Positions 1 to 64,000 of a stretch of 64,000 bases of DNA are shown piece after piece. A model generated the notes under the pieces. It saw only the letters and a program-made list of their open reading frames with translations, was not told where the DNA came from and did no database searches. Source of the DNA: a virus (Duplodnaviria; Caudoviricetes); the IMG/VR virus record IMGVR_UViG_3300042891_001963, positions 3,964 through 67,963 of that record. One strand, written 5' to 3'. Every line of letters begins with the position of its first letter. Positions within the stretch are counted from its first letter, which is position 1. Both the position numbers and the translations under genes were made by a program.

Positions 1-30
1 TGACCTATAATTAAAAAGTGCCTATGAAAT

Positions 31-40
31 TTAATATATA
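31..40 (+). promoter_or_regulatory. Putative late promoter TTAATATATA
   Basis: Motif recurs upstream of many genes in the window; here 4 nt before ATG. Confidence 0.65.
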
Positions 41-44
41 CAAT

Positions 45-791
45 ATGAAACTTGTAAAATATTTTGAATTTAACCAACAAGATTTAGAAGCATCTAAATC
101 ATTTCGTGTTAAAGATGAATTAAATCCTAAAATATGGGATGATTTTAAGATAGATGATGAAGTTAGAGAAGATTTATTAAAAATTGCTCAAGACTTCTAT
201 GCTTCTACTGGCTTAGAAGCTGATGTTGAGGATATTGTCTTAACTGGTTCTTTAGCTAATTATAATTGGTCTGAGAAATACTCAGACTATGACTTACATA
301 TTTTAATTGATTTTACTAAAGTTAACGATGCTATTGAATTAGTTAAAAAGTATGTTGATAGTGCTAAGTCTGTTTGGAATAAAGAACATGATATTAAGAT
401 AAAAGGTTACGAAGTTGAAGTTTATATTCAAGATATATCAGAACCTCATAAATCAACTGGTGTTTTTTCTTTATTGAATAATAAATGGAATGTTAAACCT
501 GAAGAGTTTGACTTTGAACCAGATGAAGATATGATTGCTGAAAAAGGTAAATCGGTTATGATGATGGTTGATGAGTTAGAAGAACAAGTAGATGAAGATA
601 AATATGATGCTTTCATTGAAAAAGTTCAAAAAGTTTGGGAAAAGGTTAAAAATTACAGAAAAAGCGGTTTAGATTCTGAAGGTGGTGAGTTATCAATGGG
701 TAATTTAGTATTTAAGTTTCTTAGAAGAAATGGATATGTTGGTAAAATAATAGATCTTAAAAGAAAATCATACGATAATCAATTTAAATAA
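45..791 (+). CDS. Pol-beta superfamily nucleotidyltransferase with CTS-like N-terminus
   Basis: LTGSLANYNWSEKYSDYDLH = GS...DxD motif, later EVEVY acidic strand; start reassigned to ATG 45 after TTAATATATA. Confidence 0.75.
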   Translation: MKLVKYFEFNQQDLEASKSFRVKDELNPKIWDDFKIDDEVREDLLKIAQDFYASTGLEADVEDIVLTGSLANYNWSEKYSDYDLHILIDFTKVNDAIELVKKYVDSAKSVWNKEHDIKIKGYEVEVYIQDISEPHKSTGVFSLLNNKWNVKPEEFDFEPDEDMIAEKGKSVMMMVDELEEQVDEDKYDAFIEKVQKVWEKVKNYRKSGLDSEGGELSMGNLVFKFLRRNGYVGKIIDLKRKSYDNQFK

Positions 792-792
792 T

Positions 793-1488
793 ATGGAAAT
801 TAAAATATCAGAAATAGAACAAGTGTTCAAAGATGTCTTTGTCGCAGAAGAAGGTGTTGTAAATACAGTTGAATCTGTATATGAAATGTCAAGAGATGAA
901 GATTTCTATAAACTTGTTATCTCTATACATGGTTTATCTACTCAAGATACTTCTATTATACATACTAAATTCATTTTTAAGACAGATTTAGATAAAAGAC
1001 ACATAGTTGATAATTCATTTATTTACTTATATGATATTAACTGTATCTATCATAAAATTGAATTTACAAGTGTGGTTGATATGAGGAAAAAGATAGAGGA
1101 TATAATTGAATCAAAAAGTTTTGGAGAAGATTTACAAATTCTTTCTGACTTTATTGAAGCTCCAGCAATGTTCTTAAACTACTATATGAGAAGAGATAAT
1201 ATTACTGATTATTCAATTTTTGATGTTGAGTATGAACCTAAGTTCAAAACAACTCCTTGCGATAAAACAACATTTGATTTCAAAATTAACATTAATAACA
1301 ACTATAATATGGAAATGTCTATTCATAAAATAGACAGAATTGATGAAGAAGAGTTAGATACTTATAAGTTTCAGTTCAAGTTTATGGATGAGATTGAAAT
1401 CTTTGAAACAGATACAATTAAAAACGTTCACTTCTTTATTGGTGACCATATTGCTAAAATTTTAGATAGAAAATTAAAGAATAAGTAA
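793..1488 (+). CDS. Hypothetical protein
   Basis: 231-aa ORF, tightly packed between neighbours. Confidence 0.8.
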   Translation: MEIKISEIEQVFKDVFVAEEGVVNTVESVYEMSRDEDFYKLVISIHGLSTQDTSIIHTKFIFKTDLDKRHIVDNSFIYLYDINCIYHKIEFTSVVDMRKKIEDIIESKSFGEDLQILSDFIEAPAMFLNYYMRRDNITDYSIFDVEYEPKFKTTPCDKTTFDFKININNNYNMEMSIHKIDRIDEEELDTYKFQFKFMDEIEIFETDTIKNVHFFIGDHIAKILDRKLKNK

Positions 1489-2147
1489 TGAAATACCTTG
1501 AAAAGTTTGTCAATTACCTAAATGAATCTACTGAAGATATAACTGATTTAACTAAAGAAGAGTTAGATGAATTACTTATTCCTATGTCTGATTTAGGAAT
1601 TGAATATTCATTTACCACTCCAAGAGTTATCACTGATGGTGAATTTTCTGGTTATAAATCAATGAATATTCAATTTAGAAACTCTTTTCAATTAGGTGCT
1701 TCAGGTGGTTATACTGAACAAATAATTGATGATAAGTTTTGGGATTTCTTAGATGAATTAATAGCTCTTAAAAATCGTTTAGAAAGTGCTAGAGTGTCTA
1801 TCGGTACTAACTGGAGACACCATATAATTGTTACTTTTATACAAAAAGCTAAAGTTGAAGGTGATTTATTTACAATACAAAAGTTGTATAATGATATGGC
1901 TTTAAGAACTAATGCTTCAAAGAGTGATTTTACAAATAACATGACTAAGACTTTAGATAAAGAAAATTTAAAAATCACTGTTAGATGTAATGGTGGTTTT
2001 GGATACTCTGATTATACAGATAGAAAATGGAATGGTCTTTTCAGAGGTATAGATTTTTCTAAATTTAATGTAGAAAAGGAAATTACTGAAGATAGATTTG
2101 GTGGTAAATCGGCTGTTATAACAATTACACTTAAAAGTGAATCTTAA
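1488..2147 (+). CDS. Hypothetical protein with CTS-like N-terminus
   Basis: Starts MKYLEKFVNYLNES; TAATG overlap with upstream gene. Confidence 0.75.
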   Translation: MKYLEKFVNYLNESTEDITDLTKEELDELLIPMSDLGIEYSFTTPRVITDGEFSGYKSMNIQFRNSFQLGASGGYTEQIIDDKFWDFLDELIALKNRLESARVSIGTNWRHHIIVTFIQKAKVEGDLFTIQKLYNDMALRTNASKSDFTNNMTKTLDKENLKITVRCNGGFGYSDYTDRKWNGLFRGIDFSKFNVEKEITEDRFGGKSAVITITLKSES

Positions 2148-2184
2148 CATTTAATATATATGTTAATAAAAATATTATAGTAAA

Positions 2185-3606
2185 ATGTCTCATATATTAT
2201 TAAAACAAGTACCGACTTCAGCAATTACAGCACCTGCGGCAACGTATGTTAAATTTTTTAGTAATTTTAACGATGGTGGTATTTTATATTATATGGATGA
2301 TTCGGGTAATCCTTTACCTGTTGGTGCTGGTTCTACTTATAATCCAGTTACTGAAATAACATATTCAAGTTTATACAGTTTGAAAACTTCTAATGGATTT
2401 GCAACAGCTTCATATTATTTAATTACAGATTTTGATTCTGTTTATGATCAACCAGATTTTTACTGTGATGGTACTCCTAAAACAGTAGTTGATAACAAAG
2501 GTAAACCTGCGGGTTGGGGATATCAACCAATTTTAGTATTAGCAACTTCAAAAAATAATTTATCTCCTGACGCTTATCAACCATCAATTGCATCAGGTTA
2601 TTATTATGGATTTCCACTTGATAAGATTAAATATGATATTACTTGGAATAAAACAGAATTCAATAAAAATGCTAAGGGTAGAATAACTGAAAGAATAGAT
2701 GAGTTTGGAAATAGAACTGATTATGATCATAGAACAATAAGATTTAGAAGATATCAAAATTATGTAAAAGATACTCAACTTACTGGTGTTATTACAAATT
2801 ATAATTGCACAACCGGTGTTGTTACTGGATCAGGTTCTTCATTTAGCTCAGAGCTTTTACTTGGTAATATTATAATAATAGACTCTAAGGCTGATTTAGG
2901 TTATGATATTGGACTTAAAGTTGGTACTCAAAGTGGTAGTATTGCTTCTGATGGTTCATTTACAGCCATTGTTGATACTTTATATGCTGGTGGTGTTCCT
3001 TCTTCGGTTCCGCTAAATAGCACTGGTTATATTACTACAGAAGATTACAGTTTTTCTGGTAAGACTTATGATTTTTATTCAACAACTGCTACTGGTGATT
3101 TTAACCAATATAAAGAAATTTATTTTGGACAAGGTGATGCTAATGATTGTGATAAAGAAGTTTATACATTTAATTTAACAAACTCTACTAATAATAAAAT
3201 TGGAAACTATTCACAAGTTTATTTAAGTGCTGTTAATAATGTTTTCATACTACCTAATAATGTATTTGGTTCTTCTTGTAAAAATAATACAATATTGGAT
3301 AATTTTTATAATAATCAAGTTGGTGATAATTTCTTTGAAAATAGCATAGGTTATAACTTTAGTAAAAATTTTATTGGTGATAACTTCTCCAGAAATACTA
3401 CAATTGATAATTTCTCTTCTAATATAATTGGTGATAACTTTAAATGGAATATAGTACAAACTGGAGTTTCAAGTTATGATTTCACATCAGCTACTCATGT
3501 TTATGGTAACTATAACTGCTTTATGTTCTCAAACTCTATTGGATTTGTTAGATTGTCTTATTACAACTCTTCTGATGTGTTAGTAATAACTGATGTTGAT
3601 GCTTAA
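2185..3606 (+). CDS. Tail fibre/spike-like structural protein with C-terminal beta-helix repeats
   Basis: S/T/G-rich; about 11-aa repeats (NQVGDNFFENS/IGYNFSKNF/IGDNFSRNT); late motif upstream. Confidence 0.55.
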   Translation: MSHILLKQVPTSAITAPAATYVKFFSNFNDGGILYYMDDSGNPLPVGAGSTYNPVTEITYSSLYSLKTSNGFATASYYLITDFDSVYDQPDFYCDGTPKTVVDNKGKPAGWGYQPILVLATSKNNLSPDAYQPSIASGYYYGFPLDKIKYDITWNKTEFNKNAKGRITERIDEFGNRTDYDHRTIRFRRYQNYVKDTQLTGVITNYNCTTGVVTGSGSSFSSELLLGNIIIIDSKADLGYDIGLKVGTQSGSIASDGSFTAIVDTLYAGGVPSSVPLNSTGYITTEDYSFSGKTYDFYSTTATGDFNQYKEIYFGQGDANDCDKEVYTFNLTNSTNNKIGNYSQVYLSAVNNVFILPNNVFGSSCKNNTILDNFYNNQVGDNFFENSIGYNFSKNFIGDNFSRNTTIDNFSSNIIGDNFKWNIVQTGVSSYDFTSATHVYGNYNCFMFSNSIGFVRLSYYNSSDVLVITDVDA

Positions 3607-3875
3607 TCTCTCATAAAAGAAATAACAGTATCTAAATTTTCTCTGTTAAATCCATCTAATGGTTTTCCGCCAACTTTTAAATAGTCACCATAGATATTAT
3701 TGTATTCATCTATTGTATAGAATTTATTATCTAATTCTGATAATATCACGTTAGTGTCGTGAAATGTAACAGTTTTATTCTGTAATCCTGTTTCACCATA
3801 TGCTGGTCCGATGGGTCCAACTAATTCAGTACCTGATATTTCTTCATTAATAAACTGTTTGAATGATTTAATCAT
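3603..3875 (-). CDS. Small protein with CTS-like N-terminus
   Basis: Starts MIKSFKQFINEE. Confidence 0.7.
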   Translation of the reverse strand: MIKSFKQFINEEISGTELVGPIGPAYGETGLQNKTVTFHDTNVILSELDNKFYTIDEYNNIYGDYLKVGGKPLDGFNRENLDTVISFMRD

Positions 3876-4326
3876 TTTTAGCTTCTATTTTTTCAAAATA
3901 CTCATCTTGCTCTTCAAGTGAATATTCCTCTCTTCTATTGTTATATATTAAATTATAAAGGAACTTATCATGTAATTTATGATGTTCATCATGAATCATA
4001 GTTATTTTACAAGTTTCTTCCTCAAAATTGTTTTCAATTTTAACTATTTCCATTCCAAACTTACCATTTCTATCGTGTAAGTTACAGATAACCTTAACTT
4101 TACTTTCAAGTAATTCTAAAATTTTAGAAAAAGTAGTATTCTTAGAAAGATATAGATAATCTTTCATTTCTTCCTTGTTTGTAGCTTGGTACAACTCTAA
4201 GAAATCACGTTCTCTTTTAGTTAAAGCTTTCTTTTTAGAAACTTTAACTCTTATCTTATTTAGTTCCATATCTTTAACAGATTCGTTTAATAAATAATAT
4301 TTTATAAATCTTTCAATTTTCTTCAT
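3868..4326 (-). CDS. Hypothetical protein, CTS-like N-terminus plus DUF6576-like helix
   Basis: MKKIERFIKYYLLNES...LNKIRVKVSKKKALTKRERDFL. Confidence 0.65.
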   Translation of the reverse strand: MKKIERFIKYYLLNESVKDMELNKIRVKVSKKKALTKRERDFLELYQATNKEEMKDYLYLSKNTTFSKILELLESKVKVICNLHDRNGKFGMEIVKIENNFEEETCKITMIHDEHHKLHDKFLYNLIYNNRREEYSLEEQDEYFEKIEAKND

Positions 4327-4407
4327 GCAAATATACTACTTTATTGTTTTATATATTAAGAAGTATTTGTTTATTTTATATATACATTGTAAAATTACAT
4401 TAAATAG

Positions 4408-7400
4408 ATGGATAAGAAATTACTTGATGCTCTAAATAATTTATCTGTAGCTCTTGGAGATATAGCACAAGCACTTGCTGATAAAAGCGAGGCGAGTTCT
4501 GCTACCGCAAAGGCTATGCAGGGTGGTGACTTCATAACTGAAATAAAAGAAATTAATGAAGGTGTAAAGGCTTTACAGAAAGATACTAAACTAATTTTGG
4601 CAAATCAGCAAACTATCATGAAAATGGGTAGTTCAAAGGCTAAGGATTCTAAAACATCTGATGTTGAAAATATGGGTAAGGATAAAACATCACAAAAGAA
4701 TTTCAAAGAAGGTATTGGTGTTATATTACTTATCGCAGTTGCTGTATTAGCTTTGGGTGTTGCTTTTAATATAGTTGGTAAAGTTAACTTTTTATCAGTT
4801 ATCGCATTGGCACTAGCACTTCCTTTACTTGCCATAGGCTTTTCTAAAGTTTTAACCACATTAAAAACGGTTGGTTTTAATGCCAAAGAGGATGGTAAAA
4901 ATTTCCTTATTGCTATTGGTGTTATTGCCCTTTCTATAACAATGGCATCTTGGATATTAGGTATGATAATTCCTTTATCATTCACTAAAGCAATGACCGC
5001 CACATTTATTGCCTTAACCTTTGCATTATTGGCTCCTTCTATACAGAAATTTATGTTGGCATTTAAAGATATGAGCTGGATGCAAATATTAAAAGCATCA
5101 GTAGCAATGGTTGTTATATTACCTGCTATGGCTTTAGGTATAGCCTTTGCTTCTTGGGCATTTCAACTTATTAAACCAATTGGTATTATGCAGTTTCTTA
5201 CTGCTGTCGGTATCTCATTAGTTTTTGTTGTTATATCATATGGTCTTAGAAAGATGTTGAAATCATTTAAAGGTATGGATATGGCAAGTCTTGCTAAAAG
5301 TGTTTTATTCCTACCATTGGTTCTTCCAGCTGTTGCATTAAGTATAGCTTTAGCATCTTACGCTTTACAATTAGTTAAACCTGTTGGATTTATACAAATG
5401 CTTACTGCTATTGGTATTTCTATAGCCTTTACAGTTATTGCGTATGGTTTGAATAAGATGTTAACTGCATTTAAGGGTGTTAGTCCTGCTCAAGCAATTG
5501 CGGCGGCTATAATGTTGCCTATATTGTTTGTTGCTATATCATATGCTATTGCTTACTCATCAGTTGCTTTTTCTCAAATAGTTCCGATTAAATTCAGTCA
5601 GTTCTTAACCGCTATTGGTATTGCGGCGGTGTTTGTTGTTATATCATTCGGTTTGAAAGTAATGGCTAATGCGATATCTCAGTTAAGATGGAAAGATGTT
5701 TTATTAATACCAGCTTTATTTACTGTAATGTCTGTTGCGATAACTATATCATCATTTATCTTATCTAAAGCGACTTCTATTCCTTTTGCAAAATTAATGT
5801 CTATTCTTGGATTTAGTATTGTAGCCTCTGCTGCTGTTGTTGTTATGGGTGGTGCTATTTGGGTCCTGAATAAAATGGGTGTATCTATTCCAACAGCTAT
5901 TAAAGGAGGTATAGTTATTGTTATTTTAGCGGCAGTTATTATGGCTTCTTCATTAATTTTAAATGTTGGTAAGTATAAAAACTATCCAAGTTGGAAATGG
6001 GCAATTGGTGTGGCTCTTAGTTTAGGTGCTTTTGGTTTAGGTGCTGTGCTTTTAGGAACACAAGCTCTTAATCCATTCTTTTATGCGGGTCTTGGTATTA
6101 TACTTGTTGTTGCTGCTACTATAGTTGCTACATCATATATTTTAGCTGAAGGTAGTTATAAAAAATATCCTACGCTCAGTTGGGCAATGGGTGTCGGTTT
6201 GGCAATGAGTGCTTTTGGTTTAGGTGCTGTCCTTTTAGGTACTCAAGTTTTTAATCCTTTATTCTATGCTGGTTTAGGAATGATTGTCGTTGTCGCTGCT
6301 ACCATAGTTGCTACTTCTTTAATATTTGCTAAGGGTAATTTTGATACTAAGAAATTTCCATCAATGACTTGGGTGTTGGGTGCGACTGCTATTATATTAG
6401 GTATGGGTCTTATTGCTGCTGGTTTGGCTATTGTATCACCTCTTATCATAATAGGAAGTATTGCTATATTGGCTATTGCTGGTACTATTTGGGCTGTTGA
6501 TAAAGTATTTCAGAAAGGTGCATTTAAGAGATATCCATCAAAGAATTGGTTAACTAACGCTATGTCTGTTATAAAAAAGGTTGGAAATTTAGCTGTAGAT
6601 TTTTCAATAAAATTACCTTTGATTATATTAGGTGCTATTTCTATTGCTGCTGTTGCTGCAAGTATTTTAGTAGTTGATAAAATATTACAAAAAGGTAGGT
6701 TTATTAAATATCCACCAGTTGCTTGGGTTAATGGTACTACTTTAGCTTTAACTAAATGGACTAAGTTAATGGATAGTATTTCATTTGGTAGTGTAGTTGG
6801 TGGTGGTATAGCCGACTTTTTTGGTGGTGGTTTGGGTGATGTTGCTGAATCTATTGTTAGTGTTGCTAAGATATTTGCAAAAGCTGGAAATGCTTGGAAA
6901 AGTTATCCTACAGGAGCTTGGGTTGATGGTGTATCAAGTGCGTTAACTAAATTTAGTAAACTATCGGAAAAATTAGATTTTGGTAGTGATAAAGCTGTTA
7001 TTAAGGCAGCAAACGGTCTTACAAAAATAGCAACTGCTTATGATAAATTGGCAAGAGCAGTAAAAAGTTTCACTGCGGCTATTAATACATTAGATGTTAA
7101 AAAAATTGAATCATTTAAGTCTATTACAGGTGTTTTAACCAATACGTCACTCTCTCCTGGTCAAAAAAGTAATGATAAAGGAGTATTTGATGCTTTATTA
7201 AAAGCTAGAAAAGATTTATCAAAGCCAGTTGCTGTAAAATCTAAATCAGGAGCTGTATCTCAATCCTCGCCAATAGACGTGCCTCAAGCAAGAGATAAAA
7301 AAGGTGAGACTCAATTAGATAAATTAGATAGAGTCATTAATCTACTGATTCAGGTGAATAAACATTCAAAGAGTATTGATGAGCATCTTCAAAATCCTAC

Positions 7401-7440
7401 CGGTAATAAAAATGAAGATTTGGGAGACACATCTTATTAA
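4408..7440 (+). CDS. Probable tape measure protein (hydrophobic repeats)
   Basis: 1010 aa, Ala/Gly/Ile-rich amphipathic repeats with recurring YP..W, helical termini; late motif upstream. Confidence 0.55.
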   Translation: MDKKLLDALNNLSVALGDIAQALADKSEASSATAKAMQGGDFITEIKEINEGVKALQKDTKLILANQQTIMKMGSSKAKDSKTSDVENMGKDKTSQKNFKEGIGVILLIAVAVLALGVAFNIVGKVNFLSVIALALALPLLAIGFSKVLTTLKTVGFNAKEDGKNFLIAIGVIALSITMASWILGMIIPLSFTKAMTATFIALTFALLAPSIQKFMLAFKDMSWMQILKASVAMVVILPAMALGIAFASWAFQLIKPIGIMQFLTAVGISLVFVVISYGLRKMLKSFKGMDMASLAKSVLFLPLVLPAVALSIALASYALQLVKPVGFIQMLTAIGISIAFTVIAYGLNKMLTAFKGVSPAQAIAAAIMLPILFVAISYAIAYSSVAFSQIVPIKFSQFLTAIGIAAVFVVISFGLKVMANAISQLRWKDVLLIPALFTVMSVAITISSFILSKATSIPFAKLMSILGFSIVASAAVVVMGGAIWVLNKMGVSIPTAIKGGIVIVILAAVIMASSLILNVGKYKNYPSWKWAIGVALSLGAFGLGAVLLGTQALNPFFYAGLGIILVVAATIVATSYILAEGSYKKYPTLSWAMGVGLAMSAFGLGAVLLGTQVFNPLFYAGLGMIVVVAATIVATSLIFAKGNFDTKKFPSMTWVLGATAIILGMGLIAAGLAIVSPLIIIGSIAILAIAGTIWAVDKVFQKGAFKRYPSKNWLTNAMSVIKKVGNLAVDFSIKLPLIILGAISIAAVAASILVVDKILQKGRFIKYPPVAWVNGTTLALTKWTKLMDSISFGSVVGGGIADFFGGGLGDVAESIVSVAKIFAKAGNAWKSYPTGAWVDGVSSALTKFSKLSEKLDFGSDKAVIKAANGLTKIATAYDKLARAVKSFTAAINTLDVKKIESFKSITGVLTNTSLSPGQKSNDKGVFDALLKARKDLSKPVAVKSKSGAVSQSSPIDVPQARDKKGETQLDKLDRVINLLIQVNKHSKSIDEHLQNPTGNKNEDLGDTSY

Positions 7441-7469
7441 ACATTTTAAATAAATATTATATAATTTAT

Positions 7470-7916
7470 ATGGCTAATAAAATTTCATTTCTAAAAAAAC
7501 TAAGAATTTTTAGAGATTTTAAAAAAGTATTGAAATTAAATAGAACCGAACTACAAGAAGTATTTGGTGCAAGAATTGATAATGCTTATAGAATCTACAA
7601 TGTTATTAATATTCCTGTTGAGGAAATAGGAGAACCTTACAATTTAAGAAAGTCTGATATTGACTTAATTGCTGAGAAGTCTGTTAGAGATTATTCTTCA
7701 AATATTTCTAAATATCTAGACACAAAAGGATTACAAGAAATGTATGATTTCTATGAAATTAAAAAAGTAGATAAATATTCATACTTAATTGTTATTGGTT
7801 TCTCACTACCTAATGATCCTTTTAGAAGTAATATCTATTATAATAGATTGTATTATAGAGCCTTGCCGACTATTTCGGTTATATCTTTAATTTTATTACT
7901 AATTTTCCTTCTTTAA
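7470..7916 (+). CDS. Hypothetical protein with C-terminal TM helix
   Basis: Ends ISVISLILLLIFLL. Confidence 0.7.
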   Translation: MANKISFLKKLRIFRDFKKVLKLNRTELQEVFGARIDNAYRIYNVINIPVEEIGEPYNLRKSDIDLIAEKSVRDYSSNISKYLDTKGLQEMYDFYEIKKVDKYSYLIVIGFSLPNDPFRSNIYYNRLYYRALPTISVISLILLLIFLL

Positions 7917-7917
7917 C

Positions 7918-7946
7918 TAAACTTTTACCACTACAGAACTTATAAA
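7918..7946 (+). promoter_or_regulatory. Putative middle promoter TAAACTTT-N15-TATAAA
   Basis: Same architecture at 41589, 43336, 57577 (+) and 20687, 39205 (-). Confidence 0.5.
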
Positions 7947-7970
7947 TAAAAATATAAATTCTAAAATAAC

Positions 7971-8402
7971 ATGGATAAATTTTATGAGGTATCAGAAGAC
8001 GCAATCGCAAGATTTTATGAAGTCTTCAACAAAAAAACTTTCCCAGTAGCTATCGGTTTTCAGTTTATTGGATGTGAAAAACAAAAAGAGCTAATCAAAA
8101 TTTCAAAGATTGCTGACCAATACGCATTTCTTCTTAAAAAAGAAATTTTAATTTCTATTAATGATGACTTAATGAGTGTTTTTGATGATGAGTCAATTAC
8201 AATCTTAATTGAACAAGAGATTGATAAAGTAACAATGAACATTGAAACTGGAAAAATCAAATTAATTAGAACTGACTTAAACACTTTCTCAGCTATTGTA
8301 AACAAATATGGTGTTGAAAAAGTAGCTCGTGCTAATAAAGTTGAAGAACTTTATCAAGAGCAAAAGAAAGACGGTAAAGCTGACGAAGAATTTATAGCTT
8401 AA
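7971..8402 (+). CDS. Putative phage metallopeptidase-like protein, HExxH degenerate
   Basis: ILIEQEIDKV...KIKLIRTDLNTFSAIVNKYG resembles HELxH...HDxEEFxxIVxRYG family. Confidence 0.45.
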   Translation: MDKFYEVSEDAIARFYEVFNKKTFPVAIGFQFIGCEKQKELIKISKIADQYAFLLKKEILISINDDLMSVFDDESITILIEQEIDKVTMNIETGKIKLIRTDLNTFSAIVNKYGVEKVARANKVEELYQEQKKDGKADEEFIA

Positions 8403-8424
8403 AAATAAAAAATAAAATATTAAT

Positions 8425-9081
8425 ATGGAAAACAACATTGAAACAAGAGTAGTTAAACCAGCAGTATCATTTTTTGAAAATGAATTAAATAACTTAATTA
8501 TAAGTTTTCAAGAAGAGTCTAATTTAGATTCTAAAATCAAAGATATTGAGGACTATATGAAAAATAACTCAGGTAAAGGAAAAACTGAGCAAGAAAAAGA
8601 CGAGTTATATCAAGGTGCTCAGAAGTTATGGCATGATTATTCATCAGCTCTTAAAACAGCGAGGTATAATTTTTTCTTAAATAGACCTCAACATAAATTT
8701 TTAACTGACTTAATTCTTACTAAAATGGAATATGATGTTAATACAGTATTCTTTGCTATTGAATTAACTGATATGATGGGTGGTATGAAAGGCGCGAAAT
8801 ATACAAATGATACTGATTTAGTTTCTTTTGATGTAAATGCAACTGAAATTACTTACATTTATCACTTAATCTCTAAGCATAAAGTAAAAGGTTTATCTAA
8901 AGATGCTTATACTTTCTCTCAAATTCTTTATAGAATTGGTAGCATTAGTAAAATTATTAATTTTTATGACGCTACACATAAAAATCTTTCAACTGATATT
9001 CAAAATTGGGTTCTTACATTTGATGAAGGTGTTGAGTTAGAGGCTCCTAAAAAAGCTAAGAAAGAAAAAGTTACTGAATAA
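8425..9081 (+). CDS. Hypothetical protein
   Basis: 218-aa ORF followed by a terminator. Confidence 0.8.
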   Translation: MENNIETRVVKPAVSFFENELNNLIISFQEESNLDSKIKDIEDYMKNNSGKGKTEQEKDELYQGAQKLWHDYSSALKTARYNFFLNRPQHKFLTDLILTKMEYDVNTVFFAIELTDMMGGMKGAKYTNDTDLVSFDVNATEITYIYHLISKHKVKGLSKDAYTFSQILYRIGSISKIINFYDATHKNLSTDIQNWVLTFDEGVELEAPKKAKKEKVTE

Positions 9082-9100
9082 TTAACTTAATATAAAAATT

Positions 9101-9129
9101 AAAACCTCTGTTTTCACAGAGGTTTTTTT
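9101..9129. terminator. Bidirectional intrinsic terminator
   Basis: aaaacctctg-ttttca-cagaggtttt between convergent genes. Confidence 0.8.
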
Positions 9130-9133
9130 ATTT

Positions 9134-12100
9134 TTAATAAATTGGAGTAATTGGTTGAAACGGTCCTATCAAATCAATATATGATGTAGGTTCTCTTAAA
9201 TCTTTAAGACCTCTAATTTCATAGTTCTTTTTATCTCTATAAATTAAACCATAACCATTATCCGTTGTTACTTCAATAACAATAAATGGATCTATATTAG
9301 AATCAATTGTAAAGTTGAAAGGTAATATAGGATTAGGTGGAGGTAACATAGATGTTGGTGATTGAGTAATCGGTCTAGGAATCGGTCTAAACTCTTTAAT
9401 TGTTTGAACTGGTTCATAGTTAATCTCTTTCCACTCAGTTATTTTTAACCAGTTTTGTGTATCTATTATTGGTGCGACAGAAGCTGTTGATCCTAAACCA
9501 CTATATACAAAAACATCTCTATTATATTCTACTGTGCTTGTAACTGAATATGAAGCTCCAAATGCCCAAGATTTTATATTTTCATACTTTCTTGGATTGT
9601 GAATCTTGTTACTATCAATTTGTGACTCATATATCTTACCAAAATAACTTATTTTATCACCTTTATTATATGTTGTAAATGGATACCACTCTTTATATGT
9701 TTTGTAAGTTCTTACTGTTATATCTAGATAATCTGGTAACTCTAAACTAACTCCATTAAAAGGTTTAGGAGGTGTTACTAATCCTGTTGGATTTTTATCA
9801 GCGCCTATTTTATCTAATATTGTATAAAAATCAACTACACAATTATAAACAGTTGATCCACTATTAATAGGCATCAAATAAGCCTCATTTAATTTAAATG
9901 ACACTGGTGTCATATTCTGTCTAATATTAAATATTTGAACATCATATGATGTGTGTTGTATTTGAGTTTGGTCATTAAAATAAGCCTTACCTGTTATGTC
10001 TAATATCTTATGAGTTAAAGGTATAATATTTCTCTTTAACCAGTATTTAAGACCTTGTAGTTTAATAATTATCTCATCTATTGAATAGTTTATTATTATA
10101 TTACCATCTTTATCTGTGATGTTATATGTTAAATTGAACATATTAGTATCTTCATAATCATTGTTAGGGAAGTTGTTTTTAACAAACTCACTTTCTGTCC
10201 AACCTTCTACCGTATTATCAAATATATCTGGAATTTCCATCTTAAATAATTTTAAGAATTTCTCAGATTGAGGGTTAATATTTCTATAATATTCATTTAA
10301 TTGTAAATCATTATAACCAAAGAAGTTAATAGCATTGATAATTGATTTATAAGCACCGATATATGGATATATCAAGTGTTTCATCATCAACATCTCTTTT
10401 CTCTTTTTATTAAGATAAGTCCAATCAATACCACCTTCTAATATGTCATAGTCTTTGAAGATGAAAACCTCATTAGGTGCTACTAATTTACCAACATTTC
10501 CTAATTCTGTTTTAAATCGTATATCTTCAATTTCTGTTTGTCCGTAAGTTGTGAATCTACCAATTTCTCTATCAACTACTTTAATATCAACTCTACAATA
10601 AGTTGTATTTCCTGTAGTTGGATAATTTGATATAACCGTACTTTCTTGAAATAAATAATCATCTGTCCCTATAAAGTCAACAATAATACTTTTATAGAAT
10701 ATGTTTCTAATTTTAACAAGTGTACCATTATTATCGGAGATGTATTGTTTTTTCTTATTTGTTACATCCTTTACATATATTGCAATAATTTGACCTTCTT
10801 TTAATCCATTTCCTGTAAATTCATAAGGTGAGTTGGTATTTAGATTTATATAACCTCTTTTATCTGGACCATATGGATCAATTGTCTCAAATGATATTTG
10901 AGAATTATTTGTTGATGTTGAGTTAAACGTTAGAAGTATGTCTTCTTTTTTATAAAGTTGTAAAATAGATCTTATTGCGCCTTCTTCATCTGATCTAAAT
11001 CCTACAAATAGCTCTAAAGGTTCTGGTGCGGTTGATATATCAGTGTCGTCATCAATATAACTTAGAGTATCAGAAACAGTATCAAATATTGTTTGTTGAT
11101 ATTCCGGAGCATTTAACTTAGTCAAGTCTTTATTAGGTTTACTATTTAATACCGCTGTTGTTAAAGGTTTAGGCCCAGTATATGAATAACTAGTACCTGT
11201 TGGTAATTGAGTTCCTGAAAAATCATACATGAAAAACTCAGGAGCTATATCAGAATACCATTTGTAATAGTAAATAACTGGTACATCATCTTTGAAGTTC
11301 TCTCTTGGTTTTCTTAAATACTCTTTAGTTTTTAACCATAGGTCTGGATGTGGTACATAATTTGGATCTAAAGTTCCATATAAGTTATCTTCTGATATTT
11401 CACTACTTATAACTTCTGGTGTTATCACACTATTTAATGTAACCTCTAATTCCAATATTGAGTTGGTGGATGGTTGTATAGTCCACATTGATTTTCTATC
11501 TGGGTTGTATATTATTCTATCAGAACCAGCGGATAAGGCTTCGGTGTGAACAACATTCCCACCTACTGGATTAATAACTTGTATTACATTTGATGTCTTT
11601 GATGATAAATAAACAGCGCCATCAAATTGACTTAGTGCTAAGTAACCATAGTTACCAATAGATGAGTCTACAGCTACTGCATTGGTTGTTAAATCTAAAG
11701 CTTTGAAAGAAGTTGATGAATCGGATGTATTAACATTTCCTGATAAATTATTGTAGATGATGTCTTCAAATCCTATTGTTGATACACCTGGTATAGACAT
11801 TGTTAAACCATTATCTATTTTCCACAAAGATGTAGAACCATATACATAAACTGACTCATTTACTGGTTCATAGAAAATTGTACCAGTTGCACCCGGAACA
11901 CCAAATGTTGTTTGTATAGTTCTTGTTGAACCAAGAATTCTTAAAACAGACCCTACATTTGAGTTGGTTACAACATACATTCTACTTTCAAACTCATTAA
12001 ATACCATTGTTCCGGTTGATGTAGCATCAACTGGAAAAAGAGGCGATAATATTGTTAGTGTAGTCGTTAAAATATTATTTGAGTTGTATATTTCAACTCT

Positions 12101-14953
12101 TGCTATATTACTAAATGAGATATAAATATCACCATTAGCTGTATTTATCTGCATATCTACAGCATCATTACTTAAAGGCCACCCAGTAACAATAGTATTT
12201 AATAAAGGATCTATTACATATACTTTATTTTTTAATAAACAGTATAAATAATTATTTATACCATTAAATCTCATAGCTATGCTCTGAGTATTTCCTGGTA
12301 AGGGTATAGTGGCTATTTCATTTCCTAAATAAGAATCTAAAACAGTTAAACCATCATCACCAAATGCGTATATTGAGTTTGATAATTGAACATAAAGTAT
12401 GTCTACTAAATTATTAGAAGTTGATGATGATAATGTGTAAGTATTTACATTATAACTATTTAAATTATATGTTAAACTAAATGCCGAGCTAAATTGTTCA
12501 ACATTGAATGGCCCTCCGGACGCACTACCACCTGTTGGTCCAACTATTGGTCCACAGCCAGTTTGTCCAAATCCAACTTCAAATGCTAGAGTGATAAATG
12601 GCGAAGAGTTACAAATTGCGTTATTAGTTGCCCAGAATGGACCTTGATAACTTAGATTCATTAAACCTCCATCAAGATAAGTTATATTATATTCTTGGTT
12701 GTTCCAAGTATGAAATGTATTATTTACGGAAAATGCCATTCCGGTTGCAAAACCAGCATCTATGAATGAATAATTATCAACAGCGGTTGAAGATAAATTA
12801 ACTTCATTTGATGCTATTAAAACACCTAAATTTCCTTTAATCTTTTTAGTTATAATATAATCATTGATACCGGGTAAAGTACTTTTACCAGTACTTATTG
12901 AATAGTCTAATCTTCTATCAACTCTTTTAACATTAAACTTTAATAAGTTATTAATATTTGATACTAAGATACCAAAAGTGTTTAAGTAATCACCGTGTTC
13001 ATCTACCCAAGCTTGTAATGTTGCTGGTATATCAGGATATTGTGATGATGGTAAATAAATTGTATCTTGGTCATATGTGTCACTATTTATAGTAAATGAT
13101 AAATAGCTACCCATATCATTAAATAGAACTCTTGAATGTTCAATATAGTAATCCGCAGTTGTTCCAACTAGAACTTCATTTAAGTTAAATTCAACGTTTG
13201 GATAATCAGTTCTTAATTTTATAGAATTATAAAAAGGTGAAGAGAAAGATCCAACATATTGTAATTCGGCTATAATACCCAATTTCTGAAGACTAACATA
13301 GTTTCTAGTTAACCAAGATCTTAAAGTTCTATCAATTGTTCTTTGCATATCTGGTGAAGCACCACTGTATATCCAAGCAATTTCTTCTTCAAATACCTGT
13401 TTATTTAATTTAATTTTAAATCCATATTCATCTAAGTCGGTAAATACTATATTTACTGAGAAGTTTTCAGAAAAATTATAATTTAACTCTTTTGTTACTG
13501 GCTCTACTACCTGAATAAGCCTTTCGTATGTTTCTTTAGTTTTAGTAACTGAGTATGTAGGACCAATAGATGTTTGATAAAAATTAACTTCAATATATTT
13601 AGATGGATACATTAAGTCAGCTTTTAACTTGCTATCCTCATAGTATAATTCTACGTTAAATACTTTTAAATCGTTAGCATATTTTTGAGCAGCAGAAGCT
13701 AATGTTACCTCATTACTTTGAGTCCAGCCATATTGAAAATATATTTTATCTGTGGTTAAATATACTTGACAACTTGATAAAGACTCGGTTGTTATTTTTT
13801 GATCAACAGGAATATAAGAAATAATATTTGTCCAGTAATTTGTACTTGTATTAGGTTTTACAAATTGAGTTGGTCCATTTGCAAAACTTTGTGTATAAGC
13901 TTGAATACACTCATATATTACATTATCATATATTACTTGAGATTGAGTTGCATAAAAAGTTTGTTGAGTATTGCCTGTAAATGATGGAATATTAGCAACA
14001 GTAAAAAAGTTTTGGTTATCATTAGAGCCAATTATCTTAAACTCTTTACCAGGTTTTAAAATAGCCGGTACTATACTACCAAATGATATTCTATTTAATT
14101 CTGGTGATGAGAACGAAGCCGCAGTGTGTTGTAATGTTAATGAGCCATCATATATTTTTGGCAAATCAGTTTTTGTTGCGATTTCAATTATTAAATCTTG
14201 ACTTGATATATCTGATGTTGAGGTATAATATTCAAAAAACTTGGTATCTGTTATTTCATCTTCTTTAACTGTAAAGATGCTATTATTGTTATTACTATTA
14301 ACAATGTTTAATTTCTTTTTCTTGTATAACTTGTCATAGAAATTAGGCTCATTCCAAGTTGATAAATTATTTTGATACAGTCCATTTATATAGTTATAAA
14401 CACCAATAGCATTTACACCTGATATAGATTTGCCTACATAAGTAGTATCATATATGTACTGATTATAAAAATTAGTTTCAAATGTAGAATTATCAACAGA
14501 TGATATAATCATAATAGCACCTTTTTTGGTACCTACAACAGTGTATGTTTGTAAAGGATTAGTAAACTCTAAGAGAGGTGAATCAAATCTTATAATTGTT
14601 CCTATTGGAAAAGACTTATCTAAAAGAGTACCGTATATCCATTTTGAGTAAAATCCAGGATCATTATTAATAGGCTCAATACTTGTTATGGATTGTGTTG
14701 TGTAATTTCCCGCATAAAAATCAAATCCAAATTCGTTGAATAATTGAAACTTATTCAACGTCATTTCACCCGGTGATTCAAACTCAAAAGAAGGTATTTT
14801 CTCTAGTGTGTATAGACCAGCAGTCTTAAATGTATCATTTGAGTTTTCATGGAAAAGAATAGTTCCTTCAAATCTATCATTTGTATTGCTATAGTTAAAA
14901 TTTAAATTATCTCCTTCTTTATTGAAAAATAATAAGTTCTTGTGATTTGACAT
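9134..14953 (-). CDS. Large baseplate/tail structural protein with central beta-propeller
   Basis: 1939 aa; YVTN-like repeats (VYVIDP, IYNPDRKSMW); GAYKSIINAINFFGY wedge-like motif. Confidence 0.55.
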   Translation of the reverse strand: MSNHKNLLFFNKEGDNLNFNYSNTNDRFEGTILFHENSNDTFKTAGLYTLEKIPSFEFESPGEMTLNKFQLFNEFGFDFYAGNYTTQSITSIEPINNDPGFYSKWIYGTLLDKSFPIGTIIRFDSPLLEFTNPLQTYTVVGTKKGAIMIISSVDNSTFETNFYNQYIYDTTYVGKSISGVNAIGVYNYINGLYQNNLSTWNEPNFYDKLYKKKKLNIVNSNNNNSIFTVKEDEITDTKFFEYYTSTSDISSQDLIIEIATKTDLPKIYDGSLTLQHTAASFSSPELNRISFGSIVPAILKPGKEFKIIGSNDNQNFFTVANIPSFTGNTQQTFYATQSQVIYDNVIYECIQAYTQSFANGPTQFVKPNTSTNYWTNIISYIPVDQKITTESLSSCQVYLTTDKIYFQYGWTQSNEVTLASAAQKYANDLKVFNVELYYEDSKLKADLMYPSKYIEVNFYQTSIGPTYSVTKTKETYERLIQVVEPVTKELNYNFSENFSVNIVFTDLDEYGFKIKLNKQVFEEEIAWIYSGASPDMQRTIDRTLRSWLTRNYVSLQKLGIIAELQYVGSFSSPFYNSIKLRTDYPNVEFNLNEVLVGTTADYYIEHSRVLFNDMGSYLSFTINSDTYDQDTIYLPSSQYPDIPATLQAWVDEHGDYLNTFGILVSNINNLLKFNVKRVDRRLDYSISTGKSTLPGINDYIITKKIKGNLGVLIASNEVNLSSTAVDNYSFIDAGFATGMAFSVNNTFHTWNNQEYNITYLDGGLMNLSYQGPFWATNNAICNSSPFITLAFEVGFGQTGCGPIVGPTGGSASGGPFNVEQFSSAFSLTYNLNSYNVNTYTLSSSTSNNLVDILYVQLSNSIYAFGDDGLTVLDSYLGNEIATIPLPGNTQSIAMRFNGINNYLYCLLKNKVYVIDPLLNTIVTGWPLSNDAVDMQINTANGDIYISFSNIARVEIYNSNNILTTTLTILSPLFPVDATSTGTMVFNEFESRMYVVTNSNVGSVLRILGSTRTIQTTFGVPGATGTIFYEPVNESVYVYGSTSLWKIDNGLTMSIPGVSTIGFEDIIYNNLSGNVNTSDSSTSFKALDLTTNAVAVDSSIGNYGYLALSQFDGAVYLSSKTSNVIQVINPVGGNVVHTEALSAGSDRIIYNPDRKSMWTIQPSTNSILELEVTLNSVITPEVISSEISEDNLYGTLDPNYVPHPDLWLKTKEYLRKPRENFKDDVPVIYYYKWYSDIAPEFFMYDFSGTQLPTGTSYSYTGPKPLTTAVLNSKPNKDLTKLNAPEYQQTIFDTVSDTLSYIDDDTDISTAPEPLELFVGFRSDEEGAIRSILQLYKKEDILLTFNSTSTNNSQISFETIDPYGPDKRGYINLNTNSPYEFTGNGLKEGQIIAIYVKDVTNKKKQYISDNNGTLVKIRNIFYKSIIVDFIGTDDYLFQESTVISNYPTTGNTTYCRVDIKVVDREIGRFTTYGQTEIEDIRFKTELGNVGKLVAPNEVFIFKDYDILEGGIDWTYLNKKRKEMLMMKHLIYPYIGAYKSIINAINFFGYNDLQLNEYYRNINPQSEKFLKLFKMEIPDIFDNTVEGWTESEFVKNNFPNNDYEDTNMFNLTYNITDKDGNIIINYSIDEIIIKLQGLKYWLKRNIIPLTHKILDITGKAYFNDQTQIQHTSYDVQIFNIRQNMTPVSFKLNEAYLMPINSGSTVYNCVVDFYTILDKIGADKNPTGLVTPPKPFNGVSLELPDYLDITVRTYKTYKEWYPFTTYNKGDKISYFGKIYESQIDSNKIHNPRKYENIKSWAFGASYSVTSTVEYNRDVFVYSGLGSTASVAPIIDTQNWLKITEWKEINYEPVQTIKEFRPIPRPITQSPTSMLPPPNPILPFNFTIDSNIDPFIVIEVTTDNGYGLIYRDKKNYEIRGLKDLREPTSYIDLIGPFQPITPIY

Positions 14954-15041
14954 CTATTATATAAACTTTTACATATATATTAATTTATCTTTTCTTAGTA
15001 AGTGATTTTAATATATACAGTATCAAAATAACTAATAAATT

Positions 15042-15446
15042 ATGAAACACATTAAAAAATTCAATGAAACAAAAAAGGATGAAAAGGTTGAAGACCAAGA
15101 AGTTCTTTTTAATGCTGAAGTTTTAGTAGATAAAGACGAGAAGCCATCTTTTACGACAGATGTTGAAGACCAAGAAAAACTTCAAAAAGAATTTGACAAA
15201 ATAAGAAAGGTCAAAAATTTTGAAAACTTTACAATTGAAGTTGAAGTTGAGGTTAAACCTGAAGGTGAGGAAGAATCTGAAGAAGAATATAACACTACAC
15301 ATTCTTTTGAACCTGATCAAGAAGAGAAAGGTTGCGAGAGTTGCGGTTGTCAAGACTGTGCTTGTGGTTCTGAAGAAGAATCAAATCCAGAAACTGATGT
15401 TAAAGTTATGAATATGGCTGACTTTATGAACTCAATTGGTCAATAA
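15042..15446 (+). CDS. Acidic protein with CTS-like N-terminus and Cys cluster
   Basis: MKHIKKFNE...CESCGCQDCAC. Confidence 0.7.
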   Translation: MKHIKKFNETKKDEKVEDQEVLFNAEVLVDKDEKPSFTTDVEDQEKLQKEFDKIRKVKNFENFTIEVEVEVKPEGEEESEEEYNTTHSFEPDQEEKGCESCGCQDCACGSEEESNPETDVKVMNMADFMNSIGQ

Positions 15447-15460
15447 AAAAATATAATTTT

Positions 15461-16222
15461 ATGAAAATTATTAAATTCACAGAATCTGTAAATATATCAG
15501 AATCTCTTAAATATCATTTAGAGAATAATAAACCTATTACTGAAAATATATTCAGACCAGGTTCCGAGGCTTTCTATGAAGTAATTAAAGAAGCAAGAGA
15601 ACTATTTGATTTAGGTAGAGTTAATTTATGCGATGTTGATAAGGAATTATACGAATCAACTGATATTGGTAAGTTTGGAATGTTCAATGGTGAACTAGTT
15701 CCTTTGGATTTACCAATGGAATTTGTTGTTGAGACAAATCAACCAGCATTTTCTATACATGATGTAACACCTGATTTCAAATATGATGTTATGGGTAAAA
15801 TGGTTACAAATATTAAACCTTTGTCTTGGGTTAAAAACGCAGAAGCCTCTTGTATTTCTTTTGAAGGAGAATTTGATGGTCAACCTTGTAAGTGTAAATA
15901 TGATGATGGTCAAGATGCTTATGTATTTGAGGCTAAGTATCACAATAAAGAAGTTAAGTTAAACTATCCAATGCGTGGTGGTTCTAAGAAGTATCAAGTT
16001 TATGTTAAGAATCCTAAAACTGGTAAAGTTAAAAAGATAGCATTTGGTGATGTTCATGGTGGATTAACAGCTAAAGTTAGTAATCCTAAAGCAAGAAAGT
16101 CATTTGCTGCTAGACATCAGTGTCATTTGAAGAAAGATAAAACTAAAGCAGGATACTGGGCTTGTAGAATTAATAAATATGGTCATCTTTGGGGTGGTAA
16201 AACTTATCCTGGTTACTGGTAA
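15461..16222 (+). CDS. Protein with CTS-like N-terminus and basic C-terminal domain common in phages
   Basis: MKIIKFTES; KKYQVYVKNPKTGKVKKIAFGD...ARKSFAARHQC...AGYWAC. Confidence 0.7.
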   Translation: MKIIKFTESVNISESLKYHLENNKPITENIFRPGSEAFYEVIKEARELFDLGRVNLCDVDKELYESTDIGKFGMFNGELVPLDLPMEFVVETNQPAFSIHDVTPDFKYDVMGKMVTNIKPLSWVKNAEASCISFEGEFDGQPCKCKYDDGQDAYVFEAKYHNKEVKLNYPMRGGSKKYQVYVKNPKTGKVKKIAFGDVHGGLTAKVSNPKARKSFAARHQCHLKKDKTKAGYWACRINKYGHLWGGKTYPGYW

Positions 16223-16224
16223 TT

Positions 16225-16809
16225 ATGAAATTTCTAAAGACATATAAACTATTTGAATCTATTACAAATGAAAAATTATATCATGGTAATAGAAAGGGTG
16301 ATTTTCCTCCTGAGAAGAAAAGATTCGCAGGTGCTATATTCCTAACAAGTAATTTAGACTTTGCTAAAAACTTTGCCTCACTTGATGAGAAAGATGAATT
16401 TCCTAATGCCTCAGTTTTTGAAGTTAAACTTAAATCTAATATTAAGTTATGCAATCCAATGGATAATGAAACAATGAAAGAGTTAGATTTGATTAAAGTT
16501 ATTCAGAAGATGATAGATAGTAATTACATTGATGAAGTAAATGGTACTAAGTTTATCAAAGTTGGTAATGGCATGAAAGGATATAATCCAGATACTGATG
16601 AAGAATTTGATATAACAGAAAAAGAACAAAGTGTTTATCATTACCTTTGGAGAGTAAAAAATGGAGCTTGGAGAGTTGTTGAGTGTGAGCCAATTATTAA
16701 TCAAATAAAATCTAAAGGATATGATGGATTTTATGTGGTTGAGAGAGGTTCTAAAAATGTAGCAATATTTGATGAGTCTTCAATTGAAAATTTTAATAAA
16801 GTTATATAA
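16225..16809 (+). CDS. ADP-ribosyltransferase-fold protein with CTS-like N-terminus
   Basis: LYHG...GAIFLTSNLDFAKNFA...VFEVKL...GYDG pattern of ART-PolyVal-like domains. Confidence 0.55.
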   Translation: MKFLKTYKLFESITNEKLYHGNRKGDFPPEKKRFAGAIFLTSNLDFAKNFASLDEKDEFPNASVFEVKLKSNIKLCNPMDNETMKELDLIKVIQKMIDSNYIDEVNGTKFIKVGNGMKGYNPDTDEEFDITEKEQSVYHYLWRVKNGAWRVVECEPIINQIKSKGYDGFYVVERGSKNVAIFDESSIENFNKVI

Positions 16810-17072
16810 TGCTACCATTTCAAGAAACTAAATTAAGTGATAATGAATTTATCAGATTATTCAGTCAAGATACCGATTCTGGTGAATATATGTGGCATCG
16901 TGATAGAGAAGATAGAATAATTGAATCTATTGGTGATACAGATTGGAAAATACAAATAGATAATGAGTTACCTAAAGTAATAGATAAAGCATTTATACCA
17001 ATGGGTGTTTATCATCGTGTTATAAAAGGAACAGGAGATTTGAAAATAAAGTTAATAAAAAACCCATCTTAA
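16809..17072 (+). CDS. Small cupin-like protein
   Basis: WHRDREDR...IPMGVYHRVIKG. Confidence 0.55.
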   Translation: MLPFQETKLSDNEFIRLFSQDTDSGEYMWHRDREDRIIESIGDTDWKIQIDNELPKVIDKAFIPMGVYHRVIKGTGDLKIKLIKNPS

Positions 17073-17083
17073 AGATGGGTTTT
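17059..17083. terminator. Bidirectional terminator (CCCATC/GATGGG family)
   Basis: aaaacccatct-taa-agatgggtttt. Confidence 0.8.
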
Positions 17084-17086
17084 GTT

Positions 17087-18211
17087 TTAGTCAGCTTTGA
17101 CTTTATAATTCTCATTGTATATTTTAATGACTTCATCAAACTCATTTACAATTCCTGATTTGAACTTATCATTATCATACTTTTGTTTTAAGATATACTC
17201 CTTGATATAATCTTCATATTCTAATTGAACTGAAATTTCCATTCCATTTTCATCTAATTCAACTTCTAATGACTCATTTACTTCTTCACCATCAATTAAC
17301 TCTTTAGTGATATCATCAATATATTCTACAGAAGCAAAGTTACCTTTTTCTAACATTACTTCTAGCTTTCTACGAAGCTTTCTATTATTGATTAAAAGGT
17401 TATTTGAGATAGCTAAGTCAATATAATCTTTAGTTCCTCTTAATTCATCTAATTTGTCAATATCTTCCTCATTAGCAACTCTAAACTTTCTAAATATTGG
17501 AGAGTATGTGTTGGGGATAAAATCAATTTTATCACTATTTAGGTCAAGAATGGTGATGCCTTTTTGGTCTCCCATATCATTTCTATCCATTTGATATGGA
17601 GAGCCTATAAACGAGAAATTCTCACTTGTTTGACGAATGTGAATGTGTCCGCTGAAAACGTGTTTATACTTTCTAAACTCATTAACATCAATCTTATCAG
17701 CATTTCTATGAGCTACTGAGTTTAAGTGCATTTTACAACCATTTAAGTCAGAGTGGCAGAATAAATAATCACCTTGATTATTAGTGATTTCTTTAATCAT
17801 ATCTAATCTTTTCTCAGCCCAAGGCATAAGAACTAATTTTTGACCATCTACTTCAATAGTTGTTGTATTGGTGTAAACATTTACATTATTAACGTGATTG
17901 AATAATCTAACAGAGTTAATATCATTTGATCCTTTGTTCCATAAGTCATGATTGCCTACAATAATATGTAAAGGAAGTATTTGTGATAGCTCTAGAAGTA
18001 TTTTCTCGGCTTTATATGAAGCGATGATAGGAATAGATGTTCTATTGTCATATAAGTCACCACAGTGAATAAGAATATCACCTGGTTTAGCATTTTCTCT
18101 GATGTAAGGAATAAAAGAGTTGTAGAAGTAATCTTCCATCATATCTAACCACTTATCTAAGTTATTGAGATATACTCCAAAATGCCAATCTGTTGTAATA
18201 AAAACTTTCAT
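17087..18211 (-). CDS. gp47: Mre11/SbcD-like recombination endonuclease subunit (T4 gp47-like)
   Basis: Metallophosphoesterase motifs DWHFG, GDLYD, GNHD, SGHIH, GSPYQ. Confidence 0.85.
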   Translation of the reverse strand: MKVFITTDWHFGVYLNNLDKWLDMMEDYFYNSFIPYIRENAKPGDILIHCGDLYDNRTSIPIIASYKAEKILLELSQILPLHIIVGNHDLWNKGSNDINSVRLFNHVNNVNVYTNTTTIEVDGQKLVLMPWAEKRLDMIKEITNNQGDYLFCHSDLNGCKMHLNSVAHRNADKIDVNEFRKYKHVFSGHIHIRQTSENFSFIGSPYQMDRNDMGDQKGITILDLNSDKIDFIPNTYSPIFRKFRVANEEDIDKLDELRGTKDYIDLAISNNLLINNRKLRRKLEVMLEKGNFASVEYIDDITKELIDGEEVNESLEVELDENGMEISVQLEYEDYIKEYILKQKYDNDKFKSGIVNEFDEVIKIYNENYKVKAD

Positions 18212-18239
18212 TAAAAAATTGTTTTCTTTTTATATGAAA

Positions 18240-18587
18240 TTATTCAGGTATTGTTTCTTTTCTTCTGGCTTCTCTGGCACATTTTTCACAACCACTACCA
18301 GCATATAAATGAGCATTTGGTGTTTGTTCAAATTCTCCGTGAACCGGACATATTATTTTAACCTTACTTCTACAGTTTTCATAAAGAACTAAGTCATAGT
18401 TATATTTATTATTATGTTTAATATTTGACTTTTCAACAAACTCTTTACTCTTTTTACTTCGTCTATTAAGTGATTTTACTTCTTTTTTAATTGCATTTTC
18501 TTTAGACTTACAATTTTTATTGCAAAACTTTCTATCAGGTCTACCCCATATAATCTCCTTATTACAATATCTATAGTTACAATTCAT
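18240..18587 (-). CDS. Zn-ribbon protein resembling homing-endonuclease accessory domain; no nuclease domain
   Basis: CNYRYC...FCNKNC; KVKIICPVHGEFEQTPNAHL...GCEKC. Confidence 0.6.
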   Translation of the reverse strand: MNCNYRYCNKEIIWGRPDRKFCNKNCKSKENAIKKEVKSLNRRSKKSKEFVEKSNIKHNNKYNYDLVLYENCRSKVKIICPVHGEFEQTPNAHLYAGSGCEKCAREARRKETIPE

Positions 18588-18702
18588 ATATTGTATTTAT
18601 TAAAAAGTGGAAATGGCATTTTTTACAACATAATATTTTAAAATTGAGCTAAAGGGAGAAAGAAGAAAAATATATAATTTATAAAAAATAATTAAAAAAA
18701 AT

Positions 18703-19323
18703 ATGCCATTACCACATTTCACTCAGCTATTAAACACAGGCTCACCAGGGGGTCCTGGTACATTACCTGATGAAGTAGTATATACAAATTTGTTTGAGAC
18801 GACATTTGTATTACCTGTAATTTTACAGGCACAAGGTAGAAACCCTATCTTACTTCTTCAAAATGCTTTGAATATAGATTTTAACTTAACAGAATTTGAT
18901 GTTGCGGTTAAAGAACAAAGATTCAAGTATTCAACAAGAGCGTTTTTAACGACTCCTACAAAAACTTCTGGTGCATTTAACATCAAGTTCAATGTTAACG
19001 TGAATCAACAAGGTTCTATGGAGACTTGGAATGCTATGAAGGCTTGGTATGATTTAGTATTTAACTCACAAAATGGTTCACTTCATTATAAATCTGATAT
19101 CATTGGTACTATTATTGTTAACCAACATGATAAAAAAGGTGTTGTATTGAGACGTGTAACTTTCCAAAACTGTCAAATCAGTAAATTACAAGGTTATACA
19201 CTTGATTGGTCATCAAACAATATCATTGAATCAGTTCAAGCTGACTTTATTTATGATTACTTCATTGATGAGTACATTGATAATAACTTTACTATTAATC
19301 CTCCACTTATATCTGGATACTAA
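18703..19323 (+). CDS. gp19: Tail tube protein (gp19-like)
   Basis: WYDLVFN...G...YK..IIGTIIVNQHDKKG..LRRVTF...LDW...ADFIYDY tube pattern; near the sheath gene. Confidence 0.75.
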   Translation: MPLPHFTQLLNTGSPGGPGTLPDEVVYTNLFETTFVLPVILQAQGRNPILLLQNALNIDFNLTEFDVAVKEQRFKYSTRAFLTTPTKTSGAFNIKFNVNVNQQGSMETWNAMKAWYDLVFNSQNGSLHYKSDIIGTIIVNQHDKKGVVLRRVTFQNCQISKLQGYTLDWSSNNIIESVQADFIYDYFIDEYIDNNFTINPPLISGY

Positions 19324-19339
19324 GAATAATATTAAATTA

Positions 19340-19403
19340 AAAACCCATCTTTTAGATGGGTTTTTTTATGCAACAAAAAACCCATCTAAAAGATGGGTTT
19401 TTA
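19340..19403. terminator. Two inverted copies of one terminator hairpin
   Basis: aaaacccatcttttagatgggtttttt followed by its reverse complement. Confidence 0.8.
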
Positions 19404-19434
19404 ATATTTTAAGTTTGCGTCTTTATTTAGTATT

Positions 19435-19689
19435 TTAGAACTTTGGTAAGTTGCTTGTCATACTTGAGGCATTTCTCATCATTGAATTAGCATCAAAGTT
19501 TGGCATACCTTTTTGTTGTTCACCTTCTTGTTTCTTTCTATTTGTTTCTTCTTCTTCAACAATTTCGTTAACCATCTTGATATTTTCTTCAAACATCCAG
19601 AAGGGCCATTCATCCATAGCGGCTTCTTGTGTGTGAAAGTGTTTTTGTAAAAGTAACTTATTTTTTAATATATGCTTCAAAGGCATCAT
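19435..19689 (-). CDS. gp51-like baseplate hub assembly/tail chaperone C-terminal ORF (may be reached by frameshift)
   Basis: LLQKHFH...MDEWPFWMFEENI resembles cyanophage gp51 LMQHHKY...ENMMPWE; overlaps the upstream ORF. Confidence 0.55.
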   Translation of the reverse strand: MMPLKHILKNKLLLQKHFHTQEAAMDEWPFWMFEENIKMVNEIVEEEETNRKKQEGEQQKGMPNFDANSMMRNASSMTSNLPKF

Positions 19690-20596
19690 GAATAACGAAA
19701 ATACCTGACGCTCCGTTGGGAAATTGCATATCTGTGTGGACCTCCTCACCACACGAACAGGTTTTCTTCAATTCCTTGATACCAAATGTCATTTTACTAA
19801 CTGCTGCATTTAAGAATTGGAAAGAAATATCATCAATCTCTTCAAACTCCTTTAATTTAACTTTAACACCTTCATAAGTTATTGAATGTCTACCTGATAA
19901 CATAAAAGGAATAATTTTCAAGAAAGATAAATTTGGAGTTCTTTTCTCGTTATTTTCTTTTAGGATGTAATCAGTAAATGCTTTTTGTAAACCAATGTTA
20001 GGTGGAGTTAATTCAAACTCTTTACCATTTACTGTTGTAAAGTGATATGATCTTGAAGAAGCACTAAAGTATCTATCAAGATTCTCATCAATTTCATGGA
20101 ATGCGAAATTTTCTCTCTTCAATTCTAGTTGTAAATCAGTACCACATCCACATCTTGCTGGAACTGTTAATGAATTACCTTGCTGGAATGTTAATTCTCT
20201 AACTAAAAATATTAAGAATAATCTATCTTGGTCTTTTATCTCAAGGTAAGAACCCATTTTACCATCAGAGTATTTAATTCTAACACAAGACTGTAGGATA
20301 TCATTCATTTTTTCAACAATATCATAGAAGTTATTATCATCCACCATTGAATATGATTGAATTTCTTTTACTTGAGCTGGTCTTACCATAAAGATAGTAC
20401 CTGCTGGATAAAACTCACCACAAGGTAATTCTTTAATATCAAAGTTAAAGAATTGAAGATCTGTAGTTCTTGAGCTGTCATTTTTTGGTTGTTCTACAAA
20501 TGGAATATCAGAATTTACCGGAGCTTTTGAATTTTCTAATTGACCTAAATGTTTCTTTAAGTAATCTTCTTCGCTCATATTATTTTGTTCAGACAT
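19658..20596 (-). CDS. gp26-like baseplate hub/tail assembly chaperone
   Basis: LPCGEFYP...VRPAQVKE, DQDRLFLIFLVR, two CxC Zn knuckles; lies between sheath and tube. Confidence 0.6.
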   Translation of the reverse strand: MSEQNNMSEEDYLKKHLGQLENSKAPVNSDIPFVEQPKNDSSRTTDLQFFNFDIKELPCGEFYPAGTIFMVRPAQVKEIQSYSMVDDNNFYDIVEKMNDILQSCVRIKYSDGKMGSYLEIKDQDRLFLIFLVRELTFQQGNSLTVPARCGCGTDLQLELKRENFAFHEIDENLDRYFSASSRSYHFTTVNGKEFELTPPNIGLQKAFTDYILKENNEKRTPNLSFLKIIPFMLSGRHSITYEGVKVKLKEFEEIDDISFQFLNAAVSKMTFGIKELKKTCSCGEEVHTDMQFPNGASGIFVIHDAFEAYIKK

Positions 20597-20722
20597 ATAA
20601 TGTTGTTATTTTTTATTTATATATTCATGGGACTATTATCCCTATAAAATACCTTATTGTTATAACAAAAAAAAAGAGGAAAGTTTTCACTTTCCTCTTT
20701 TTAATATAAATTTTATTAATTA

Positions 20723-23700
20723 TTATCCGTTGATAAATCCACCGGCTGAGATAGCACCTGTTCTCAAGATTGTGATATTATTTACAATAATACCCATACC
20801 CTTGATTGGCTCAACATATGTATCTAGAACACCAATTTGGTTATCAATGATATCATTAGTGTTGTTTTCTTCATCCATCTTGTTGAAGTAGTTATATAAA
20901 CCATTCTTACTTACATAAGTTTCACAGATAACGTCTGCTCTAAGTTTAATTTCTGATCTAATATCAGGTGTATTAAATTTCCATTGGAAGTCTAATAACA
21001 TTCTTGATAACTCTCTTTCAAGTTCAATAAGAACTTCTCTAACGTGTAAGTAAGAAAGAGCCGATTTGTAAAGTGTTTGAGCTGTATTTTCAGTCTCAAT
21101 TACATTTCCTCTATTTCTCTTGAACACGATTGGATTCATTTGACCTTGGTTAATCCACTCAATATCAGTTGCAGTGAAGTCCATTTCAGTTGCTGTTATA
21201 TTAGTAACTCTACCGTTAGTAACACCTGCAGCAATTGTCCAAGGAGTCATTCCGCTTATGTTAGAAATATGCTTTCTCATATAAGTTGAAGCAACCCAAG
21301 CTGCTGGTGGAACGTCTACTGGTCTACCATTATCATTTACTGTTACATAAGGCATGAAGTAACCTACTGAAGTAGATCCTAATCCATCGCCAAATGAGTA
21401 AAGGAATGCTGGAGAACTTTCTGGATCACCACCCTTAGAAACATACTCAAGTTGTAAAACACCTTCAGCATTTACAAATGATGGAGAACTTGAGTTCTTA
21501 AATGACTTCATAGAAGGCATATTGATAATTCCAAGAGCATCTAATCTATCACCACAAATATCTACTAATTGTTGTTTAGATCTTTCAGTTAAACCAAGAC
21601 CAAATGAGTCAATTAAATATCTAAAGTCAATAGCTTCTTTATTAGTTATTGCTTTGAATAAAGGAGTACCTTTAGCCGCAATATTTAATATTGAGTTTTG
21701 TCTTGTTTCAGTACCATCAGGTAAAGAAGCTTGTCTAACTCTAAATCCTTTCATAGCAATACCTTTGTAAGTAGTTGCATAATTTTCCATAGATGTGTAT
21801 CTAGTTGTTTGTAATGCTGAACCTGTATAGCTAGTTAAAATTTTTGAATCACAAGTAATTTCAGCTAATGTTGAATCACCACTATAAGCTTTCTTACTTA
21901 AAATTCTTGTAAGTTTTCTTGGTGCCTCACCAACTTGAAGAGCATTAGCATCATAGTAAGCCAATAAGAAATCACCAACTTTTACTTCAGTGTATCTATT
22001 TGCTTTAACAAGAATCTTATTAGGTATTTGAACATATCCATTAGGAACTTCAATTTCAACAGTTTGTGTGAAGTTTGATTTTTCTGACTGAATATAGAAT
22101 GTATTATTTGTAATTACATCAAGATTCGTGTTTCCAGTGAATGATAAATCATCCCATAATGTAGCAGTAAGAACATTACTACTGTCTAAGTACATTTTAA
22201 TATATTTCTTGTTTACATAATCATATATTATAGAGACATCAAATATTTCTTCATAAACCACTTCTTCTGTAACTTCATAAGCAAATGATCCAGAGTAACC
22301 TAAGGCAGTTGCTAATGTAGAAGGGTTTAAGTTTGAATAGATTGTGAATGAGCCTTTATTTAATGTAGAACTTGGAACAATAAATTGCTCATATACATCA
22401 AATTCTGGATCGTCTACGCCATCAAAGATAACATAGTTTTTACCTGCATAAGATGATGTAGCACCTGCGGCATATTCACCGTCTATAAAGATGACTGTGT
22501 ATGTGTCACCAGATAGTATCATTGATTGTGGTACTCTATTAGTATAGAAGTAATCACCAGTATTTACAAGACCATCGTAGTATTTTGTATAAAATTTAGA
22601 ATACATACCTACAACACCATCCGATGTAGTTGAAACTTCTGACTTAGTAGTCAATGAATCTTGACCTAAGATTGTTTCGTTATCTACTGTGTAAACTACA
22701 AAGTAACCATGTAGTATATCAACCAATTTAGCATTAGATAAGCCAGTATTTAAGATAAACGACTTATTTGATGTAGTTGAAGTGACAATGTTTGTAATTG
22801 TCATATCTGCTAAACTAACTTTATCAAAGTCATTTGCAGGACCAAGACATAAAGTCATTTTATCTTTATTGGCGCTGTGTATTAAACTAACAAGTGTATT
22901 GAATAATTTAATTTTTCTATATTGTTCATAGTTTTTCACAGAAGGTGCGGTATCAGTATCTAAGAATTCTACTTTAATAGAACCTGAGCTTTCTAATGTA
23001 ATGTTATAATCACCTGTTGGTCCATGTTGATAGTCAATAAAACCACCACCATCTACGTTTACATCTGTAAGAGCAACTGAGGCAGTTGCGATATCACCGT
23101 TAAATATTTGGAAGTTAACATATCCTAAAACTATATCAGCTGGATCAACTGAAGGGTTTGTTGTATTTAGCGTTGCTGATGAGCCAGTTGTGTTAGAACG
23201 AGTACTAATTGTACCAGTACTATCTAATACAAATGTAGAAACATATGACAATGTTCCGTATGTTGATGTGTAATCACTTGCATTAAGCGCAAGAGAGAAA
23301 GTACCAGAAACTGTAGCATAAGAATCACCTATTATAGTAAAACCATCTTGTGCTAGGTAAGTAACTGTGATGTCAGATGTTGTAGAAACTATAGAGTCTA
23401 AAGTAACATTATAAGTAGAACCTTCAGCAAACCAAGCAGTTCTATTACTACCGTTTTGTACAATACCTGATTGTATTGGAGAACCAAATGCGTGAGTTGG
23501 TTGATTTATATAACCATTACCCGACCAAGTACCACCTAATAAAGCAGTAACGTTACCTGGTAAGTCAAGAGGAGTTGATACTATCTCAACTGATTCAGAT
23601 ATTGTTTCTTTATAAGATAAAAATTCAATTTCTGACTCTAAAACACCAGCAGTTGTTTGACCTATTAAGTCTAATAAACCGTTATAGTAATCTGTTTCAA

Positions 23701-24589
23701 CTAAATCTGCGTTGAATGAACAAAATAAACCTGTTCTATCTGTATCTCTGTTAATTGTTGTTTCAATAAAAATATTAGTACCATTGGCATCTCTAAAATA
23801 TGGAATCAAAGACAATCCTTCATAATAAGCTAATGAAGTAACATTTCTGTCATTAGCAAAATTTCTAATCTGTCCTTTGATAAGACCAGATGTATTAAAG
23901 TAAGCACTCCATCTGTTATCAACAGCTAAAGTTTGGTAGTCAGTCCAATCACCTCCTACAACTACAACATCAACTAAGTAGTCAGATGCGTAATCATTGG
24001 CATTAACATATGGCGGAAGTTTTTCTTGAGAACCATACCATTCAATTAAGGTTCTATCAAAACCAATTCTTGCACTTTTAACAATAAATACAGTAATGTA
24101 TTTATCAGAAAGGTTAGTGATATTGAAAGCTCTTTCAGTATAACCAGTATTACCTTTAGTTAAGTTAATGAAAGATTCAGTATCTCTTTTCCAGAAACCT
24201 GTTGTATCAAAGAATCTTCTATAAGCTCCTAATCTTTGTATATCATTATTATAACCAGAAGAAGCTGATAATGATTTATACTCAATAGTATCAAGTGTAT
24301 CATCTGTGCTTAGCAAGTTGATAGCGAATACTGGAGCTGATTCCAACATTTTTTGGATAGTTCTGTGGAAAAACGAACCTTTTCTTTCCAAGCCTCTGTC
24401 AAGTTGACCAAATATTGACTCTAAGTCGTTAAGAGTTGTAAGTCTAATAGGTGTGTTTACTGGTCCTTTTTTAGAAACACCAATAACCATATTAGTAATA
24501 CCCTCAACCACAGGAGTTGTAATAATTGAATTATCAAATTCTTCTATGAAGATTCCTGGTCTTTTGTATTTTCCAATTTGAATTGCCAT
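20723..24589 (-). CDS. gp18: Tail sheath protein
   Basis: N-terminal PGIFIEEFD...GVSKKGPVNTP; C-terminal WTIAAGVTNG, LHVREVL, DTYVEPIKG. Confidence 0.92.
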   Translation of the reverse strand: MAIQIGKYKRPGIFIEEFDNSIITTPVVEGITNMVIGVSKKGPVNTPIRLTTLNDLESIFGQLDRGLERKGSFFHRTIQKMLESAPVFAINLLSTDDTLDTIEYKSLSASSGYNNDIQRLGAYRRFFDTTGFWKRDTESFINLTKGNTGYTERAFNITNLSDKYITVFIVKSARIGFDRTLIEWYGSQEKLPPYVNANDYASDYLVDVVVVGGDWTDYQTLAVDNRWSAYFNTSGLIKGQIRNFANDRNVTSLAYYEGLSLIPYFRDANGTNIFIETTINRDTDRTGLFCSFNADLVETDYYNGLLDLIGQTTAGVLESEIEFLSYKETISESVEIVSTPLDLPGNVTALLGGTWSGNGYINQPTHAFGSPIQSGIVQNGSNRTAWFAEGSTYNVTLDSIVSTTSDITVTYLAQDGFTIIGDSYATVSGTFSLALNASDYTSTYGTLSYVSTFVLDSTGTISTRSNTTGSSATLNTTNPSVDPADIVLGYVNFQIFNGDIATASVALTDVNVDGGGFIDYQHGPTGDYNITLESSGSIKVEFLDTDTAPSVKNYEQYRKIKLFNTLVSLIHSANKDKMTLCLGPANDFDKVSLADMTITNIVTSTTSNKSFILNTGLSNAKLVDILHGYFVVYTVDNETILGQDSLTTKSEVSTTSDGVVGMYSKFYTKYYDGLVNTGDYFYTNRVPQSMILSGDTYTVIFIDGEYAAGATSSYAGKNYVIFDGVDDPEFDVYEQFIVPSSTLNKGSFTIYSNLNPSTLATALGYSGSFAYEVTEEVVYEEIFDVSIIYDYVNKKYIKMYLDSSNVLTATLWDDLSFTGNTNLDVITNNTFYIQSEKSNFTQTVEIEVPNGYVQIPNKILVKANRYTEVKVGDFLLAYYDANALQVGEAPRKLTRILSKKAYSGDSTLAEITCDSKILTSYTGSALQTTRYTSMENYATTYKGIAMKGFRVRQASLPDGTETRQNSILNIAAKGTPLFKAITNKEAIDFRYLIDSFGLGLTERSKQQLVDICGDRLDALGIINMPSMKSFKNSSSPSFVNAEGVLQLEYVSKGGDPESSPAFLYSFGDGLGSTSVGYFMPYVTVNDNGRPVDVPPAAWVASTYMRKHISNISGMTPWTIAAGVTNGRVTNITATEMDFTATDIEWINQGQMNPIVFKRNRGNVIETENTAQTLYKSALSYLHVREVLIELERELSRMLLDFQWKFNTPDIRSEIKLRADVICETYVSKNGLYNYFNKMDEENNTNDIIDNQIGVLDTYVEPIKGMGIIVNNITILRTGAISAGGFING

Positions 24590-24650
24590 ATTTTTAATAT
24601 TTTTTTTTATGTTATAGAGTATATATAAAATGTAAAAAATGATATTTTTT

Positions 24651-25211
24651 CTATTTTGATGTTTGATCTGACAACTTTTTAATATTATCCATCATATTTT
24701 TTTCTATACTTTTCATTTTATCATCTAATGACTTTTGAGCCTCTGCTATCTCTTTAACTAAAGATGCTATATCAGATGTATTTGTTGATATTCTATTAGT
24801 AATATCAGTTATTTTAGCTGTTACTGATTGTTTAGATGTATTATCTGTAGATAATTTTAATTCTTCACTAAAATCATCTTTTTTTAATTTATCATTAGTT
24901 ATATCATTTTGAAGCTTATCAACCTTTCTTTTAAGATTGGCAACATGTAGATATTCAACTAAAAAAGGATTTTTAGGCGTTTTTTGATCGGCTTTACCAA
25001 CAATTCCTTCTATCTTTGTTTGTAAATCAGCGTCTGATTTAATTTTAAGATAAGCATTATCAATCAGCGTTTTTTTAGATTTGTATTCAGATAATTGTTT
25101 CTGAGTTATTGATAACTCATCTTTTTTCATTTTAATGTCTGGTTCATCTGTTACTTTCACATCAAATTCCGCTTCTTCGGTAAAAAGTTTATATGTTTTA
25201 AGAGTTCTCAT
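24651..25211 (-). CDS. Coiled-coil protein with CTS-like N-terminus
   Basis: MRTLKTYKLFTEE; heptad-rich. Confidence 0.7.
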   Translation of the reverse strand: MRTLKTYKLFTEEAEFDVKVTDEPDIKMKKDELSITQKQLSEYKSKKTLIDNAYLKIKSDADLQTKIEGIVGKADQKTPKNPFLVEYLHVANLKRKVDKLQNDITNDKLKKDDFSEELKLSTDNTSKQSVTAKITDITNRISTNTSDIASLVKEIAEAQKSLDDKMKSIEKNMMDNIKKLSDQTSK

Positions 25212-28111
25212 TATTTTGTAAAGTATGTTTTGTTGATGTTATCTGCTTTTACGACAGGAAATCCACCAACAGATCTTATAACCTCTCCTATATTTTTATT
25301 TTCCAATTTAAATCTCTTAGTAACATCTTTACCATTTTCATCTTTACCAACCTCACATAAAGTACCCTTTTCAGATCCAATCAAAAATTTATCATCTTTA
25401 TCATCAGCTGATAAAGCAGAAGCCGCCCCAGCATTATTTTTATCATCACTATACTTTGTAAGGTATTTAACCTTATAATCACCATTTAGTACAAATTGAC
25501 CATCATTCTTAATAAGGTCTGTTAATTTAATACGAGTCGCTTTTATGATATATTGTTTACCACCATCTTTTTCATCATCTTTAACAGGTATGCTTTTTTC
25601 TAATGAAATAGCTGATTTAGATATGTAGTTCTTAAAGAAGAACCAACTTCTACAATAAGTAACATAAACATATTCACCGTCTACTTCTTGTATGTAGAAA
25701 AAGAATTTTTTACCATCATTTTGAATGTAAAAAAATGTTCCAACTAAATCGCTATAATTTTCAAATTTAAAAGATTCTTTTTTGAAAGAAAGATCCCTAG
25801 CCTTAGGCATACTATTTGCTGTTTCAGGTACTTCTTTCTTATCTTTTTCACTTATATAAAGAGGTAGTTTCTCAGCATCTGTTGCTCCAAAGTATTTTTC
25901 AATAAATTCAGCTTGTTTTCCTTTACCATCCTTTGTTTTATAAAGAGTGTCACCGTCAAGCATATCATTCATAAATTTTAAAAGATTTCTACCCGCATCT
26001 TTTATAATGTTACCCTCTTCTGTTTTAAGAGTAGTTTCTTGTCTAAATATCTTTTGAAATCTAGTTTGTTTTTTAATTTCTTGAACAGCATTTTCCCATT
26101 GGTCAAAAATAACATTGTTTCTATATGGTCCACCTTGAGCACCGGCACTGTCTGGAGTACCACTACCAAATGATGTGTATTCTCTAAATGTTTTATTAGA
26201 AACCTTACCACCACTTCTTCCGGTTGGAATAACTTGAGTAGTGTGTAACTTATAAGCTCTGTTAAATACTTTAACAATCTCAATAATAGGATCTAAACCT
26301 TGGATAACAATATTATTCTTACTTGCTTTTTCAAGAGCTATTTGAGTTCTTTCTACTTCAGTTCTTGTCATTACATAACTTTTAATATTAATGTTTTTCT
26401 CCCAATAATCTTTTATTTCTTGAGCTGTAGTTTTCTTAACAGGATCAGAAACTTCTTCTCCTTTATTTGTAGTTGCTGTTTCGTCTCCTTGTACATCTTC
26501 AACAGATTGACCTTCTTCAGCTTCGTTTATAAAGTCAAAATATCTAAATAATTTAGATTCCTTCTTTAACTTAGTTGGGTCAACTGCAAATGATCCAGCT
26601 GATTTATCAGTTGCTACTGATATAAATTCTTTACCTGATAAAGCATCACCCTTTTTATCATCAGATGTTAAGTATTTCTTATCAGGACCTGGATAAACAA
26701 CAGTATCTTTATCTACTGCTAATACATCTTTAATCTCACCTTTTTTGTTAGTGTATTTATAGCTTTTTCCTAATTCAATATCGTTTTCTCCTTTTATTTC
26801 AGATGTTGTTGCCTTATTTTCTTCAGGTTTAATAGCTTTTAACTTTGGTAAAAGTTCTTTTAACTTATCATAAGAAGTGATAAAATCTTTAATAGGTTGA
26901 TTAGCTTCCACTAATTTAGTAGCAATATTCATATCACCTTTGAATGCTAAAATAACATTTCCAAACAATGAAATAGCTTTTGGTATATCATTTTCTGAGT
27001 CAGGATTTAGTTCTTCTTTAACAAGTGCGTCAAGACTCAAAAGATTTTTACCAATAGTTTGTTCATTACTAACTACTTGATATCCTATTTTGTTTATAGT
27101 TTTTTTGTATAATTCTACATTTGATCCTGATTCGGAATTCTTAATAAGATCTTGAATTCTAACAACCATATTACCAATGCCTGACTTATTGTAAGCATTA
27201 TTAACTTTTTTCCAAGCATTAATAGATTTAACTTCTTTAGGGTCTACTTTAGACTCAAATATTGGAAGAGATTCGTTTTCATAAAAAAATCTTTCAGCAG
27301 TTACTTCTTCAGCTTTTACTGGTTCTTTTGTGGCAACGGTTGTTGTTTTTTGTTGTTCAGCTGGCTCAGGTTGATTAGTACTTGAGTCACTTGTATCTAT
27401 TTTTTTAGTTTTTATAACATCACATAAAGAAACAACAGACTTCAATAAAGTAATTGTAGTTGTATAAAATAGTTCACGAATTTTTTCAGCATCTTCCTCT
27501 TCTTTAGCCGGTTCGTCATCTCCACCAGGACTATCATCTACTTCAGTCTTTACCTCTTCTTCTTCATCATAGTCAACGCCTTCATCATCATTGAAATCAT
27601 CTAAGAATTTTCTAAAATCTTCCAATTGTTTAACTAATTTTTCTAAATCAGTTTTATCAACAGCAAGTTCATCAGCCGGTGTGACTTCAATAAATTGTTT
27701 AAAGTCTCTAATAGCTAAGTCTGTTAGATTCTTAATAAGATATACTTTTTCACCAGATTCAACAGATTTTTGTAAAGCTTCTAAAAATTTGTAAATAGTT
27801 ATCTTATTCTTTTGAGCTAATTCTTCTTTTGTAAGTTGTCCTTCAGCAGACCTTGCTAATAAGTCTTCAAAAGCACCATTTAATCTTTTAGCAACTTGTT
27901 TAATTCTAACTAAGTTTGCACCTACTTTAGCCTTTCTGATAGTAGAATTGATTAATCTACCAAGTAATGAGTCGTTCCAAGGTATATCATTAGCAAATGG
28001 GCCTGAGTCAGCCTCTTCATTTATTGAAGAGTTATCTTCTGTTGTTCTGTATTCATCTATCTTGATTATACTTCTTTTAAGGAATTCATCTCTATTACTA
28101 AGATACTTCAT
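25211..28111 (-). CDS. Large probable internal head protein
   Basis: About 966 aa; start moved to ATG 28111 downstream of late motif; INE/FES sites and acidic linkers. Confidence 0.65.
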   Translation of the reverse strand: MKYLSNRDEFLKRSIIKIDEYRTTEDNSSINEEADSGPFANDIPWNDSLLGRLINSTIRKAKVGANLVRIKQVAKRLNGAFEDLLARSAEGQLTKEELAQKNKITIYKFLEALQKSVESGEKVYLIKNLTDLAIRDFKQFIEVTPADELAVDKTDLEKLVKQLEDFRKFLDDFNDDEGVDYDEEEEVKTEVDDSPGGDDEPAKEEEDAEKIRELFYTTTITLLKSVVSLCDVIKTKKIDTSDSSTNQPEPAEQQKTTTVATKEPVKAEEVTAERFFYENESLPIFESKVDPKEVKSINAWKKVNNAYNKSGIGNMVVRIQDLIKNSESGSNVELYKKTINKIGYQVVSNEQTIGKNLLSLDALVKEELNPDSENDIPKAISLFGNVILAFKGDMNIATKLVEANQPIKDFITSYDKLKELLPKLKAIKPEENKATTSEIKGENDIELGKSYKYTNKKGEIKDVLAVDKDTVVYPGPDKKYLTSDDKKGDALSGKEFISVATDKSAGSFAVDPTKLKKESKLFRYFDFINEAEEGQSVEDVQGDETATTNKGEEVSDPVKKTTAQEIKDYWEKNINIKSYVMTRTEVERTQIALEKASKNNIVIQGLDPIIEIVKVFNRAYKLHTTQVIPTGRSGGKVSNKTFREYTSFGSGTPDSAGAQGGPYRNNVIFDQWENAVQEIKKQTRFQKIFRQETTLKTEEGNIIKDAGRNLLKFMNDMLDGDTLYKTKDGKGKQAEFIEKYFGATDAEKLPLYISEKDKKEVPETANSMPKARDLSFKKESFKFENYSDLVGTFFYIQNDGKKFFFYIQEVDGEYVYVTYCRSWFFFKNYISKSAISLEKSIPVKDDEKDGGKQYIIKATRIKLTDLIKNDGQFVLNGDYKVKYLTKYSDDKNNAGAASALSADDKDDKFLIGSEKGTLCEVGKDENGKDVTKRFKLENKNIGEVIRSVGGFPVVKADNINKTYFTK

Positions 28112-28244
28112 AAATTTATGTAATTTTTTCAACTTATATATTAAAAAACTTTTACTGAAAAATAGTTAAAATGAATAATTATCCTTATCTTTGTATAAGA
28201 TAAGAGTTAAGATAAAACAAAAAAACAAAATAAAGTAAATAAAA

Positions 28245-28276
28245 TTTGTAAGTTCGTTAAATTATCCTTATATTTG
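28245..28276 (+). promoter_or_regulatory. Bacteroidota-type housekeeping-sigma promoter (-33 TTTG / -7 TAnnTTTG)
   Basis: TTTG-N20-TATATTTG; second -7 box TATCTTTG at 28186-28193 inside a 22-nt direct repeat. Confidence 0.7.
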
Positions 28277-28300
28277 TATAACAAAATAAACCACTATAAA

Positions 28301-28780
28301 ATGAAAGCTATGAATATTGACATCAACAAAATAGTTCACTTAGAATTGAGAAATAAACACGGTAAAAAATTCTCTAATACAAGAGTTAGATTTATTGCTG
28401 ATTATCTTAAAATTGATGGTGATTTCTTAATTGGCTTGAGTGATAAATATAAAAATGTTTGGTATACTAGCATTGATAAAACTACGCATTTAGTATATGC
28501 TATCGGTGCTGATACTTGTGAGTCTCCTTATTCTTTTCAACCTTTTAATGTTGAGTATAGTGATGTTAAAGATATCAAAGCTGTAGAAGTTCCAAAAACT
28601 CCTGCTCAAACTAAAAAAGAAAAAGTTGTTAAAACTAATGAAATTAGCAACATCTTTATTGAAGACTTAATTGGTGATGTTGATTTAGATGTAGATACCA
28701 TCCTTGATAAGATTTCTGCTACTGGTATGGCTTCTTTAACTAAGAGAGAATTAGAATTTTTGAACAACCTTAGTAAATAA
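28301..28780 (+). CDS. Probable early protein with C-terminal DUF6576-like motif
   Basis: VDTILDKISATGMASLTKRELEFL. Confidence 0.65.
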   Translation: MKAMNIDINKIVHLELRNKHGKKFSNTRVRFIADYLKIDGDFLIGLSDKYKNVWYTSIDKTTHLVYAIGADTCESPYSFQPFNVEYSDVKDIKAVEVPKTPAQTKKEKVVKTNEISNIFIEDLIGDVDLDVDTILDKISATGMASLTKRELEFLNNLSK

Positions 28781-28806
28781 AAAAAATCACTTTTTTACAC
28801 ATTCTT

Positions 28807-28834
28807 AAAAAACCGGGCATATGTCCGGTTTTTT
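28807..28834 (+). terminator. Intrinsic terminator
   Basis: aaaaccgg...ccggtttttt. Confidence 0.75.
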
Positions 28835-28947
28835 TATTTTAAAATATATTTTTTTTCAACCACCTTTGAAATTTTAATAAATTCCACGATTGTCTATTTG
28901 ATAATAAAAAAATAGAATATATAAGTTATACAAATTCATATTTTATT

Positions 28948-29241
28948 ATGAGATATTCAGAACTAAACTATCGTGGTAAGACATACACAAATACTAATGA
29001 GATACACGATATCCTTCTTAAAGAGAAATTCTATTGGCTTATTGACTCAGAAATTGAGAATGCTCAATTAGAAATAAAAAATAACACACTTATATGGAAC
29101 AATGGTAGTTTCTATACAGGGGACTGGTACTACGGTATATTTAAAAACGGAAACTTTTATGGAAACTGGGAAAATGGTATATGGGAAAGCGGCAATTTCA
29201 AAGGGAAATGGCTAAGCGGTATTAATCTTGCACAGATATAA
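28948..29241 (+). CDS. Small protein with W/F-x-x-G pentapeptide-like repeats
   Basis: WNNGSFYTGDWYYGIFKNGNFYGNWENGIWESG. Confidence 0.7.
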   Translation: MRYSELNYRGKTYTNTNEIHDILLKEKFYWLIDSEIENAQLEIKNNTLIWNNGSFYTGDWYYGIFKNGNFYGNWENGIWESGNFKGKWLSGINLAQI

Positions 29242-29259
29242 AAATTAACACAAATTATT

Positions 29260-29727
29260 ATGAAGAGAAAAAGAGTTGCTTTGGAATTTAAAAAACAAGA
29301 AGCTAATGAAATTTTGAATCAGAAGGAGTTGAGAGTGACGAAAGAAGGAAATGATTACTTCTTTGAGATTGGACCAGAAATGACATCAGATTTAGCAGAA
29401 GCAGTATCAATATTAATGAGAAAATCTGACTGGAATGATCCAATTTGGAATACAGCAGTAGACAAAAAAATGATTTATGAAAATATAACCCCTGAAAAAG
29501 CTTTATACTGGCTATCTGGTGGATACAAAGAATGGAACTCATTGGACCACTATAACCAGCCTTGGTGTAATTGTTACCTAGAATTTCAAGAAGAGTTTGG
29601 ATTCTTAATAATTAATATAGTTAAAAAATCAAAAACATTATTAGATATAAGAGATGGATTTATGAAATACCTAAACTTACCAACACTTTATAATTTTGCA
29701 ATAAGTAGAAGCATGGTAAAATACTAA
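29260..29727 (+). CDS. Hypothetical protein
   Basis: 155-aa ORF, terminator follows. Confidence 0.75.
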   Translation: MKRKRVALEFKKQEANEILNQKELRVTKEGNDYFFEIGPEMTSDLAEAVSILMRKSDWNDPIWNTAVDKKMIYENITPEKALYWLSGGYKEWNSLDHYNQPWCNCYLEFQEEFGFLIINIVKKSKTLLDIRDGFMKYLNLPTLYNFAISRSMVKY

Positions 29728-29742
29728 AAAATATAAAAGATA

Positions 29743-29773
29743 AAAAATCCCGTTAGAAATGACGGGATTTTTT
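29743..29773 (+). terminator. Intrinsic terminator
   Basis: aaaaatcccgt...acgggattttt. Confidence 0.75.
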
Positions 29774-29789
29774 ATTTAATATATACTTT

Positions 29790-30071
29790 ATGGAAAAAAT
29801 GAAAAAAGTCTGTAGTAACCCTTGGTGTAAAGGACATTTCTATTACACAGAGGCTGATATGGTTGAAGTAAAAAATGATATTAGATCATCTAAGATTGAT
29901 AATGTTCTAGGTGAAGTTCAGAAAGTAGCACCAAAAGAATGCCCAAAGTGTAAAAGTTTTGCTACCGAGTTAAGTGGTGGTGTAGAGTGGAATACTAGAG
30001 AATATGAGGGTTCTAGATTTGATGGCATGTCACATCAAATAAAATATAAAGTAACAAATTACAAATTATAA
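29790..30071 (+). CDS. Zn-ribbon protein
   Basis: CSNPWC...CPKC. Confidence 0.7.
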   Translation: MEKMKKVCSNPWCKGHFYYTEADMVEVKNDIRSSKIDNVLGEVQKVAPKECPKCKSFATELSGGVEWNTREYEGSRFDGMSHQIKYKVTNYKL

Positions 30072-30916
30072 TGAAAGCACATTTTTTTGACTTAGATACA
30101 ATATTGAATACCAATAGTCAGGTTTGGATAGTTGATAAAACTAAACCAAATTTACCTATTATGAAAATATCAGAATCAGATTTTAATTTGATAAAAAATG
30201 GTATTTATAAAAGTCATGGTAATTCTATTGACTTTGGTGGACATATCTATTGGATTTCAAATGAAATGTTTGAAAAAATAAAAATCAAAGCAAAGAATTA
30301 TAGAGCCGATATTTCAAATCTTGCTTTTTCTATGCAAGAATTTATGAATAAAGAATTAATAGAAAATTTAGAATATACTATTAATTTAGAAAATATTCTA
30401 CATCTTAAAAATACCGATGATGATATCTATGTTATCTGTTCAAAGAATAATAAGTCAAATTATGAGTTAATGATTTCTAAAATAGAAGATAAACTAAAAG
30501 AAAATGGGTTATTTATTAAGAAGTTTTATTATATTTCTGAGACTTTTTACAATAGAAGTTCAGATGATATATCACATAAGAAAGTTAGATTGCTATTACA
30601 GCATATTGTTGGTTTAAAAACCGATGGTGATAAATTTACTGATGAAGAGTTGGAACAATATGACGAACTTTTCTTTTATGATGATGAAGAAAATACTATA
30701 AAGTTGGCAAAAGAATCTAATAGAGTTTTAACTTTTATTACATCAAATACAGATACTAATGTAAAAGAAATGGTTAAGGAAGAATTGAAGTCTAAGAAAC
30801 ACACATTATATGTTAACTATGTTAGTGGTAATAAAGTAAATAGATTTATAACTACAAAAGTAGATATTCAATTTAGTAATCTAATAACAGTGTTTGAAAG
30901 TTTTAGGTGGAAATAA
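30071..30916 (+). CDS. HAD-superfamily-like protein
   Basis: N-terminal FFDLD, late FYDD. Confidence 0.5.
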   Translation: MKAHFFDLDTILNTNSQVWIVDKTKPNLPIMKISESDFNLIKNGIYKSHGNSIDFGGHIYWISNEMFEKIKIKAKNYRADISNLAFSMQEFMNKELIENLEYTINLENILHLKNTDDDIYVICSKNNKSNYELMISKIEDKLKENGLFIKKFYYISETFYNRSSDDISHKKVRLLLQHIVGLKTDGDKFTDEELEQYDELFFYDDEENTIKLAKESNRVLTFITSNTDTNVKEMVKEELKSKKHTLYVNYVSGNKVNRFITTKVDIQFSNLITVFESFRWK

Positions 30917-31555
30917 TTACTTATCTTTCTCTTTGCTAATCATAGCATTCTTAATTAAATCATTAAGCTTTCTATTATCCATTATTTCTCCACCACCTAT
31001 TGACTCACCTGATGATTCTTCAGCAGCTATATTCTGAGCTTTAATAACCTCAGGGTTCTCAATTTCATTAAGACCTAAATCTTTTCTTAATCCTTTATAG
31101 AATTTTTCAAGTTCAGTTCTTTGTGTTGATGAAAATTTAGAGTTTTCTCTAATTTGACCAATAGTTTGATTGACAACTTCATGCATTCTTGCTGAGTTAT
31201 CACCATTATCAACTTGTCTTAATTGTGATAAGAAGTTCTTTCTAGTCATTTTTGATAAGAAGATTGTTTCAGCATAAACTTTAGCATCTTCTCTCATTTT
31301 ATTTCTTATATAAGGATGTTCTTTTAATTGAGGTACATCACTTAAATATAAATCAATAAGTGATTCTAATACTTCCATAGACTGCTGACTTGCAACTGTC
31401 ATATCTGAGTCATAATCATATATTTCTATTTCACCTAAATCTGGTAGATCCTCAGGTCTAGCAAGGTGTTTACTTATATCAAATTCGCCACTCTCTGACT
31501 GGATTTCATCGAATTCGTCTTTGATTCTATTTCTTTCATTCTCTGTTTTTGACAT
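30917..31555 (-). CDS. Probable terminase small subunit
   Basis: Divergent from large terminase; helical; SARMHEVVNQ resembles gp16-type PRxYEV. Confidence 0.45.
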   Translation of the reverse strand: MSKTENERNRIKDEFDEIQSESGEFDISKHLARPEDLPDLGEIEIYDYDSDMTVASQQSMEVLESLIDLYLSDVPQLKEHPYIRNKMREDAKVYAETIFLSKMTRKNFLSQLRQVDNGDNSARMHEVVNQTIGQIRENSKFSSTQRTELEKFYKGLRKDLGLNEIENPEVIKAQNIAAEESSGESIGGGEIMDNRKLNDLIKNAMISKEKDK

Positions 31556-31604
31556 AGAAGGTGGTTTTTTACAATATATATTAAAAAATATCTTTTCCTA
31601 AAAT

Positions 31605-33752
31605 ATGGCATTTGCTCCACAACAAGAAAGACAAATGGTTTTTACAACCAAATTAGTAGACGAGGCTACTGATAAGATTAACGATGGTATAGTCGTTAAA
31701 AGATATCAAAACCCTTGGCTAAAGAGTGAAGTGGGTTTGCGAAGAGCTGGTGTTTCATTTAGGATGACTGCTGATGAACAACAAGAATATGTTAGATGTG
31801 CCTTGGATGTTCATTACTTTGTAGAAAAATATTGTAAAGTAAAAAGAGAGGACGGTTCTGTTGGTTCAATTAAACTAAGAGATTACCAAAAAGAAATATT
31901 AGATAGTTTTGTTAATAATAGATTTAGTATCTTAATGGCATCTCGTCAGGTTGGTAAAACAATCTCATCTTCTATTTTTATGTTGCATAAAATATTATTT
32001 GATAATGATAAGAATATAATGATTGTAGCCAACAAAGGTGATACAGCTGTTGAGATTGTTGATAAGATTAAATCTATCTACTCTTTACTACCTTTCTTCT
32101 TAAAACCAGGTATTAAAACCTGGAACCAGAAGTCATTAACATTTGAGAATGGTTGTAGAATTAAAACATCAGCTAGAACAAAGACTCCAGCTATCGGTTT
32201 TACCATTGACGTACTTTACTTAGATGAGTTTGCTCATATTCCTTCAAATATTATTGAACCATACTATACTGCCGCTTTCCCTACAACTGCTGCTGTTCAA
32301 AACTCAAAGATTATTATCACTTCTACCCCAAATGGTATGAATCTATTCCATAGATTATTGACAGATGCTGAGAGACCTGAGGGTGATCCAATGAAGAATA
32401 ACTATAAACCAATGAGAGTTTACTGGTATCAAGTGCCTGGTCGTTTTGTTACTTACATTAGACTAAATCCACATAAAATGTATGAATATGGTGTAACTAA
32501 AGAAGAGATATTTGATTTAGTTAATCAGAAGTGGGGTAGCCAAACAAAGGTCTTTATGGAATATAACATGGATTTATTAAAAGATGTTATTAATATCTTT
32601 AATGATGATAAATGTACAGATGAAGATGTTAAAAAATTAACATTTATTGATAAGAATGGTTTTGAAGTTCCTATTATGGCTATTGCTGAGGTCACAACTT
32701 GGAAAGAAGAAGCTATTAAGGATATTGGTGGTGAAGATGCTTTTAACCAAGAGTATGGTTTAAGATTTATCAATGCTTCTAAGTCATTATTAAACGAGGC
32801 TATTATTGATGATTTATTGAGAAATAAAAAGCATTATGTTCATGAGTCTATTGTAGAATTTGATAGAAGATTAAAATTTAGTTATACTGATTTAAAATGG
32901 GTTGAAGATGATGATAGTTTTTTACCTCTTATGCGAAAAGATTATAAAATGGTTATATCTGTTGATATTTCTGAAGGTCTTGGTCAGGATTACTCTATCA
33001 TAAACATATTTAGAGTATCTGAGAAACCAAGAGATTTAATAGAGATACAGAAAAATAATTATAAATCGGTTGTTGATTTTTTTAGATTAGAACAAGTTGG
33101 TATTTATAGAAATAACTACATATCTGTTAAACAGTTGGCTGAGTTACTTTATATGATAGTATTTGAATACTTAAATCCTGATAACTGTAAAGTAGTTGTT
33201 GAGTTAAATAACTATGGTAATACTTTATTCGCTGAGTTACCTCATGTTTTTGATGGTAATAATAATTATGGTTCATCTGTTTTTGTTAGATATAAGCATA
33301 GGGCTGATGCTACTGAAGAGAAAGTGGGATTAAAAGTTGGTGAAAATAAGAATATGATGGTTAAAGATTATCAGGAACTAATGCAAAGTAAAGGATTTGT
33401 AATCACTAATGAAGATAATATTAGAGAAATCACAACATTTGTTAAACATACTACATCAGCTGGTAACACAAGATATGCGGCAGACGTTGGTCATGATGAT
33501 ACTGTTATGACTATTGTCAATGCTACTACGGTATTTGGTAGACATGATTTTACTGAAATGGTTGAGGAGTGGTCAAGTAAATTTGTTGATAAAGAGTTTA
33601 TGTCTTATGTTAGTGAGTCCTTAAAAAATATAGACTATGTTGAAGGTGTTGATTATGGTCAGGTCTTAAAGATAAGAAAACAACAAATGAATAGATTTAA
33701 AGCCAATAGTAACGGATTTGGTGGAAATGGTACTAATTGGTTTGGTAAATAA
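31605..33752 (+). CDS. gp17: Terminase large subunit
   Basis: LRDYQ, SRQVGKT Walker A, LYLDEFA Walker B, ITSTPNG, VDISEGLGQDYS, HDDTVM. Confidence 0.95.
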   Translation: MAFAPQQERQMVFTTKLVDEATDKINDGIVVKRYQNPWLKSEVGLRRAGVSFRMTADEQQEYVRCALDVHYFVEKYCKVKREDGSVGSIKLRDYQKEILDSFVNNRFSILMASRQVGKTISSSIFMLHKILFDNDKNIMIVANKGDTAVEIVDKIKSIYSLLPFFLKPGIKTWNQKSLTFENGCRIKTSARTKTPAIGFTIDVLYLDEFAHIPSNIIEPYYTAAFPTTAAVQNSKIIITSTPNGMNLFHRLLTDAERPEGDPMKNNYKPMRVYWYQVPGRFVTYIRLNPHKMYEYGVTKEEIFDLVNQKWGSQTKVFMEYNMDLLKDVINIFNDDKCTDEDVKKLTFIDKNGFEVPIMAIAEVTTWKEEAIKDIGGEDAFNQEYGLRFINASKSLLNEAIIDDLLRNKKHYVHESIVEFDRRLKFSYTDLKWVEDDDSFLPLMRKDYKMVISVDISEGLGQDYSIINIFRVSEKPRDLIEIQKNNYKSVVDFFRLEQVGIYRNNYISVKQLAELLYMIVFEYLNPDNCKVVVELNNYGNTLFAELPHVFDGNNNYGSSVFVRYKHRADATEEKVGLKVGENKNMMVKDYQELMQSKGFVITNEDNIREITTFVKHTTSAGNTRYAADVGHDDTVMTIVNATTVFGRHDFTEMVEEWSSKFVDKEFMSYVSESLKNIDYVEGVDYGQVLKIRKQQMNRFKANSNGFGGNGTNWFGK

Positions 33753-33778
33753 AAAAGACACATTTCTGTGTCTTTTTT
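33751..33778. terminator. Bidirectional terminator
   Basis: aaaaaagacaca-tttc-tgtgtctttttt. Confidence 0.8.
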
Positions 33779-33781
33779 AAA

Positions 33782-34066
33782 TTAGTTGTTAGCTTCCATA
33801 GTAGCACTCAATCCGGCGCTCCTCATTTTGTCTTTTAATGTTGCAATAGTTTCTATATCACCATATTTAACATCACATTTACCATTATAGTGAACAATAT
33901 GAGCACATTGTGTGGCTTGTTCTTGATCGTGTTTACAAATCTTCATTAAACAAGTAATAACCCAATCAAATGTGTTATGGTCGTCATTGTGTAGAACCAA
34001 TTTGTATGGTTTTGATAAAATTTCCTCTACTTTAGAAGACGTTTTCTTTTTAGTAATTGTTGCCAT
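33782..34066 (-). CDS. clpS: ATP-dependent Clp protease adaptor ClpS
   Basis: LVLHNDDHNTFDWVI..L...C...EQATQCAHIVHYNGKCDVK. Confidence 0.9.
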   Translation of the reverse strand: MATITKKKTSSKVEEILSKPYKLVLHNDDHNTFDWVITCLMKICKHDQEQATQCAHIVHYNGKCDVKYGDIETIATLKDKMRSAGLSATMEANN

Positions 34067-34090
34067 TAATTATTTTTAATTTTATGAGTA

Positions 34091-34621
34091 TTATATATTA
34101 TTTGAGAAAATAGTTTCTTTCTTGTTTACAACATCAACAACTTTAACATCAACACGATGTTCTGCTGCCCATTCTTCAAATCTAACTAAGTGTTCGTGTC
34201 TATCATCATACATAACAAATTCATGAACGCCAAGTTCTTCAATTTTTTCTTCAAATAATTTAGTTTTGAAATTGTAAGTATCACCACCCCAGTTCAAGTG
34301 AACTTCATCAAATGATAAGTTGTGCTGATTTAATATTGTTTGAATATGTTCAGACATACCTTCTTTCTTTTTAAGACGTCCTGTCGCTAAGATAACATAG
34401 TTATCTGGGTCTGATACGGCTTCTAGGTATTTTTTATAAACCCACTGATTTAAGGGAATATGAAAAATTTCAGGGTCAATACTTTCTGGACGACCCCACC
34501 AACCACTATAGGGCCAATCAGTTCCTGTTTTTTCCTTCCAAATTTTTTCACCTTCTTCGGGTTTTGGTGTGTGAAAAAGTGTATCGTCAAAGTCAAATGA
34601 TATTAATCTTTTGTAAGCCAT
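34091..34621 (-). CDS. HAD phosphatase (Swiss-army-knife RNA-repair-like HAD)
   Basis: FDFDDTLFHTP, WW, ATGR, K, YDDR. Confidence 0.7.
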   Translation of the reverse strand: MAYKRLISFDFDDTLFHTPKPEEGEKIWKEKTGTDWPYSGWWGRPESIDPEIFHIPLNQWVYKKYLEAVSDPDNYVILATGRLKKKEGMSEHIQTILNQHNLSFDEVHLNWGGDTYNFKTKLFEEKIEELGVHEFVMYDDRHEHLVRFEEWAAEHRVDVKVVDVVNKKETIFSNNI

Positions 34622-34727
34622 AAGTTGCTGTCTGTTTTTAAATTATTTACAAATATATATAAAAATTCTCAAAATTAAAAGGGTCCAAATAGAAAATAAT
34701 ATATAATTCCAAAAATAAACCGTTTTT

Positions 34728-35144
34728 ATGAAATTAGACATGAAGTCAATTTTGATATTAATTTTACTTGGATTAACACTTTTGTTTGGCTTTAAGTGGT
34801 TTTTCTCAGGTGATAAAGCATCAAAAGAAAGAGTTAAACAATTAGAGCAACAATTCAAAGAATTAGAAGCTCAAAAGAATGCAGTTGATTTAGAAATTAC
34901 TACTTGGAAAGCAAAATCTGATAGTCTTAAACAATTGGATATTAAATTACAAGCCGAAATTGCTAAGCAGGAAGCACAAACTAAAAAGGCAGAAGCTGAG
35001 GCTAGTAAGTCTAAAGCTAACTTGAATAAGTTGAGAAGTGATTTAGCAGAAACTCAACATAAGATTGAAGAAATTAAGAATCATCCTCCTAATAGAACAG
35101 GTGACGCTCTTTTAGAATCTCTAAAAAATAAAACAAAACATTAA
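34728..35144 (+). CDS. N-anchored coiled-coil membrane protein (i-spanin-like)
   Basis: N-terminal TM helix then long coiled coil. Confidence 0.5.
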   Translation: MKLDMKSILILILLGLTLLFGFKWFFSGDKASKERVKQLEQQFKELEAQKNAVDLEITTWKAKSDSLKQLDIKLQAEIAKQEAQTKKAEAEASKSKANLNKLRSDLAETQHKIEEIKNHPPNRTGDALLESLKNKTKH

Positions 35145-35145
35145 T

Positions 35146-35661
35146 ATGAAAAAGTTTTTATCACTTATAGTTGGTTTAGTATTGAGTTTGAGCGCTTATT
35201 CTCAATATTCTCAGGCCAAAATAGATTATCCAAAATTTGAAACAGACTCAAATGGTCAACAAGTTATTGTAATGACTATTGAACAAGCACAGTCACTTGA
35301 TAACGGTACTGACTTATTGGCTCTTTTAGAAAAACAAAGTACTCAAATTGGTCAATATGATTCAGTTTGTGTTAGAGTTATTAATGATAAAGAACAAGTA
35401 ATTGCTTCTCAAAAATTAGAAATTGCTAAATTAAAAGAGTCTTTGAACAATAAAGACCAACAAATTAAAGCTCTACAAGGTGAAGTTGCTGCTTATCTAA
35501 AGAAAATTCTTATTTTAGAAGAACAAGTTACTAATAGGCAACAAGTTATTGATGAGAAGAATCTACAATTAAGAAAAATGAAAACCAAAATGGTAGTTGG
35601 TGGTCTCGGTGGAGGCGTTGCTATCATAGGATTAATACTGGGTTTATTAGTAATTCATTAA
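35146..35661 (+). CDS. Exported coiled-coil protein with C-terminal TM (spanin-like partner)
   Basis: Signal peptide ending AYS|Q, coiled coil, C-terminal GGGVAIIGLILGLLVI. Confidence 0.5.
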   Translation: MKKFLSLIVGLVLSLSAYSQYSQAKIDYPKFETDSNGQQVIVMTIEQAQSLDNGTDLLALLEKQSTQIGQYDSVCVRVINDKEQVIASQKLEIAKLKESLNNKDQQIKALQGEVAAYLKKILILEEQVTNRQQVIDEKNLQLRKMKTKMVVGGLGGGVAIIGLILGLLVIH

Positions 35662-35720
35662 ATGATAAAAAATGAGTTTTAATACTTAATATATAATCTA
35701 TAAAAAATATTCAAATACAA

Positions 35721-36311
35721 ATGAAGCATATTAGAACATATGAAAACTATCGTATTAAAAAGAACAGAGAAGAAATCATTAAAGAGTCGGTTCTTCAAGT
35801 AAACGATATTTACAAAGTAAAGACAATGATTGATATTCCTCAATCTTTAATCAATGCTTATGTGAAAAAAGTAAAAGACACTACAGGTAAAAACCTACGC
35901 ACGTTCTTTGGTGATGTTGATATTGCTGAAGAAATTGTAAAGTTTATTAATATGGATAACTTAGATGTTGATAAAATCCCTGGTGGTGCTTTAATGGGTG
36001 GTGGTCAATCACAAACTCAAACACAACCTGAGGCTCAACCTCAAGTTCAAGTAGAGGCTCAACCTCAAGCTCAAACTCAAGAAGCTCCTCAAGCACAAGC
36101 TCAACCAGCTCAAACTGAAGCACCTGATCAAGCTCAAGCTCCAGCACAAGGTGAGTTTGAAGAACCTCAAGCACAAGCTCAACCAGCTCAACCAGCTCAA
36201 GGACAAGCTCAAGAAGCTCCAGCACAAGGTGAAGAAGCTCAAGAAGAGGAAGAAGCTCCAGCACAAGGTGAAGAAGAAAATAAAGAAGGTGAAGAAGAAT
36301 TACCTCTTTAA
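35721..36311 (+). CDS. Protein with CTS-like N-terminus and Q/A/P/E low-complexity tail
   Basis: MKHIRTYEN; repeated EAPAQGE / QAQPAQ. Confidence 0.75.
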   Translation: MKHIRTYENYRIKKNREEIIKESVLQVNDIYKVKTMIDIPQSLINAYVKKVKDTTGKNLRTFFGDVDIAEEIVKFINMDNLDVDKIPGGALMGGGQSQTQTQPEAQPQVQVEAQPQAQTQEAPQAQAQPAQTEAPDQAQAPAQGEFEEPQAQAQPAQPAQGQAQEAPAQGEEAQEEEEAPAQGEEENKEGEEELPL

Positions 36312-36333
36312 TTTATAAAATATTCAAAGAATT

Positions 36334-36363
36334 AAAACCCATCAAGAAATTGATGGGTTTTTT
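36334..36363 (+). terminator. Terminator (CCCATC/GATGGG family)
   Basis: aaaacccatcaa-gaaa-ttgatgggtttt. Confidence 0.75.
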
Positions 36364-36379
36364 ATTTAATATATATGTT

Positions 36380-36760
36380 ATGAAGAATATCAAATACTTT
36401 TCTAAATTTAACGAAACTCTATCTAAGTCTGATTTAAATGACTTTGATTTTGATGATATTAGTATGAGTTTAAGTGATTGGTGGATATCTGTTGAAGATT
36501 CTTTACCACCATCTGGTAAAAATGTTTTAATTTATTTAAAAAATGATAAAATTTCAATAGCATCTCTAAGTTATGGTATTTCAAAAATTGAAAGAGATGC
36601 ACTAAAAGAATCTGATCCAGAAAGATATAGAACTTACTCTTTTGCTGATGAAGATAGTAACAATAAAGTTGCTTATAGATGGAAAGAAAATGGACCCGGT
36701 TCTTACTTTGGTCAAGAAGTTTTATACTGGATGCCAATGCCAATTAAACCTGAAAATTAA
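36380..36760 (+). CDS. DUF551-like protein with CTS-like N-terminus
   Basis: MKNIKYFSKFNE; WISVEDSLP...VLYWMPMP. Confidence 0.7.
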   Translation: MKNIKYFSKFNETLSKSDLNDFDFDDISMSLSDWWISVEDSLPPSGKNVLIYLKNDKISIASLSYGISKIERDALKESDPERYRTYSFADEDSNNKVAYRWKENGPGSYFGQEVLYWMPMPIKPEN

Positions 36761-36761
36761 T

Positions 36762-37373
36762 ATGAGATATATTAAAACATTTGAAAGTCATAGTAATGGA
36801 ACATTAATCATAGTTGATGTTCAGAAGTCATTTAAGAAATACTTCTCTGAGATGTACTTGAATGAGTTAAAGAAGTATTGTAATAACTTTCAAAGTGTTT
36901 ACCAAGTATGGGATAATCACATAGATGGTAACAATGTAGATAAAGATTATTTATACGATGAGACACCTGTAATACCTATTCATAAAGACCTTTATCATTT
37001 CCCTAATCAAAAAGAACTTATTGAGAAAAGATATAACTATAAAGTTGATGCTGACTTTTATAAGAAAGTATTAGATAAAGAAGTTTATAATGAAATATCT
37101 GATAAAGAAGATAAGAAACTATTAAAGAAAGGTGATATCTTCAATACTAAAGGAGGAACATACATTGTTTATATAGGAAACAATCATCAGTGGTATCACT
37201 GTCCTAAGAAATTATATGATTTACTAACATCATTAAAAGGTAAAGAAGTTACAATTGTAGGTGGTGCTGATGGTGAGTGTTTAGAGGATATTGTTACAAC
37301 TGCTGAAACACTTGATGTTAAAATTAAAAGAGATTATAAGTATATCTATACTGCTAATAGTTGTCCTATTTAA
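36762..37373 (+). CDS. Isochorismatase/nicotinamidase-like cysteine hydrolase with CTS-like N-terminus
   Basis: MRYIKTFES; LIIVDVQ...D.H...EK...IVGGADGEC. Confidence 0.6.
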   Translation: MRYIKTFESHSNGTLIIVDVQKSFKKYFSEMYLNELKKYCNNFQSVYQVWDNHIDGNNVDKDYLYDETPVIPIHKDLYHFPNQKELIEKRYNYKVDADFYKKVLDKEVYNEISDKEDKKLLKKGDIFNTKGGTYIVYIGNNHQWYHCPKKLYDLLTSLKGKEVTIVGGADGECLEDIVTTAETLDVKIKRDYKYIYTANSCPI

Positions 37374-37764
37374 TAAAGTGCAATAAGTAAGGGTCTTTTG
37401 GGTCAGCAACTGTAGCACCACATCTTTGCCAGAACTTTTTACTATCCTTTGTACATCTTACAAATACCTCATCTTCTAAATAAATATCAAGTACTTTTTT
37501 GGCAAGATATTCACCTAATCCTTTACCTCTCATATCTGAGAATGCTGACATTATTTCAGGTTTGCCGTATTTTGAATTTGGATTAATTTCTATCTCTACT
37601 ATTGGTTTACCATCTAATCTCAATTGGTAAAAATTAGTTTCACCCTTTTTGGCACCAAATGATGGTTTGAATATGGTTTTTTCACCAGTAGGAACTTTAT
37701 AAAATTCTACTTTAGATATTAAATCTGTATCAATATAAGACTCAAATGTTTTTAGGTATTTCAT
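37366..37764 (-). CDS. GNAT acetyltransferase with CTS-like N-terminus
   Basis: MKYLKTFES; acetyl-CoA motif RGKGLG; SKKFWQRCG. Confidence 0.7.
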   Translation of the reverse strand: MKYLKTFESYIDTDLISKVEFYKVPTGEKTIFKPSFGAKKGETNFYQLRLDGKPIVEIEINPNSKYGKPEIMSAFSDMRGKGLGEYLAKKVLDIYLEDEVFVRCTKDSKKFWQRCGATVADPKDPYLLHFIK

Positions 37765-37786
37765 AGTTTATATATTAAAAATATAT

Positions 37787-38161
37787 TTAAGTTATAACAG
37801 CATATACATTATATTCGGCTATTTGAAATAGTATTTCCATATATTCTTGATATCTTTCCGGATCTTCATAAAAGTTAACTTGTAAATCATATGTTATAGA
37901 ATCTAGTTCTGGGATATAGCTTTGAACTTGTTGTCTTAACTCGGCGGATATTGTCTCAGCAGATAGCCTTGTTTCATGTAGATATTTTGGTAAATCACCT
38001 CCAAAATCAGGCTCGCAAAATAATTCACCTTTGTTAGTGAATATCATCATTTCCCATTTTTGTAGAACAACTCTAACAAGGTCATCTTCAATAATTTGTG
38101 TATCATTGAATCTTGGGTGACCAGGGTACTCAATATAAAAATCTGTAAAGTCAAAAGCCAT
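37787..38161 (-). CDS. gp25: Baseplate wedge protein gp25-like
   Basis: FTNKGELFCEPDFGGDLPKYL...YIPE. Confidence 0.8.
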   Translation of the reverse strand: MAFDFTDFYIEYPGHPRFNDTQIIEDDLVRVVLQKWEMMIFTNKGELFCEPDFGGDLPKYLHETRLSAETISAELRQQVQSYIPELDSITYDLQVNFYEDPERYQEYMEILFQIAEYNVYAVIT

Positions 38162-38193
38162 AACATATATATTAATATATTATGGCTCTTTTG

Positions 38194-39156
38194 TTATAGT
38201 AAAATATCTCTGAACTTACCAATTATTGTTAGACCTAGAACAATAGGGTCTGTATTGGTTTCTAATTTAGATGAATAATCTGATATGATAAAATTACATT
38301 CAAATAATTTGTCTATATTTTTACTTTCTGATATAGACCAATCAATAAATGGTTTTCCTAAAAGTCTAATCATCACATCAATCTTTTCAGCACCAAAGTT
38401 AGTCATCAAGAAGTGATAGATTTTCTCATAGTCTAATGACTTATCATAGATACAAGAGTATAAATCTAATTTTACTTTATTAGATACATTGGATGAGTTC
38501 TCACCTAGACTACCAGTTTCTAAATAGTTTTGAACTTCAACCATTATAGACCTAAAGTCAGGAAACTTTTTAGTAATAATAGAAGCCAAATCTTCTTTAG
38601 GTATTTCTTTACCTTCTTTTGGTAAAATTACATTATTGATTCTTTTATAAACTTCTTGTTTAAGATACTTTTCTTCTTCAAGACTTTGGCAATCAAAGTT
38701 AATTTGAGGAATTCTAGACTTAATACCATCAGAAATCTTATTTAAGTGATTGGTAGTAATAATGAATCTAACATTCTTATTATACTTTTCAATAAATGCT
38801 TTGAAAGCATCTTGGAATTGTGCAGATACTCTTTCAAACTCATCTAAGAAGATATATTTGATATCAGAGTCAGTCTCCATCATTGGAGTGAACTTACAGA
38901 AATCTTCAATTTCACTTCTTAAAACATCAATGGATGTGTATAAAGAAGAGTTCAGTTCTAAATAAGGTTTATCTTTTGTGTATTTACCGATAAGGATTCT
39001 AGCCAAACTGGTTTTTCCGGTACCAAAGTGACCGTAAAATATAAAGTTTTGGTTAACACCATTTTCAAAATGTTTTCTAATTCTAGGTAAAAGAATAACA
39101 TCCTCCATATTTTTTGGACGCCACTTTTCCCATAAGAGTAATGATTTAACAGACAT
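38194..39156 (-). CDS. gp44: Clamp loader AAA+ subunit (gp44/RFC)
   Basis: WEKWRP, GHFGTGKT, LDEFE, SR, FPDFR. Confidence 0.9.
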   Translation of the reverse strand: MSVKSLLLWEKWRPKNMEDVILLPRIRKHFENGVNQNFIFYGHFGTGKTSLARILIGKYTKDKPYLELNSSLYTSIDVLRSEIEDFCKFTPMMETDSDIKYIFLDEFERVSAQFQDAFKAFIEKYNKNVRFIITTNHLNKISDGIKSRIPQINFDCQSLEEEKYLKQEVYKRINNVILPKEGKEIPKEDLASIITKKFPDFRSIMVEVQNYLETGSLGENSSNVSNKVKLDLYSCIYDKSLDYEKIYHFLMTNFGAEKIDVMIRLLGKPFIDWSISESKNIDKLFECNFIISDYSSKLETNTDPIVLGLTIIGKFRDILL

Positions 39157-39223
39157 ATTTATTCAATTAGTTAATAGGTATATAATCTCATGAAGAGAAA
39201 GTTTATATTTAATATATACCGAT

Positions 39224-40171
39224 ATGATAGGAGAAAGATTTAATTTTGAAGACGTATTTTTTAGAGATTTAACAGTTTGTGTTTTAGATACTTTAGAAGG
39301 TCAAGTTAAATGGATCAACAGATTTTCATCTGGTGATGTATTTGTTCAGGTTCCTTTCTATTACTCTTTAACAGGTGATGAAAGATTTCTTTTAGACTCT
39401 TTTACTGATGATATAGTTTCTGAAAATAGATTTGTTGAATTAAATACCGATATGATACCAAGAGGTCATTTAACTATGACTGGTTTCAATATTAAATCTG
39501 ATGAATTTGCCAATCCTAACGTTTGGTTAAGAATGGTTGTTGAGAATGAAGTAGAGATTAGAAAAGTAATTGCTAAAGTTAGAGCAGTTCCTATAACAGT
39601 AAACTATGATTTGGAAATATTATTAAGTTCTGAGATTGATACATTTAAGTGTTCTCAAGCTATTATGGATACTCTTTGGTTATATAAGTTTATGTACTTT
39701 GAGTATAACTTTATGAATATTGATGCGGTTATTTTGATGCCGGATTCAAATCAAATTGAAATGGCTAGAGAAAAGAATTTAACATCTGATAATAATATTA
39801 AAATGAAAGTTTCCTTTACAGTTGAAACTTATTATCCTGCGTTTAGAAGTGATAGAGTTAATGGTAAAGGTTATCCACAGTCATATGGTTCCGGTATGTC
39901 AGATTCTAATGGCTTTGCTTTTTCTGGTGGTTATTCTGACTTTTTTAATCAACCAGGTGATGCAACTCCTTATGGACAAACTGGTAGTTTCTATAATACT
40001 CAAACAGCATCACCAAATGGTCCGTATGGTCAATTTGCTAATTCTGATTATTTAATAATATCACCTAAGAGAACAAGGTGGTTTAATAACATTCTTAAAG
40101 CCAGAGAAAAGGCTTCTGGTAATATAATTAACCCAAATGGTAAAGGTCCAGGAGGCCCACCCGATCATTAA
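39224..40171 (+). CDS. gp15: Tail terminator/sheath stabiliser (gp15-like)
   Basis: VQVPFYY, IPRG, AVPITVNYDLEI, SFTVETY. Confidence 0.6.
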   Translation: MIGERFNFEDVFFRDLTVCVLDTLEGQVKWINRFSSGDVFVQVPFYYSLTGDERFLLDSFTDDIVSENRFVELNTDMIPRGHLTMTGFNIKSDEFANPNVWLRMVVENEVEIRKVIAKVRAVPITVNYDLEILLSSEIDTFKCSQAIMDTLWLYKFMYFEYNFMNIDAVILMPDSNQIEMAREKNLTSDNNIKMKVSFTVETYYPAFRSDRVNGKGYPQSYGSGMSDSNGFAFSGGYSDFFNQPGDATPYGQTGSFYNTQTASPNGPYGQFANSDYLIISPKRTRWFNNILKAREKASGNIINPNGKGPGGPPDH

Positions 40172-40251
40172 TATAACTATTTTAAAAAATGGTAAAAAAT
40201 GACTTTTTATCTATAATATATAGAGTATATAAAAAAAAATATTTTAAAAAT

Positions 40252-41535
40252 ATGAAGAATCTTAAACTTGAGTTATTTAACTTCAAAAAGGACCTTACTC
40301 TTGACCAGGAGGAAGTTTCTGTGATAGTTGAGGGACATATGAATGCTTGTAATGAGTTATCAGAAAAGCAAATAATAGTTTCTCTTAACGAAAGACTTAA
40401 ACCATACACTTATGATAAAAGCGTTAAGTCTCTATTAGAGAATCTTAATGATGATATGAAAAATTATGAGTTATTATATGAATTAAAAAATTTATATAAT
40501 GTTCTTAATTCTAAGAATCAAGGTGAACTTTACAGACAACCATTAAACGTTGTTCTTCAAACAATTAATTTGGAAACTGACCAAGATAGAATGTCTAAAA
40601 TTCTTAATGAGTTAGCAGTTTATGACTGGGTTCCTGAAGTTAAGTTATTCGTTCATAATTTAACAAAATCACCAGAAAAAAGAACAAATCTTTTAAGTGG
40701 TGGTAAAGCAGAATCTACATTCACTATTGTTGAACAAGTAGAAGATGGTCACGTTGCTTTAGTTAAAGATTCATGGTTCTTATTATCTGAAAATACAATT
40801 GAAAAAACATTATTAGAAAATCACGTTAAAGATGAAGAATCTTTAAAATCTTTAAGAATGTTAGAAACGGCAATGAAATATGCTCAAGTTACAGAAGACA
40901 GAGTTAACTTCAGAATTTCTGAATACTTAACAATCGGTCTTGCAGTTGGTAAAAAATCTGGTCTATTTATCAATGATGACGAAATGAACGAAGAAACAAC
41001 ATTAGAGTCTTTATTCTCTTCTCCAATCGTTCCAATCGTTAATAAAAATTTCTACCCTATTTTATTAGAAGTTTCTAAAAACTTAGATAAATTTGTAGAA
41101 TTAGATGTTGTTAAAAGAGTTAACAACTTAATCAATCCTTACTTAGAATTATTTGCTTTCAATTACAAAAACAATACTTTTGTTTACAGATGTGATGAAA
41201 GATATGGTAACTCATTCTTCAAATACGAATCAGCTTTAGAATTAGTAAACGAAGTAAGAAACGAATTAAACTATGATTTAACTTATTTCTTTGAAAATAA
41301 ATTAGATAAAGAATTAATCGTTAAGAGAAAATTAGAAGACAAAGAAAGAGAAATCACTTTGAAACTTGAAGATGTTAATTTTAACATTTCTAAAGTTAAA
41401 GGTTCTATCCAAATGATTGGTGAATCAGAAGTTTTAACTACAGCTCTTAAAAACTTAGAGAAAAGAAGAGAAAACTTAGATACTGAATTACAAGCTACTA
41501 AGGAACTTCAATATAACGAAAGAATTAAACTTTAA
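40252..41535 (+). CDS. Hypothetical helical protein, possible head-core component
   Basis: Several LNE/LLE sites, C-terminal coiled coil, late motif upstream. Confidence 0.6.
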   Translation: MKNLKLELFNFKKDLTLDQEEVSVIVEGHMNACNELSEKQIIVSLNERLKPYTYDKSVKSLLENLNDDMKNYELLYELKNLYNVLNSKNQGELYRQPLNVVLQTINLETDQDRMSKILNELAVYDWVPEVKLFVHNLTKSPEKRTNLLSGGKAESTFTIVEQVEDGHVALVKDSWFLLSENTIEKTLLENHVKDEESLKSLRMLETAMKYAQVTEDRVNFRISEYLTIGLAVGKKSGLFINDDEMNEETTLESLFSSPIVPIVNKNFYPILLEVSKNLDKFVELDVVKRVNNLINPYLELFAFNYKNNTFVYRCDERYGNSFFKYESALELVNEVRNELNYDLTYFFENKLDKELIVKRKLEDKEREITLKLEDVNFNISKVKGSIQMIGESEVLTTALKNLEKRRENLDTELQATKELQYNERIKL

Positions 41536-41549
41536 TACTTAATATTAAT

Positions 41550-41582
41550 AAAAATCCTCAAAGAAATTTGAGGATTTTTTTT
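41550..41582 (+). terminator. Intrinsic terminator
   Basis: aaaatcctcaaa-gaaa-tttgaggatttt. Confidence 0.75.
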
Positions 41583-41588
41583 ATTATA

Positions 41589-41617
41589 TAAACTTTTTCA
41601 TGATGCATGTATATAAC
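41589..41617 (+). promoter_or_regulatory. Putative middle promoter upstream of late sigma
   Basis: TAAACTTT-N15-TATAAC. Confidence 0.5.
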
Positions 41618-41676
41618 ATGAAAGCATGAAACAAAGGTGTCTATTCCTAGAAACCTTAAAAAAATAAGTATTATGA

Positions 41677-42042
41677 ATGTACCTAAACAATAAAGACTTA
41701 TACATTGAAGTTATCGTATCAAAAGCACAAGGCAAACTAACAAGAAATGCAGAGAAAATGTTAGAACTTCTTGCCAAAAAAACAATTAAAAAAATGAGAT
41801 ATTGGTCTAATGACGATAAGTTAGACTGTTACCAATCAGGACTATTAGATATGTTCCAAAACTGGTATAATTTCAACGAAGATAAATCAGTAAATGCGTT
41901 CGCATACTTTACCGAGGTATTCAAAAGAGGAATCGCTAAGGGTTATAACGAACTTTATAAAAAGAAAGGTGATAACGAACACTTAATCAAATTAATCTCA
42001 ATTGAAGGTTCAAATGATGGACAAGGACTTCACTCACTTTAA
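41677..42042 (+). CDS. gp55: Late-transcription sigma factor (gp55-like)
   Basis: YLNNKDLY...WYNFNEDKSVNAFAYFT. Confidence 0.8.
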   Translation: MYLNNKDLYIEVIVSKAQGKLTRNAEKMLELLAKKTIKKMRYWSNDDKLDCYQSGLLDMFQNWYNFNEDKSVNAFAYFTEVFKRGIAKGYNELYKKKGDNEHLIKLISIEGSNDGQGLHSL

Positions 42043-42178
42043 TATAAAAACATTTGATATAGTTATGACACCAGCATTTAGTGCTAGTATCATACCTATA
42101 ACTATATTTCCTTCAAGACAGAAAAGACGAAAGGAGAAAATTCAAAACATCTTTAAAATAAAAAATCCACTCAATTGA
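42014..42178 (+). CDS. Small ORF missing from the ORF track (54 aa) with RRKEKIQNIF tag
   Basis: MMDKDFTHFNIKTFDIVMTPAFSASIIPITIFPSRQKRRKEKIQNIFKIKNPLN; alternative start 42065. Confidence 0.4.
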   Translation: MMDKDFTHFNIKTFDIVMTPAFSASIIPITIFPSRQKRRKEKIQNIFKIKNPLN

Positions 42179-42188
42179 GTGGATTTTT
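42161..42188. terminator. Bidirectional terminator
   Basis: aaaaatccactcaattgagtggattttt. Confidence 0.8.
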
Positions 42189-42206
42189 ACTTTATAATCA
42201 TTTATG

Positions 42207-43301
42207 TTATGCTTCTGTTGAAACCTCAACTTCAGAATAAACTGTTTGTAACATTCTAAGTGATACTTGGTAAGGATCGCAGTTAGAAGCAGGTCTTCTA
42301 TCTTCAAAATAACCTTTGCCTTCAACAATTGCTTGAGCTGGAATTCTGATAGATGTATCTCTTGTAGAGAAACCGTAACTGAATTCATTGATACTTGATG
42401 TCTCATGAGCACCAGTTAATCTTTGGTCATTGTGTAATCCATAAACAGCAATGTGTTCTTTTTGGAATTTTTCTAATTTAACCATAGTTTCTTTGATGAT
42501 GTCTAATCCACCTTCTTCTCTCATTTCTTTAGTAGAGAAGTTAACGTGGCAACCTGTTCCGTTCCAGTCACCTTTTAATGGTTTAGGATGTAAAGAAACT
42601 TTAACATTGTACTTTTCAGCAACTCTTTGTAATAGATAACGAGAAACCCATAATTGGTCAGAACCTTCTAAAGCAGTAACCGGTCCAATTTGATACTCCC
42701 ATTGTCCTAAAAGAACTTCAGCGTTAATACCAGAGATATCTAAACCAATTTCCATACACATATTCATATGTTCTTCAACAATGTCTCTACCAACTACGTT
42801 ATCAGAGCCGATACCACAGTAGTAGTCACCTTGAGGTCTTGGTGATTTATTTGAATCTAAAGTAAATCCTAAAGGAATACCTTCGCCTGAACCAAATGGA
42901 ATCATTGGCTTGTGTGTAAGAGTGTATTCTTGTTCCCAGCCAAACCAAGGAAGTTCTAATTTGTCGCCAGAACTAACACCTAACTCATTCACTTTTTTAG
43001 CTAAAGCTCTTCTGTTATTTGTTTCATGTGTTGATCCGTCTGGATTAAGAACTTCACAGAAAACTAATTTGTTTGTTCCTTTTCTAAAAGGATCATAAGT
43101 TACAAATACAGGTCTTAGTAAACAGTCGGTATTTTTACCTTTACCTGCCTGAGCTTGTAATGTTGAACTTCCATCAAAAGACCATACTGGATAGTCAGCT
43201 GGATTCATTGAATTAATTTCCGAAGCAATTTTAGTTTTACTTCTAATTTGTTGAGGCTTAGAACCATCAAGCCAAATGTACTCTAATTTGGTATTATTCA
43301 T
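42207..43301 (-). CDS. glnII: Glutamine synthetase type II
   Basis: LEYIWLDG, WSFDGSST, EQEY, INAEV..GQWEYQ, HPKP..GDWNGTGCH, RLTGAHET, YFEDRRP. Confidence 0.93.
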   Translation of the reverse strand: MNNTKLEYIWLDGSKPQQIRSKTKIASEINSMNPADYPVWSFDGSSTLQAQAGKGKNTDCLLRPVFVTYDPFRKGTNKLVFCEVLNPDGSTHETNNRRALAKKVNELGVSSGDKLELPWFGWEQEYTLTHKPMIPFGSGEGIPLGFTLDSNKSPRPQGDYYCGIGSDNVVGRDIVEEHMNMCMEIGLDISGINAEVLLGQWEYQIGPVTALEGSDQLWVSRYLLQRVAEKYNVKVSLHPKPLKGDWNGTGCHVNFSTKEMREEGGLDIIKETMVKLEKFQKEHIAVYGLHNDQRLTGAHETSSINEFSYGFSTRDTSIRIPAQAIVEGKGYFEDRRPASNCDPYQVSLRMLQTVYSEVEVSTEA

Positions 43302-43383
43302 AAATGATTTGTTTTTTTTATTTTATATATTTTGCTAAACTTTGTTTAACATTATTACTAAAATAAATACAAAATTTAAAAAA

Positions 43384-43689
43384 ATGAATAAAGTATTTTT
43401 ACAACTTTGGGAAGAATCTAACACCGAAGAAGGATTTCTTAGTGATGGGTGTTCATTGCATATAAATTTAAAAGAAAGAGATATTTTTGTTACCTCTATT
43501 TATAGGGGAAGAGATATTTCATTAGTTCCTAATCAATATGATAGAATTGTTGGAGAATGTATAGAAGTTTTTGTAGAAGATAAGCTATATAATATGATAC
43601 TTAATGATAAGAGTGTTAAACTTCCTGAAAACTCTTTTCAAAATTTGTTAAAATTTGAAGAAATAATCTTTAACGAAGCCACTATATGA
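43384..43689 (+). CDS. Hypothetical protein
   Basis: ORF after a TAAACTTT-N15-TAAAAT motif. Confidence 0.7.
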   Translation: MNKVFLQLWEESNTEEGFLSDGCSLHINLKERDIFVTSIYRGRDISLVPNQYDRIVGECIEVFVEDKLYNMILNDKSVKLPENSFQNLLKFEEIIFNEATI

Positions 43690-44030
43690 TAATTCTATTT
43701 TATTTAATATCAATTTTATTTGCTCTGAATGAGATTTATTATGTTTTTAATAAATCAAAATTAGATACTAACTTTAAAAACTTAGATGTTAAATCATCAA
43801 CTAAGTTAGATATAGCTCATTACTTATTAAGAATTATGTTTTGGGTTTGGATGATTGTAGGTATTTGGTCTTCACAATCAAATCTGTTTATATTTCTAAC
43901 AATTTTACATTTATTTAGATTTCCATTTTACCATTTAAGTAGAAGACTTTATATAATTTGGACTAATATTCTACCAAGTATATCTTTTATCTTTATACTT
44001 ATAATACTGATTTTTAAAATTAAAGGTTAA
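43686..44030 (+). CDS. Small multi-pass membrane protein
   Basis: Three to four hydrophobic segments. Confidence 0.65.
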   Translation: MIILFYLISILFALNEIYYVFNKSKLDTNFKNLDVKSSTKLDIAHYLLRIMFWVWMIVGIWSSQSNLFIFLTILHLFRFPFYHLSRRLYIIWTNILPSISFIFILIILIFKIKG

Positions 44031-44547
44031 ACTTCTTTAGATGTTGTTCAGTGATAATGATGAACTCAAAACCTTTCTTATTACACCAGTTAATCATTGT
44101 TTCCCATTTGTTCTTATTCTTGTAAGCCATTTTAAGGTCATATTCAAAGTTTTTTAACTTCTTCATTCCATTCTCAGGAACGACCAGATTGCCTTCATTT
44201 AAGTCTTGAACCATCTTGTACTCTTTGAACGGTTTAACCTCTACAACAACTTGTTTAAGTACTCCTTCAGAGTTTCTCATCTCATAGTAGAAGTCAGGAT
44301 AATAACAATGTTCTTTTACTTTAGTATCACCGTTGTCAAAGTGTGTCATTTGATAAGGTATTCTCATACACTCAGCACCCCATTTAGTGATAGTTTTATT
44401 ATTATCTAACCAAGTCATTATCTTCTTTTCCCAAGAACTTCTATAGTAAACACCACCTTGAGTGTTTAATTTAATTACTTTGTCTTTGTATTTCGGTATA
44501 TAGTTACCTTGATTATAGTTGGCGTTATTTGGTTTTGAATTTAACAT
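44020..44547 (-). CDS. gp4: Head completion nuclease (gp4-like, TnsA fold)
   Basis: YRSSWE, W.AE...IPY, YYPDF, VEVKP, KW...C...F.IITE. Confidence 0.85.
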   Translation of the reverse strand: MLNSKPNNANYNQGNYIPKYKDKVIKLNTQGGVYYRSSWEKKIMTWLDNNKTITKWGAECMRIPYQMTHFDNGDTKVKEHCYYPDFYYEMRNSEGVLKQVVVEVKPFKEYKMVQDLNEGNLVVPENGMKKLKNFEYDLKMAYKNKNKWETMINWCNKKGFEFIIITEQHLKKFNL

Positions 44548-44591
44548 ACCTTGGATTAGTTTATTTTATATATAAAAGAAAACAGATTTCC

Positions 44592-45287
44592 ATGGGAGAA
44601 TTAGTAGATAGAATCGGTATTAGAATGTTGGTTGATGGTGATGGTTTAGCTGATAACTTCAAAAACAACTCACTATATTTTTATGAAAAATATCAAAAGT
44701 CTGATGATAAAGTAACTTCAGTTGATGTTAGTAGTATTCTACCCGGTGGTTTTTATCACTTTCACTATTTAGATGATTCTAATTGGATGATGTATTCACC
44801 TGTATTTGTTACTAATTTTAAAAAGATATCAAATCAAATAATAATATTTGGAGTTAATTTTAATTTTATACCGTTAGAAGTAAGAGCTTATTTATTTGAT
44901 AATTTTATGATAGAAGAAGATTTTGAAAAGGATAGATTACTAAAAGTTGATTATGAAGGTATGTATTCTGAATTAATTAAATATGGCTTTGAATATGCTT
45001 TAGTTGAATATAATGCTATTCAAATAAAATTAGTTCATAAAATAAGTGTAGAAACAGTACCAAGATTTTTAATTGCGGCTCATCCTAAGAATAAATATGA
45101 CCCTGGTAAGTTATTTGATATATGGAAAGCTAAGATAGGTGATAAGAGTAAACGAAATCAAGAGATAATGAAGTCTATGATAGATGACTTTTATGATGTG
45201 AGAGGTCAGATTAATGAAAAATATGTTTTACTCAAGGATCATATTAAAAGAATACAAAATAGTGCGAAAAAATATGGTGGTAAATAA
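44592..45287 (+). CDS. DNA end protector-like protein (gp2-like)
   Basis: PGGFYHFHY...P.F...GVNFNFIPLEVR; divergent from gp4. Confidence 0.55.
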   Translation: MGELVDRIGIRMLVDGDGLADNFKNNSLYFYEKYQKSDDKVTSVDVSSILPGGFYHFHYLDDSNWMMYSPVFVTNFKKISNQIIIFGVNFNFIPLEVRAYLFDNFMIEEDFEKDRLLKVDYEGMYSELIKYGFEYALVEYNAIQIKLVHKISVETVPRFLIAAHPKNKYDPGKLFDIWKAKIGDKSKRNQEIMKSMIDDFYDVRGQINEKYVLLKDHIKRIQNSAKKYGGK

Positions 45288-45320
45288 ATAATATATACAC
45301 TATAAAAATTATAATTCTAA

Positions 45321-45794
45321 ATGAAACATTTAAGAAAATTTGAAGAACTTGATTATTCTACATATATGAGTGCTGCTGATAAGTTAGCTTCTTATGGACA
45401 AACTGATAGAGCTAAAGAGATTAGATCTCATGCAGTTGATATGTCTAGAAAAGAAATTGATAGTATGACTTTTGGTATATTAGTTGGTAATGTTAGACCA
45501 TTTCCAGATGCTAAATTTACCAGCTTAGATATATTCAAGTCTGGTAGTGGTTGGATTATGAATTCTGTATTTCAATCAGGTAATAATACACATAAAGTAA
45601 CTTCATCTGTTTCTCCTACAGGAGATATAACCTGGATGGAAGGTAATAAATTTTTAGATAGAAAATCTGTTTTGAATTTTCAAAAAATGATAGTTAAACT
45701 GTGTGAATCACAAGATGATTTACAATCATTCTTATCAGAGAATGGATTAGCTCCAGAGAATTTGAAACCTGTTCTGAGAACGTTCTATGTATAA
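45321..45794 (+). CDS. Hypothetical protein with CTS-like N-terminus
   Basis: MKHLRKFEE. Confidence 0.7.
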   Translation: MKHLRKFEELDYSTYMSAADKLASYGQTDRAKEIRSHAVDMSRKEIDSMTFGILVGNVRPFPDAKFTSLDIFKSGSGWIMNSVFQSGNNTHKVTSSVSPTGDITWMEGNKFLDRKSVLNFQKMIVKLCESQDDLQSFLSENGLAPENLKPVLRTFYV

Positions 45795-45865
45795 TACTCT
45801 AAGTGAAACCTACAATAAAATGTAGGTTTTCTTTTTTAATAGTGTTTTGGAGGAAGATTAAAAAT

Positions 45866-45875
45866 TTAATATATA
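45866..45875 (+). promoter_or_regulatory. Putative late promoter of portal gene
   Basis: TTAATATATA. Confidence 0.65.
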
Positions 45876-45899
45876 AACGAAATACTTATTTTAAAATAA

Positions 45900-47603
45900 A
45901 TGGCATCTTATAATCAATTTAACGCTGGTTCTGGTCAAAATAATTTCACCTACACTAATAGTGCTGTTGAAAATAAAGGACTTTTTAATAGAATTTTAAG
46001 AGGTTTATCATCTTATGGTATGAACTATGATGATATGATTGTTAGAAATCAAGTTGGTATTGGTATCAATGAAGATCCATTTGCGGCTAGAGGAAATTCA
46101 ATGTATGACTTCTTTTCACAAAGAGCTGTAGCTTCTGTATTAAATAGAAAGTCAATTCCTTATTTAGATAAAGCATATGCTGATAAAAGAAGAATTCTAA
46201 GAGAGTATTCAATTAAAGATGAGATTAGAGATTTTGTTAGTTCTTTAGCAGATGAAAGTATTGTTTATAATGATGAAAGAGATTTCTGTTCACCTAAGCC
46301 ATTAGGTAATGATTATTCACAAGAGATTAAAGATAAGTATCAAGAGTATTTTGAAAAAATTTATAATAAGTTTGGATTCTCTGATAGTATCACGGCTTGG
46401 AATATGATGAAGGATTTCCTTATTGATGGATATATCGCTTTAGAAATTATCTATGATGATAAGAAAAAGAATATTATTGGTTTTAATAGATTAAGACCAG
46501 ATACTTTAGTTCCAGCATTTGAACCAACTATTGGTCACTTATGGATTCAGTTTCCTGAAGATCCTCAATTAAGAAGAATCTTCTTAGATTCTCAGCTAGT
46601 TTATATTTCATATTCTACTCAAAATGATTATTCAGAAACATCTTATGTAGAAGGTTTAATTAAACCTTATAACCAATTAAAAATTCTTGAGCAAACAAGA
46701 GTAATGTTTAACATTATTAATGCTACAGTTTATCAAAAGTTTACTATTCCTATTAAAGGTTTATCAAGACAAAGAGCTGAAGAACAAATTGGTCAATTAA
46801 TCAATGATTATTCAGAAGAAGTTGAATGGGATGATTCATTGGGTACATTAACTATTAATGGTGCTAAACACTTGCCTTATAACAAACAAATTTGGTTTCC
46901 TGAAGGAGATGCTGGTACACCAGCTATGGAATTAGTTTCACCTGAAGGACACAACTTAAATGAATCAGATATGTTGACTTGGTTCTACAATGCTCTAAAA
47001 AGAGCTTCTAAGATTCCTTTTCAACGTTTTGATAAAGAAAATGGTGGTGGTAACTTAATTAATGACTCGGCTGATATGACGAGAGATGAGATTAAATTCT
47101 ACAACTTTATTAATAGATTAAGAGCTAACTTTAAAGAACTTATTGTTAAGCCTTTGAAATTACAAATGTTAATTGAATTTCCTGAGTTAAAAGATGATGA
47201 GGTTTTAGTAAATCAAATTGATATTAACTTTAACTCTAATCAAGTATTTGAAGAGTGGAAAAAATTAAATAACTTAGCTAAGAAAGCCGAAATCTTTGGT
47301 ACATTAGTTGGTGTTATGAATGGTGAGAAACCTTACTTCCATATTGAGTACTTAATTGATAATGTATTTAAATTAACTCCAGAAGAAAAAGCTGAAAATC
47401 AGAAATACTGGGCTAAAGATGCTGCTGGTGTTGCCGCTGGTGGTGCTGAAGCCGGTGCCGCTGGTGGTGCTGAAGGTGGTGAAGGTGGTGACGCCGCGCC
47501 TGCTGAAGGTGGTGAAGCCGCGCCGGAAGCTCAAGCCGCACCTGAGGCACAAGCCGCCCCTGAAACTCCTCCTGCTGAAGGTGGTGAAGAATTTGAATTC
47601 TAA
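45900..47603 (+). CDS. gp20: Portal protein
   Basis: FLIDG, LIKPYNQLKILE, WFP, ASKIPFQRF, TRDEIKF..FINRLR. Confidence 0.92.
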   Translation: MASYNQFNAGSGQNNFTYTNSAVENKGLFNRILRGLSSYGMNYDDMIVRNQVGIGINEDPFAARGNSMYDFFSQRAVASVLNRKSIPYLDKAYADKRRILREYSIKDEIRDFVSSLADESIVYNDERDFCSPKPLGNDYSQEIKDKYQEYFEKIYNKFGFSDSITAWNMMKDFLIDGYIALEIIYDDKKKNIIGFNRLRPDTLVPAFEPTIGHLWIQFPEDPQLRRIFLDSQLVYISYSTQNDYSETSYVEGLIKPYNQLKILEQTRVMFNIINATVYQKFTIPIKGLSRQRAEEQIGQLINDYSEEVEWDDSLGTLTINGAKHLPYNKQIWFPEGDAGTPAMELVSPEGHNLNESDMLTWFYNALKRASKIPFQRFDKENGGGNLINDSADMTRDEIKFYNFINRLRANFKELIVKPLKLQMLIEFPELKDDEVLVNQIDINFNSNQVFEEWKKLNNLAKKAEIFGTLVGVMNGEKPYFHIEYLIDNVFKLTPEEKAENQKYWAKDAAGVAAGGAEAGAAGGAEGGEGGDAAPAEGGEAAPEAQAAPEAQAAPETPPAEGGEEFEF

Positions 47604-47619
47604 AACTTACTATAAAAAG

Positions 47620-47649
47620 AAAAACCTCTCAAATTTGAGAGGTTTTTTT
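47620..47649. terminator. Bidirectional terminator
   Basis: aaaaacctctcaaatttgagaggttttt. Confidence 0.8.
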
Positions 47650-48097
47650 ATGCTGTCATTTTTGGATATATGAAGTAAAAAGATTTGACTTGATTATCTA
47701 CTATATTCTGTCTGAGTTCTAGTTCAAGTCCTGATTCAATTAGTTCTCTTATAATCTTACCCCATTCGGTAGTCATTGTTTTAATTGTTATTTCTAATTC
47801 TAAAACATTATTTCCTTTGAGTATAAACTTCATAAACTTTATGACTGATGATGCTTTTTTAAGCACTTCAAAGTCGTCTGTGTCATCAACAAAAACATTT
47901 ACATACATAACACCGTGAGCATGACCTGATATATCTAAAGTAAACTCAATCTTTTTATCTTCTAAAATAGAGTTTAGTTTAATCTCTCTTTTATATTGAG
48001 ACCAATTATTAAAATTAGATAATAATTTCTCGTACTGTTCCAAGGTATTATTATCTAATTCAATATTAAAAGATTTTGTTACACTATGACCATCCAT
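47648..48097 (-). CDS. Degenerate prohead-protease-like protein with KREIKLNSIL tag
   Basis: Aligns by eye to resident gp21 (GV.Y, AS.II, T.WGK...L...G) but lacks DHP and SSR. Confidence 0.55.
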   Translation of the reverse strand: MDGHSVTKSFNIELDNNTLEQYEKLLSNFNNWSQYKREIKLNSILEDKKIEFTLDISGHAHGVMYVNVFVDDTDDFEVLKKASSVIKFMKFILKGNNVLELEITIKTMTTEWGKIIRELIESGLELELRQNIVDNQVKSFYFIYPKMTA

Positions 48098-49975
48098 TTA
48101 CAATAAAGTAAAATCTATTTGTTTTCTTTCTAAGTCTACTGACTTAACTACAACTTTAAGAGGATCTCCTAATCTGATTTTATCACCATTTTCACTTGTT
48201 ATGGTGTAGTTGTTTGTATCAGCTGACCATTTACCTTCAAGTGATTGATATCTAACCATACCTTCACATTTACTTTCAACCAATTCAACATACATACCCC
48301 AATCAGTTACACCAGAAACGATGCCATCAAATACTTTTCCAATCTTATCTAAAAGATATTCAGCTTGTTTGTATTTAATTGAATCTCTTTGAGCTTTAGC
48401 CGCTACTAATTCTCTAGCAGAACACCATTTAGCTTGTTCTTCAATCTTACCAGGATTACCTTGAGATTTCTTATCTAAGAAATCAAGTAAAATTCTATGT
48501 GTGATTAAATCAGGATATCTACGAATAGGTGAAGTAAAGTGAGAATAGTGAGTAAATCCTAAACCATAGTGACCTATGTTCTTGATTGTATAAGTAGCTT
48601 TAGACATACATCTAGTAACTAAGGTTTCAATCATATTTTCCTCAGGAGTTTCTTTAATCTCTTTTAATAAATTGTTTAAAGTCTTTTTAATCTCAGTGGA
48701 ATCATCATATATTTCTATATCATATCCAAAAGTTTTACAAACACCAACTAAAGCATTTAACTTTTCCATATTTGGAGTATCGTGAACTCTATACACATTT
48801 GCCCAACTAGCATCTGATAAAGTTTTAGCAACTGACTTATTAGCCAATAACATAAACTCTTCAATTAACTTGTTAGCTTCTTTTTGTTCTTTGAAATAAA
48901 CACCAATTGGTTTCTTATTATCTGGTGCTAATTTGAATCTAACTTCAATACCACCCATCTCAATAGAACCTTCTTTGATTCTTTTCTTTCTAATCTTTTT
49001 TGCTAAAGTATCAAGTAATCTAATTTCAGTTGAATAATCACCATCACTTCCTTCAATAATTTCTTGAGCTTCTTCATAAGCATATCTTCTATCAGAGTGA
49101 ATAACTGTTTTACCTTGCCAAGTATTTAAGATATTACCATCTGAGTCTAAAGTAAAGATAACAGAGAAAGCCAATCTATCTTCGTGTGGTTTCAATGAAC
49201 ATATACCATTACTTAAACGTTCTGGTAACATTGGTACACATCTATCAACTAAATACACTGATGTGGCTCTTTTGAAAGCTTCATCATCTAATTTAGTTCC
49301 TGGTTTAACATAGTGACCTACGTCAGCAATGTGAACTCCTACTTCAATTTTATTATTAACAATATTGACTGAGAGAGCATCATCAAAATCTTTAGCATCA
49401 ACTGGGTCAATAGTTAAAGTAGTGATACCTCTCATATCTTTACGAGATTTAATTTCTTTTTCACTAATAACTTCGGGTACTAAGAAAGATTCATTAATAA
49501 CATCTTGTGGAAATTCAATAGGCAATCCATACTCAATCATAATTGAGTTCATTTCTGTGTTATTATCTCCAGAATCTCCTAAAACTCTTGTGATTTTTCC
49601 TTGTGGTGATTTTGAGTCTTCCCACTTTACTAATTCTACTACAACCTTTTGGTCGTGTTCTGCTTTTAATCCACCTTTAATATAAAAGTCAACAGGTACT
49701 TTATTACTATCCGGAACAACAAATATTGTTTTCTTTCCTATTTGTACTCTACCGACATACTCAGTCTTAAATCTTGAAACAACTTCAATGACTTTTCCTT
49801 CTAGTTTTCTTTCAGCTTGAAATATTTGAACTTTTACTTTATCTAAGTGTAATGAGTTAGCTGTGTGTTTCTTGTAAATGAAGATTTCTATATCTTCTAC
49901 TGCTAATGATGCGTTACCGTTTGTTGAGAACTCAATCTGACCTTCGTAAACATCACCTTCTTTTAATTTTATCAT
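48098..49975 (-). CDS. rnr: Ribonuclease R (RNB family)
   Basis: TIDPVDAKDFDDALS, HIADV, EEFMLLAN, HFTSPIRRYPDL, C-terminal S1. Confidence 0.95.
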   Translation of the reverse strand: MIKLKEGDVYEGQIEFSTNGNASLAVEDIEIFIYKKHTANSLHLDKVKVQIFQAERKLEGKVIEVVSRFKTEYVGRVQIGKKTIFVVPDSNKVPVDFYIKGGLKAEHDQKVVVELVKWEDSKSPQGKITRVLGDSGDNNTEMNSIMIEYGLPIEFPQDVINESFLVPEVISEKEIKSRKDMRGITTLTIDPVDAKDFDDALSVNIVNNKIEVGVHIADVGHYVKPGTKLDDEAFKRATSVYLVDRCVPMLPERLSNGICSLKPHEDRLAFSVIFTLDSDGNILNTWQGKTVIHSDRRYAYEEAQEIIEGSDGDYSTEIRLLDTLAKKIRKKRIKEGSIEMGGIEVRFKLAPDNKKPIGVYFKEQKEANKLIEEFMLLANKSVAKTLSDASWANVYRVHDTPNMEKLNALVGVCKTFGYDIEIYDDSTEIKKTLNNLLKEIKETPEENMIETLVTRCMSKATYTIKNIGHYGLGFTHYSHFTSPIRRYPDLITHRILLDFLDKKSQGNPGKIEEQAKWCSARELVAAKAQRDSIKYKQAEYLLDKIGKVFDGIVSGVTDWGMYVELVESKCEGMVRYQSLEGKWSADTNNYTITSENGDKIRLGDPLKVVVKSVDLERKQIDFTLL

Positions 49976-49990
49976 ATATGAGTATTCTAT

Positions 49991-50386
49991 TTAAGAAACC
50001 TCATTTTGTTTATCTCTTTTTGATATATTATCTACTCCATACTTTTCAATGAGTGTATTCTTCATTTTACTAAGCACTTTTTTATTCTGTATTGGATAGT
50101 CAACTCCAAAGTTTTTTCTTAAAGTTTCTTTTCTTTTTGATTCAGAACATTTTCTACAATAATATTCTCCAAAGTTGTTATCATATTTAACATAGTTTTT
50201 GAATATTACTTCCTTTTCAACACCACATCCATCACATTTACATTTTATCTTATAATGTGATCCTTTTGACATTAGCTCAATTGGTATTTTAATAATCTCT
50301 CCAATTGCTACATCATATCCTAAATCATCATAGTACTGATAATTTGATTCATTAATTTTTATTTCTATCTCTCTTGTAAGGATCAT
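49991..50386 (-). CDS. Zn-ribbon/NUMOD-like homing-endonuclease accessory protein; no nuclease domain
   Basis: CDGC...CRKC, KETLRKNFGVDYP / KNTLIEKYGVDN repeats. Confidence 0.6.
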   Translation of the reverse strand: MILTREIEIKINESNYQYYDDLGYDVAIGEIIKIPIELMSKGSHYKIKCKCDGCGVEKEVIFKNYVKYDNNFGEYYCRKCSESKRKETLRKNFGVDYPIQNKKVLSKMKNTLIEKYGVDNISKRDKQNEVS

Positions 50387-50557
50387 AAAAAACCGCTCAA
50401 TTTCTTTTATTTATTAATTTTTGCCTCTCTCCTCCATGATTTTATACATGTTATAGCCGGTTTGAAACTCCACACCACTGTAAACAATCCACGTTGAAAA
50501 AAAGGCGGTTTCTTACTGATTATATATACTCTATATTTTAAAAAATAATAAACTTAA

Positions 50558-52684
50558 ATGAAACCAGTATTAATTATAGAAAATTCACAAAACTCTCTTA
50601 TTAGAGAGAATAATGGTTCTACTAAGAAGGATTATATTTTAGGTGGTACATTCACAGAGTTCGGTGTTAAAAACCGTAATGAAAGAATTTATACTGCTGA
50701 TAAATTTCTTCCAGCTTTAGATGAATTAAATGAAAGAATGAGCAGTTTAGGCGTTGTTTATGGTGAGTTTGATCACCCAGATGTTTTTGACACATCTCTT
50801 TCAAGAGCATCACACATTATCACAAAAGCTAATTATGTAAAAGAATCAAATTTAGTTAATGGTGAAATTAGATTACTAAATACTTATTGGGGTAAAGAAG
50901 CAAAGGCATTAGTTGATGACGGATGTCCTGTTTTCGTTTCTTCAAGAGCTGCTGGTATCACTGAATCAGATGGTACTGTTTCATTGAAAAAATTATTTAC
51001 ATATGATATCGTTGCTGATCCGGGTTTTGCTTCTGCTAAAATGTCGGTTAAGAATATCAACGAATCATTAGGATATAATGAAAACTCTAACTTTAGGATA
51101 TATGAAATGTCCGATGAGTCCAAAATAAATCAACTATTTGATATGAACAAAAATGAATTTGTAACAAAGCAACAGTTAACTGAGTATTCACAATATTTAG
51201 TTAAAGAATTAGCTTCTACACAGAAAGAAGTTAAAGGTGCTCTTACTAAAGGTAACTTGTCTCCTAAGAAAATGGAGCAACTTTTAGAGTACTATGATGA
51301 GTTAAATTCAACTAATGCTCAAGTCGTTAAGTATTTAGATTATTTGGCTGAAAAAGTTCAAATTATGGTTAATGAAAACAAGTCTTTAAAGGAAACTACT
51401 GACAAACTTATTAAACACAATGACTATTTAGCTGAAAGTTTAGAAAAAGCTGTTAACTACTCTGAATATTTAGCTGAGAATTTAGACAAAAATATTGAGT
51501 ATTCTGAATATTTAGCAGAAAACTTAGATAAAAACATTTCTTATGCTGAGTATATCGCTGAGAACTTAGATAAGAATATTTCTTATTCTGAATATTTAGC
51601 AGAAAACTTAGATAAAAACATTGAGTACTCTGAGTACTTAGCTGAAAATCTTGATAAGAATATTGCTTACTCAGAATACATCGCTGAAAACTTAGATAAA
51701 AACATTGCTTACTCTGAATACATTGCTGAGCATGTTGATAACTCAATTGCTTACTCTGAATATTTAGCTGAACATGTTGAAGGTAACATTGCTTACTCTG
51801 AATACATTGCTGAACATTTAGATGATAATATTGCTTACTCAGAATACATTGCTGAGAATCTTGATAAATCAATTAACTACCAAGGAATGATTGTTGAAAA
51901 ATTAAATTCTGGTAAATTAAACGAATCAATGAATGAAAACGAAGAAGCTTTCCCTTCATTACAAGCCGCAGGTTTTGAAAATATGGAAGAGGAAGAAGAA
52001 TCTTATAGTTCTGAAGAAGAAAATAATCAAGAAGAATACAATGGTATTGCTCCAGCTCACGAAGAAGAAGCATATAATAAAGAAGAAGATGAAGACTGCG
52101 GTCCATCTACAACTGAAGAAGAAAATGAAGAAGAAGCTCATGATTATGAAGTAACTGGTAACAGTGATTCTGAATTATCTGAGTCAATCAACAAATTAAT
52201 AGAAGAAGCTAAAAAACGTAAAGTTTCTGAATCAAGTGACTTGAATTTCTTAAAATTCTTAAACAAGTCACAAGTAGATAGCTACTACGCTTTGTCTGAT
52301 GAAGACCAAGAGGCTGTTAAATTTCACATAAGCGAAAGAAATTACTTCACATCTAAAGATGTGTTAAGCCTAATCGCAGAAGCGCTATCATCTAAGAATG
52401 AATCTCTTGAAGAAAGAGTAATCAGATTAATGCCTGAAAACACTAAGGCTATCTGGAGTCAAATGAATGAATCTGCTAAAAAATCTATCTTATCACAAGC
52501 TAGACTTTACCCAGCTGAAGTTTTAATGACTGAATCACAAGTTGAGCATTTCTGGTTAACTAGAAAGCTTAAAACAAACGAGTCTGTAACTAAAAAGTTA
52601 GTAGCTCATGAAAGTTTAATACAAGAAGATAAACTTTCTGATAATGACGTTACTGCAATTATGGAAAGATTCAAAAACATTTAA
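50558..52684 (+). CDS. gp21: Prohead protease fused to scaffold/core domain
   Basis: KNRNERIY, GEFDHP, VSSRAAG, TYDIVADPGF; long coiled-coil and acidic C-terminal part. Confidence 0.9.
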   Translation: MKPVLIIENSQNSLIRENNGSTKKDYILGGTFTEFGVKNRNERIYTADKFLPALDELNERMSSLGVVYGEFDHPDVFDTSLSRASHIITKANYVKESNLVNGEIRLLNTYWGKEAKALVDDGCPVFVSSRAAGITESDGTVSLKKLFTYDIVADPGFASAKMSVKNINESLGYNENSNFRIYEMSDESKINQLFDMNKNEFVTKQQLTEYSQYLVKELASTQKEVKGALTKGNLSPKKMEQLLEYYDELNSTNAQVVKYLDYLAEKVQIMVNENKSLKETTDKLIKHNDYLAESLEKAVNYSEYLAENLDKNIEYSEYLAENLDKNISYAEYIAENLDKNISYSEYLAENLDKNIEYSEYLAENLDKNIAYSEYIAENLDKNIAYSEYIAEHVDNSIAYSEYLAEHVEGNIAYSEYIAEHLDDNIAYSEYIAENLDKSINYQGMIVEKLNSGKLNESMNENEEAFPSLQAAGFENMEEEEESYSSEEENNQEEYNGIAPAHEEEAYNKEEDEDCGPSTTEEENEEEAHDYEVTGNSDSELSESINKLIEEAKKRKVSESSDLNFLKFLNKSQVDSYYALSDEDQEAVKFHISERNYFTSKDVLSLIAEALSSKNESLEERVIRLMPENTKAIWSQMNESAKKSILSQARLYPAEVLMTESQVEHFWLTRKLKTNESVTKKLVAHESLIQEDKLSDNDVTAIMERFKNI
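51458..51877 (+). repeat. Ten 42-nt coding tandem repeats (YSEY[LI]AE[NH]LDKNI-type)
   Basis: Visible in the translation; synonymous variation between units. Confidence 0.95.
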
Positions 52685-52727
52685 TCTATAAAAAATCCAC
52701 ACTTGAAATTATTGAAATTTCAAAGGC

Positions 52728-52736
52728 TAATATATA
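52728..52736 (+). promoter_or_regulatory. Putative late promoter of major capsid gene
   Basis: TAATATATA. Confidence 0.65.
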
Positions 52737-52765
52737 GATAAACACAAAAAAAAATTAAAAAAATT

Positions 52766-54436
52766 ATGTCACACATTAGAATAGACAAATCAAAAGCGGT
52801 TAAGAAATGGGCTCCAGTTTTGGAAAACATGGGTGTAACTGAGGATAGAGTTGAATGGATGTCAGAAATGGCTGAGTATCACTCAATCAATGAAAATGCG
52901 TATGTAAACGCAGCAAACGTAGCAGGTATGGGATCAGTTGTCGCTGCTCAACCATCATCACTATCTGGTTATTTAGGTGGTGCTACAATCGCTAACGGTC
53001 AAGTTGGATCAGGCGATGTTGGTCAAAACTTATTACCAGTTGCTATGAAAATCGCAGCTCAAACAATCGGTTTAGATTTAGTAGCTGTAAAACCAACTCC
53101 AGGTCCAAAAATTGATTTACTTTATATTGATTTCCAATATGATGATATTGATACAACAACAAACGAAAGACCTCAAGTATTCAAATTAGCTACAACTACC
53201 CAAGATGCTGCTATTTACACTGCATTAGACAATGCTTTACCTGCAGGTGCTACTTTAAACCAAGGTGGTATCCAAGGTGGTAGACTTTGGTCAAAAATCA
53301 ACAGTAACTCTTCACCAATGACATCTACTGAACCACCTGTAAAAACTAACCAAGTTGAGTTCTTAGGTTTCTCTCGTATTGATAATTTACCAATATTCAG
53401 AGCTTATAGACAAAGTAACTCTACTTCTATTGGTTCTTACAACAACTGGTTTGATGCTTCATTAAATACATTTGGACCTACTGTTTCAATGGTTTCTCAA
53501 ATTACAAACGTAGCTGGTCTTACTGTTTCTGGTACTCCTACTATTACTTTAGTATCTGCTTTAGAAGATCATATCCCAGGTTTCTCTGCAAACTGGACAT
53601 CTGCTGCTTCTGGTCAAGCTGCTGGTCAATACCCAATGGGTCGTTTGGCTGATGATCAATCATATGCTGGTGTTATCGGACCAAAAATTTCTTCTAAAAC
53701 TGTTGCAGTTGGTACTATTGAAGTATCTTCAGCTCTTAGAAGAACTGAAATTGAAGATATCAAAGCTAACACAGGTATGGATATCGTTCAAAAAATGGAG
53801 TCTATCCTTGTAAACGAATTATCTCAAACAATTTCTAAACAAATTGTTGCTAAGATTTTTGAAATGGGTGCTCTTAATGCTTCTACCGCTCCTATCAGAA
53901 CAGGTACTGAGACAATCTTTGACTTAAACACTAACTATGCTACTACTGCTGGTAATGTTGGTGGTGAAACTACTCACGCTGTTCAACGTAAGTTAATCAC
54001 TAAGATTGCTCACGCTTCTAACTACATCGCTACTGAAGGTCGTGTAGGTCCTGCTCAATACCTTATCACAAACGGAGGTCTTGCTGCTGCTTTACAAGAT
54101 ATCGCTGGTTACACAATTAACCCAGTTAAATCTAAATTAAACGGACAAGGTCAATTATACCCTGTAGGTTCAATCGGAGACATCTCTATCTATGTAGATC
54201 CATATATGAGATATAACGATAACAGAATCGTGTTAGGTCGTAAGAACAACCCTGACCAACCAGGTATCATTTTCGTACCTTACTTAATGGCTCAGTCTAT
54301 CTCAGTTATCTCTGAAGCTACATTCGCTCCAAGAATGTTGTTACGTTCAAGATACGCTGTAACTGAAGTTGGTTGGTATCCACAAAAACAATATATGACT
54401 ATTACAGTTACTGACGCTGCTCAGTTATTAAACTAA
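52766..54436 (+). CDS. gp23: Major capsid protein
   Basis: KKWAPVLE, INE cleavage-like site, DLVAVKP, IYVDPY, FVPY, TFAPRMLLRSRYA; follows gp21. Confidence 0.92.
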   Translation: MSHIRIDKSKAVKKWAPVLENMGVTEDRVEWMSEMAEYHSINENAYVNAANVAGMGSVVAAQPSSLSGYLGGATIANGQVGSGDVGQNLLPVAMKIAAQTIGLDLVAVKPTPGPKIDLLYIDFQYDDIDTTTNERPQVFKLATTTQDAAIYTALDNALPAGATLNQGGIQGGRLWSKINSNSSPMTSTEPPVKTNQVEFLGFSRIDNLPIFRAYRQSNSTSIGSYNNWFDASLNTFGPTVSMVSQITNVAGLTVSGTPTITLVSALEDHIPGFSANWTSAASGQAAGQYPMGRLADDQSYAGVIGPKISSKTVAVGTIEVSSALRRTEIEDIKANTGMDIVQKMESILVNELSQTISKQIVAKIFEMGALNASTAPIRTGTETIFDLNTNYATTAGNVGGETTHAVQRKLITKIAHASNYIATEGRVGPAQYLITNGGLAAALQDIAGYTINPVKSKLNGQGQLYPVGSIGDISIYVDPYMRYNDNRIVLGRKNNPDQPGIIFVPYLMAQSISVISEATFAPRMLLRSRYAVTEVGWYPQKQYMTITVTDAAQLLN

Positions 54437-54456
54437 TAGTTTTATTGTAAATATTG

Positions 54457-54483
54457 AAAAAAGACCCTTTATGGGTCTTTTTT
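54457..54483 (+). terminator. Intrinsic terminator after MCP
   Basis: aaaaagaccc...gggtcttttt. Confidence 0.8.
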
Positions 54484-54516
54484 CTTTTTAAACAATTTCT
54501 AATTAATATATACAGT

Positions 54517-55221
54517 ATGAAATATTTACTAATTGAAAATAGTGGTGATGATTCTGAAAATCGTGAATACGGAGATATAATTGTTAAATACTTTGATGAT
54601 TTGACTGATGTTTATTCACATATCTGTAATGAACTAATATATGAGGATTTAGACATAGAAGATTTTAAGAATGATCCTTATAGTAATGTTGAAGAAAGAG
54701 TTGAAGAACATGGATCTAGTTATTATATTTTTGAAGATGAGAATGAATTGATATCATTAAAAATAGGTAATATAAAAGATGGTGATTGGGATAAATTCAC
54801 AGATTTTTGTCTAGGTTTTATAAAAGAAAATAAAATAATGAACTATAAATCATTTAACGAATCTAAAAAAGAAAAATTTCCTAACATACAGAAGTTAGAA
54901 ATAGAAGGATTTATTGTTTATGTTGGTAAAGATGCTAAATCTAACGATCATTTGACTTTTAATGTTGCTGACAAAGAAGATATTTGGATGCATGTTAAAG
55001 GTGTTCCTGGTAGTCACGTTGTTATTCGTGTTAGAGAGAATTTACCAACAGAAACTGTTATTAAATCTGCTGCGGAATTGGCTAAAAAGAATAGTAAAGC
55101 ATCAAAAGATGATAAAGCAACTGTTGTTTATTGTCAAAGTAGATTTGTTAAGAAAGAATCAGGTATGAATGATGGTCAGGTTAAAGTGGATTATACAAAT
55201 TCCTATCAAATTGTAGTTTAA
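54517..55221 (+). CDS. Acidic domain fused to NFACT-R (DUF814; RqcH/Rqc2 C-terminal) RNA-binding domain
   Basis: VGKDAKSNDHLTF...DIWMHVKGVPGSHVVI...AAELA; internal MNYKSFNES at 54838. Confidence 0.8.
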   Translation: MKYLLIENSGDDSENREYGDIIVKYFDDLTDVYSHICNELIYEDLDIEDFKNDPYSNVEERVEEHGSSYYIFEDENELISLKIGNIKDGDWDKFTDFCLGFIKENKIMNYKSFNESKKEKFPNIQKLEIEGFIVYVGKDAKSNDHLTFNVADKEDIWMHVKGVPGSHVVIRVRENLPTETVIKSAAELAKKNSKASKDDKATVVYCQSRFVKKESGMNDGQVKVDYTNSYQIVV

Positions 55222-55257
55222 TATTTAATATATAATACATAATAAAATAAATTAAAA

Positions 55258-56631
55258 ATGGCAGATAATAAAGAACCTATAAGAATTAAATTTTCTGAAG
55301 AACTTCATGATTTATTAAAAGTTTTAGAAGATGAGAATAGCTATATAGCATTTGAAATGCTTTGGTTGAACGAGCCTAATTCTAAATATCACAATGGTCT
55401 AGGAATTAGTGATGTTAATATATCTAAAACAAAATCTTGTTTAGATGTTACGTCTACAATTAATGGTGTTGTTGATGGTAAAGTTCACCCTATGAAAATA
55501 GAAAACTTTCTTAAATTTTACTTTAAGAATTACTTTCAAACTTCTGATATTCAAGAATTCATTGAACAGTATAATATATTAGCAGGTGGTGGTTCGGTTG
55601 AAAGTATTGCTGTTAATAGAATTACACCAGAACCTTTTAGTTACAATCCTAAAGATGTTAGAAGTACATTTATTTCATTGGTTACTAAGACATATCCTCA
55701 CGGACATGAAGAAGAAGTAATGGCTTTTATGCCTAAATTAGAAAAAGATATTGTAGGTAACTATTATAAAATCATTGGTGAGAATCCAACAACTATGTTT
55801 ACATCTCACTTAGATACTGCTGATAGAAAACAAGGTACTACTAAACTTCTTTCTAAGAAAGATGAAAATGGTGATGAAATTATTTATACTGATGGTTCTA
55901 CTATATTAGGTGCTGATGATAAGTCAGGTGTTGCTGTTATGCTTTATATGATGGCTCATAATGTACCAGGTCTTTATTACTTCTTTATGGGAGAAGAAAG
56001 AGGTGGTATTGGTTCAGGTTTATTATCTTCGGTTTATGAAAAAGTAGAATATGTTAAGAATATTAAGAGATGTGTTTCTTTTGATAGAAGAGATGTTAAA
56101 TCTGTCATTACTTCACAATTAGGTAGAACTTGTTGTTCTGATGAATTTGGAACTGCTTTGGCTAAACAATATAATGCAAATGGTCTTAATTTATCATTAG
56201 ATCCTACAGGTATATACACAGATTCTGCTTCATTTTTAGAACAAATTGCTGAATGTACTAACATATCAGTTGGTTATTATAATGAACATACTGGTAAAGA
56301 AAGACAAAATATTAACTTTCTGGAAAGACTTGCTAAGGCTAGTGTTCAAGTTAATTGGAATTCATTACCAACAGTTAGAAAAGTAGGAATTGATGAAGAA
56401 ACTATTAGAAAATATGGTAAGTTAATTAATGACTTAAAAGCAACACCATTTGGTATTGATATTAAAATAGCATCTGATAGAGCTACTACTTTTATTCAAT
56501 GTGATTTAGAAGAAGGTTATATTGATGAGACTTATGAAGCTTTAACAACACTACAATTCTTATTGAATAAACACAAAGTAAGTCAAAAAGTATATTTTGA
56601 TGGAGAATACATAAAAATAGATTTATTATAA
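55258..56631 (+). CDS. M28/M20-family metallopeptidase
   Basis: SHLDT, LGADDKSG, GEERGGIG, SFDR, TD, NEH. Confidence 0.8.
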   Translation: MADNKEPIRIKFSEELHDLLKVLEDENSYIAFEMLWLNEPNSKYHNGLGISDVNISKTKSCLDVTSTINGVVDGKVHPMKIENFLKFYFKNYFQTSDIQEFIEQYNILAGGGSVESIAVNRITPEPFSYNPKDVRSTFISLVTKTYPHGHEEEVMAFMPKLEKDIVGNYYKIIGENPTTMFTSHLDTADRKQGTTKLLSKKDENGDEIIYTDGSTILGADDKSGVAVMLYMMAHNVPGLYYFFMGEERGGIGSGLLSSVYEKVEYVKNIKRCVSFDRRDVKSVITSQLGRTCCSDEFGTALAKQYNANGLNLSLDPTGIYTDSASFLEQIAECTNISVGYYNEHTGKERQNINFLERLAKASVQVNWNSLPTVRKVGIDEETIRKYGKLINDLKATPFGIDIKIASDRATTFIQCDLEEGYIDETYEALTTLQFLLNKHKVSQKVYFDGEYIKIDLL

Positions 56632-57083
56632 TGAAACTTAAAAAATTTAACCAACTATTTGAAAGAGAAGGTTTTGATGATATATATGAGCCTTTTGATG
56701 ATGATGATTATAATGATTATCGTTATGATAAAGAATATAAAGGTGAAGATGAGGATGATTCAGATGATGATATGTCACATCTTTGTTATCTTTTAAGATC
56801 TATGTTTAATAATAATAATATTGATGTTAATGTTGAAAATAGTGGATTGGATTTATCTATTACTGCTCAATTTGCCAGAAGAGAATCACTTAGTGATATC
56901 GTTAGAGTATTTGAAGTTATTAAGAAAATTAAAAAAGATATTTTAGCTCAATACTCTTCGTCTTATGAAATGTGGGAAACTAAATCTGGTTCACCTATGA
57001 TTACATTTGAATTTATGTTAGAAGATGATGATGATAAAGATGGTGTAGTTACAGATGATAAGGATGATGATTATCCTTGGTAA
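56631..57083 (+). CDS. Acidic protein with CTS-like N-terminus
   Basis: MKLKKFNQLFE. Confidence 0.7.
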   Translation: MKLKKFNQLFEREGFDDIYEPFDDDDYNDYRYDKEYKGEDEDDSDDDMSHLCYLLRSMFNNNNIDVNVENSGLDLSITAQFARRESLSDIVRVFEVIKKIKKDILAQYSSSYEMWETKSGSPMITFEFMLEDDDDKDGVVTDDKDDDYPW

Positions 57084-57103
57084 TTTTTAAAATTTCTAAA
57101 CTT

Positions 57104-57135
57104 TTTGCTATTTCAGAATATTATATATATATTTG
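57104..57135 (+). promoter_or_regulatory. Bacteroidota-type promoter of tmRNA
   Basis: TTTG-N20-TATATTTG. Confidence 0.7.
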
Positions 57136-57154
57136 TAGAATAATAAACACACTT

Positions 57155-57533
57155 GGGGATGTTTTAGAATTGATTTGCGGAGTGGTGGTGATTATGCGGG
57201 TATCGGGTTGTCGTATGACCGATTAATAAATTAGATGGTAAAGTCGTAAATGGCAAAACAAATGAAGTAGCTAGCAATGAAGATTTAGTATTTGCGCTAC
57301 AAAACAACATGATCTTGGTAGAAGATCTAGCAACTGTCTAACAACAGTTACTATCAAAAAATTCTCCAACTTGTTTCACACAAGAATAAAATAGTGAAAT
57401 GGTTTTTTGTTACTTATTAGAGTTTCTCAAAAAAAGTAAAAAGTTTGTAAGTTTATAAAAATTTACTACGCCTGTGAATGAATAATTATTAACAACCGAA
57501 AAAGACACGTTGGGCAGTACAACGTCATCTCCA
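57155..57533 (+). ncRNA. ssrA: tmRNA (one-piece)
   Basis: Acceptor stem GGGGATG/CATCTCC-A with G3.U pair; T-arm ACGTTG-GGCAGTA-CAACGT; tag ORF 57252-57341. Confidence 0.88.
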
Positions 57534-57539
57534 CAAGAA

Positions 57540-57562
57540 CAAAGACCAGTAATGGTCTTTTG
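57540..57562 (+). terminator. Hairpin after tmRNA
   Basis: caaaagacca-gtaa-tggtcttttg. Confidence 0.65.
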
Positions 57563-57608
57563 TTATTTTAAAGAGGTAAACTTTATTAATTTGATTGATA
57601 TAATAACT

Positions 57609-58127
57609 ATGATTGATAAATTTGAAGGTCGTTATAGATTCTTATCCAATTTCTATCCGTGTAAGATAGAACACCAAGGTATTAAATACCCGTCAGTTGA
57701 GAACTTTTATGTGGCTATGAAAGTAAATGACCAACAATTAATTAATGGTACTTACTATACGCCAGGTGATTTTCGTGAAATGATTGCTAGAATTACCAAT
57801 CCTGCTGAGGTTAAAAAACTTGGTTCTAAAGTTAAATTAAGAACGGGTTGGGATGAAAAGAAATTAGAAGTTATGAATTGGGCTGTACGTCAAAAATTCA
57901 AAGAAGAAACTTTAGCTGAATTATTATTATCTACTGAAGACCAAGAGTTAATTGAAGGTACGTGGTGGCATGATAAATTTTGGGGTATATGTGTTTGTAC
58001 AAAATGTGCTGGTAAAGGTGAGAATCATTTAGGTAAGATTCTTATGGAAGTAAGAGAAGAATTAAAATTATCAAATCAAAAACCTTCAATTCAAGATATA
58101 ATAAAAGACAAAAATAAATTAAATTAA
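57609..58127 (+). CDS. NADAR (YbiA-like) family protein
   Basis: FLSNFY, SVENFY, KKLG, W, QKF, LLST, LIEG, D.FWG, GENHLGKILMEVR. Confidence 0.9.
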   Translation: MIDKFEGRYRFLSNFYPCKIEHQGIKYPSVENFYVAMKVNDQQLINGTYYTPGDFREMIARITNPAEVKKLGSKVKLRTGWDEKKLEVMNWAVRQKFKEETLAELLLSTEDQELIEGTWWHDKFWGICVCTKCAGKGENHLGKILMEVREELKLSNQKPSIQDIIKDKNKLN

Positions 58128-58129
58128 TA

Positions 58130-59113
58130 ATGAGTGTAATTTCATATTTCGGAGGTAAGTCCTCAAATGTATTCATTGAGTTTATTAACTCAAAAATCCC
58201 TAAAGATGGTTCAATCAAAACCTACTTAGAACCATTCTCTGGCTCAATGGGAACGTATATGGACGACCCAAACTTAAAGTTTGATGTAGTTGTCTATAAC
58301 GATAAAAATCGTCACCAGGTGAATCTATATAAGTGCGCTTCTCAACCAGAAGAATTTGTTAAGTATTTAGAAGCTTTGAAAAGAACTTTACTTCATACAG
58401 ATGAAACTGATCCATTGAAGAAGTGGGATTTCTATAAAGAGATTTACAAAAGATATATTAAGAATGATTTCTTAGATAATATGGATTTTGAGATTGGTGA
58501 TTTCAAAAAAGCGGCTATTTATGCTTTCTTAATTACATCAGCTCACAATTCGGTTTATCCTCGTGGTGCTGGTTTCAATGGTTATAAGAAAGATAAAGAT
58601 CGTTTGAAATTAGAGGTTCTTATTGACAAGTTGAAAAAGAACAAATACACAGCTAAGTTATCTACTATTACTGACTTCTATAATATTGACTTTGAGGAAT
58701 TGATTAATCAATATGATTCTGAAGATACTTATTTGTATTTGGATCCTCCTTATCACAGACCTGATGAGAATGGTGATGATGATGCTAAGAGATTATCTTG
58801 GTATGGTGCTGATAAAGAAGGAATGTTTGGACCTGCTTCACATAGAAGATTGTTAGATTTGATTAAGAAATCTAAATCTCGTTGGTCATTATCATATTAC
58901 TATTTCCCTTTGTTAGAGGAATTGTTACCAAGAGACCAATACATTTGGACTGAAAAAGAAGTATTTAGAAGTTCAGCTCAAGGTGGTAATAACTCTGAAG
59001 GTAAAGGTGAACAAGCTAAAGGTGTAGAGTTATTGATTTTAAATTACGATCCAGTTACTGGTAAAAAATTAAACATTCAAGATGGAGTATCCGCTACCGA
59101 GACAGAGATATAA
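58130..59113 (+). CDS. dam: Dam-like (D12 class) DNA adenine methyltransferase
   Basis: YFGGKS, EPFSG, YND, YLDPPY. Confidence 0.85.
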   Translation: MSVISYFGGKSSNVFIEFINSKIPKDGSIKTYLEPFSGSMGTYMDDPNLKFDVVVYNDKNRHQVNLYKCASQPEEFVKYLEALKRTLLHTDETDPLKKWDFYKEIYKRYIKNDFLDNMDFEIGDFKKAAIYAFLITSAHNSVYPRGAGFNGYKKDKDRLKLEVLIDKLKKNKYTAKLSTITDFYNIDFEELINQYDSEDTYLYLDPPYHRPDENGDDDAKRLSWYGADKEGMFGPASHRRLLDLIKKSKSRWSLSYYYFPLLEELLPRDQYIWTEKEVFRSSAQGGNNSEGKGEQAKGVELLILNYDPVTGKKLNIQDGVSATETEI

Positions 59114-59282
59114 GCATTACAAAGGTGGTACTTATGAAGTAATTACTTTAGCCACTCATACAGAAACCGGAGAAAAGTTAGTAGTCTATAAGTCTATCAA
59201 CTTTGGCTCTATTTATGTTAGACCATTAGATATTTGGAACTCAAATTCTGAACTTGGTCATAAAAGATTTGAATTAATATAA
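59082..59282 (+). CDS. DUF1653 family protein
   Basis: YKHYKGGTYEV...HTETGEKLVVY...YVRP...RF. Confidence 0.85.
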   Translation: MEYPLPRQRYKHYKGGTYEVITLATHTETGEKLVVYKSINFGSIYVRPLDIWNSNSELGHKRFELI

Positions 59283-59506
59283 TGGCAATAGCTTGTAATC
59301 CTAGTGTATTTAATATAAATAGCTCATCAAACTCAACCGCAATTAATGTTGATGTTGATGGTTGTACAGTTGTTAGTAAGTTAGTTCTATTAGATGAGAA
59401 GACTGGTAACAAATGGCAAATTAAAATATCAGATGGTGAGTTAATAGCTGAGCCATTAGAATTAGAAGATAAAAGAGAATATAAACTAAATAAAATACTA
59501 AAATGA
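59282..59506 (+). CDS. Small protein with C-terminal KREYKLNKIL tag
   Basis: 74-aa ORF, TAATG coupling. Confidence 0.65.
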   Translation: MAIACNPSVFNINSSSNSTAINVDVDGCTVVSKLVLLDEKTGNKWQIKISDGELIAEPLELEDKREYKLNKILK

Positions 59507-60051
59507 AAAAGTATAAAGTTTCCATTTATGGATATGGAGCAGAAGTAACAATTGGTTCTGTAAATGAAGAACAGAAAGAAATTCTTAATAACAATGATAA
59601 AGAGTTATGGGAAATTGTGACTAATGATTTAGAAGATTGGGGTGGTTGGTATGAAGTTGATGACCAATATCATCGTTGGGGAGCTTCAGGTACATTTACT
59701 ATTCTTATTGAAGATGAGAATGGAGAAGAAGTATATAAAATTGATTCTGATAATTTAAGTGAATTTGATACTGATGATTTTCAGTTAGTAGATTATGAAT
59801 ATACTGAAATTGATGAGTCTAAAGACTTATTAATGTGTGCTTCATTTGAAAAGGGTGGCTTCTTTGAAGGTGATATTGAAACTGAAGAGTTTGATATTAC
59901 TAAACTTAAAATCACTATTGATGAAGAGATTGGTATTGAAGAATACTACTTTGGAGATATTGTAGCTGGTGTTTACTATGATGATGAAGAAGTAGATAAC
60001 TACGGTGGTAGTACTAACGGTAAGTCATTTGATGTTACTAAGAACTTTTAA
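59503..60051 (+). CDS. Highly acidic hypothetical protein
   Basis: 182 aa, D/E-rich. Confidence 0.75.
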   Translation: MKKYKVSIYGYGAEVTIGSVNEEQKEILNNNDKELWEIVTNDLEDWGGWYEVDDQYHRWGASGTFTILIEDENGEEVYKIDSDNLSEFDTDDFQLVDYEYTEIDESKDLLMCASFEKGGFFEGDIETEEFDITKLKITIDEEIGIEEYYFGDIVAGVYYDDEEVDNYGGSTNGKSFDVTKNF

Positions 60052-60055
60052 AAAG

Positions 60056-60085
60056 AAAAAACCTCAGAGAAATCTGAGGTTTTTT
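60056..60085. terminator. Bidirectional terminator
   Basis: aaaaacctcaga-gaaa-tctgaggttttt. Confidence 0.8.
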
Positions 60086-60089
60086 ATGT

Positions 60090-60569
60090 TTACCATCCAA
60101 TAAGTTCATCAAGTGCTTCCTGTATAGCCGCTGAATATGCCATGTCGTGATCACTATCACCTTCATCATATCCTATTTCATCAGCCACTCTTTTTAATTC
60201 TTGATTAAAAGTATCAATAGATTTTCTGAACTCTTCTTTAAGAGTTTTATATGATTCTGTTTTTTGAATTTTATCCATTATATCGTAGTCAATATGTGAT
60301 TCATTGACAATTGATTCTTCTAATTCCTCAATAGCATCAATCTTATCTTTAATCTCAGCCGGACTTAAATCATCCATCTTACGAGTTGTGTTATTGAACT
60401 TATATCTTGAGTTAGCCATATTCTTTTGTTGGTCATCAGTATTAGGCTTGTTTTGTCTATCCATTTTTTTCAATTCTTCTTTTTCAGCATTAGGGTTAGC
60501 TGAGAAGTCTTTGAAGTTAACTACTTTTCTATTTACATTAAATGTAGGTTGATTATCTTTATAAGTCAT
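60090..60569 (-). CDS. Hypothetical protein
   Basis: 159 aa; late motif upstream; KVVNFKDF and IVNES motifs. Confidence 0.7.
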   Translation of the reverse strand: MTYKDNQPTFNVNRKVVNFKDFSANPNAEKEELKKMDRQNKPNTDDQQKNMANSRYKFNNTTRKMDDLSPAEIKDKIDAIEELEESIVNESHIDYDIMDKIQKTESYKTLKEEFRKSIDTFNQELKRVADEIGYDEGDSDHDMAYSAAIQEALDELIGW

Positions 60570-60692
60570 TTTATAGAATTACTTTTTTGTATATATTAAT
60601 TATCAAATCTCATTTATCTCATTTTAGAGAGTCGGTTTTTTATATATACCTATGATAAAAACAAAAATCAAAAAAGAGTGTATAATAAAGAT

Positions 60693-62033
60693 ATGAGTAA
60701 ATTAGTAACGTTAAACGGAAATAACGACCAAGAGCTTCTAAGTTCAATTTTTGATAATGAAATAATTGTATTTGAAGATATTCAAGGGTCTAAAATATGG
60801 ATAAATTGGGATGGTAAAGAATTTACTATTAAACCAAAATCAATGAGTAGTGAAAAACTTAATCTTGTTGATTTGGCTATCCAAAACTATTATAATCCAG
60901 GTATTAAATATTTAGAATCATTGGATGTTAGAATTAAATCACTATTGAATAAAAAATGGTGGTTTTGTTTTGAGTACTTTCCAGATGAGCAACCAGCTAA
61001 TATTGAATACACAAGAGTTCCTAAGAATCATTTGGTTTTAACTGCTATTAATAAAGGTGGTAAGTATGACTTTAGTGTTGAGGAATTAGATGAGTATGCT
61101 AGATTATTTGATGTTGATATGTTACCGATTGTTTTCCAAGGTAAATTAACTGAAAGAATGATTGAGGCTATTAAATACTTTATTAATACAAGTGAAGAAG
61201 ACTTAGAATATGTATTTGGTGAAAAGTCATTTGCTTTTTTCTTTTATAGAATATTAAATCCAAGTTCTACTAACTCATTTCTAATGAAAGATGAAGATTA
61301 TCAATCAAATCTTGAAAAACTTATTGTAAGAACTAAAAATGGAGATATTTCGTTTGAGATATTAAACCCTTTATATAAAAGAATAAGTGATAGTAACTCA
61401 ACAGATTTTGTTGAAATATACACACTTATCTTAGTTAACTTCTTAAATTTCTGTCAATCATTTAACTTAGATGAAATTAAATTAAAAGGTGAGAAAAGAG
61501 ATGAAGTTTACATTTATTTAATGTCAAAATTATTTAATGTTTATGTTTCTGAAGTTAAACAAGATTTATTAGATTTTGACTTTATAGTTCCTGAGTTCTT
61601 TGATAAAGAAAAGTTCAAAATTAATACAGAGTTAATTCCTAATAAATTGACTAAAGATTATATTAAAGAGTCAGATAAGTTAGAATATATTTTCAAAGTT
61701 ATTTTAGGCTCATTTAACAAGAAAAGAAAGAAAGCTATTGGTGTATTCACTGATAATACTGTAATTCTATTTAATACTTTTGTTAGTGATATTAATAATT
61801 ATATTGAGAAGTATCTTAATAAGGTTCATGAAGTTGAATTAACAAGAGCCGGATTACTTGACTTTGGTGATTTCTTTGAGATTCAATATGATCAAGATGG
61901 TGAAGGTGAAGTTTACCCTGATGTTTACTCGGAGTTTGAAAAAGGAACACCTGAACAAAAGAAGAAAAAAGGTAAAGGTGGTAAAGGATTACCAATGCCT
62001 GATGAAGAACCATCTAAAACCCCTACTAAGTAA
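60693..62033 (+). CDS. RNA-ligase-fold protein lacking motif-I lysine
   Basis: VFEDIQGSKI vs EKxDGxN; FEYF motif III; P.VFQG. Confidence 0.5.
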   Translation: MSKLVTLNGNNDQELLSSIFDNEIIVFEDIQGSKIWINWDGKEFTIKPKSMSSEKLNLVDLAIQNYYNPGIKYLESLDVRIKSLLNKKWWFCFEYFPDEQPANIEYTRVPKNHLVLTAINKGGKYDFSVEELDEYARLFDVDMLPIVFQGKLTERMIEAIKYFINTSEEDLEYVFGEKSFAFFFYRILNPSSTNSFLMKDEDYQSNLEKLIVRTKNGDISFEILNPLYKRISDSNSTDFVEIYTLILVNFLNFCQSFNLDEIKLKGEKRDEVYIYLMSKLFNVYVSEVKQDLLDFDFIVPEFFDKEKFKINTELIPNKLTKDYIKESDKLEYIFKVILGSFNKKRKKAIGVFTDNTVILFNTFVSDINNYIEKYLNKVHEVELTRAGLLDFGDFFEIQYDQDGEGEVYPDVYSEFEKGTPEQKKKKGKGGKGLPMPDEEPSKTPTK

Positions 62034-62245
62034 TGAATTCAATTGATGTTAGTATTAGAAGTGTTCAAGTTGAAGCTAAAACAAGACCGATTAAAGCTAC
62101 TTGGACTCGTGAATTGATAGCTGATTTAGATAGTTATCATAATATTGATATTGAAAAGGAACTTTCTCATCTTTTGAAAGAAGAGCTTCGTAAACAACGA
62201 GCTTCTAGTAGAAAAAAATCAATCAATAAAATCTTCCAAAATTAA
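62033..62245 (+). CDS. 70-aa fragment of a gp23-type capsid protein with C-terminal tag
   Basis: VEAKTRPIKATWTRELIADLDSYHNIDIEKELS matches gp23 EAKSRQLKA.YS.ELAQDL...H..D...ELS. Confidence 0.7.
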   Translation: MNSIDVSIRSVQVEAKTRPIKATWTRELIADLDSYHNIDIEKELSHLLKEELRKQRASSRKKSINKIFQN

Positions 62246-62276
62246 GAACATAAACTTGGAATTTCATATAATTTAT

Positions 62277-63512
62277 ATGACAGTTTCAAGTGTAATTAAG
62301 CTCAGTGATATAGAGTCTTATTCTTCAATTAAGAAGAATTTAGAGGGTAAGAAATGTAGCTTACAGTTTCTACCGGTTTCGTTGGAAACAATTTCAAAAC
62401 AAAAGAATTTTATTTATAAAGGTCAAAAGTTAAAGTCAGCTTATTTGATTGATATTATTCATAATTTAATTCTAAAGTATTATTTCAAAAAAGAAAACAA
62501 ATTTCATTTAATGTCTCCTATTTTAAAGGAGAAATATGGTTATTTATATAACTATTATATGGATTTTCTTACAGAGAATAAAATAATTATTCTTTTGTCA
62601 AAACATCAAAAGGGTAAAAGTGCTAGAGTTTATGCTATTAATGAATATATTTTAAGAGGTACTATCATTAGATTCAACAATAGTGATAAAGTCTTATTGA
62701 AGAAATATAAGGCAAAAGTATCTCAGATAATAGAAGATAAGTCAGAGAACTCTTTAATTGATAATGATATTAAGATTAAATTGGTTGATGATTTATTTAA
62801 GATTCAAATTGAATTTGACCGGTCAATATTTTACTTAGACTCATTAAAAGATAATGATGTTGATATCTATAATAGAAATAAATATTCAGTTGAGTGTATT
62901 AATGACAAACATATCTTTTATCACTTTGATAGTTATGGTAGAATGCACACTAACTTTACCATCTTAAAATCATTTATTAGAAAGAACTGTTTATTAATCA
63001 ATGGTGAAGAAACCGCTGAGATTGATATTAAGAATTCACAACCTCTTTTCTTAACTAAATTGATTCAAGACTCTGGTAGTAAATGGGTGAATCAAGAAGA
63101 GTTTGAGTTATTTAGAAATCTTACTATAAATGGTACTTACTATAACTACATAATGGATCATCTTGGAACAAAAGATAGAGGTATGGTTAAAGAATTAACA
63201 TATAAAGTACTCTTTGGTAGAAATGGTGTTAATAGCAAAGCAGATAAGATTTTTAGTAGTCTTTTTCCTACAATACATTATTTTATCAAATTGTATAAAA
63301 AAGAACATGGTGATTATAAAGTATTGGCTTATGAACTACAAAAATCAGAAAGCAATCTTATCTTTAACAAGATAATCAGGCAAATAATGACACTTTATCC
63401 TGAAATAAATTTAGTCACAGTTCATGATAGTATTATTATGCAAAAGTCTTATAGAGATTCAGTTTGGGCTATATTTCAAACTAAACTTTATGAAGAATTT
63501 GGACTTATTTAA
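62277..63512 (+). CDS. Family-A polymerase-like protein (palm only, no exonuclease)
   Basis: GRMHT, EIDIKNSQP (motif A), R...K....LFG (motif B-like), LQKSES, VHDSI (motif C). Confidence 0.55.
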   Translation: MTVSSVIKLSDIESYSSIKKNLEGKKCSLQFLPVSLETISKQKNFIYKGQKLKSAYLIDIIHNLILKYYFKKENKFHLMSPILKEKYGYLYNYYMDFLTENKIIILLSKHQKGKSARVYAINEYILRGTIIRFNNSDKVLLKKYKAKVSQIIEDKSENSLIDNDIKIKLVDDLFKIQIEFDRSIFYLDSLKDNDVDIYNRNKYSVECINDKHIFYHFDSYGRMHTNFTILKSFIRKNCLLINGEETAEIDIKNSQPLFLTKLIQDSGSKWVNQEEFELFRNLTINGTYYNYIMDHLGTKDRGMVKELTYKVLFGRNGVNSKADKIFSSLFPTIHYFIKLYKKEHGDYKVLAYELQKSESNLIFNKIIRQIMTLYPEINLVTVHDSIIMQKSYRDSVWAIFQTKLYEEFGLI

Positions 63513-63537
63513 GAAAATAAAAGTTATATATACCTAT

Positions 63538-63687
63538 ATGAAACAATATCATTTAAAATCTAAAATTTCTAATGAATCATTTGCTAAATTTTTAGCACCA
63601 TCTTTAGAAGAAGCCATTGAGTACTTTTCAAGATTAAAAAAATTATCTAAAAAAGACTTACTTAATATCTACGCTGTTACAGATTAA
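63538..63687 (+). CDS. Small hypothetical protein
   Basis: MKQYHLKS..., 49 aa after a TTATATATA motif. Confidence 0.55.
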   Translation: MKQYHLKSKISNESFAKFLAPSLEEAIEYFSRLKKLSKKDLLNIYAVTD

Positions 63688-63712
63688 GTATTATATTTTT
63701 AATATATACTTT

Positions 63713-64000
63713 ATGACAGGATTAGAACACAAAGATGCTTCATTTATTCTACTATCATCTCCACGATTAGAGGATATGATATCTATTTTATACGCTAAAG
63801 AATACCAAATTTTACCTATTAAAGGTTACTATAAAGGTCAATACGAAGACTCAGTTATGGCTTATGGTCGTGTTGATAATGATACTTTAAGAAAAGATGT
63901 TATTTTCTTATTAAATCATTTTCACGAAGAATGTGCTATTATTAAATACACTGGTGAAACTAATGCTAAAAAGATATTTAAAGATGGTTCTGAGATACCT
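63713..64000 (+). CDS. Hypothetical protein, truncated by window end
   Basis: TTAATATATA-cttt-ATG; open to the end (MTGLEHKDASFILLSSPRLED...). Confidence 0.65.
   Translation, partial: MTGLEHKDASFILLSSPRLEDMISILYAKEYQILPIKGYYKGQYEDSVMAYGRVDNDTLRKDVIFLLNHFHEECAIIKYTGETNAKKIFKDGSEIP

Follow-up and report, generated by a model that had tools for sequence, protein, structure and literature searches.

Small proteins that share a basic tail, some of them carrying segments of virion proteins, in a huge-phage lineage

MicroProteins are small proteins made from the interaction region of a larger protein, and they act on the complex of the parent. Short peptides can also serve as common labels on otherwise unrelated proteins. 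The capsid-targeting sequence of T4 internal proteins sits at the N-terminus and is removed by gp21, and the C-termini of the P22 and herpesvirus scaffolds and the cargo-loading peptides of encapsulins provide a precedent for capsid-loading signals. C-terminal docking tails, such as the clamp tails of gp43, gp33 and gp55, the ClpX-binding tail of SspB and the ssrA and MuA degrons, recruit many clients to a single hub; ssrA, MuA-type and SspB tails are likewise the precedent for degron or protease-adaptor handles.

The DNA analyzed here (the window) is a 64,000-nucleotide stretch of a 67,963-bp phage contig. It is part of a huge phage, and its resident major capsid protein (MCP) is 73% identical to MCPs of 634-642 kb uncultured phage records, including one of 634,780 bp. 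A sequence-only reading of the window had proposed that four small ORFs consist of virion-protein fragments fused to a shared tag, R-[EK]-x-[KS]-[LI]-[NQ]-x-I-[LF], and that they might titrate immune sensors, deliver them to one common partner or poison the assembly of rival phages. This strict pattern was tested unchanged in two near-complete relatives, G001 (385 kb) and G002 (476 kb), with 872 kb of other T4-type phage loci as the control set. A relaxed pattern was also used; the helix of the lineage can be written R-[KE]-x-[KS]-[IL]-x-x-[IL]-[FLY]. Features of the window are listed in Table 1.

Table 1. Positions in the window of the four small ORFs, their tail matches and the resident virion genes
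Feature	Position	Strand	Remarks
Resident sheath	20723-24589		
54-aa mini-gene	42014-42178	+	58 aa from TTG at 42002
Strict tail match in 54-aa ORF	42128-42154	+	RKEKIQNIF
149-aa gene	47648-48097	-	Internal tail-like helix (residues 36-45), then ~100-aa domain
Strict tail match in 149-aa ORF	47963-47989	-	KREIKLNSIL
Resident prohead protease-scaffold fusion	50558-52684	+	708 aa; phrog_207, E 6.5e-32
Resident MCP	52766-54436	+	556 aa; Pfam Gp23, E 1.4e-29
74-aa mini-gene	59282-59506	+	Beta-rich head; tail at extreme C-terminus
Strict tail match in 74-aa ORF	59474-59500	+	KREYKLNKILK
70-aa mini-gene	62033-62245	+	Residues 1-52, gp23 segment; residues 60-68, tail
Strict tail match in 70-aa ORF	62210-62236	+	RKKSINKIF

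Six-frame translation of the contig contained exactly four occurrences of the strict pattern, at the positions originally reported and each inside its named ORF. Four observed matches versus 0.003 expected is a circular comparison, because the pattern was derived from those same matches. In a look-elsewhere test, each 9-mer of the window proteome served as a seed and was scored by adding up its BLOSUM62 scores to the three best-matching other proteins. The four tail 9-mers ranked 623rd, 623rd, 1380th and 3540th among 20,643 seeds, and in 12 shuffles of the proteome a mean of 664 seeds scored equally well. Windows with a partner identical at 7 of 9 positions numbered 66 in the real proteome and a mean of 45 in 12 shuffles. 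Within the window, the four motifs cannot be separated from chance matches, and therefore the window by itself does not establish a tag.

The unchanged pattern was enriched approximately 50- to 90-fold in the relatives. It matched 4 times in G001 and 9 times in G002; the corresponding shuffle averages were 0.08 and 0.10, and the observed counts were never attained in 200 shuffles. The reversed pattern matched 0 times and once, respectively. No match was found in the 872 kb of control loci. With the relaxed pattern, G001 had 13 matches, 9 of them within 10 aa of the C-end (shuffle mean 1.2), and G002 had 11, of which 9 were C-terminal (shuffle mean 0.3); reversed, this pattern matched once in G001 (0 C-terminal) and once in G002 (1 C-terminal). 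On crude gene calls, a tail fell within the last 19 aa of 3/74, 9/494 and 15/674 genes, versus 0.06-0.17 in shuffles and 0 in the first 19 aa of the same gene calls. The expectation that the tag exceeds its frequency in shuffled proteomes was thus borne out in the relatives, but not in the window alone.

Most tails lie 0-8 residues before the stop codon of small proteins, and some are internal. Among 35 tails compared, the residues that follow were variable in number (0 to 8) and no conserved flanking DNA was detected. Codons varied synonymously within an invariant tail. Selection therefore acts on the peptide and not on the DNA that encodes it; the tail is enriched and is located close to the C-terminus. 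All four window ORFs are conserved genes under purifying selection, with dN/dS below 1 in 41 of 42 pairs over the four families (values of 0.1-0.75). The tail also terminates zinc-ribbon-like and other small proteins, and many tailed proteins are no recognizable fragment of any parent; the function of the tail therefore need not concern mimicry. A separate shared N-terminal peptide, which resembles the T4 capsid-targeting sequence more closely, is present in the window genome.

The 70-aa protein is a virion fragment, and the start of its gene overlaps with the stop codon of the gene before it. Its assignment as a piece of the gp23 capsid protein was upheld by a match to Pfam Gp23 (PF07068; 48.1 bits, where the gathering score is 24.4; E 1.4e-12) that covers profile positions 131-182 of 376 only, so that the full-length capsid fold is absent. 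It also matched phrog_138 (E 1.3e-11), and a profile search of the PDB aligned it with residues 254-298 of T4 gp23 (E 1.5e-4 to 3.9e-4). All 100 homologues are 42-70 aa in length, dN/dS was below 1 in 20 of 21 pairs, and the tail did not vary in 27 aligned sequences despite synonymous codon changes, with the polar positions S63 and N65 invariant in the aligned family. The resident MCP is highly diverged from ordinary T4-type gp23. Scored with a profile of canonical MCPs, the fragment reached 52.6 bits versus 35.1 bits for the whole resident MCP; the piece is nearer to ordinary gp23 than to the phage's own capsid protein.

The head of the 54-aa protein probably copies a prohead-protease segment that aligns with residues 135-167 of the resident gp21, which makes the resident protease-scaffold fusion probably its parent type; the fusion itself scored E 3e-4 against Pfam Peptidase_S77, below the family cut-off. 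When the tag was masked, the G001 orthologue matched three protease-scaffold proteins by phmmer (E 2.5e-4 to 2.9e-3). Direct comparison of the window protein with gp21 gave E 0.016 by BLASTP and E 1.4e-4 by hhalign, the latter with a probability of only 53%, and searches of Pfam and PHROG with the ORF itself returned no match. Orthologues in G001 and G002 differ by in-frame indels, and dN/dS was 0.23-0.33. The ORF is short, it overlaps the 3' end of its neighbor, and its last codons overlap a terminator-like hairpin at ~42165-42188. An origin from the C-terminal strand of the sheath, as first suggested, was not supported, as the tag-masked search found protease-scaffold proteins only and no similarity to the resident sheath.

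The other two ORFs have less clear heads. The 74-aa protein, whose tail is of the RE-x-K-L-N-x-I-L flavor, has 244 homologues and a dN/dS of 0.10-0.35 in 15 of 15 pairs. Its AF2 model (pLDDT 60.7) places a helix at residues 64-73; Foldseek with this model found no match at E<=0.001 (best E 0.93), and Pfam gave no match. For the tail-fibre hairpin ascribed to it, the searches gave one weak PHROG tail-fibre match (E 0.024). For the 149-aa protein, with 306 homologues and a dN/dS of 0.39-0.51, the AF2 model was unusable (pLDDT 38). Residues K36, R37, I39, K40, L41, L45 and E46 are unvaried between members that are only 34-38% identical, and it is uncertain whether this protein belongs to the tagged set. 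It had been read as a dead gp21 protease, an identity (Peptidase_S77 or phrog_207) that found no support: no protease family was matched in Pfam or PHROG, and BLASTP against the resident gp21 gave a best E of 0.98. Among the four bodies, then, the sequence-only reading was right about the gp23 piece, and its other three assignments were wrong or unsupported.

Tagged pieces of virion proteins were also found in the complete relatives. G001 encodes five MCP-fragment ORFs (E 1e-16 to 5e-4), three of which carry the strict tail and three to four of which are tagged; given 13 tailed ORFs among 4,288, this co-occurrence has P = 2e-7. One MCP piece rests on a weak single-sequence match (E 0.01). A tagged protease piece matched phrog_207 (E 4.9e-4), a tagged sheath piece matched the resident sheath (E 0.002-0.004), and a tagged portal piece had two weak matches that agreed in position, one in PHROG (E 0.0094) and one in Pfam (E 0.0087). 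Capsid, protease and portal pieces form a tandem of three overlapping tagged mini-ORFs in G001, and in two heads the tail is an in-frame insertion. Six of ten G001 mini-ORFs scanned against Pfam and PHROG had no relevant family match. Heads that had been read by eye as pieces of DNA polymerase, terminase, helicase and tail fibre found no confirmation: Pfam searches of the genomes scored resident genes only, and tblastn against 50,697 phage records returned no annotated match. The origin of the heads is mixed, some being like canonical proteins and others like resident ones, which fits no single target. The architecture of virion fragments with a common tag stands for capsid, protease, portal and sheath pieces in the relatives, but the tail is not specific to such fragments.

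Several explanations of the tail itself were weighed. A chance motif of a K/I/N/L-rich proteome, carried on spurious or decaying ORFs, would account for the ranks of the window seeds and the hundreds of equal sets in shuffles, as well as for the short 54-aa ORF with its overlap and hairpin. It is largely refuted, and we consider it highly improbable: two other genomes are enriched for the fixed pattern and the control loci lack it, its matches concentrate at the C-terminus, and all four ORFs show conservation and dN/dS below 1, with indels that stay in frame and hundreds of homologues. Nor is there much left of the idea that the tail is a short mobile or regulatory DNA repeat that was inserted into genes and is translated. 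The tail DNA is A-rich and two heads contain the in-frame insertion, but the DNA around 35 tails is unconserved and amino acids are kept across synonymous codon differences; this too is largely refuted and barely credible. A MinD-like membrane-targeting helix would be equally short, basic, amphipathic and C-terminal, which would be the likeness of the tail to the MinD C-terminus. We judge this very unlikely, since the invariant S63 and N65 of the 70-aa family suggest a specific protein contact over general amphipathicity. Similarly improbable is a sliding-clamp-binding (PIP-like) peptide, presumably similar to those of T4 and RB69 gp43, gp33 and gp55: the tail has hydrophobic residues spaced i, i+3, i+4 after basic ones, it is C-terminal, and the phage has a gp55-like gene, but PF09116, PF02916 and PF00712 had no match at E<=1 in G000, G001 and G002, in searches of limited sensitivity that leave room for a diverged or host clamp.

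Two further readings are unlikely, though less so. If the tail were a capsid-loading signal that binds the procapsid interior or scaffold, tagged proteins would be packaged and later injected. In a phage whose capsid has the HK97 fold, the occurrence of one C-terminal amphipathic helix on numerous unrelated small proteins is consistent with this, but the tagged genes are scattered among non-structural genes and not clustered in a late module, the tail is internal in some proteins, and the same genome has the separate N-terminal peptide nearer to the T4 signal; we doubt this reading. Similar doubt applies to a degron or protease-adaptor handle, which would limit the lifetime of a set of small proteins to a brief, timed period. 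The near-C-terminal position and the basic-hydrophobic composition agree with it, and G002 encodes ClpP (E 1.8e-55); however, the free C-terminus is not conserved, and ClpP was not found in G001, though G001 has tails.

The reading that we propose, of modular mini-proteins that each combine a mimic head with a common docking helix, has in our estimation about an even chance of being correct. In this lineage a short, basic and amphipathic helix recurs as a portable module in a few per cent of the genes, nearly all of them for small proteins. The RK-x-K-I-x-K-[IL]-F flavor is joined to stand-alone, 35-60-residue copies of segments of morphogenesis proteins, represented in the window by the gp23 piece and probably by the protease piece. 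Each head may be a molecular mimic, comparable to a microProtein, that engages the usual binder of its segment, be it the parent itself, a partner of the parent in assembly or a sensor made by the host, and the common helix would dock all tagged mini-proteins on one candidate reader. Homology between heads and parents was observed; any binding, reader or effect is putative.

Virion proteins are reported to trigger bacterial immunity, in the cases of CapRel (PMC9712102) and type I CBASS (10.1101/2023.05.21.541620; PMC12991175). A more specific and decidedly tentative version, which we think is probably not correct, is a protein-level library of decoys or adaptors. Its capsid, protease, portal and sheath segments would be joined to a shared helix that delivers their binders to a single effector. 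The targets might be host immune sensors of virion proteins, or else proteins with which rival T4-type phages assemble, in a form of modular counter-defence or inter-phage interference. A literature search found no published description of a tagged virion-fragment mini-gene design. Should the tail serve as an address or a docking label, sequence alone would suffice to predict which small proteins of huge phages share a fate, and the tail peptide could be used directly as bait for its reader. Fragment inhibitors or decoys encoded by a phage would have a natural example in the tagged pieces, provided that these are mimics. The hypothesis is testable with a handful of proteins of 50-75 residues.

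Compared with described systems, the tail resembles C-terminal docking tails in being a short C-terminal helix. It differs from PIP or clamp-binding tails, as no clamp gene was detected in profile searches of G000, G001 and G002, and from ssrA/ClpX-type degrons, as the extreme C-terminus is not conserved and, of the two relatives, G002 has ClpP whereas G001 does not. Like the capsid-targeting sequence of T4 internal proteins, scaffold C-termini and encapsulin peptides, it is one short peptide on unrelated proteins in an HK97-fold system; unlike the N-terminal, gp21-cleaved T4 sequence, it is C-terminal or internal. The 70-aa protein is comparable to T4 gp23/gp24 (Pfam Gp23; PDB 6uzc, 7vs5, 5vf3) in that its residues 1-52 share homology with gp23 residues 254-298. 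It spans 52 of the 376 positions in the profile, too few to form the HK97 fold, and adds an unrelated basic tail. Like microProteins, the window mini-proteins are small, stand-alone and conserved, and what they copy is a single stretch of some larger, multimeric protein; for the gp23 piece such a derivation is indicated by homology. Unlike microProteins, many parents (capsid, protease, portal and sheath) share one added tail here, binding to the parent is putative, and the gp23 piece is more similar to ordinary gp23 than to its resident parent. CapRel and type I CBASS are reported to respond to the kinds of protein that are parental to these heads, namely capsid protein and prohead protease.

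In a six-frame translation of the virus contig (67,963 bp, containing the 64-kb window; G+C about 30%), the tail pattern R-[EK]-x-[KS]-[LI]-[NQ]-x-I-[LF] matched exactly four times, at the four small ORFs for which the sequence-only reading had claimed a shared tag. The a-priori expectation is 0.003, but this value says nothing because the pattern was written from its own four matches. In an unbiased test on 70 crude gene calls of the window, the four 9-mers ranked 623rd, 623rd, 1380th and 3540th among 20,643 seeds; in shuffled proteomes, 664 seeds on average did just as well. Sequence windows with a partner identical at 7 of 9 residues numbered 66, compared to a mean of 45 in shuffles. The window by itself therefore does not suffice to demonstrate the tag. 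The view that it was due to chance, first drawn from these window-only statistics, was dropped after tests on complete relatives.

Two near-complete relatives were compared, G001 (385,333 bp, estimated to be 95% complete) and G002 (476,236 bp, 97%). With the pattern unchanged, 4 matches were found in G001 and 9 in G002 (shuffle means of 0.08 and 0.10), and the observed numbers were equalled in 0 of 200 shuffles. An excess of the tag over shuffled proteomes thus could not be shown within the window and held for both relatives. Seven of the nine G002 matches lie outside orthologues of the four window ORFs, and the reversed pattern matched nowhere in G001 and once in G002. A relaxed, looser pattern gave 13 matches in G001, 9 of them no more than 10 residues from the C-terminal end (shuffle mean about 1.2), and 11 in G002, 9 of them C-terminal (shuffle mean about 0.3). 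In a control set of 72 loci from other T4-type phages (872 kb, 33% G+C), the original pattern had no match and the relaxed pattern had three, none of which was C-terminal. By crude gene calls, the tail fell within the last 19 residues of 3/74, 9/494 and 15/674 genes (0.06-0.17 in shuffles, and 0 in the first-19-residue control), and genes carrying it there encoded 150 aa or fewer, with one exception. The position is internal in some proteins, and the DNA flanking 35 tails showed no conservation. Given the enrichment in relatives, the control loci, the C-terminal placement and the unconserved flanks, we conclude that the tail is real, lineage-specific, selected as protein and mostly C-terminal.

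The body of the 70-aa protein was recognizable as a piece of the major capsid protein (MCP). Residues 1-52 matched Pfam Gp23 (48.1 bits, E = 1.4e-12) as well as phrog_138, and, among solved structures, the family profile matched residues 254-298 of T4 gp23 (E = 1.5e-4 to 3.9e-4). BLASTP against the resident MCP showed no similarity (E = 6.9). When scored with a profile of 54 ordinary T4-type MCPs, the 70-aa ORF reached 52.6 bits, compared to 35.1 bits for the resident MCP in its entirety, and its best tblastn matches were MCP genes from phages, including those of Flavobacterium. Homologues numbered 100 among 101 candidates and were 42-70 aa in size. The C-terminal RKKSINKIF was invariant in 27/27 aligned members while the remainder fell to about 55% identity; distant members were retrieved via shared 5-residue words, which may have inflated this invariance, and the more closely related members show the same. 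At one more locus the sequence is RKNSINKIF. Codons within the tail differed synonymously (AGA/CGT, TCA/TCT, ATC/ATA/ATT, TTC/TTT), and dN/dS was 0.21-0.75 in 20 of 21 pairs, the remaining pair having a dS of only 0.04. The gene was kept at the same position in all eight related loci examined (L001-L008). In seven of them it is followed immediately by a gene of about 411 aa, and in L002 two genes are inserted between; the adjacency persists where the upstream gene differs. The downstream product had no match in Pfam, PHROG or PDB, and by eye it has putative polymerase-A-like motifs.

The 54-aa ORF had been said to recall, weakly, the sheath C-terminal strand, but protease-scaffold proteins were matched instead. 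With its tail masked, the G001 orthologue picked out the three proteins of this type in a set of 746 large ORFs (E = 2.5e-4, 3.9e-4 and 2.9e-3). BLASTP of the window pair, the 54-aa protein against the resident gp21 (prohead protease), gave E = 0.016, and a profile-profile alignment placed it on gp21 residues 135-167 (E = 1.4e-4, probability 53%). The head of this protein is probably a prohead-protease piece, as judged by these alignments, and not a sheath strand. Orthologues in G001 and G002 have in-frame indels with a fully conserved tail, and dN/dS was 0.23-0.33; the orthologues, the indels and this ratio led to the rejection of a reading of 42002-42178 as non-coding 3' sequence with a terminator. 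A G+C-rich hairpin and T run (about 42165-42188), between convergent gp55-like and glutamine synthetase genes, overlaps the last codons of the mini-ORF.

The remaining two window ORFs belong to conserved families. For the 74-aa ORF, 244 homologues were found, with dN/dS of 0.10-0.35 in the family. In its AF2 prediction, a set of beta strands precedes a helix at residues 64-73, and this model (pLDDT 60.7) retrieved nothing at E≤0.001 from PDB with Foldseek. The 149-aa ORF has 306 homologues; its tail-like segment is internal and is the best-conserved part when members only 34-38% identical are compared (AF2 model pLDDT 38.2). The suggestion that this protein is a dead gp21 protease found no link to gp21 in Pfam, PHROG or BLASTP. 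Metatranscriptome contigs from relatives about 90% identical spanned window positions 59200-59987 (74-aa ORF) and 61768-62336 (70-aa ORF). As DNA carry-over is possible, these RNA-library contigs were not counted as expression.

Tagged fragments were also found in G001. In addition to the full MCP gene, this genome has five MCP-fragment ORFs (E = 1e-16 to 5e-4 with an MCP profile) that cover differing parts of the protein. In a Pfam check of two, one passed and the other scored 23.9 bits, slightly below the cut-off of 24.4. The strict tail is present on three of the five (P = 2e-7), a fourth has RRMNSINKIF, and in one fragment the tail lies within a 23-residue insertion. Three tagged mini-ORFs of G001 are arranged in tandem and overlap, among genes named by eye as dCMP-deaminase-like and NusG-like. 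A sheath-like mini-ORF matched the resident sheath (E = 0.002-0.004), and no annotated sheath was found by tblastn. Family scans of the G001 mini-ORFs left 6 of 10 without a relevant match. Heads named by eye (DNA polymerase motif, terminase Walker A, DnaB-like and tail-fibre-like) were not confirmed by searches and form no part of the evidence. The RE-x-K-[IL]-N-x-IL flavour of the tail ends many further small proteins that are not recognizable fragments.

Coordinates of tagged ORFs, neighbouring genes and related features (window positions unless a relative or related locus is named)
Feature	Position	Strand	Match or remark
Tagged ORF, 54 aa	42014-42178
Tagged ORF, 149 aa	47648-48097
Tagged ORF, 74 aa	59282-59506
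Tagged ORF, 70 aa	62033-62245
~411-aa gene	62256-63512		probable start ATG near 62277
Tail sheath	20723-24589		phrog_34521, E 1.2e-94
Portal	45900-47603		Pfam Portal_T4, E 5e-58
Prohead protease + repeat-rich scaffold fusion	50558-52684		phrog_207, E 6.5e-32
MCP	52766-54436		Pfam Gp23, E 1.4e-29
Glutamine-synthetase-like ORF	42207-43301	-	by-eye naming from translation
RNase R-type exoribonuclease	48098-49975	-	RNB, E 4e-109
NADAR domain protein	57510-58127	+
Dam-type methyltransferase	58130-59113	+
Array, MCP piece	within G001 342285-342811 (L107 2285-2811), the whole array	-	Pfam E 0.01
Array, protease piece	same array	-	phrog_207 E 4.9e-4
Array, portal piece	same array	-	Pfam E 0.0087; phrog_213 E 0.0094
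ClpP	G002 440856-441380 (L134)
MK[HY][LI][KR]x[FY][EN] ORF	15042-15446	+
MK[HY][LI][KR]x[FY][EN] ORF	16225-16809	+
MK[HY][LI][KR]x[FY][EN] ORF	35721-36311	+
MK[HY][LI][KR]x[FY][EN] ORF	37366-37764	-
MK[HY][LI][KR]x[FY][EN] ORF	45321-45794	+
MK[HY][LI][KR]x[FY][EN] ORF	L081 1246-1584	-
MK[HY][LI][KR]x[FY][EN] ORF	L081 1615-1893	-

The window contains a T4-type head and tail module, and the auxiliary genes in the table (glutamine-synthetase-like, RNase R-type, NADAR and Dam-type) sit in or beside its head part. The scaffold portion of the protease fusion has 14-residue repeats, and across G000, G001 and G002 the final 27 residues of the fusion differ at a single D/E position. The scaffold C-terminus VTAIMERFKNI was rejected as a counterpart of the tail, as its hydrophobic spacing differs. 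A second shared peptide, MK[HY][LI][KR]x[FY][EN], opens many small ORFs; it is N-terminal, distinct from the C-terminal tail, and such starts came first when 9-mers were ranked by similarity in the unbiased test. Uncultured-phage records of 634,780 and 642,428 bp have frames 73.1% and 71.6% identical to the window MCP. Genomes over 634 kb are assigned to the 'Mahaphage' clade, with Bacteroidetes as predicted hosts, in an excerpt of PMC7162821.

The best-supported reading of these sequences is a modular design, in which varied heads, some mimicking segments of morphogenesis proteins, would each be joined to one common, putative docking helix. The earlier observation is partly confirmed, and the architecture proposed with it, different heads on a common tail, has partial support, without the protease (149-aa) and sheath (54-aa) assignments. 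If the tail were instead a degron acting as a free C-terminus, the variation in the residues that follow it would count against this role, just as the invariance of its polar residues argues against a purely membrane-seeking helix. Some heads resemble ordinary T4-type proteins and others resident proteins; with this mixture, neither a pure 'anti-competitor' nor a pure 'self-regulator' function fits all of them. As for candidate readers of the putative docking helix, the genomes searched gave no match to a clamp of the gp45 or beta type, and ClpP was present in G002 only. A family-B DNA polymerase match in G002 (85954-86436) has one in-frame TAA.

No description of tagged virion-protein fragments was found in the literature searched, and a paper beyond it is possible; the available excerpts of PMC7824862 and PMC7162821 do not mention them. 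Capsid proteins and prohead proteases are documented as immune triggers in excerpts of PMC9712102, 10.1101/2023.05.21.541620 and PMC12991175.

What the first reader, a model, noticed from the sequence alone, without database searches (positions are those of the whole stretch)
62033..62245. Stand-alone 70-aa capsid fragment closer to canonical gp23 than to this phage's own capsid
Seen: IDVSIRSVQVEAKTRPIKATWTRELIADLDSYHNIDIEKELSHLLKEE aligns without gaps to the T4-type gp23 segment recalled as MGFRIDKQVIEAKSRQLKAAYSIELAQDLRAVHGMDADAELSGILATE. The resident MCP equivalent (KISSKTVAVGTIEVSSALRRTEIEDIKANTGMDIVQKMESIL) is far more diverged. The ORF is intact and translationally coupled (TAATG), and has its own tag instead of the rest of the HK97 fold. 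Inference: it was captured from another phage and kept as a decoy or dominant-negative inhibitor, not as a decaying duplicate.
Basis: partly seen in the sequence, partly recalled or inferred. Interest (0 to 1): 0.8.

Follow-up and report, generated by a model that had tools for sequence, protein, structure and literature searches.

The report
Tagged capsid-fragment mini-gene in megaphage
A giant uncultured phage keeps a small, conserved gene that joins one piece of an ordinary T4-type capsid protein to a short basic tail shared with other mini-genes built from head-protein pieces; I found no description of such a set, and its job, probably molecular mimicry, is untested.

Summary
The 70-codon ORF at 62033-62245 is real and intact, and its ATG overlaps the stop of the upstream gene (TAATG). 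Residues 1-52 match Pfam Gp23 (E 1.4e-12) and align without gaps to T4 gp23 254-299. They are 47-52% identical to nine ordinary T4-type capsid proteins but only 27% identical to the window's own capsid protein. The window belongs to a megaphage of roughly 0.5 Mb.

The gene is not debris. It has 100 stand-alone homologues, 58 of them exactly 70 aa, and synteny is kept in 11 loci. Its dN/dS is mostly below 1 but about ten times that of its neighbours. The tail RKKSINKIF is invariant through synonymous changes.

The tail is a shared tag. Two near-complete relatives each carry at least 10-12 mini-genes ending in it, including three more gp23 pieces and probable protease and portal pieces. The window holds a second one (42002-42178).

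Recent capture is not shown; the family is old. Function is untested. I favour mimicry of a capsomer-contact element (0.35) over the head-cargo, immune-decoy, clamp and membrane readings. Four literature searches found no description.

This scan had already reported such tagged fragment genes on other megaphage DNA. I reached the same result before reading those notes, and it agrees.

The parts
62033..62245 (+). 70-aa tagged capsid-fragment mini-gene (stop codon included)
   Evidence: ORF list. Pfam Gp23 E 1.4e-12. 100 stand-alone homologues. Intact in 11 of 11 related loci.
62033..62188 (+). Residues 1-52: gp23-like part, equivalent to T4 gp23 about 247-299. It comprises an extended N-terminal stretch, a short acidic helix and the start of the spine helix.
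   Evidence: The AlphaFold2 model has no regular structure in residues 1-25 and helices at 26-36 and 40-68. [quoted passage not shown]
62189..62242 (+). Residues 53-70: basic linker and shared tail. RKKSINKIF is residues 60-68, nt 62210-62236.
   Evidence: Ten invariant columns (R56, R60-F68) in 31 sequences. The exact RKKSINKIF is present in 96 of 100 homologues. Synonymous codon differences occur under unchanged residues. The same motif ends other mini-ORFs.
62031..62035 (+). TAATG stop/start overlap with the upstream gene
   Evidence: The same overlap is seen in 9 of 11 related loci (L001-L007, L010, L011). In L008 and L009 the upstream gene lies elsewhere.
60678..62033 (+). Upstream 451-aa ORF, RNA-ligase-like. 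This is a lead only.
   Evidence: No Pfam, PHROG, NCBIfam or PADLOC hit. The nearest named ESM Atlas clusters carry PF09414 RNA_ligase (scores 0.93-0.95). dN/dS 0.02-0.11.
62277..63512 (+). Downstream 411-aa ORF (418 aa if read from the TTG at 62256), family-A polymerase-palm-like. This is a lead only. It follows the mini-gene in 10 of the 10 loci that reach that far.
   Evidence: The nearest Atlas cluster is automatically named 'putative DNA-directed DNA polymerase family A palm domain-containing protein' (score 0.97). dN/dS 0.04-0.16.
42002..42178 (+). Second tail-tagged mini-ORF of the window (58 aa from TTG; a conserved ATG lies at 42014). It ends ...RRKEKIQNIFKIKNPLN. Its N-terminal part weakly resembles the resident prohead protease.
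   Evidence: Motif scan. BLASTP against the window's protease at residues 148-164 gives E 0.019. The G001 orthologue matches its own protease at 42% over 31 aa, E 8e-4 in a small database. Orthologues are present in G001 and G002.
52766..54436 (+). Resident major capsid protein (556 aa), a divergent gp23 type
   Evidence: Pfam Gp23 E 1.4e-29. 73% identical to the capsid gene of a 634,780-bp uncultured phage record.

Best explanation
SHOWN. The ORF is a real gene under selection in a megaphage of roughly 0.5 Mb. Its product has two parts. Residues 1-52 copy one contiguous piece of a canonical T4-type major capsid protein. That piece comprises a basic stretch, which would be a P-domain beta-strand in gp23, then a short acidic helix, then the first half of the spine helix. 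Residues 53-70 are a basic linker and the tail RKKSINKIF. The tail is a shared tag. It ends at least 10-12 mini-proteins per genome in this phage lineage, and several of those are other pieces of gp23 or, probably, of the head protease and portal.

INFERRED. The protein works as a molecular mimic. The capsid piece offers the charged strand-plus-helix element that, in T4, holds neighbouring capsomers together near the quasi-threefold axes. It could therefore occupy the matching surface on T4-type capsid subunits. The invariant tail docks the mimic to one common, still unknown reader. The piece is canonical in spelling while the phage's own capsid protein has diverged at this element, so the most likely target is the head assembly of rival T4-type phages in the same cell. 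The megaphage's own shell would be spared.
For: Homology and position.

Real and selected:
- 100 of 101 candidates are stand-alone homologues of 42-70 aa. 58 are exactly 70 aa and 22 are 63 aa. 96 of 100 carry PF07068 and 96 of 100 carry the exact tail.
- At least 47 further cluster representatives of 56-74 aa share the same plan.
- The ORF is intact in 11 of 11 viral loci, in conserved synteny.
- Of 36 pairwise dN/dS values, 33 lie between 0.16 and 0.67, one is 1.04 and two are 1.94. The two high values come from pairs with dS of only 0.04. Flanking genes give 0.02-0.16 at similar dS.
- Tail residues stay unchanged under synonymous changes.

Shared tag:
- In G001 the strict motif occurs in 9 short ORFs within 8 residues of the C-terminus, against 0 in the reversed genome.
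- Tails of paralogues use different codons and have no common downstream DNA.
- Tagged pieces match gp23 profile positions 154-194 (E 8.6e-7), 303-376 (E 3.4e-5) and 222-259 (E 0.01; the G002 copy gives 6.5e-5 in a search of that genome alone).
- Others match the head protease (PHROG 207, E 4.9e-4) and the portal (Pfam E 0.0034, PHROG 213 E 0.0038).
- G002 carries 12 clear examples.

Conserved positions: the nearly invariant residues of the capsid part are V13, T23, W24, T25, E27, D31 and L32. They fall in the would-be strand and the short acidic helix.

T4 precedent: PMC9546572 (passages read) states that T4 capsomers associate near the quasi-threefold axes through a short negatively charged P-domain helix and a positively charged P-domain beta-strand region. 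These contacts persist through expansion.

Model: residues 1-25 have no regular structure on their own, as expected for a strand that needs a partner.

Resident protein: it is only 27% identical over this piece.

Presence in an RNA library: a 575-nt contig of a metatranscriptome run covers 61768-62336 with no gap in the ORF. This shows presence in an RNA library, not transcription.
Against: - No binding, target or host is known.
- Mapping the fragment's basic stretch and acidic helix onto the T4 contact elements is my inference. The paper's figure is not held and no residue numbers for those elements were read.
- The tenfold faster protein evolution could be relaxed constraint on a mere carrier for the tail, not an arms race.
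- The family is old and vertically kept, which does not need a rival.
- Several tagged mini-proteins have no recognisable parent.
- A looser form of the tail also ends full-size proteins: 7 of 355 long genes in G001 and 13 of 471 in G002. The tag may therefore be a general address label unrelated to interference.
- The protease and portal assignments are weak, and genome-level searches did not recover them.
Confidence: 0.35

Rival explanations
1. Own-head accessory or cargo. The tail is an address that brings proteins into or onto the megaphage's own prohead, in the way encapsulin cargo-loading peptides, P22 scaffold C-termini or T4 capsid-targeting sequences do (recalled knowledge). The capsid, protease and portal pieces would be assembly modulators, or passengers delivered with the DNA.
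For: All tagged pieces with a recognisable parent come from head-morphogenesis proteins. The tail is invariant while the resident capsid protein is also highly conserved, at 90-95% among loci. Two tandem full-size proteins with similar N-termini (MKYLK...) end in tail-like motifs. A basic helix at a C-terminus suits an electrostatic docking role.
Against: The capsid piece resembles canonical gp23, not the resident protein it would have to fit. The mini-gene lies among nucleic-acid enzyme genes, not head genes. No virion proteome exists.
Confidence: 0.2
2. Host-immunity decoy. The pieces copy conserved surfaces of hallmark phage proteins that bacterial pattern-recognition defences read, such as capsid, portal and terminase sensors. 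They would occupy the sensors without activating them.
For: The pieces are the most conserved segments of hallmark proteins. The capsid part evolves fast while the tag stays invariant, as in conflict genes. Direct sensing of capsid proteins by defences is established; the listing includes PMC9712102, of which I saw only the title and the start of the abstract.
Against: No PADLOC or anti-defence family hit. A piece that copies an activating surface might trigger the sensor instead of blocking it. The known T4 capsid trigger region (Gol) is a different part of gp23. No sensor of this host is known.
Confidence: 0.15
3. Sliding-clamp docking peptide. The tail is this lineage's version of the C-terminal clamp-binding motif of T4 gp43, gp55 and gp33. 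The mini-proteins would compete for, or recruit things to, the clamp and so tune replication, late transcription or packaging.
For: T4 gp55 ends ...SPSLDFLYEAND and gp43 ends ...KASLDFLFG. The spacing S-h-x-x-h-F is the same as in SINKIF. The window's second tagged mini-ORF overlaps the end of a gp55-like late sigma gene (PHROG 234, E 4.3e-6). A clamp loader is encoded at 38194-39156.
Against: No clamp gene was found with PF02916, PF09116, PHROG 223, the T4 gp45 protein or PF02767. The gp55-like ORF itself ends ...GLHSL, and the split PolB piece has no such tail. The mini-ORF beside gp55 resembles the protease, not the gp55 C-terminus.
Confidence: 0.07
4. Membrane tether. The tail is a short cationic amphipathic helix like the MinD membrane-targeting sequence. 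It would hold the pieces at the inner membrane, where T4-type proheads start to assemble (recalled).
For: The B. subtilis MinD helix is printed as KGMMAKIKSFFGVRS in PMC13537761 (passage). It shares the K-I-K-x-h-F pattern with tails such as NKIKKIF. PMC8155659 (passages) states that the MinD sequence is a transplantable C-terminal module. The tail is helical in the model.
Against: The hydrophobic moment of the tails is ordinary, at the median 66th percentile of 11-residue windows of the phage's own proteins. Mean hydrophobicity is -0.46, against +0.31 for the MinD helix. The tail has only three hydrophobic residues.
Confidence: 0.08
5. Gene debris. The ORF is a leftover of a broken second capsid gene, or a chance ORF with no function.
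For: It is short and covers only 52 of 376 profile positions. Its dN/dS is well above that of its neighbours.
Against: It is intact in 11 of 11 loci at dS up to 1.4. Its boundaries are fixed (58 of 100 homologues are exactly 70 aa). The tail is invariant under synonymous change. At least 47 further clusters share the same plan.
Confidence: 0.02

Closest known systems
T4 gp23 major capsid protein and its vertex paralogue gp24 (Pfam PF07068, HK97 fold)
   Same: Residues 1-52 are homologous to T4 gp23 about 247-299, with a family score above Pfam's cut-off.
   Different: Only 52 of 376 profile positions are present. The A domain, the rest of the P domain and the insertion domain are all missing. 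A foreign basic tail follows. It cannot form a shell by itself.
T4 Gol peptide, a short region of gp23 that activates the Lit protease on EF-Tu
   Same: Both are short stretches of gp23 with a biological effect of their own.
   Different: Gol lies in the first quarter of gp23 (PMC3014915 section 37, passage). This piece lies at residues 247-299 of 521. Gol is part of the full protein and is not a separate gene.
C-terminal clamp-binding tails of T4 gp43 and gp55
   Same: Both are a short motif at the very C-terminus, shared by unrelated proteins of one phage, with spacing S-h-x-x-h-F.
   Different: The tail here is basic, whereas the T4 tails sit in acidic surroundings. No clamp gene was found. 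The tail is not present on the polymerase or the late sigma factor of these phages.
MinD-type C-terminal amphipathic membrane-targeting helix
   Same: Both are short, basic, helical, C-terminal and transplantable, with a K-I-K-x-h-F pattern.
   Different: The tail here is much less hydrophobic and its hydrophobic moment is ordinary.
Address peptides of HK97-fold shells: encapsulin cargo-loading peptides, the T4 capsid-targeting sequence and the P22 scaffold C-terminus (all recalled, not tested here)
   Same: One short peptide shared by many unrelated proteins and read by one partner.
   Different: The T4 signal is N-terminal and is cleaved off. No binding to the resident capsid protein could be shown or excluded. 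The cargo here consists of pieces of the head proteins themselves.

Membership tests
Pfam Gp23 / T4-type major capsid protein | Significant match to the family profile | tested here: met
   48.1 bits against a cut-off of 24.4, E 1.4e-12. hhalign of the family against full-length gp23 gives probability 98.9%.
Pfam Gp23 / T4-type major capsid protein | Complete HK97 fold with A domain and full P domain, able to build a shell | tested here: not met
   Only profile positions 131-182 of 376 are covered. The protein is 70 aa and the model is two helices plus an unstructured N-terminus. It is therefore a homologous fragment, not a capsid protein.
T4 Gol peptide (Lit activator) | Derives from the Gol region in the first quarter of gp23 | tested here: not met
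   The piece maps to T4 gp23 254-299 of 521. Gol lies in the first quarter (PMC3014915).
T4-type clamp-binding C-terminal tail | The same motif is present on the phage's DNA polymerase and late sigma factor | tested here: not met
   The gp55-like ORF ends ...GLHSL. The G001 PolB piece ends ...IKQLEAEL.
T4-type clamp-binding C-terminal tail | Binds a sliding clamp encoded by the phage | not testable with these tools
   No clamp gene was found by five searches.
MinD-type membrane-targeting amphipathic helix | Amphipathic helix with a clear hydrophobic face | tested here: inconclusive
   The tail is helical in the model. Its hydrophobic moment is at the median 66th percentile and its mean hydrophobicity is -0.46, against +0.31 for B. 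subtilis MinD.
Pseudogene or gene remnant | Frame disruptions, variable boundaries, neutral evolution | tested here: not met
   Intact in 11 of 11 loci. Lengths are 70 aa in 58 and 63 aa in 22 of 100 homologues. dN/dS is 0.16-0.67 in 33 of 36 pairs. The tail is invariant.
Tail-tagged fragment mini-proteins of megaphages (undescribed set; known only from this scan's notes) | A piece of a core phage protein joined to a short tail shared by other mini-genes of the same genome | tested here: met
   Enrichment against the reversed genome is 9 versus 0.

The most novel reading that the evidence does not exclude
Megaphages carry a 'bait-and-tag' armoury. This is a set of mini-proteins, each presenting a different conserved surface of a hallmark phage protein (capsid, protease, portal and perhaps others), all joined to one docking tail read by a single partner. 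With it the phage would poison the assembly machines of rival T4-type phages, or blind host pattern-recognition immunity, while its own diverged proteins escape. The baits evolve fast and the tag stays fixed.
Probability: 0.3. Interest if true: 0.9.

Novelty: categorically new. Interest (0 to 1): 0.75.

Why it matters
If the reading holds, this is a way of making inhibitors or decoys that I have not seen described for phages. The phage cuts out the contact element of a conserved viral protein and attaches a common address label.

It would explain part of the large dark proteome of megaphages. It would also give a rule for finding such genes: a short ORF, a core-protein piece and a lineage-specific tail. 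Finally, it would supply ready-made peptide probes for capsid assembly and for capsid-sensing immunity.

Even without a known function, the set shows that short ORFs matching capsid profiles in metagenomes can be genes under selection and need not be broken capsid genes. That matters for g23-based diversity surveys and for annotation.

Tried and rejected
I took context from the search for related loci and the genome search instead.

2. The 'longer' search with the family alignment found nothing at E <= 0.001 among 8000 word-sharing candidates. Full-length relatives came instead.

I did not repeat it with subsets.

4. hhalign laid the whole family, tail included, on T4 gp23 247-314. I first read the tail as the end of the spine helix. 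I dropped that reading because the paralogue L092 1426-1686 has a full canonical spine helix followed by the tail, and because residues 53-70 match no gp23.

5. Complex prediction of the mini-protein with the resident capsid protein returned no verdict (score 0.00, controls not run). This is not evidence either way.

6. Foldseek of the model against the PDB found no match.

7. I considered a frameshift joining the gp55-like ORF to the second mini-ORF. I dropped it because the slippery site is not kept in G001, an ATG is kept, and the piece resembles the protease.

8. The clamp searches were all empty.

9. By eye, three further tagged mini-ORFs look like a PolB motif B, a helicase Walker B and a terminase Walker A piece (consensus motifs recalled). 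No HMM or tblastn search supports this, so I make no claim.

10. Genome-level searches with Peptidase_S77 and Portal_T4 found only the full-length genes. The protease and portal pieces therefore rest on weak per-protein hits.

11. The broadened tail pattern has a high background, with 8 and 7 hits in the reversed genomes. I used the strict pattern and the position test.

12. The 258-aa ORF as the missing rest of a split capsid protein: hhalign to gp23 gives only 30.9% probability over the A-domain core. I did not pursue it.

13. Read laying returned contigs only. They cannot show transcription, strand or ends. Runs X3 and X4 held next to none of the sampled words.

14. NC_055915 1-50000 was fetched and not used.
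Full report
WHAT IS THERE

The window is 29.7% G+C. It is bases 3964-67963 of a 67,963-bp viral record that CheckV rates 12% complete, which implies a genome of roughly half a megabase. It carries a T4-type head module:
- portal, 45900-47603 (Portal_T4, E 5.3e-58)
- a protease fused to a long C-terminal part, 50558-52684
- major capsid protein, 52766-54436 (Gp23, E 1.4e-29)

The capsid protein is 73% and 72% identical to those of two uncultured phage records of 634,780 and 642,428 bp, and 53% identical to that of a 735,411-bp record. It is under 30% identical to cultured phages.

The ORF of the finding is at 62033-62245 (70 aa). Its ATG overlaps the TAA of the upstream 451-aa ORF.

Residues 1-52 match Pfam Gp23 positions 131-182 of 376 (E 1.4e-12, 48 bits, cut-off 24.4) and PHROG 138. 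Residues 8-53 align without a gap to T4 gp23 254-299.

In one alignment, residues 1-52 are 47-52% identical to nine canonical-type gp23 proteins, 37% identical to T4 gp23 and 27% identical to the resident capsid protein. BLASTP against the resident protein finds nothing.

In the phage collection, the only hits are full-length capsid genes. I checked one of them, which is a 544-aa ORF. In IMG/VR, 65 further loci match residues 1-55 at 40-53% identity. All 65 lie in long frames: 49 are closed at both ends with stop-to-stop lengths of 235-671 aa (median 597), and 16 are cut by the locus end at 326 aa or more.

IT IS A GENE, NOT DEBRIS

A search restricted to proteins of 38-123 aa returned 100 homologues from 101 candidates, with identity running from 96% down to 50%. 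Of these, 96 carry PF07068, 58 are exactly 70 aa, 22 are 63 aa (a start seven codons further in), and 96 carry the exact tail RKKSINKIF.

A profile search of 1.84 billion cluster representatives gave 754 hits at E <= 0.001. Among the best 150, I aligned 47 stand-alone proteins of 56-74 aa that share the same plan.

Eleven viral loci hold the gene, intact in all of them:
- In 9 of 11 it overlaps the stop of the 451-aa gene.
- In the other two (L008, L009) that gene has moved away, but the mini-gene still precedes the 411-aa gene.
- The 411-aa gene follows the mini-gene in all 10 loci that extend far enough.

Pairwise dN/dS of the mini-gene is 0.16-0.67 in 33 of 36 pairs. One pair gives 1.04. 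Two pairs (window against L001 and L003) give 1.94, but their dS is only 0.04, against 0.46-0.58 in the flanks, which points to a recent recombination tract. The flanking genes give 0.02-0.16 at similar dS. The protein therefore evolves about ten times faster than its neighbours yet stays under constraint.

THE TAIL IS A SHARED TAG

The ten invariant columns of the close family are R56 and R60-F68. Several of these codons differ synonymously between loci.

hhalign stretched the family over T4 gp23 247-314. However, a paralogue in a 385-kb relative (L092 1426-1686, gp23 positions 154-194, E 8.6e-7) has a full canonical spine helix and only then ...RRMNSINKIF. Residues 53-70 of the window's protein match no gp23.

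I scanned the two near-complete relatives: G001 (385,333 bp, 95% complete) and G002 (476,236 bp, 97% complete).

G001 results:
- The strict motif hits 14 of 1994 ORFs. Nine of these are 110 aa or shorter with the motif within 8 residues of the end.
- The reversed genome gives 1 hit in 1929 ORFs and none of that short C-terminal kind.
- The tails use different codons and share no downstream DNA, so this is a protein motif and not a DNA repeat.

The tagged mini-ORFs include:
- gp23 positions 303-376 (E 3.4e-5; here the motif sits in a loop)
- gp23 positions 222-259 (E 0.01; the G002 copy gives 6.5e-5)
- gp23 positions 154-194
- a tandem, overlapping array of a gp23 piece, a head-protease piece (PHROG 207, E 4.9e-4) and a portal piece (Pfam E 0.0034; PHROG 213 E 0.0038)

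G002 has 12 clear examples, among them another tandem array of three.

The window itself has a second example at 42002-42178. It overlaps the end of a gp55-like late sigma gene, and its N-terminal part weakly resembles the resident protease.

A looser core motif ends 19 of 486 genes in G001 (5.8 expected from its internal frequency) and 25 of 667 in G002 (7.6 expected). The reversed genomes show no such excess. Seven and 13 of these, respectively, are genes longer than 110 aa.

WHAT THE CAPSID PIECE IS

The AlphaFold2 model (mean pLDDT 81) has no regular structure in residues 1-25, a short helix at 26-36 and a long helix at 40-68.

[quoted passage not shown] Capsomers associate near the quasi-threefold axes through a short negatively charged P-domain helix and a positively charged P-domain beta-strand region, and these contacts persist through expansion (PMC9546572, passages read).

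The fragment's basic stretch (K16, R18, K21) and its short acidic helix (E27, D31, D33) look like these two elements. The family's nearly invariant residues (V13, T23-T25, E27, D31, L32) fall in them. This mapping is my inference, because the figure is not held.

The piece is not the Gol region, which lies in the first quarter of gp23 (PMC3014915, section 37).

HOW IT MOST LIKELY WORKS

I favour a molecular mimic (0.35). The capsid piece would occupy the capsomer-contact surface of T4-type capsid subunits, and the tail would dock it to a common reader.

In favour:
- The resident protein has diverged at this element, so a rival T4-type phage is the most economical target.
- Fast-evolving baits with a fixed tag fit a conflict gene.

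Against:
- No binding, target or host is known.
- The fast evolution may be relaxed constraint.
- Some tagged proteins have no recognisable parent.
- The tag also ends full-size proteins.

The rivals are head cargo or accessory (0.2), host-sensor decoy (0.15), membrane tether (0.08), clamp docking (0.07) and debris (0.02). The evidence for and against each is in the Rival explanations section. The rest of the probability is unassigned.

Two points on the tail itself:
- The clamp idea rests on the spacing shared with the T4 tails SLDFLY and SLDFLF and on the neighbourhood of gp55. Against it, no clamp was found and neither gp55 nor PolB carries the tail.
- The membrane idea rests on likeness to the B. 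subtilis MinD helix. Against it, the tail is far less hydrophobic.

ORIGIN

Capture from another phage is not shown. The family is old and syntenic. At least one megaphage (a 484-kb record) still has a canonical spelling of this segment in its full capsid protein, 52% identical to the piece. An old duplication inside the megaphage radiation is therefore as good an explanation as a capture.

EXPRESSION

One metatranscriptome run holds a 575-nt contig (depth 12.9, 44 differences, no gap) spanning 61768-62336. It runs from the end of the upstream gene, across the mini-gene, into the next gene. DNA in the library is not excluded.

NOVELTY

Four literature searches listed nothing on capsid-fragment genes, tagged mini-proteins or dominant-negative capsid fragments in phages. 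I saw only listings and abstract starts.

After my own analysis I read this scan's earlier notes. Follow-up agents had reported the same kind of tagged fragment genes in other megaphage records, with other tag spellings in other lineages and no known function. Those are AI notes, not independent evidence, and my results agree with them.

Noticed in passing
window 41677-42042 (+) and 42002-42178 (+): A gp55-like late sigma gene (PHROG 234, E 4.3e-6) is only 121 aa and covers profile positions 10-105 of 181. The same short form occurs in 3 of 3 records. A tail-tagged 58-aa ORF overlaps its end in another frame.
   Followed up: partly
window 60678-62033 (+): The 451-aa ORF has no family hit in four HMM libraries. 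The nearest named Atlas clusters carry the RNA ligase domain PF09414. The usual lysine of ligase motif I is not obvious by eye.
   Followed up: partly
window 62277-63512 (+): The 411-aa ORF has, by eye, family-A polymerase motifs (DIKNSQP, K..YKVLFG, VHDS). Its nearest Atlas cluster is named as a family A polymerase palm domain protein. It is a minimal polymerase-like protein always next to the mini-gene.
   Followed up: partly
L094 1378-2157 (-), L093, L090, L096; just beyond the window's end: A 257-262-aa ORF weakly matches gp23 positions 185-305 (E 6e-4 to 4e-5). It is very conserved (the 120 best hits are all 84% identical or more) and lies 2-3.5 kb from the mini-gene in 5 of 5 records. 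It may be a cut-down capsid paralogue. hhalign gives only 31% probability.
   Followed up: partly
L006 5088-5840 (+), L011 4566-5315 (+): ORFs of about 250 aa are inserted between two small conserved genes in some relatives only. They show weak similarity to the resident capsid protein (34-43% over about 58 aa) and to gp23 positions 168-301 (E 0.01).
   Followed up: no
window 62033-62300 compared with L001 and L003: Synonymous divergence drops to 0.04 inside the mini-gene, against 0.46-0.58 in both flanking genes. The 3' two-thirds and the spacer are nearly identical. This looks like a short recent recombination tract.
   Followed up: partly
G001 100317-102017 (locus L128): The family-B DNA polymerase match covers only profile positions 18-155 in a 566-aa ORF. 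The polymerase gene therefore appears split. The rest was not located.
   Followed up: no
G001 379915-380715 and 380715-381905 (locus L121): Two tandem paralogues (266 and 396 aa) both start MKYLK and end in tail-like motifs...SIRRMSLNQIYRN and ...SIKKINLNKLYKD. G002 has counterparts.
   Followed up: no
window 42207-43301 (-), 48098-49975 (-), 54454-55221 (+), 55258-56631 (+), 57510-58127 (+), 58130-59113 (+): Accessory genes around the head module: glutamine synthetase-like, RNase II/R (RNB, E 4e-109), an NFACT-R domain protein, a partial peptidase T-like match, NADAR, and a D12 adenine methyltransferase.
   Followed up: no
window 61768-62336: A metatranscriptome contig of a related strain (about 92% identical) bridges three genes. 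The run is labelled marine, while another weak holder and a name attached to one homologue point to fresh water. The habitat is not settled.
   Followed up: no
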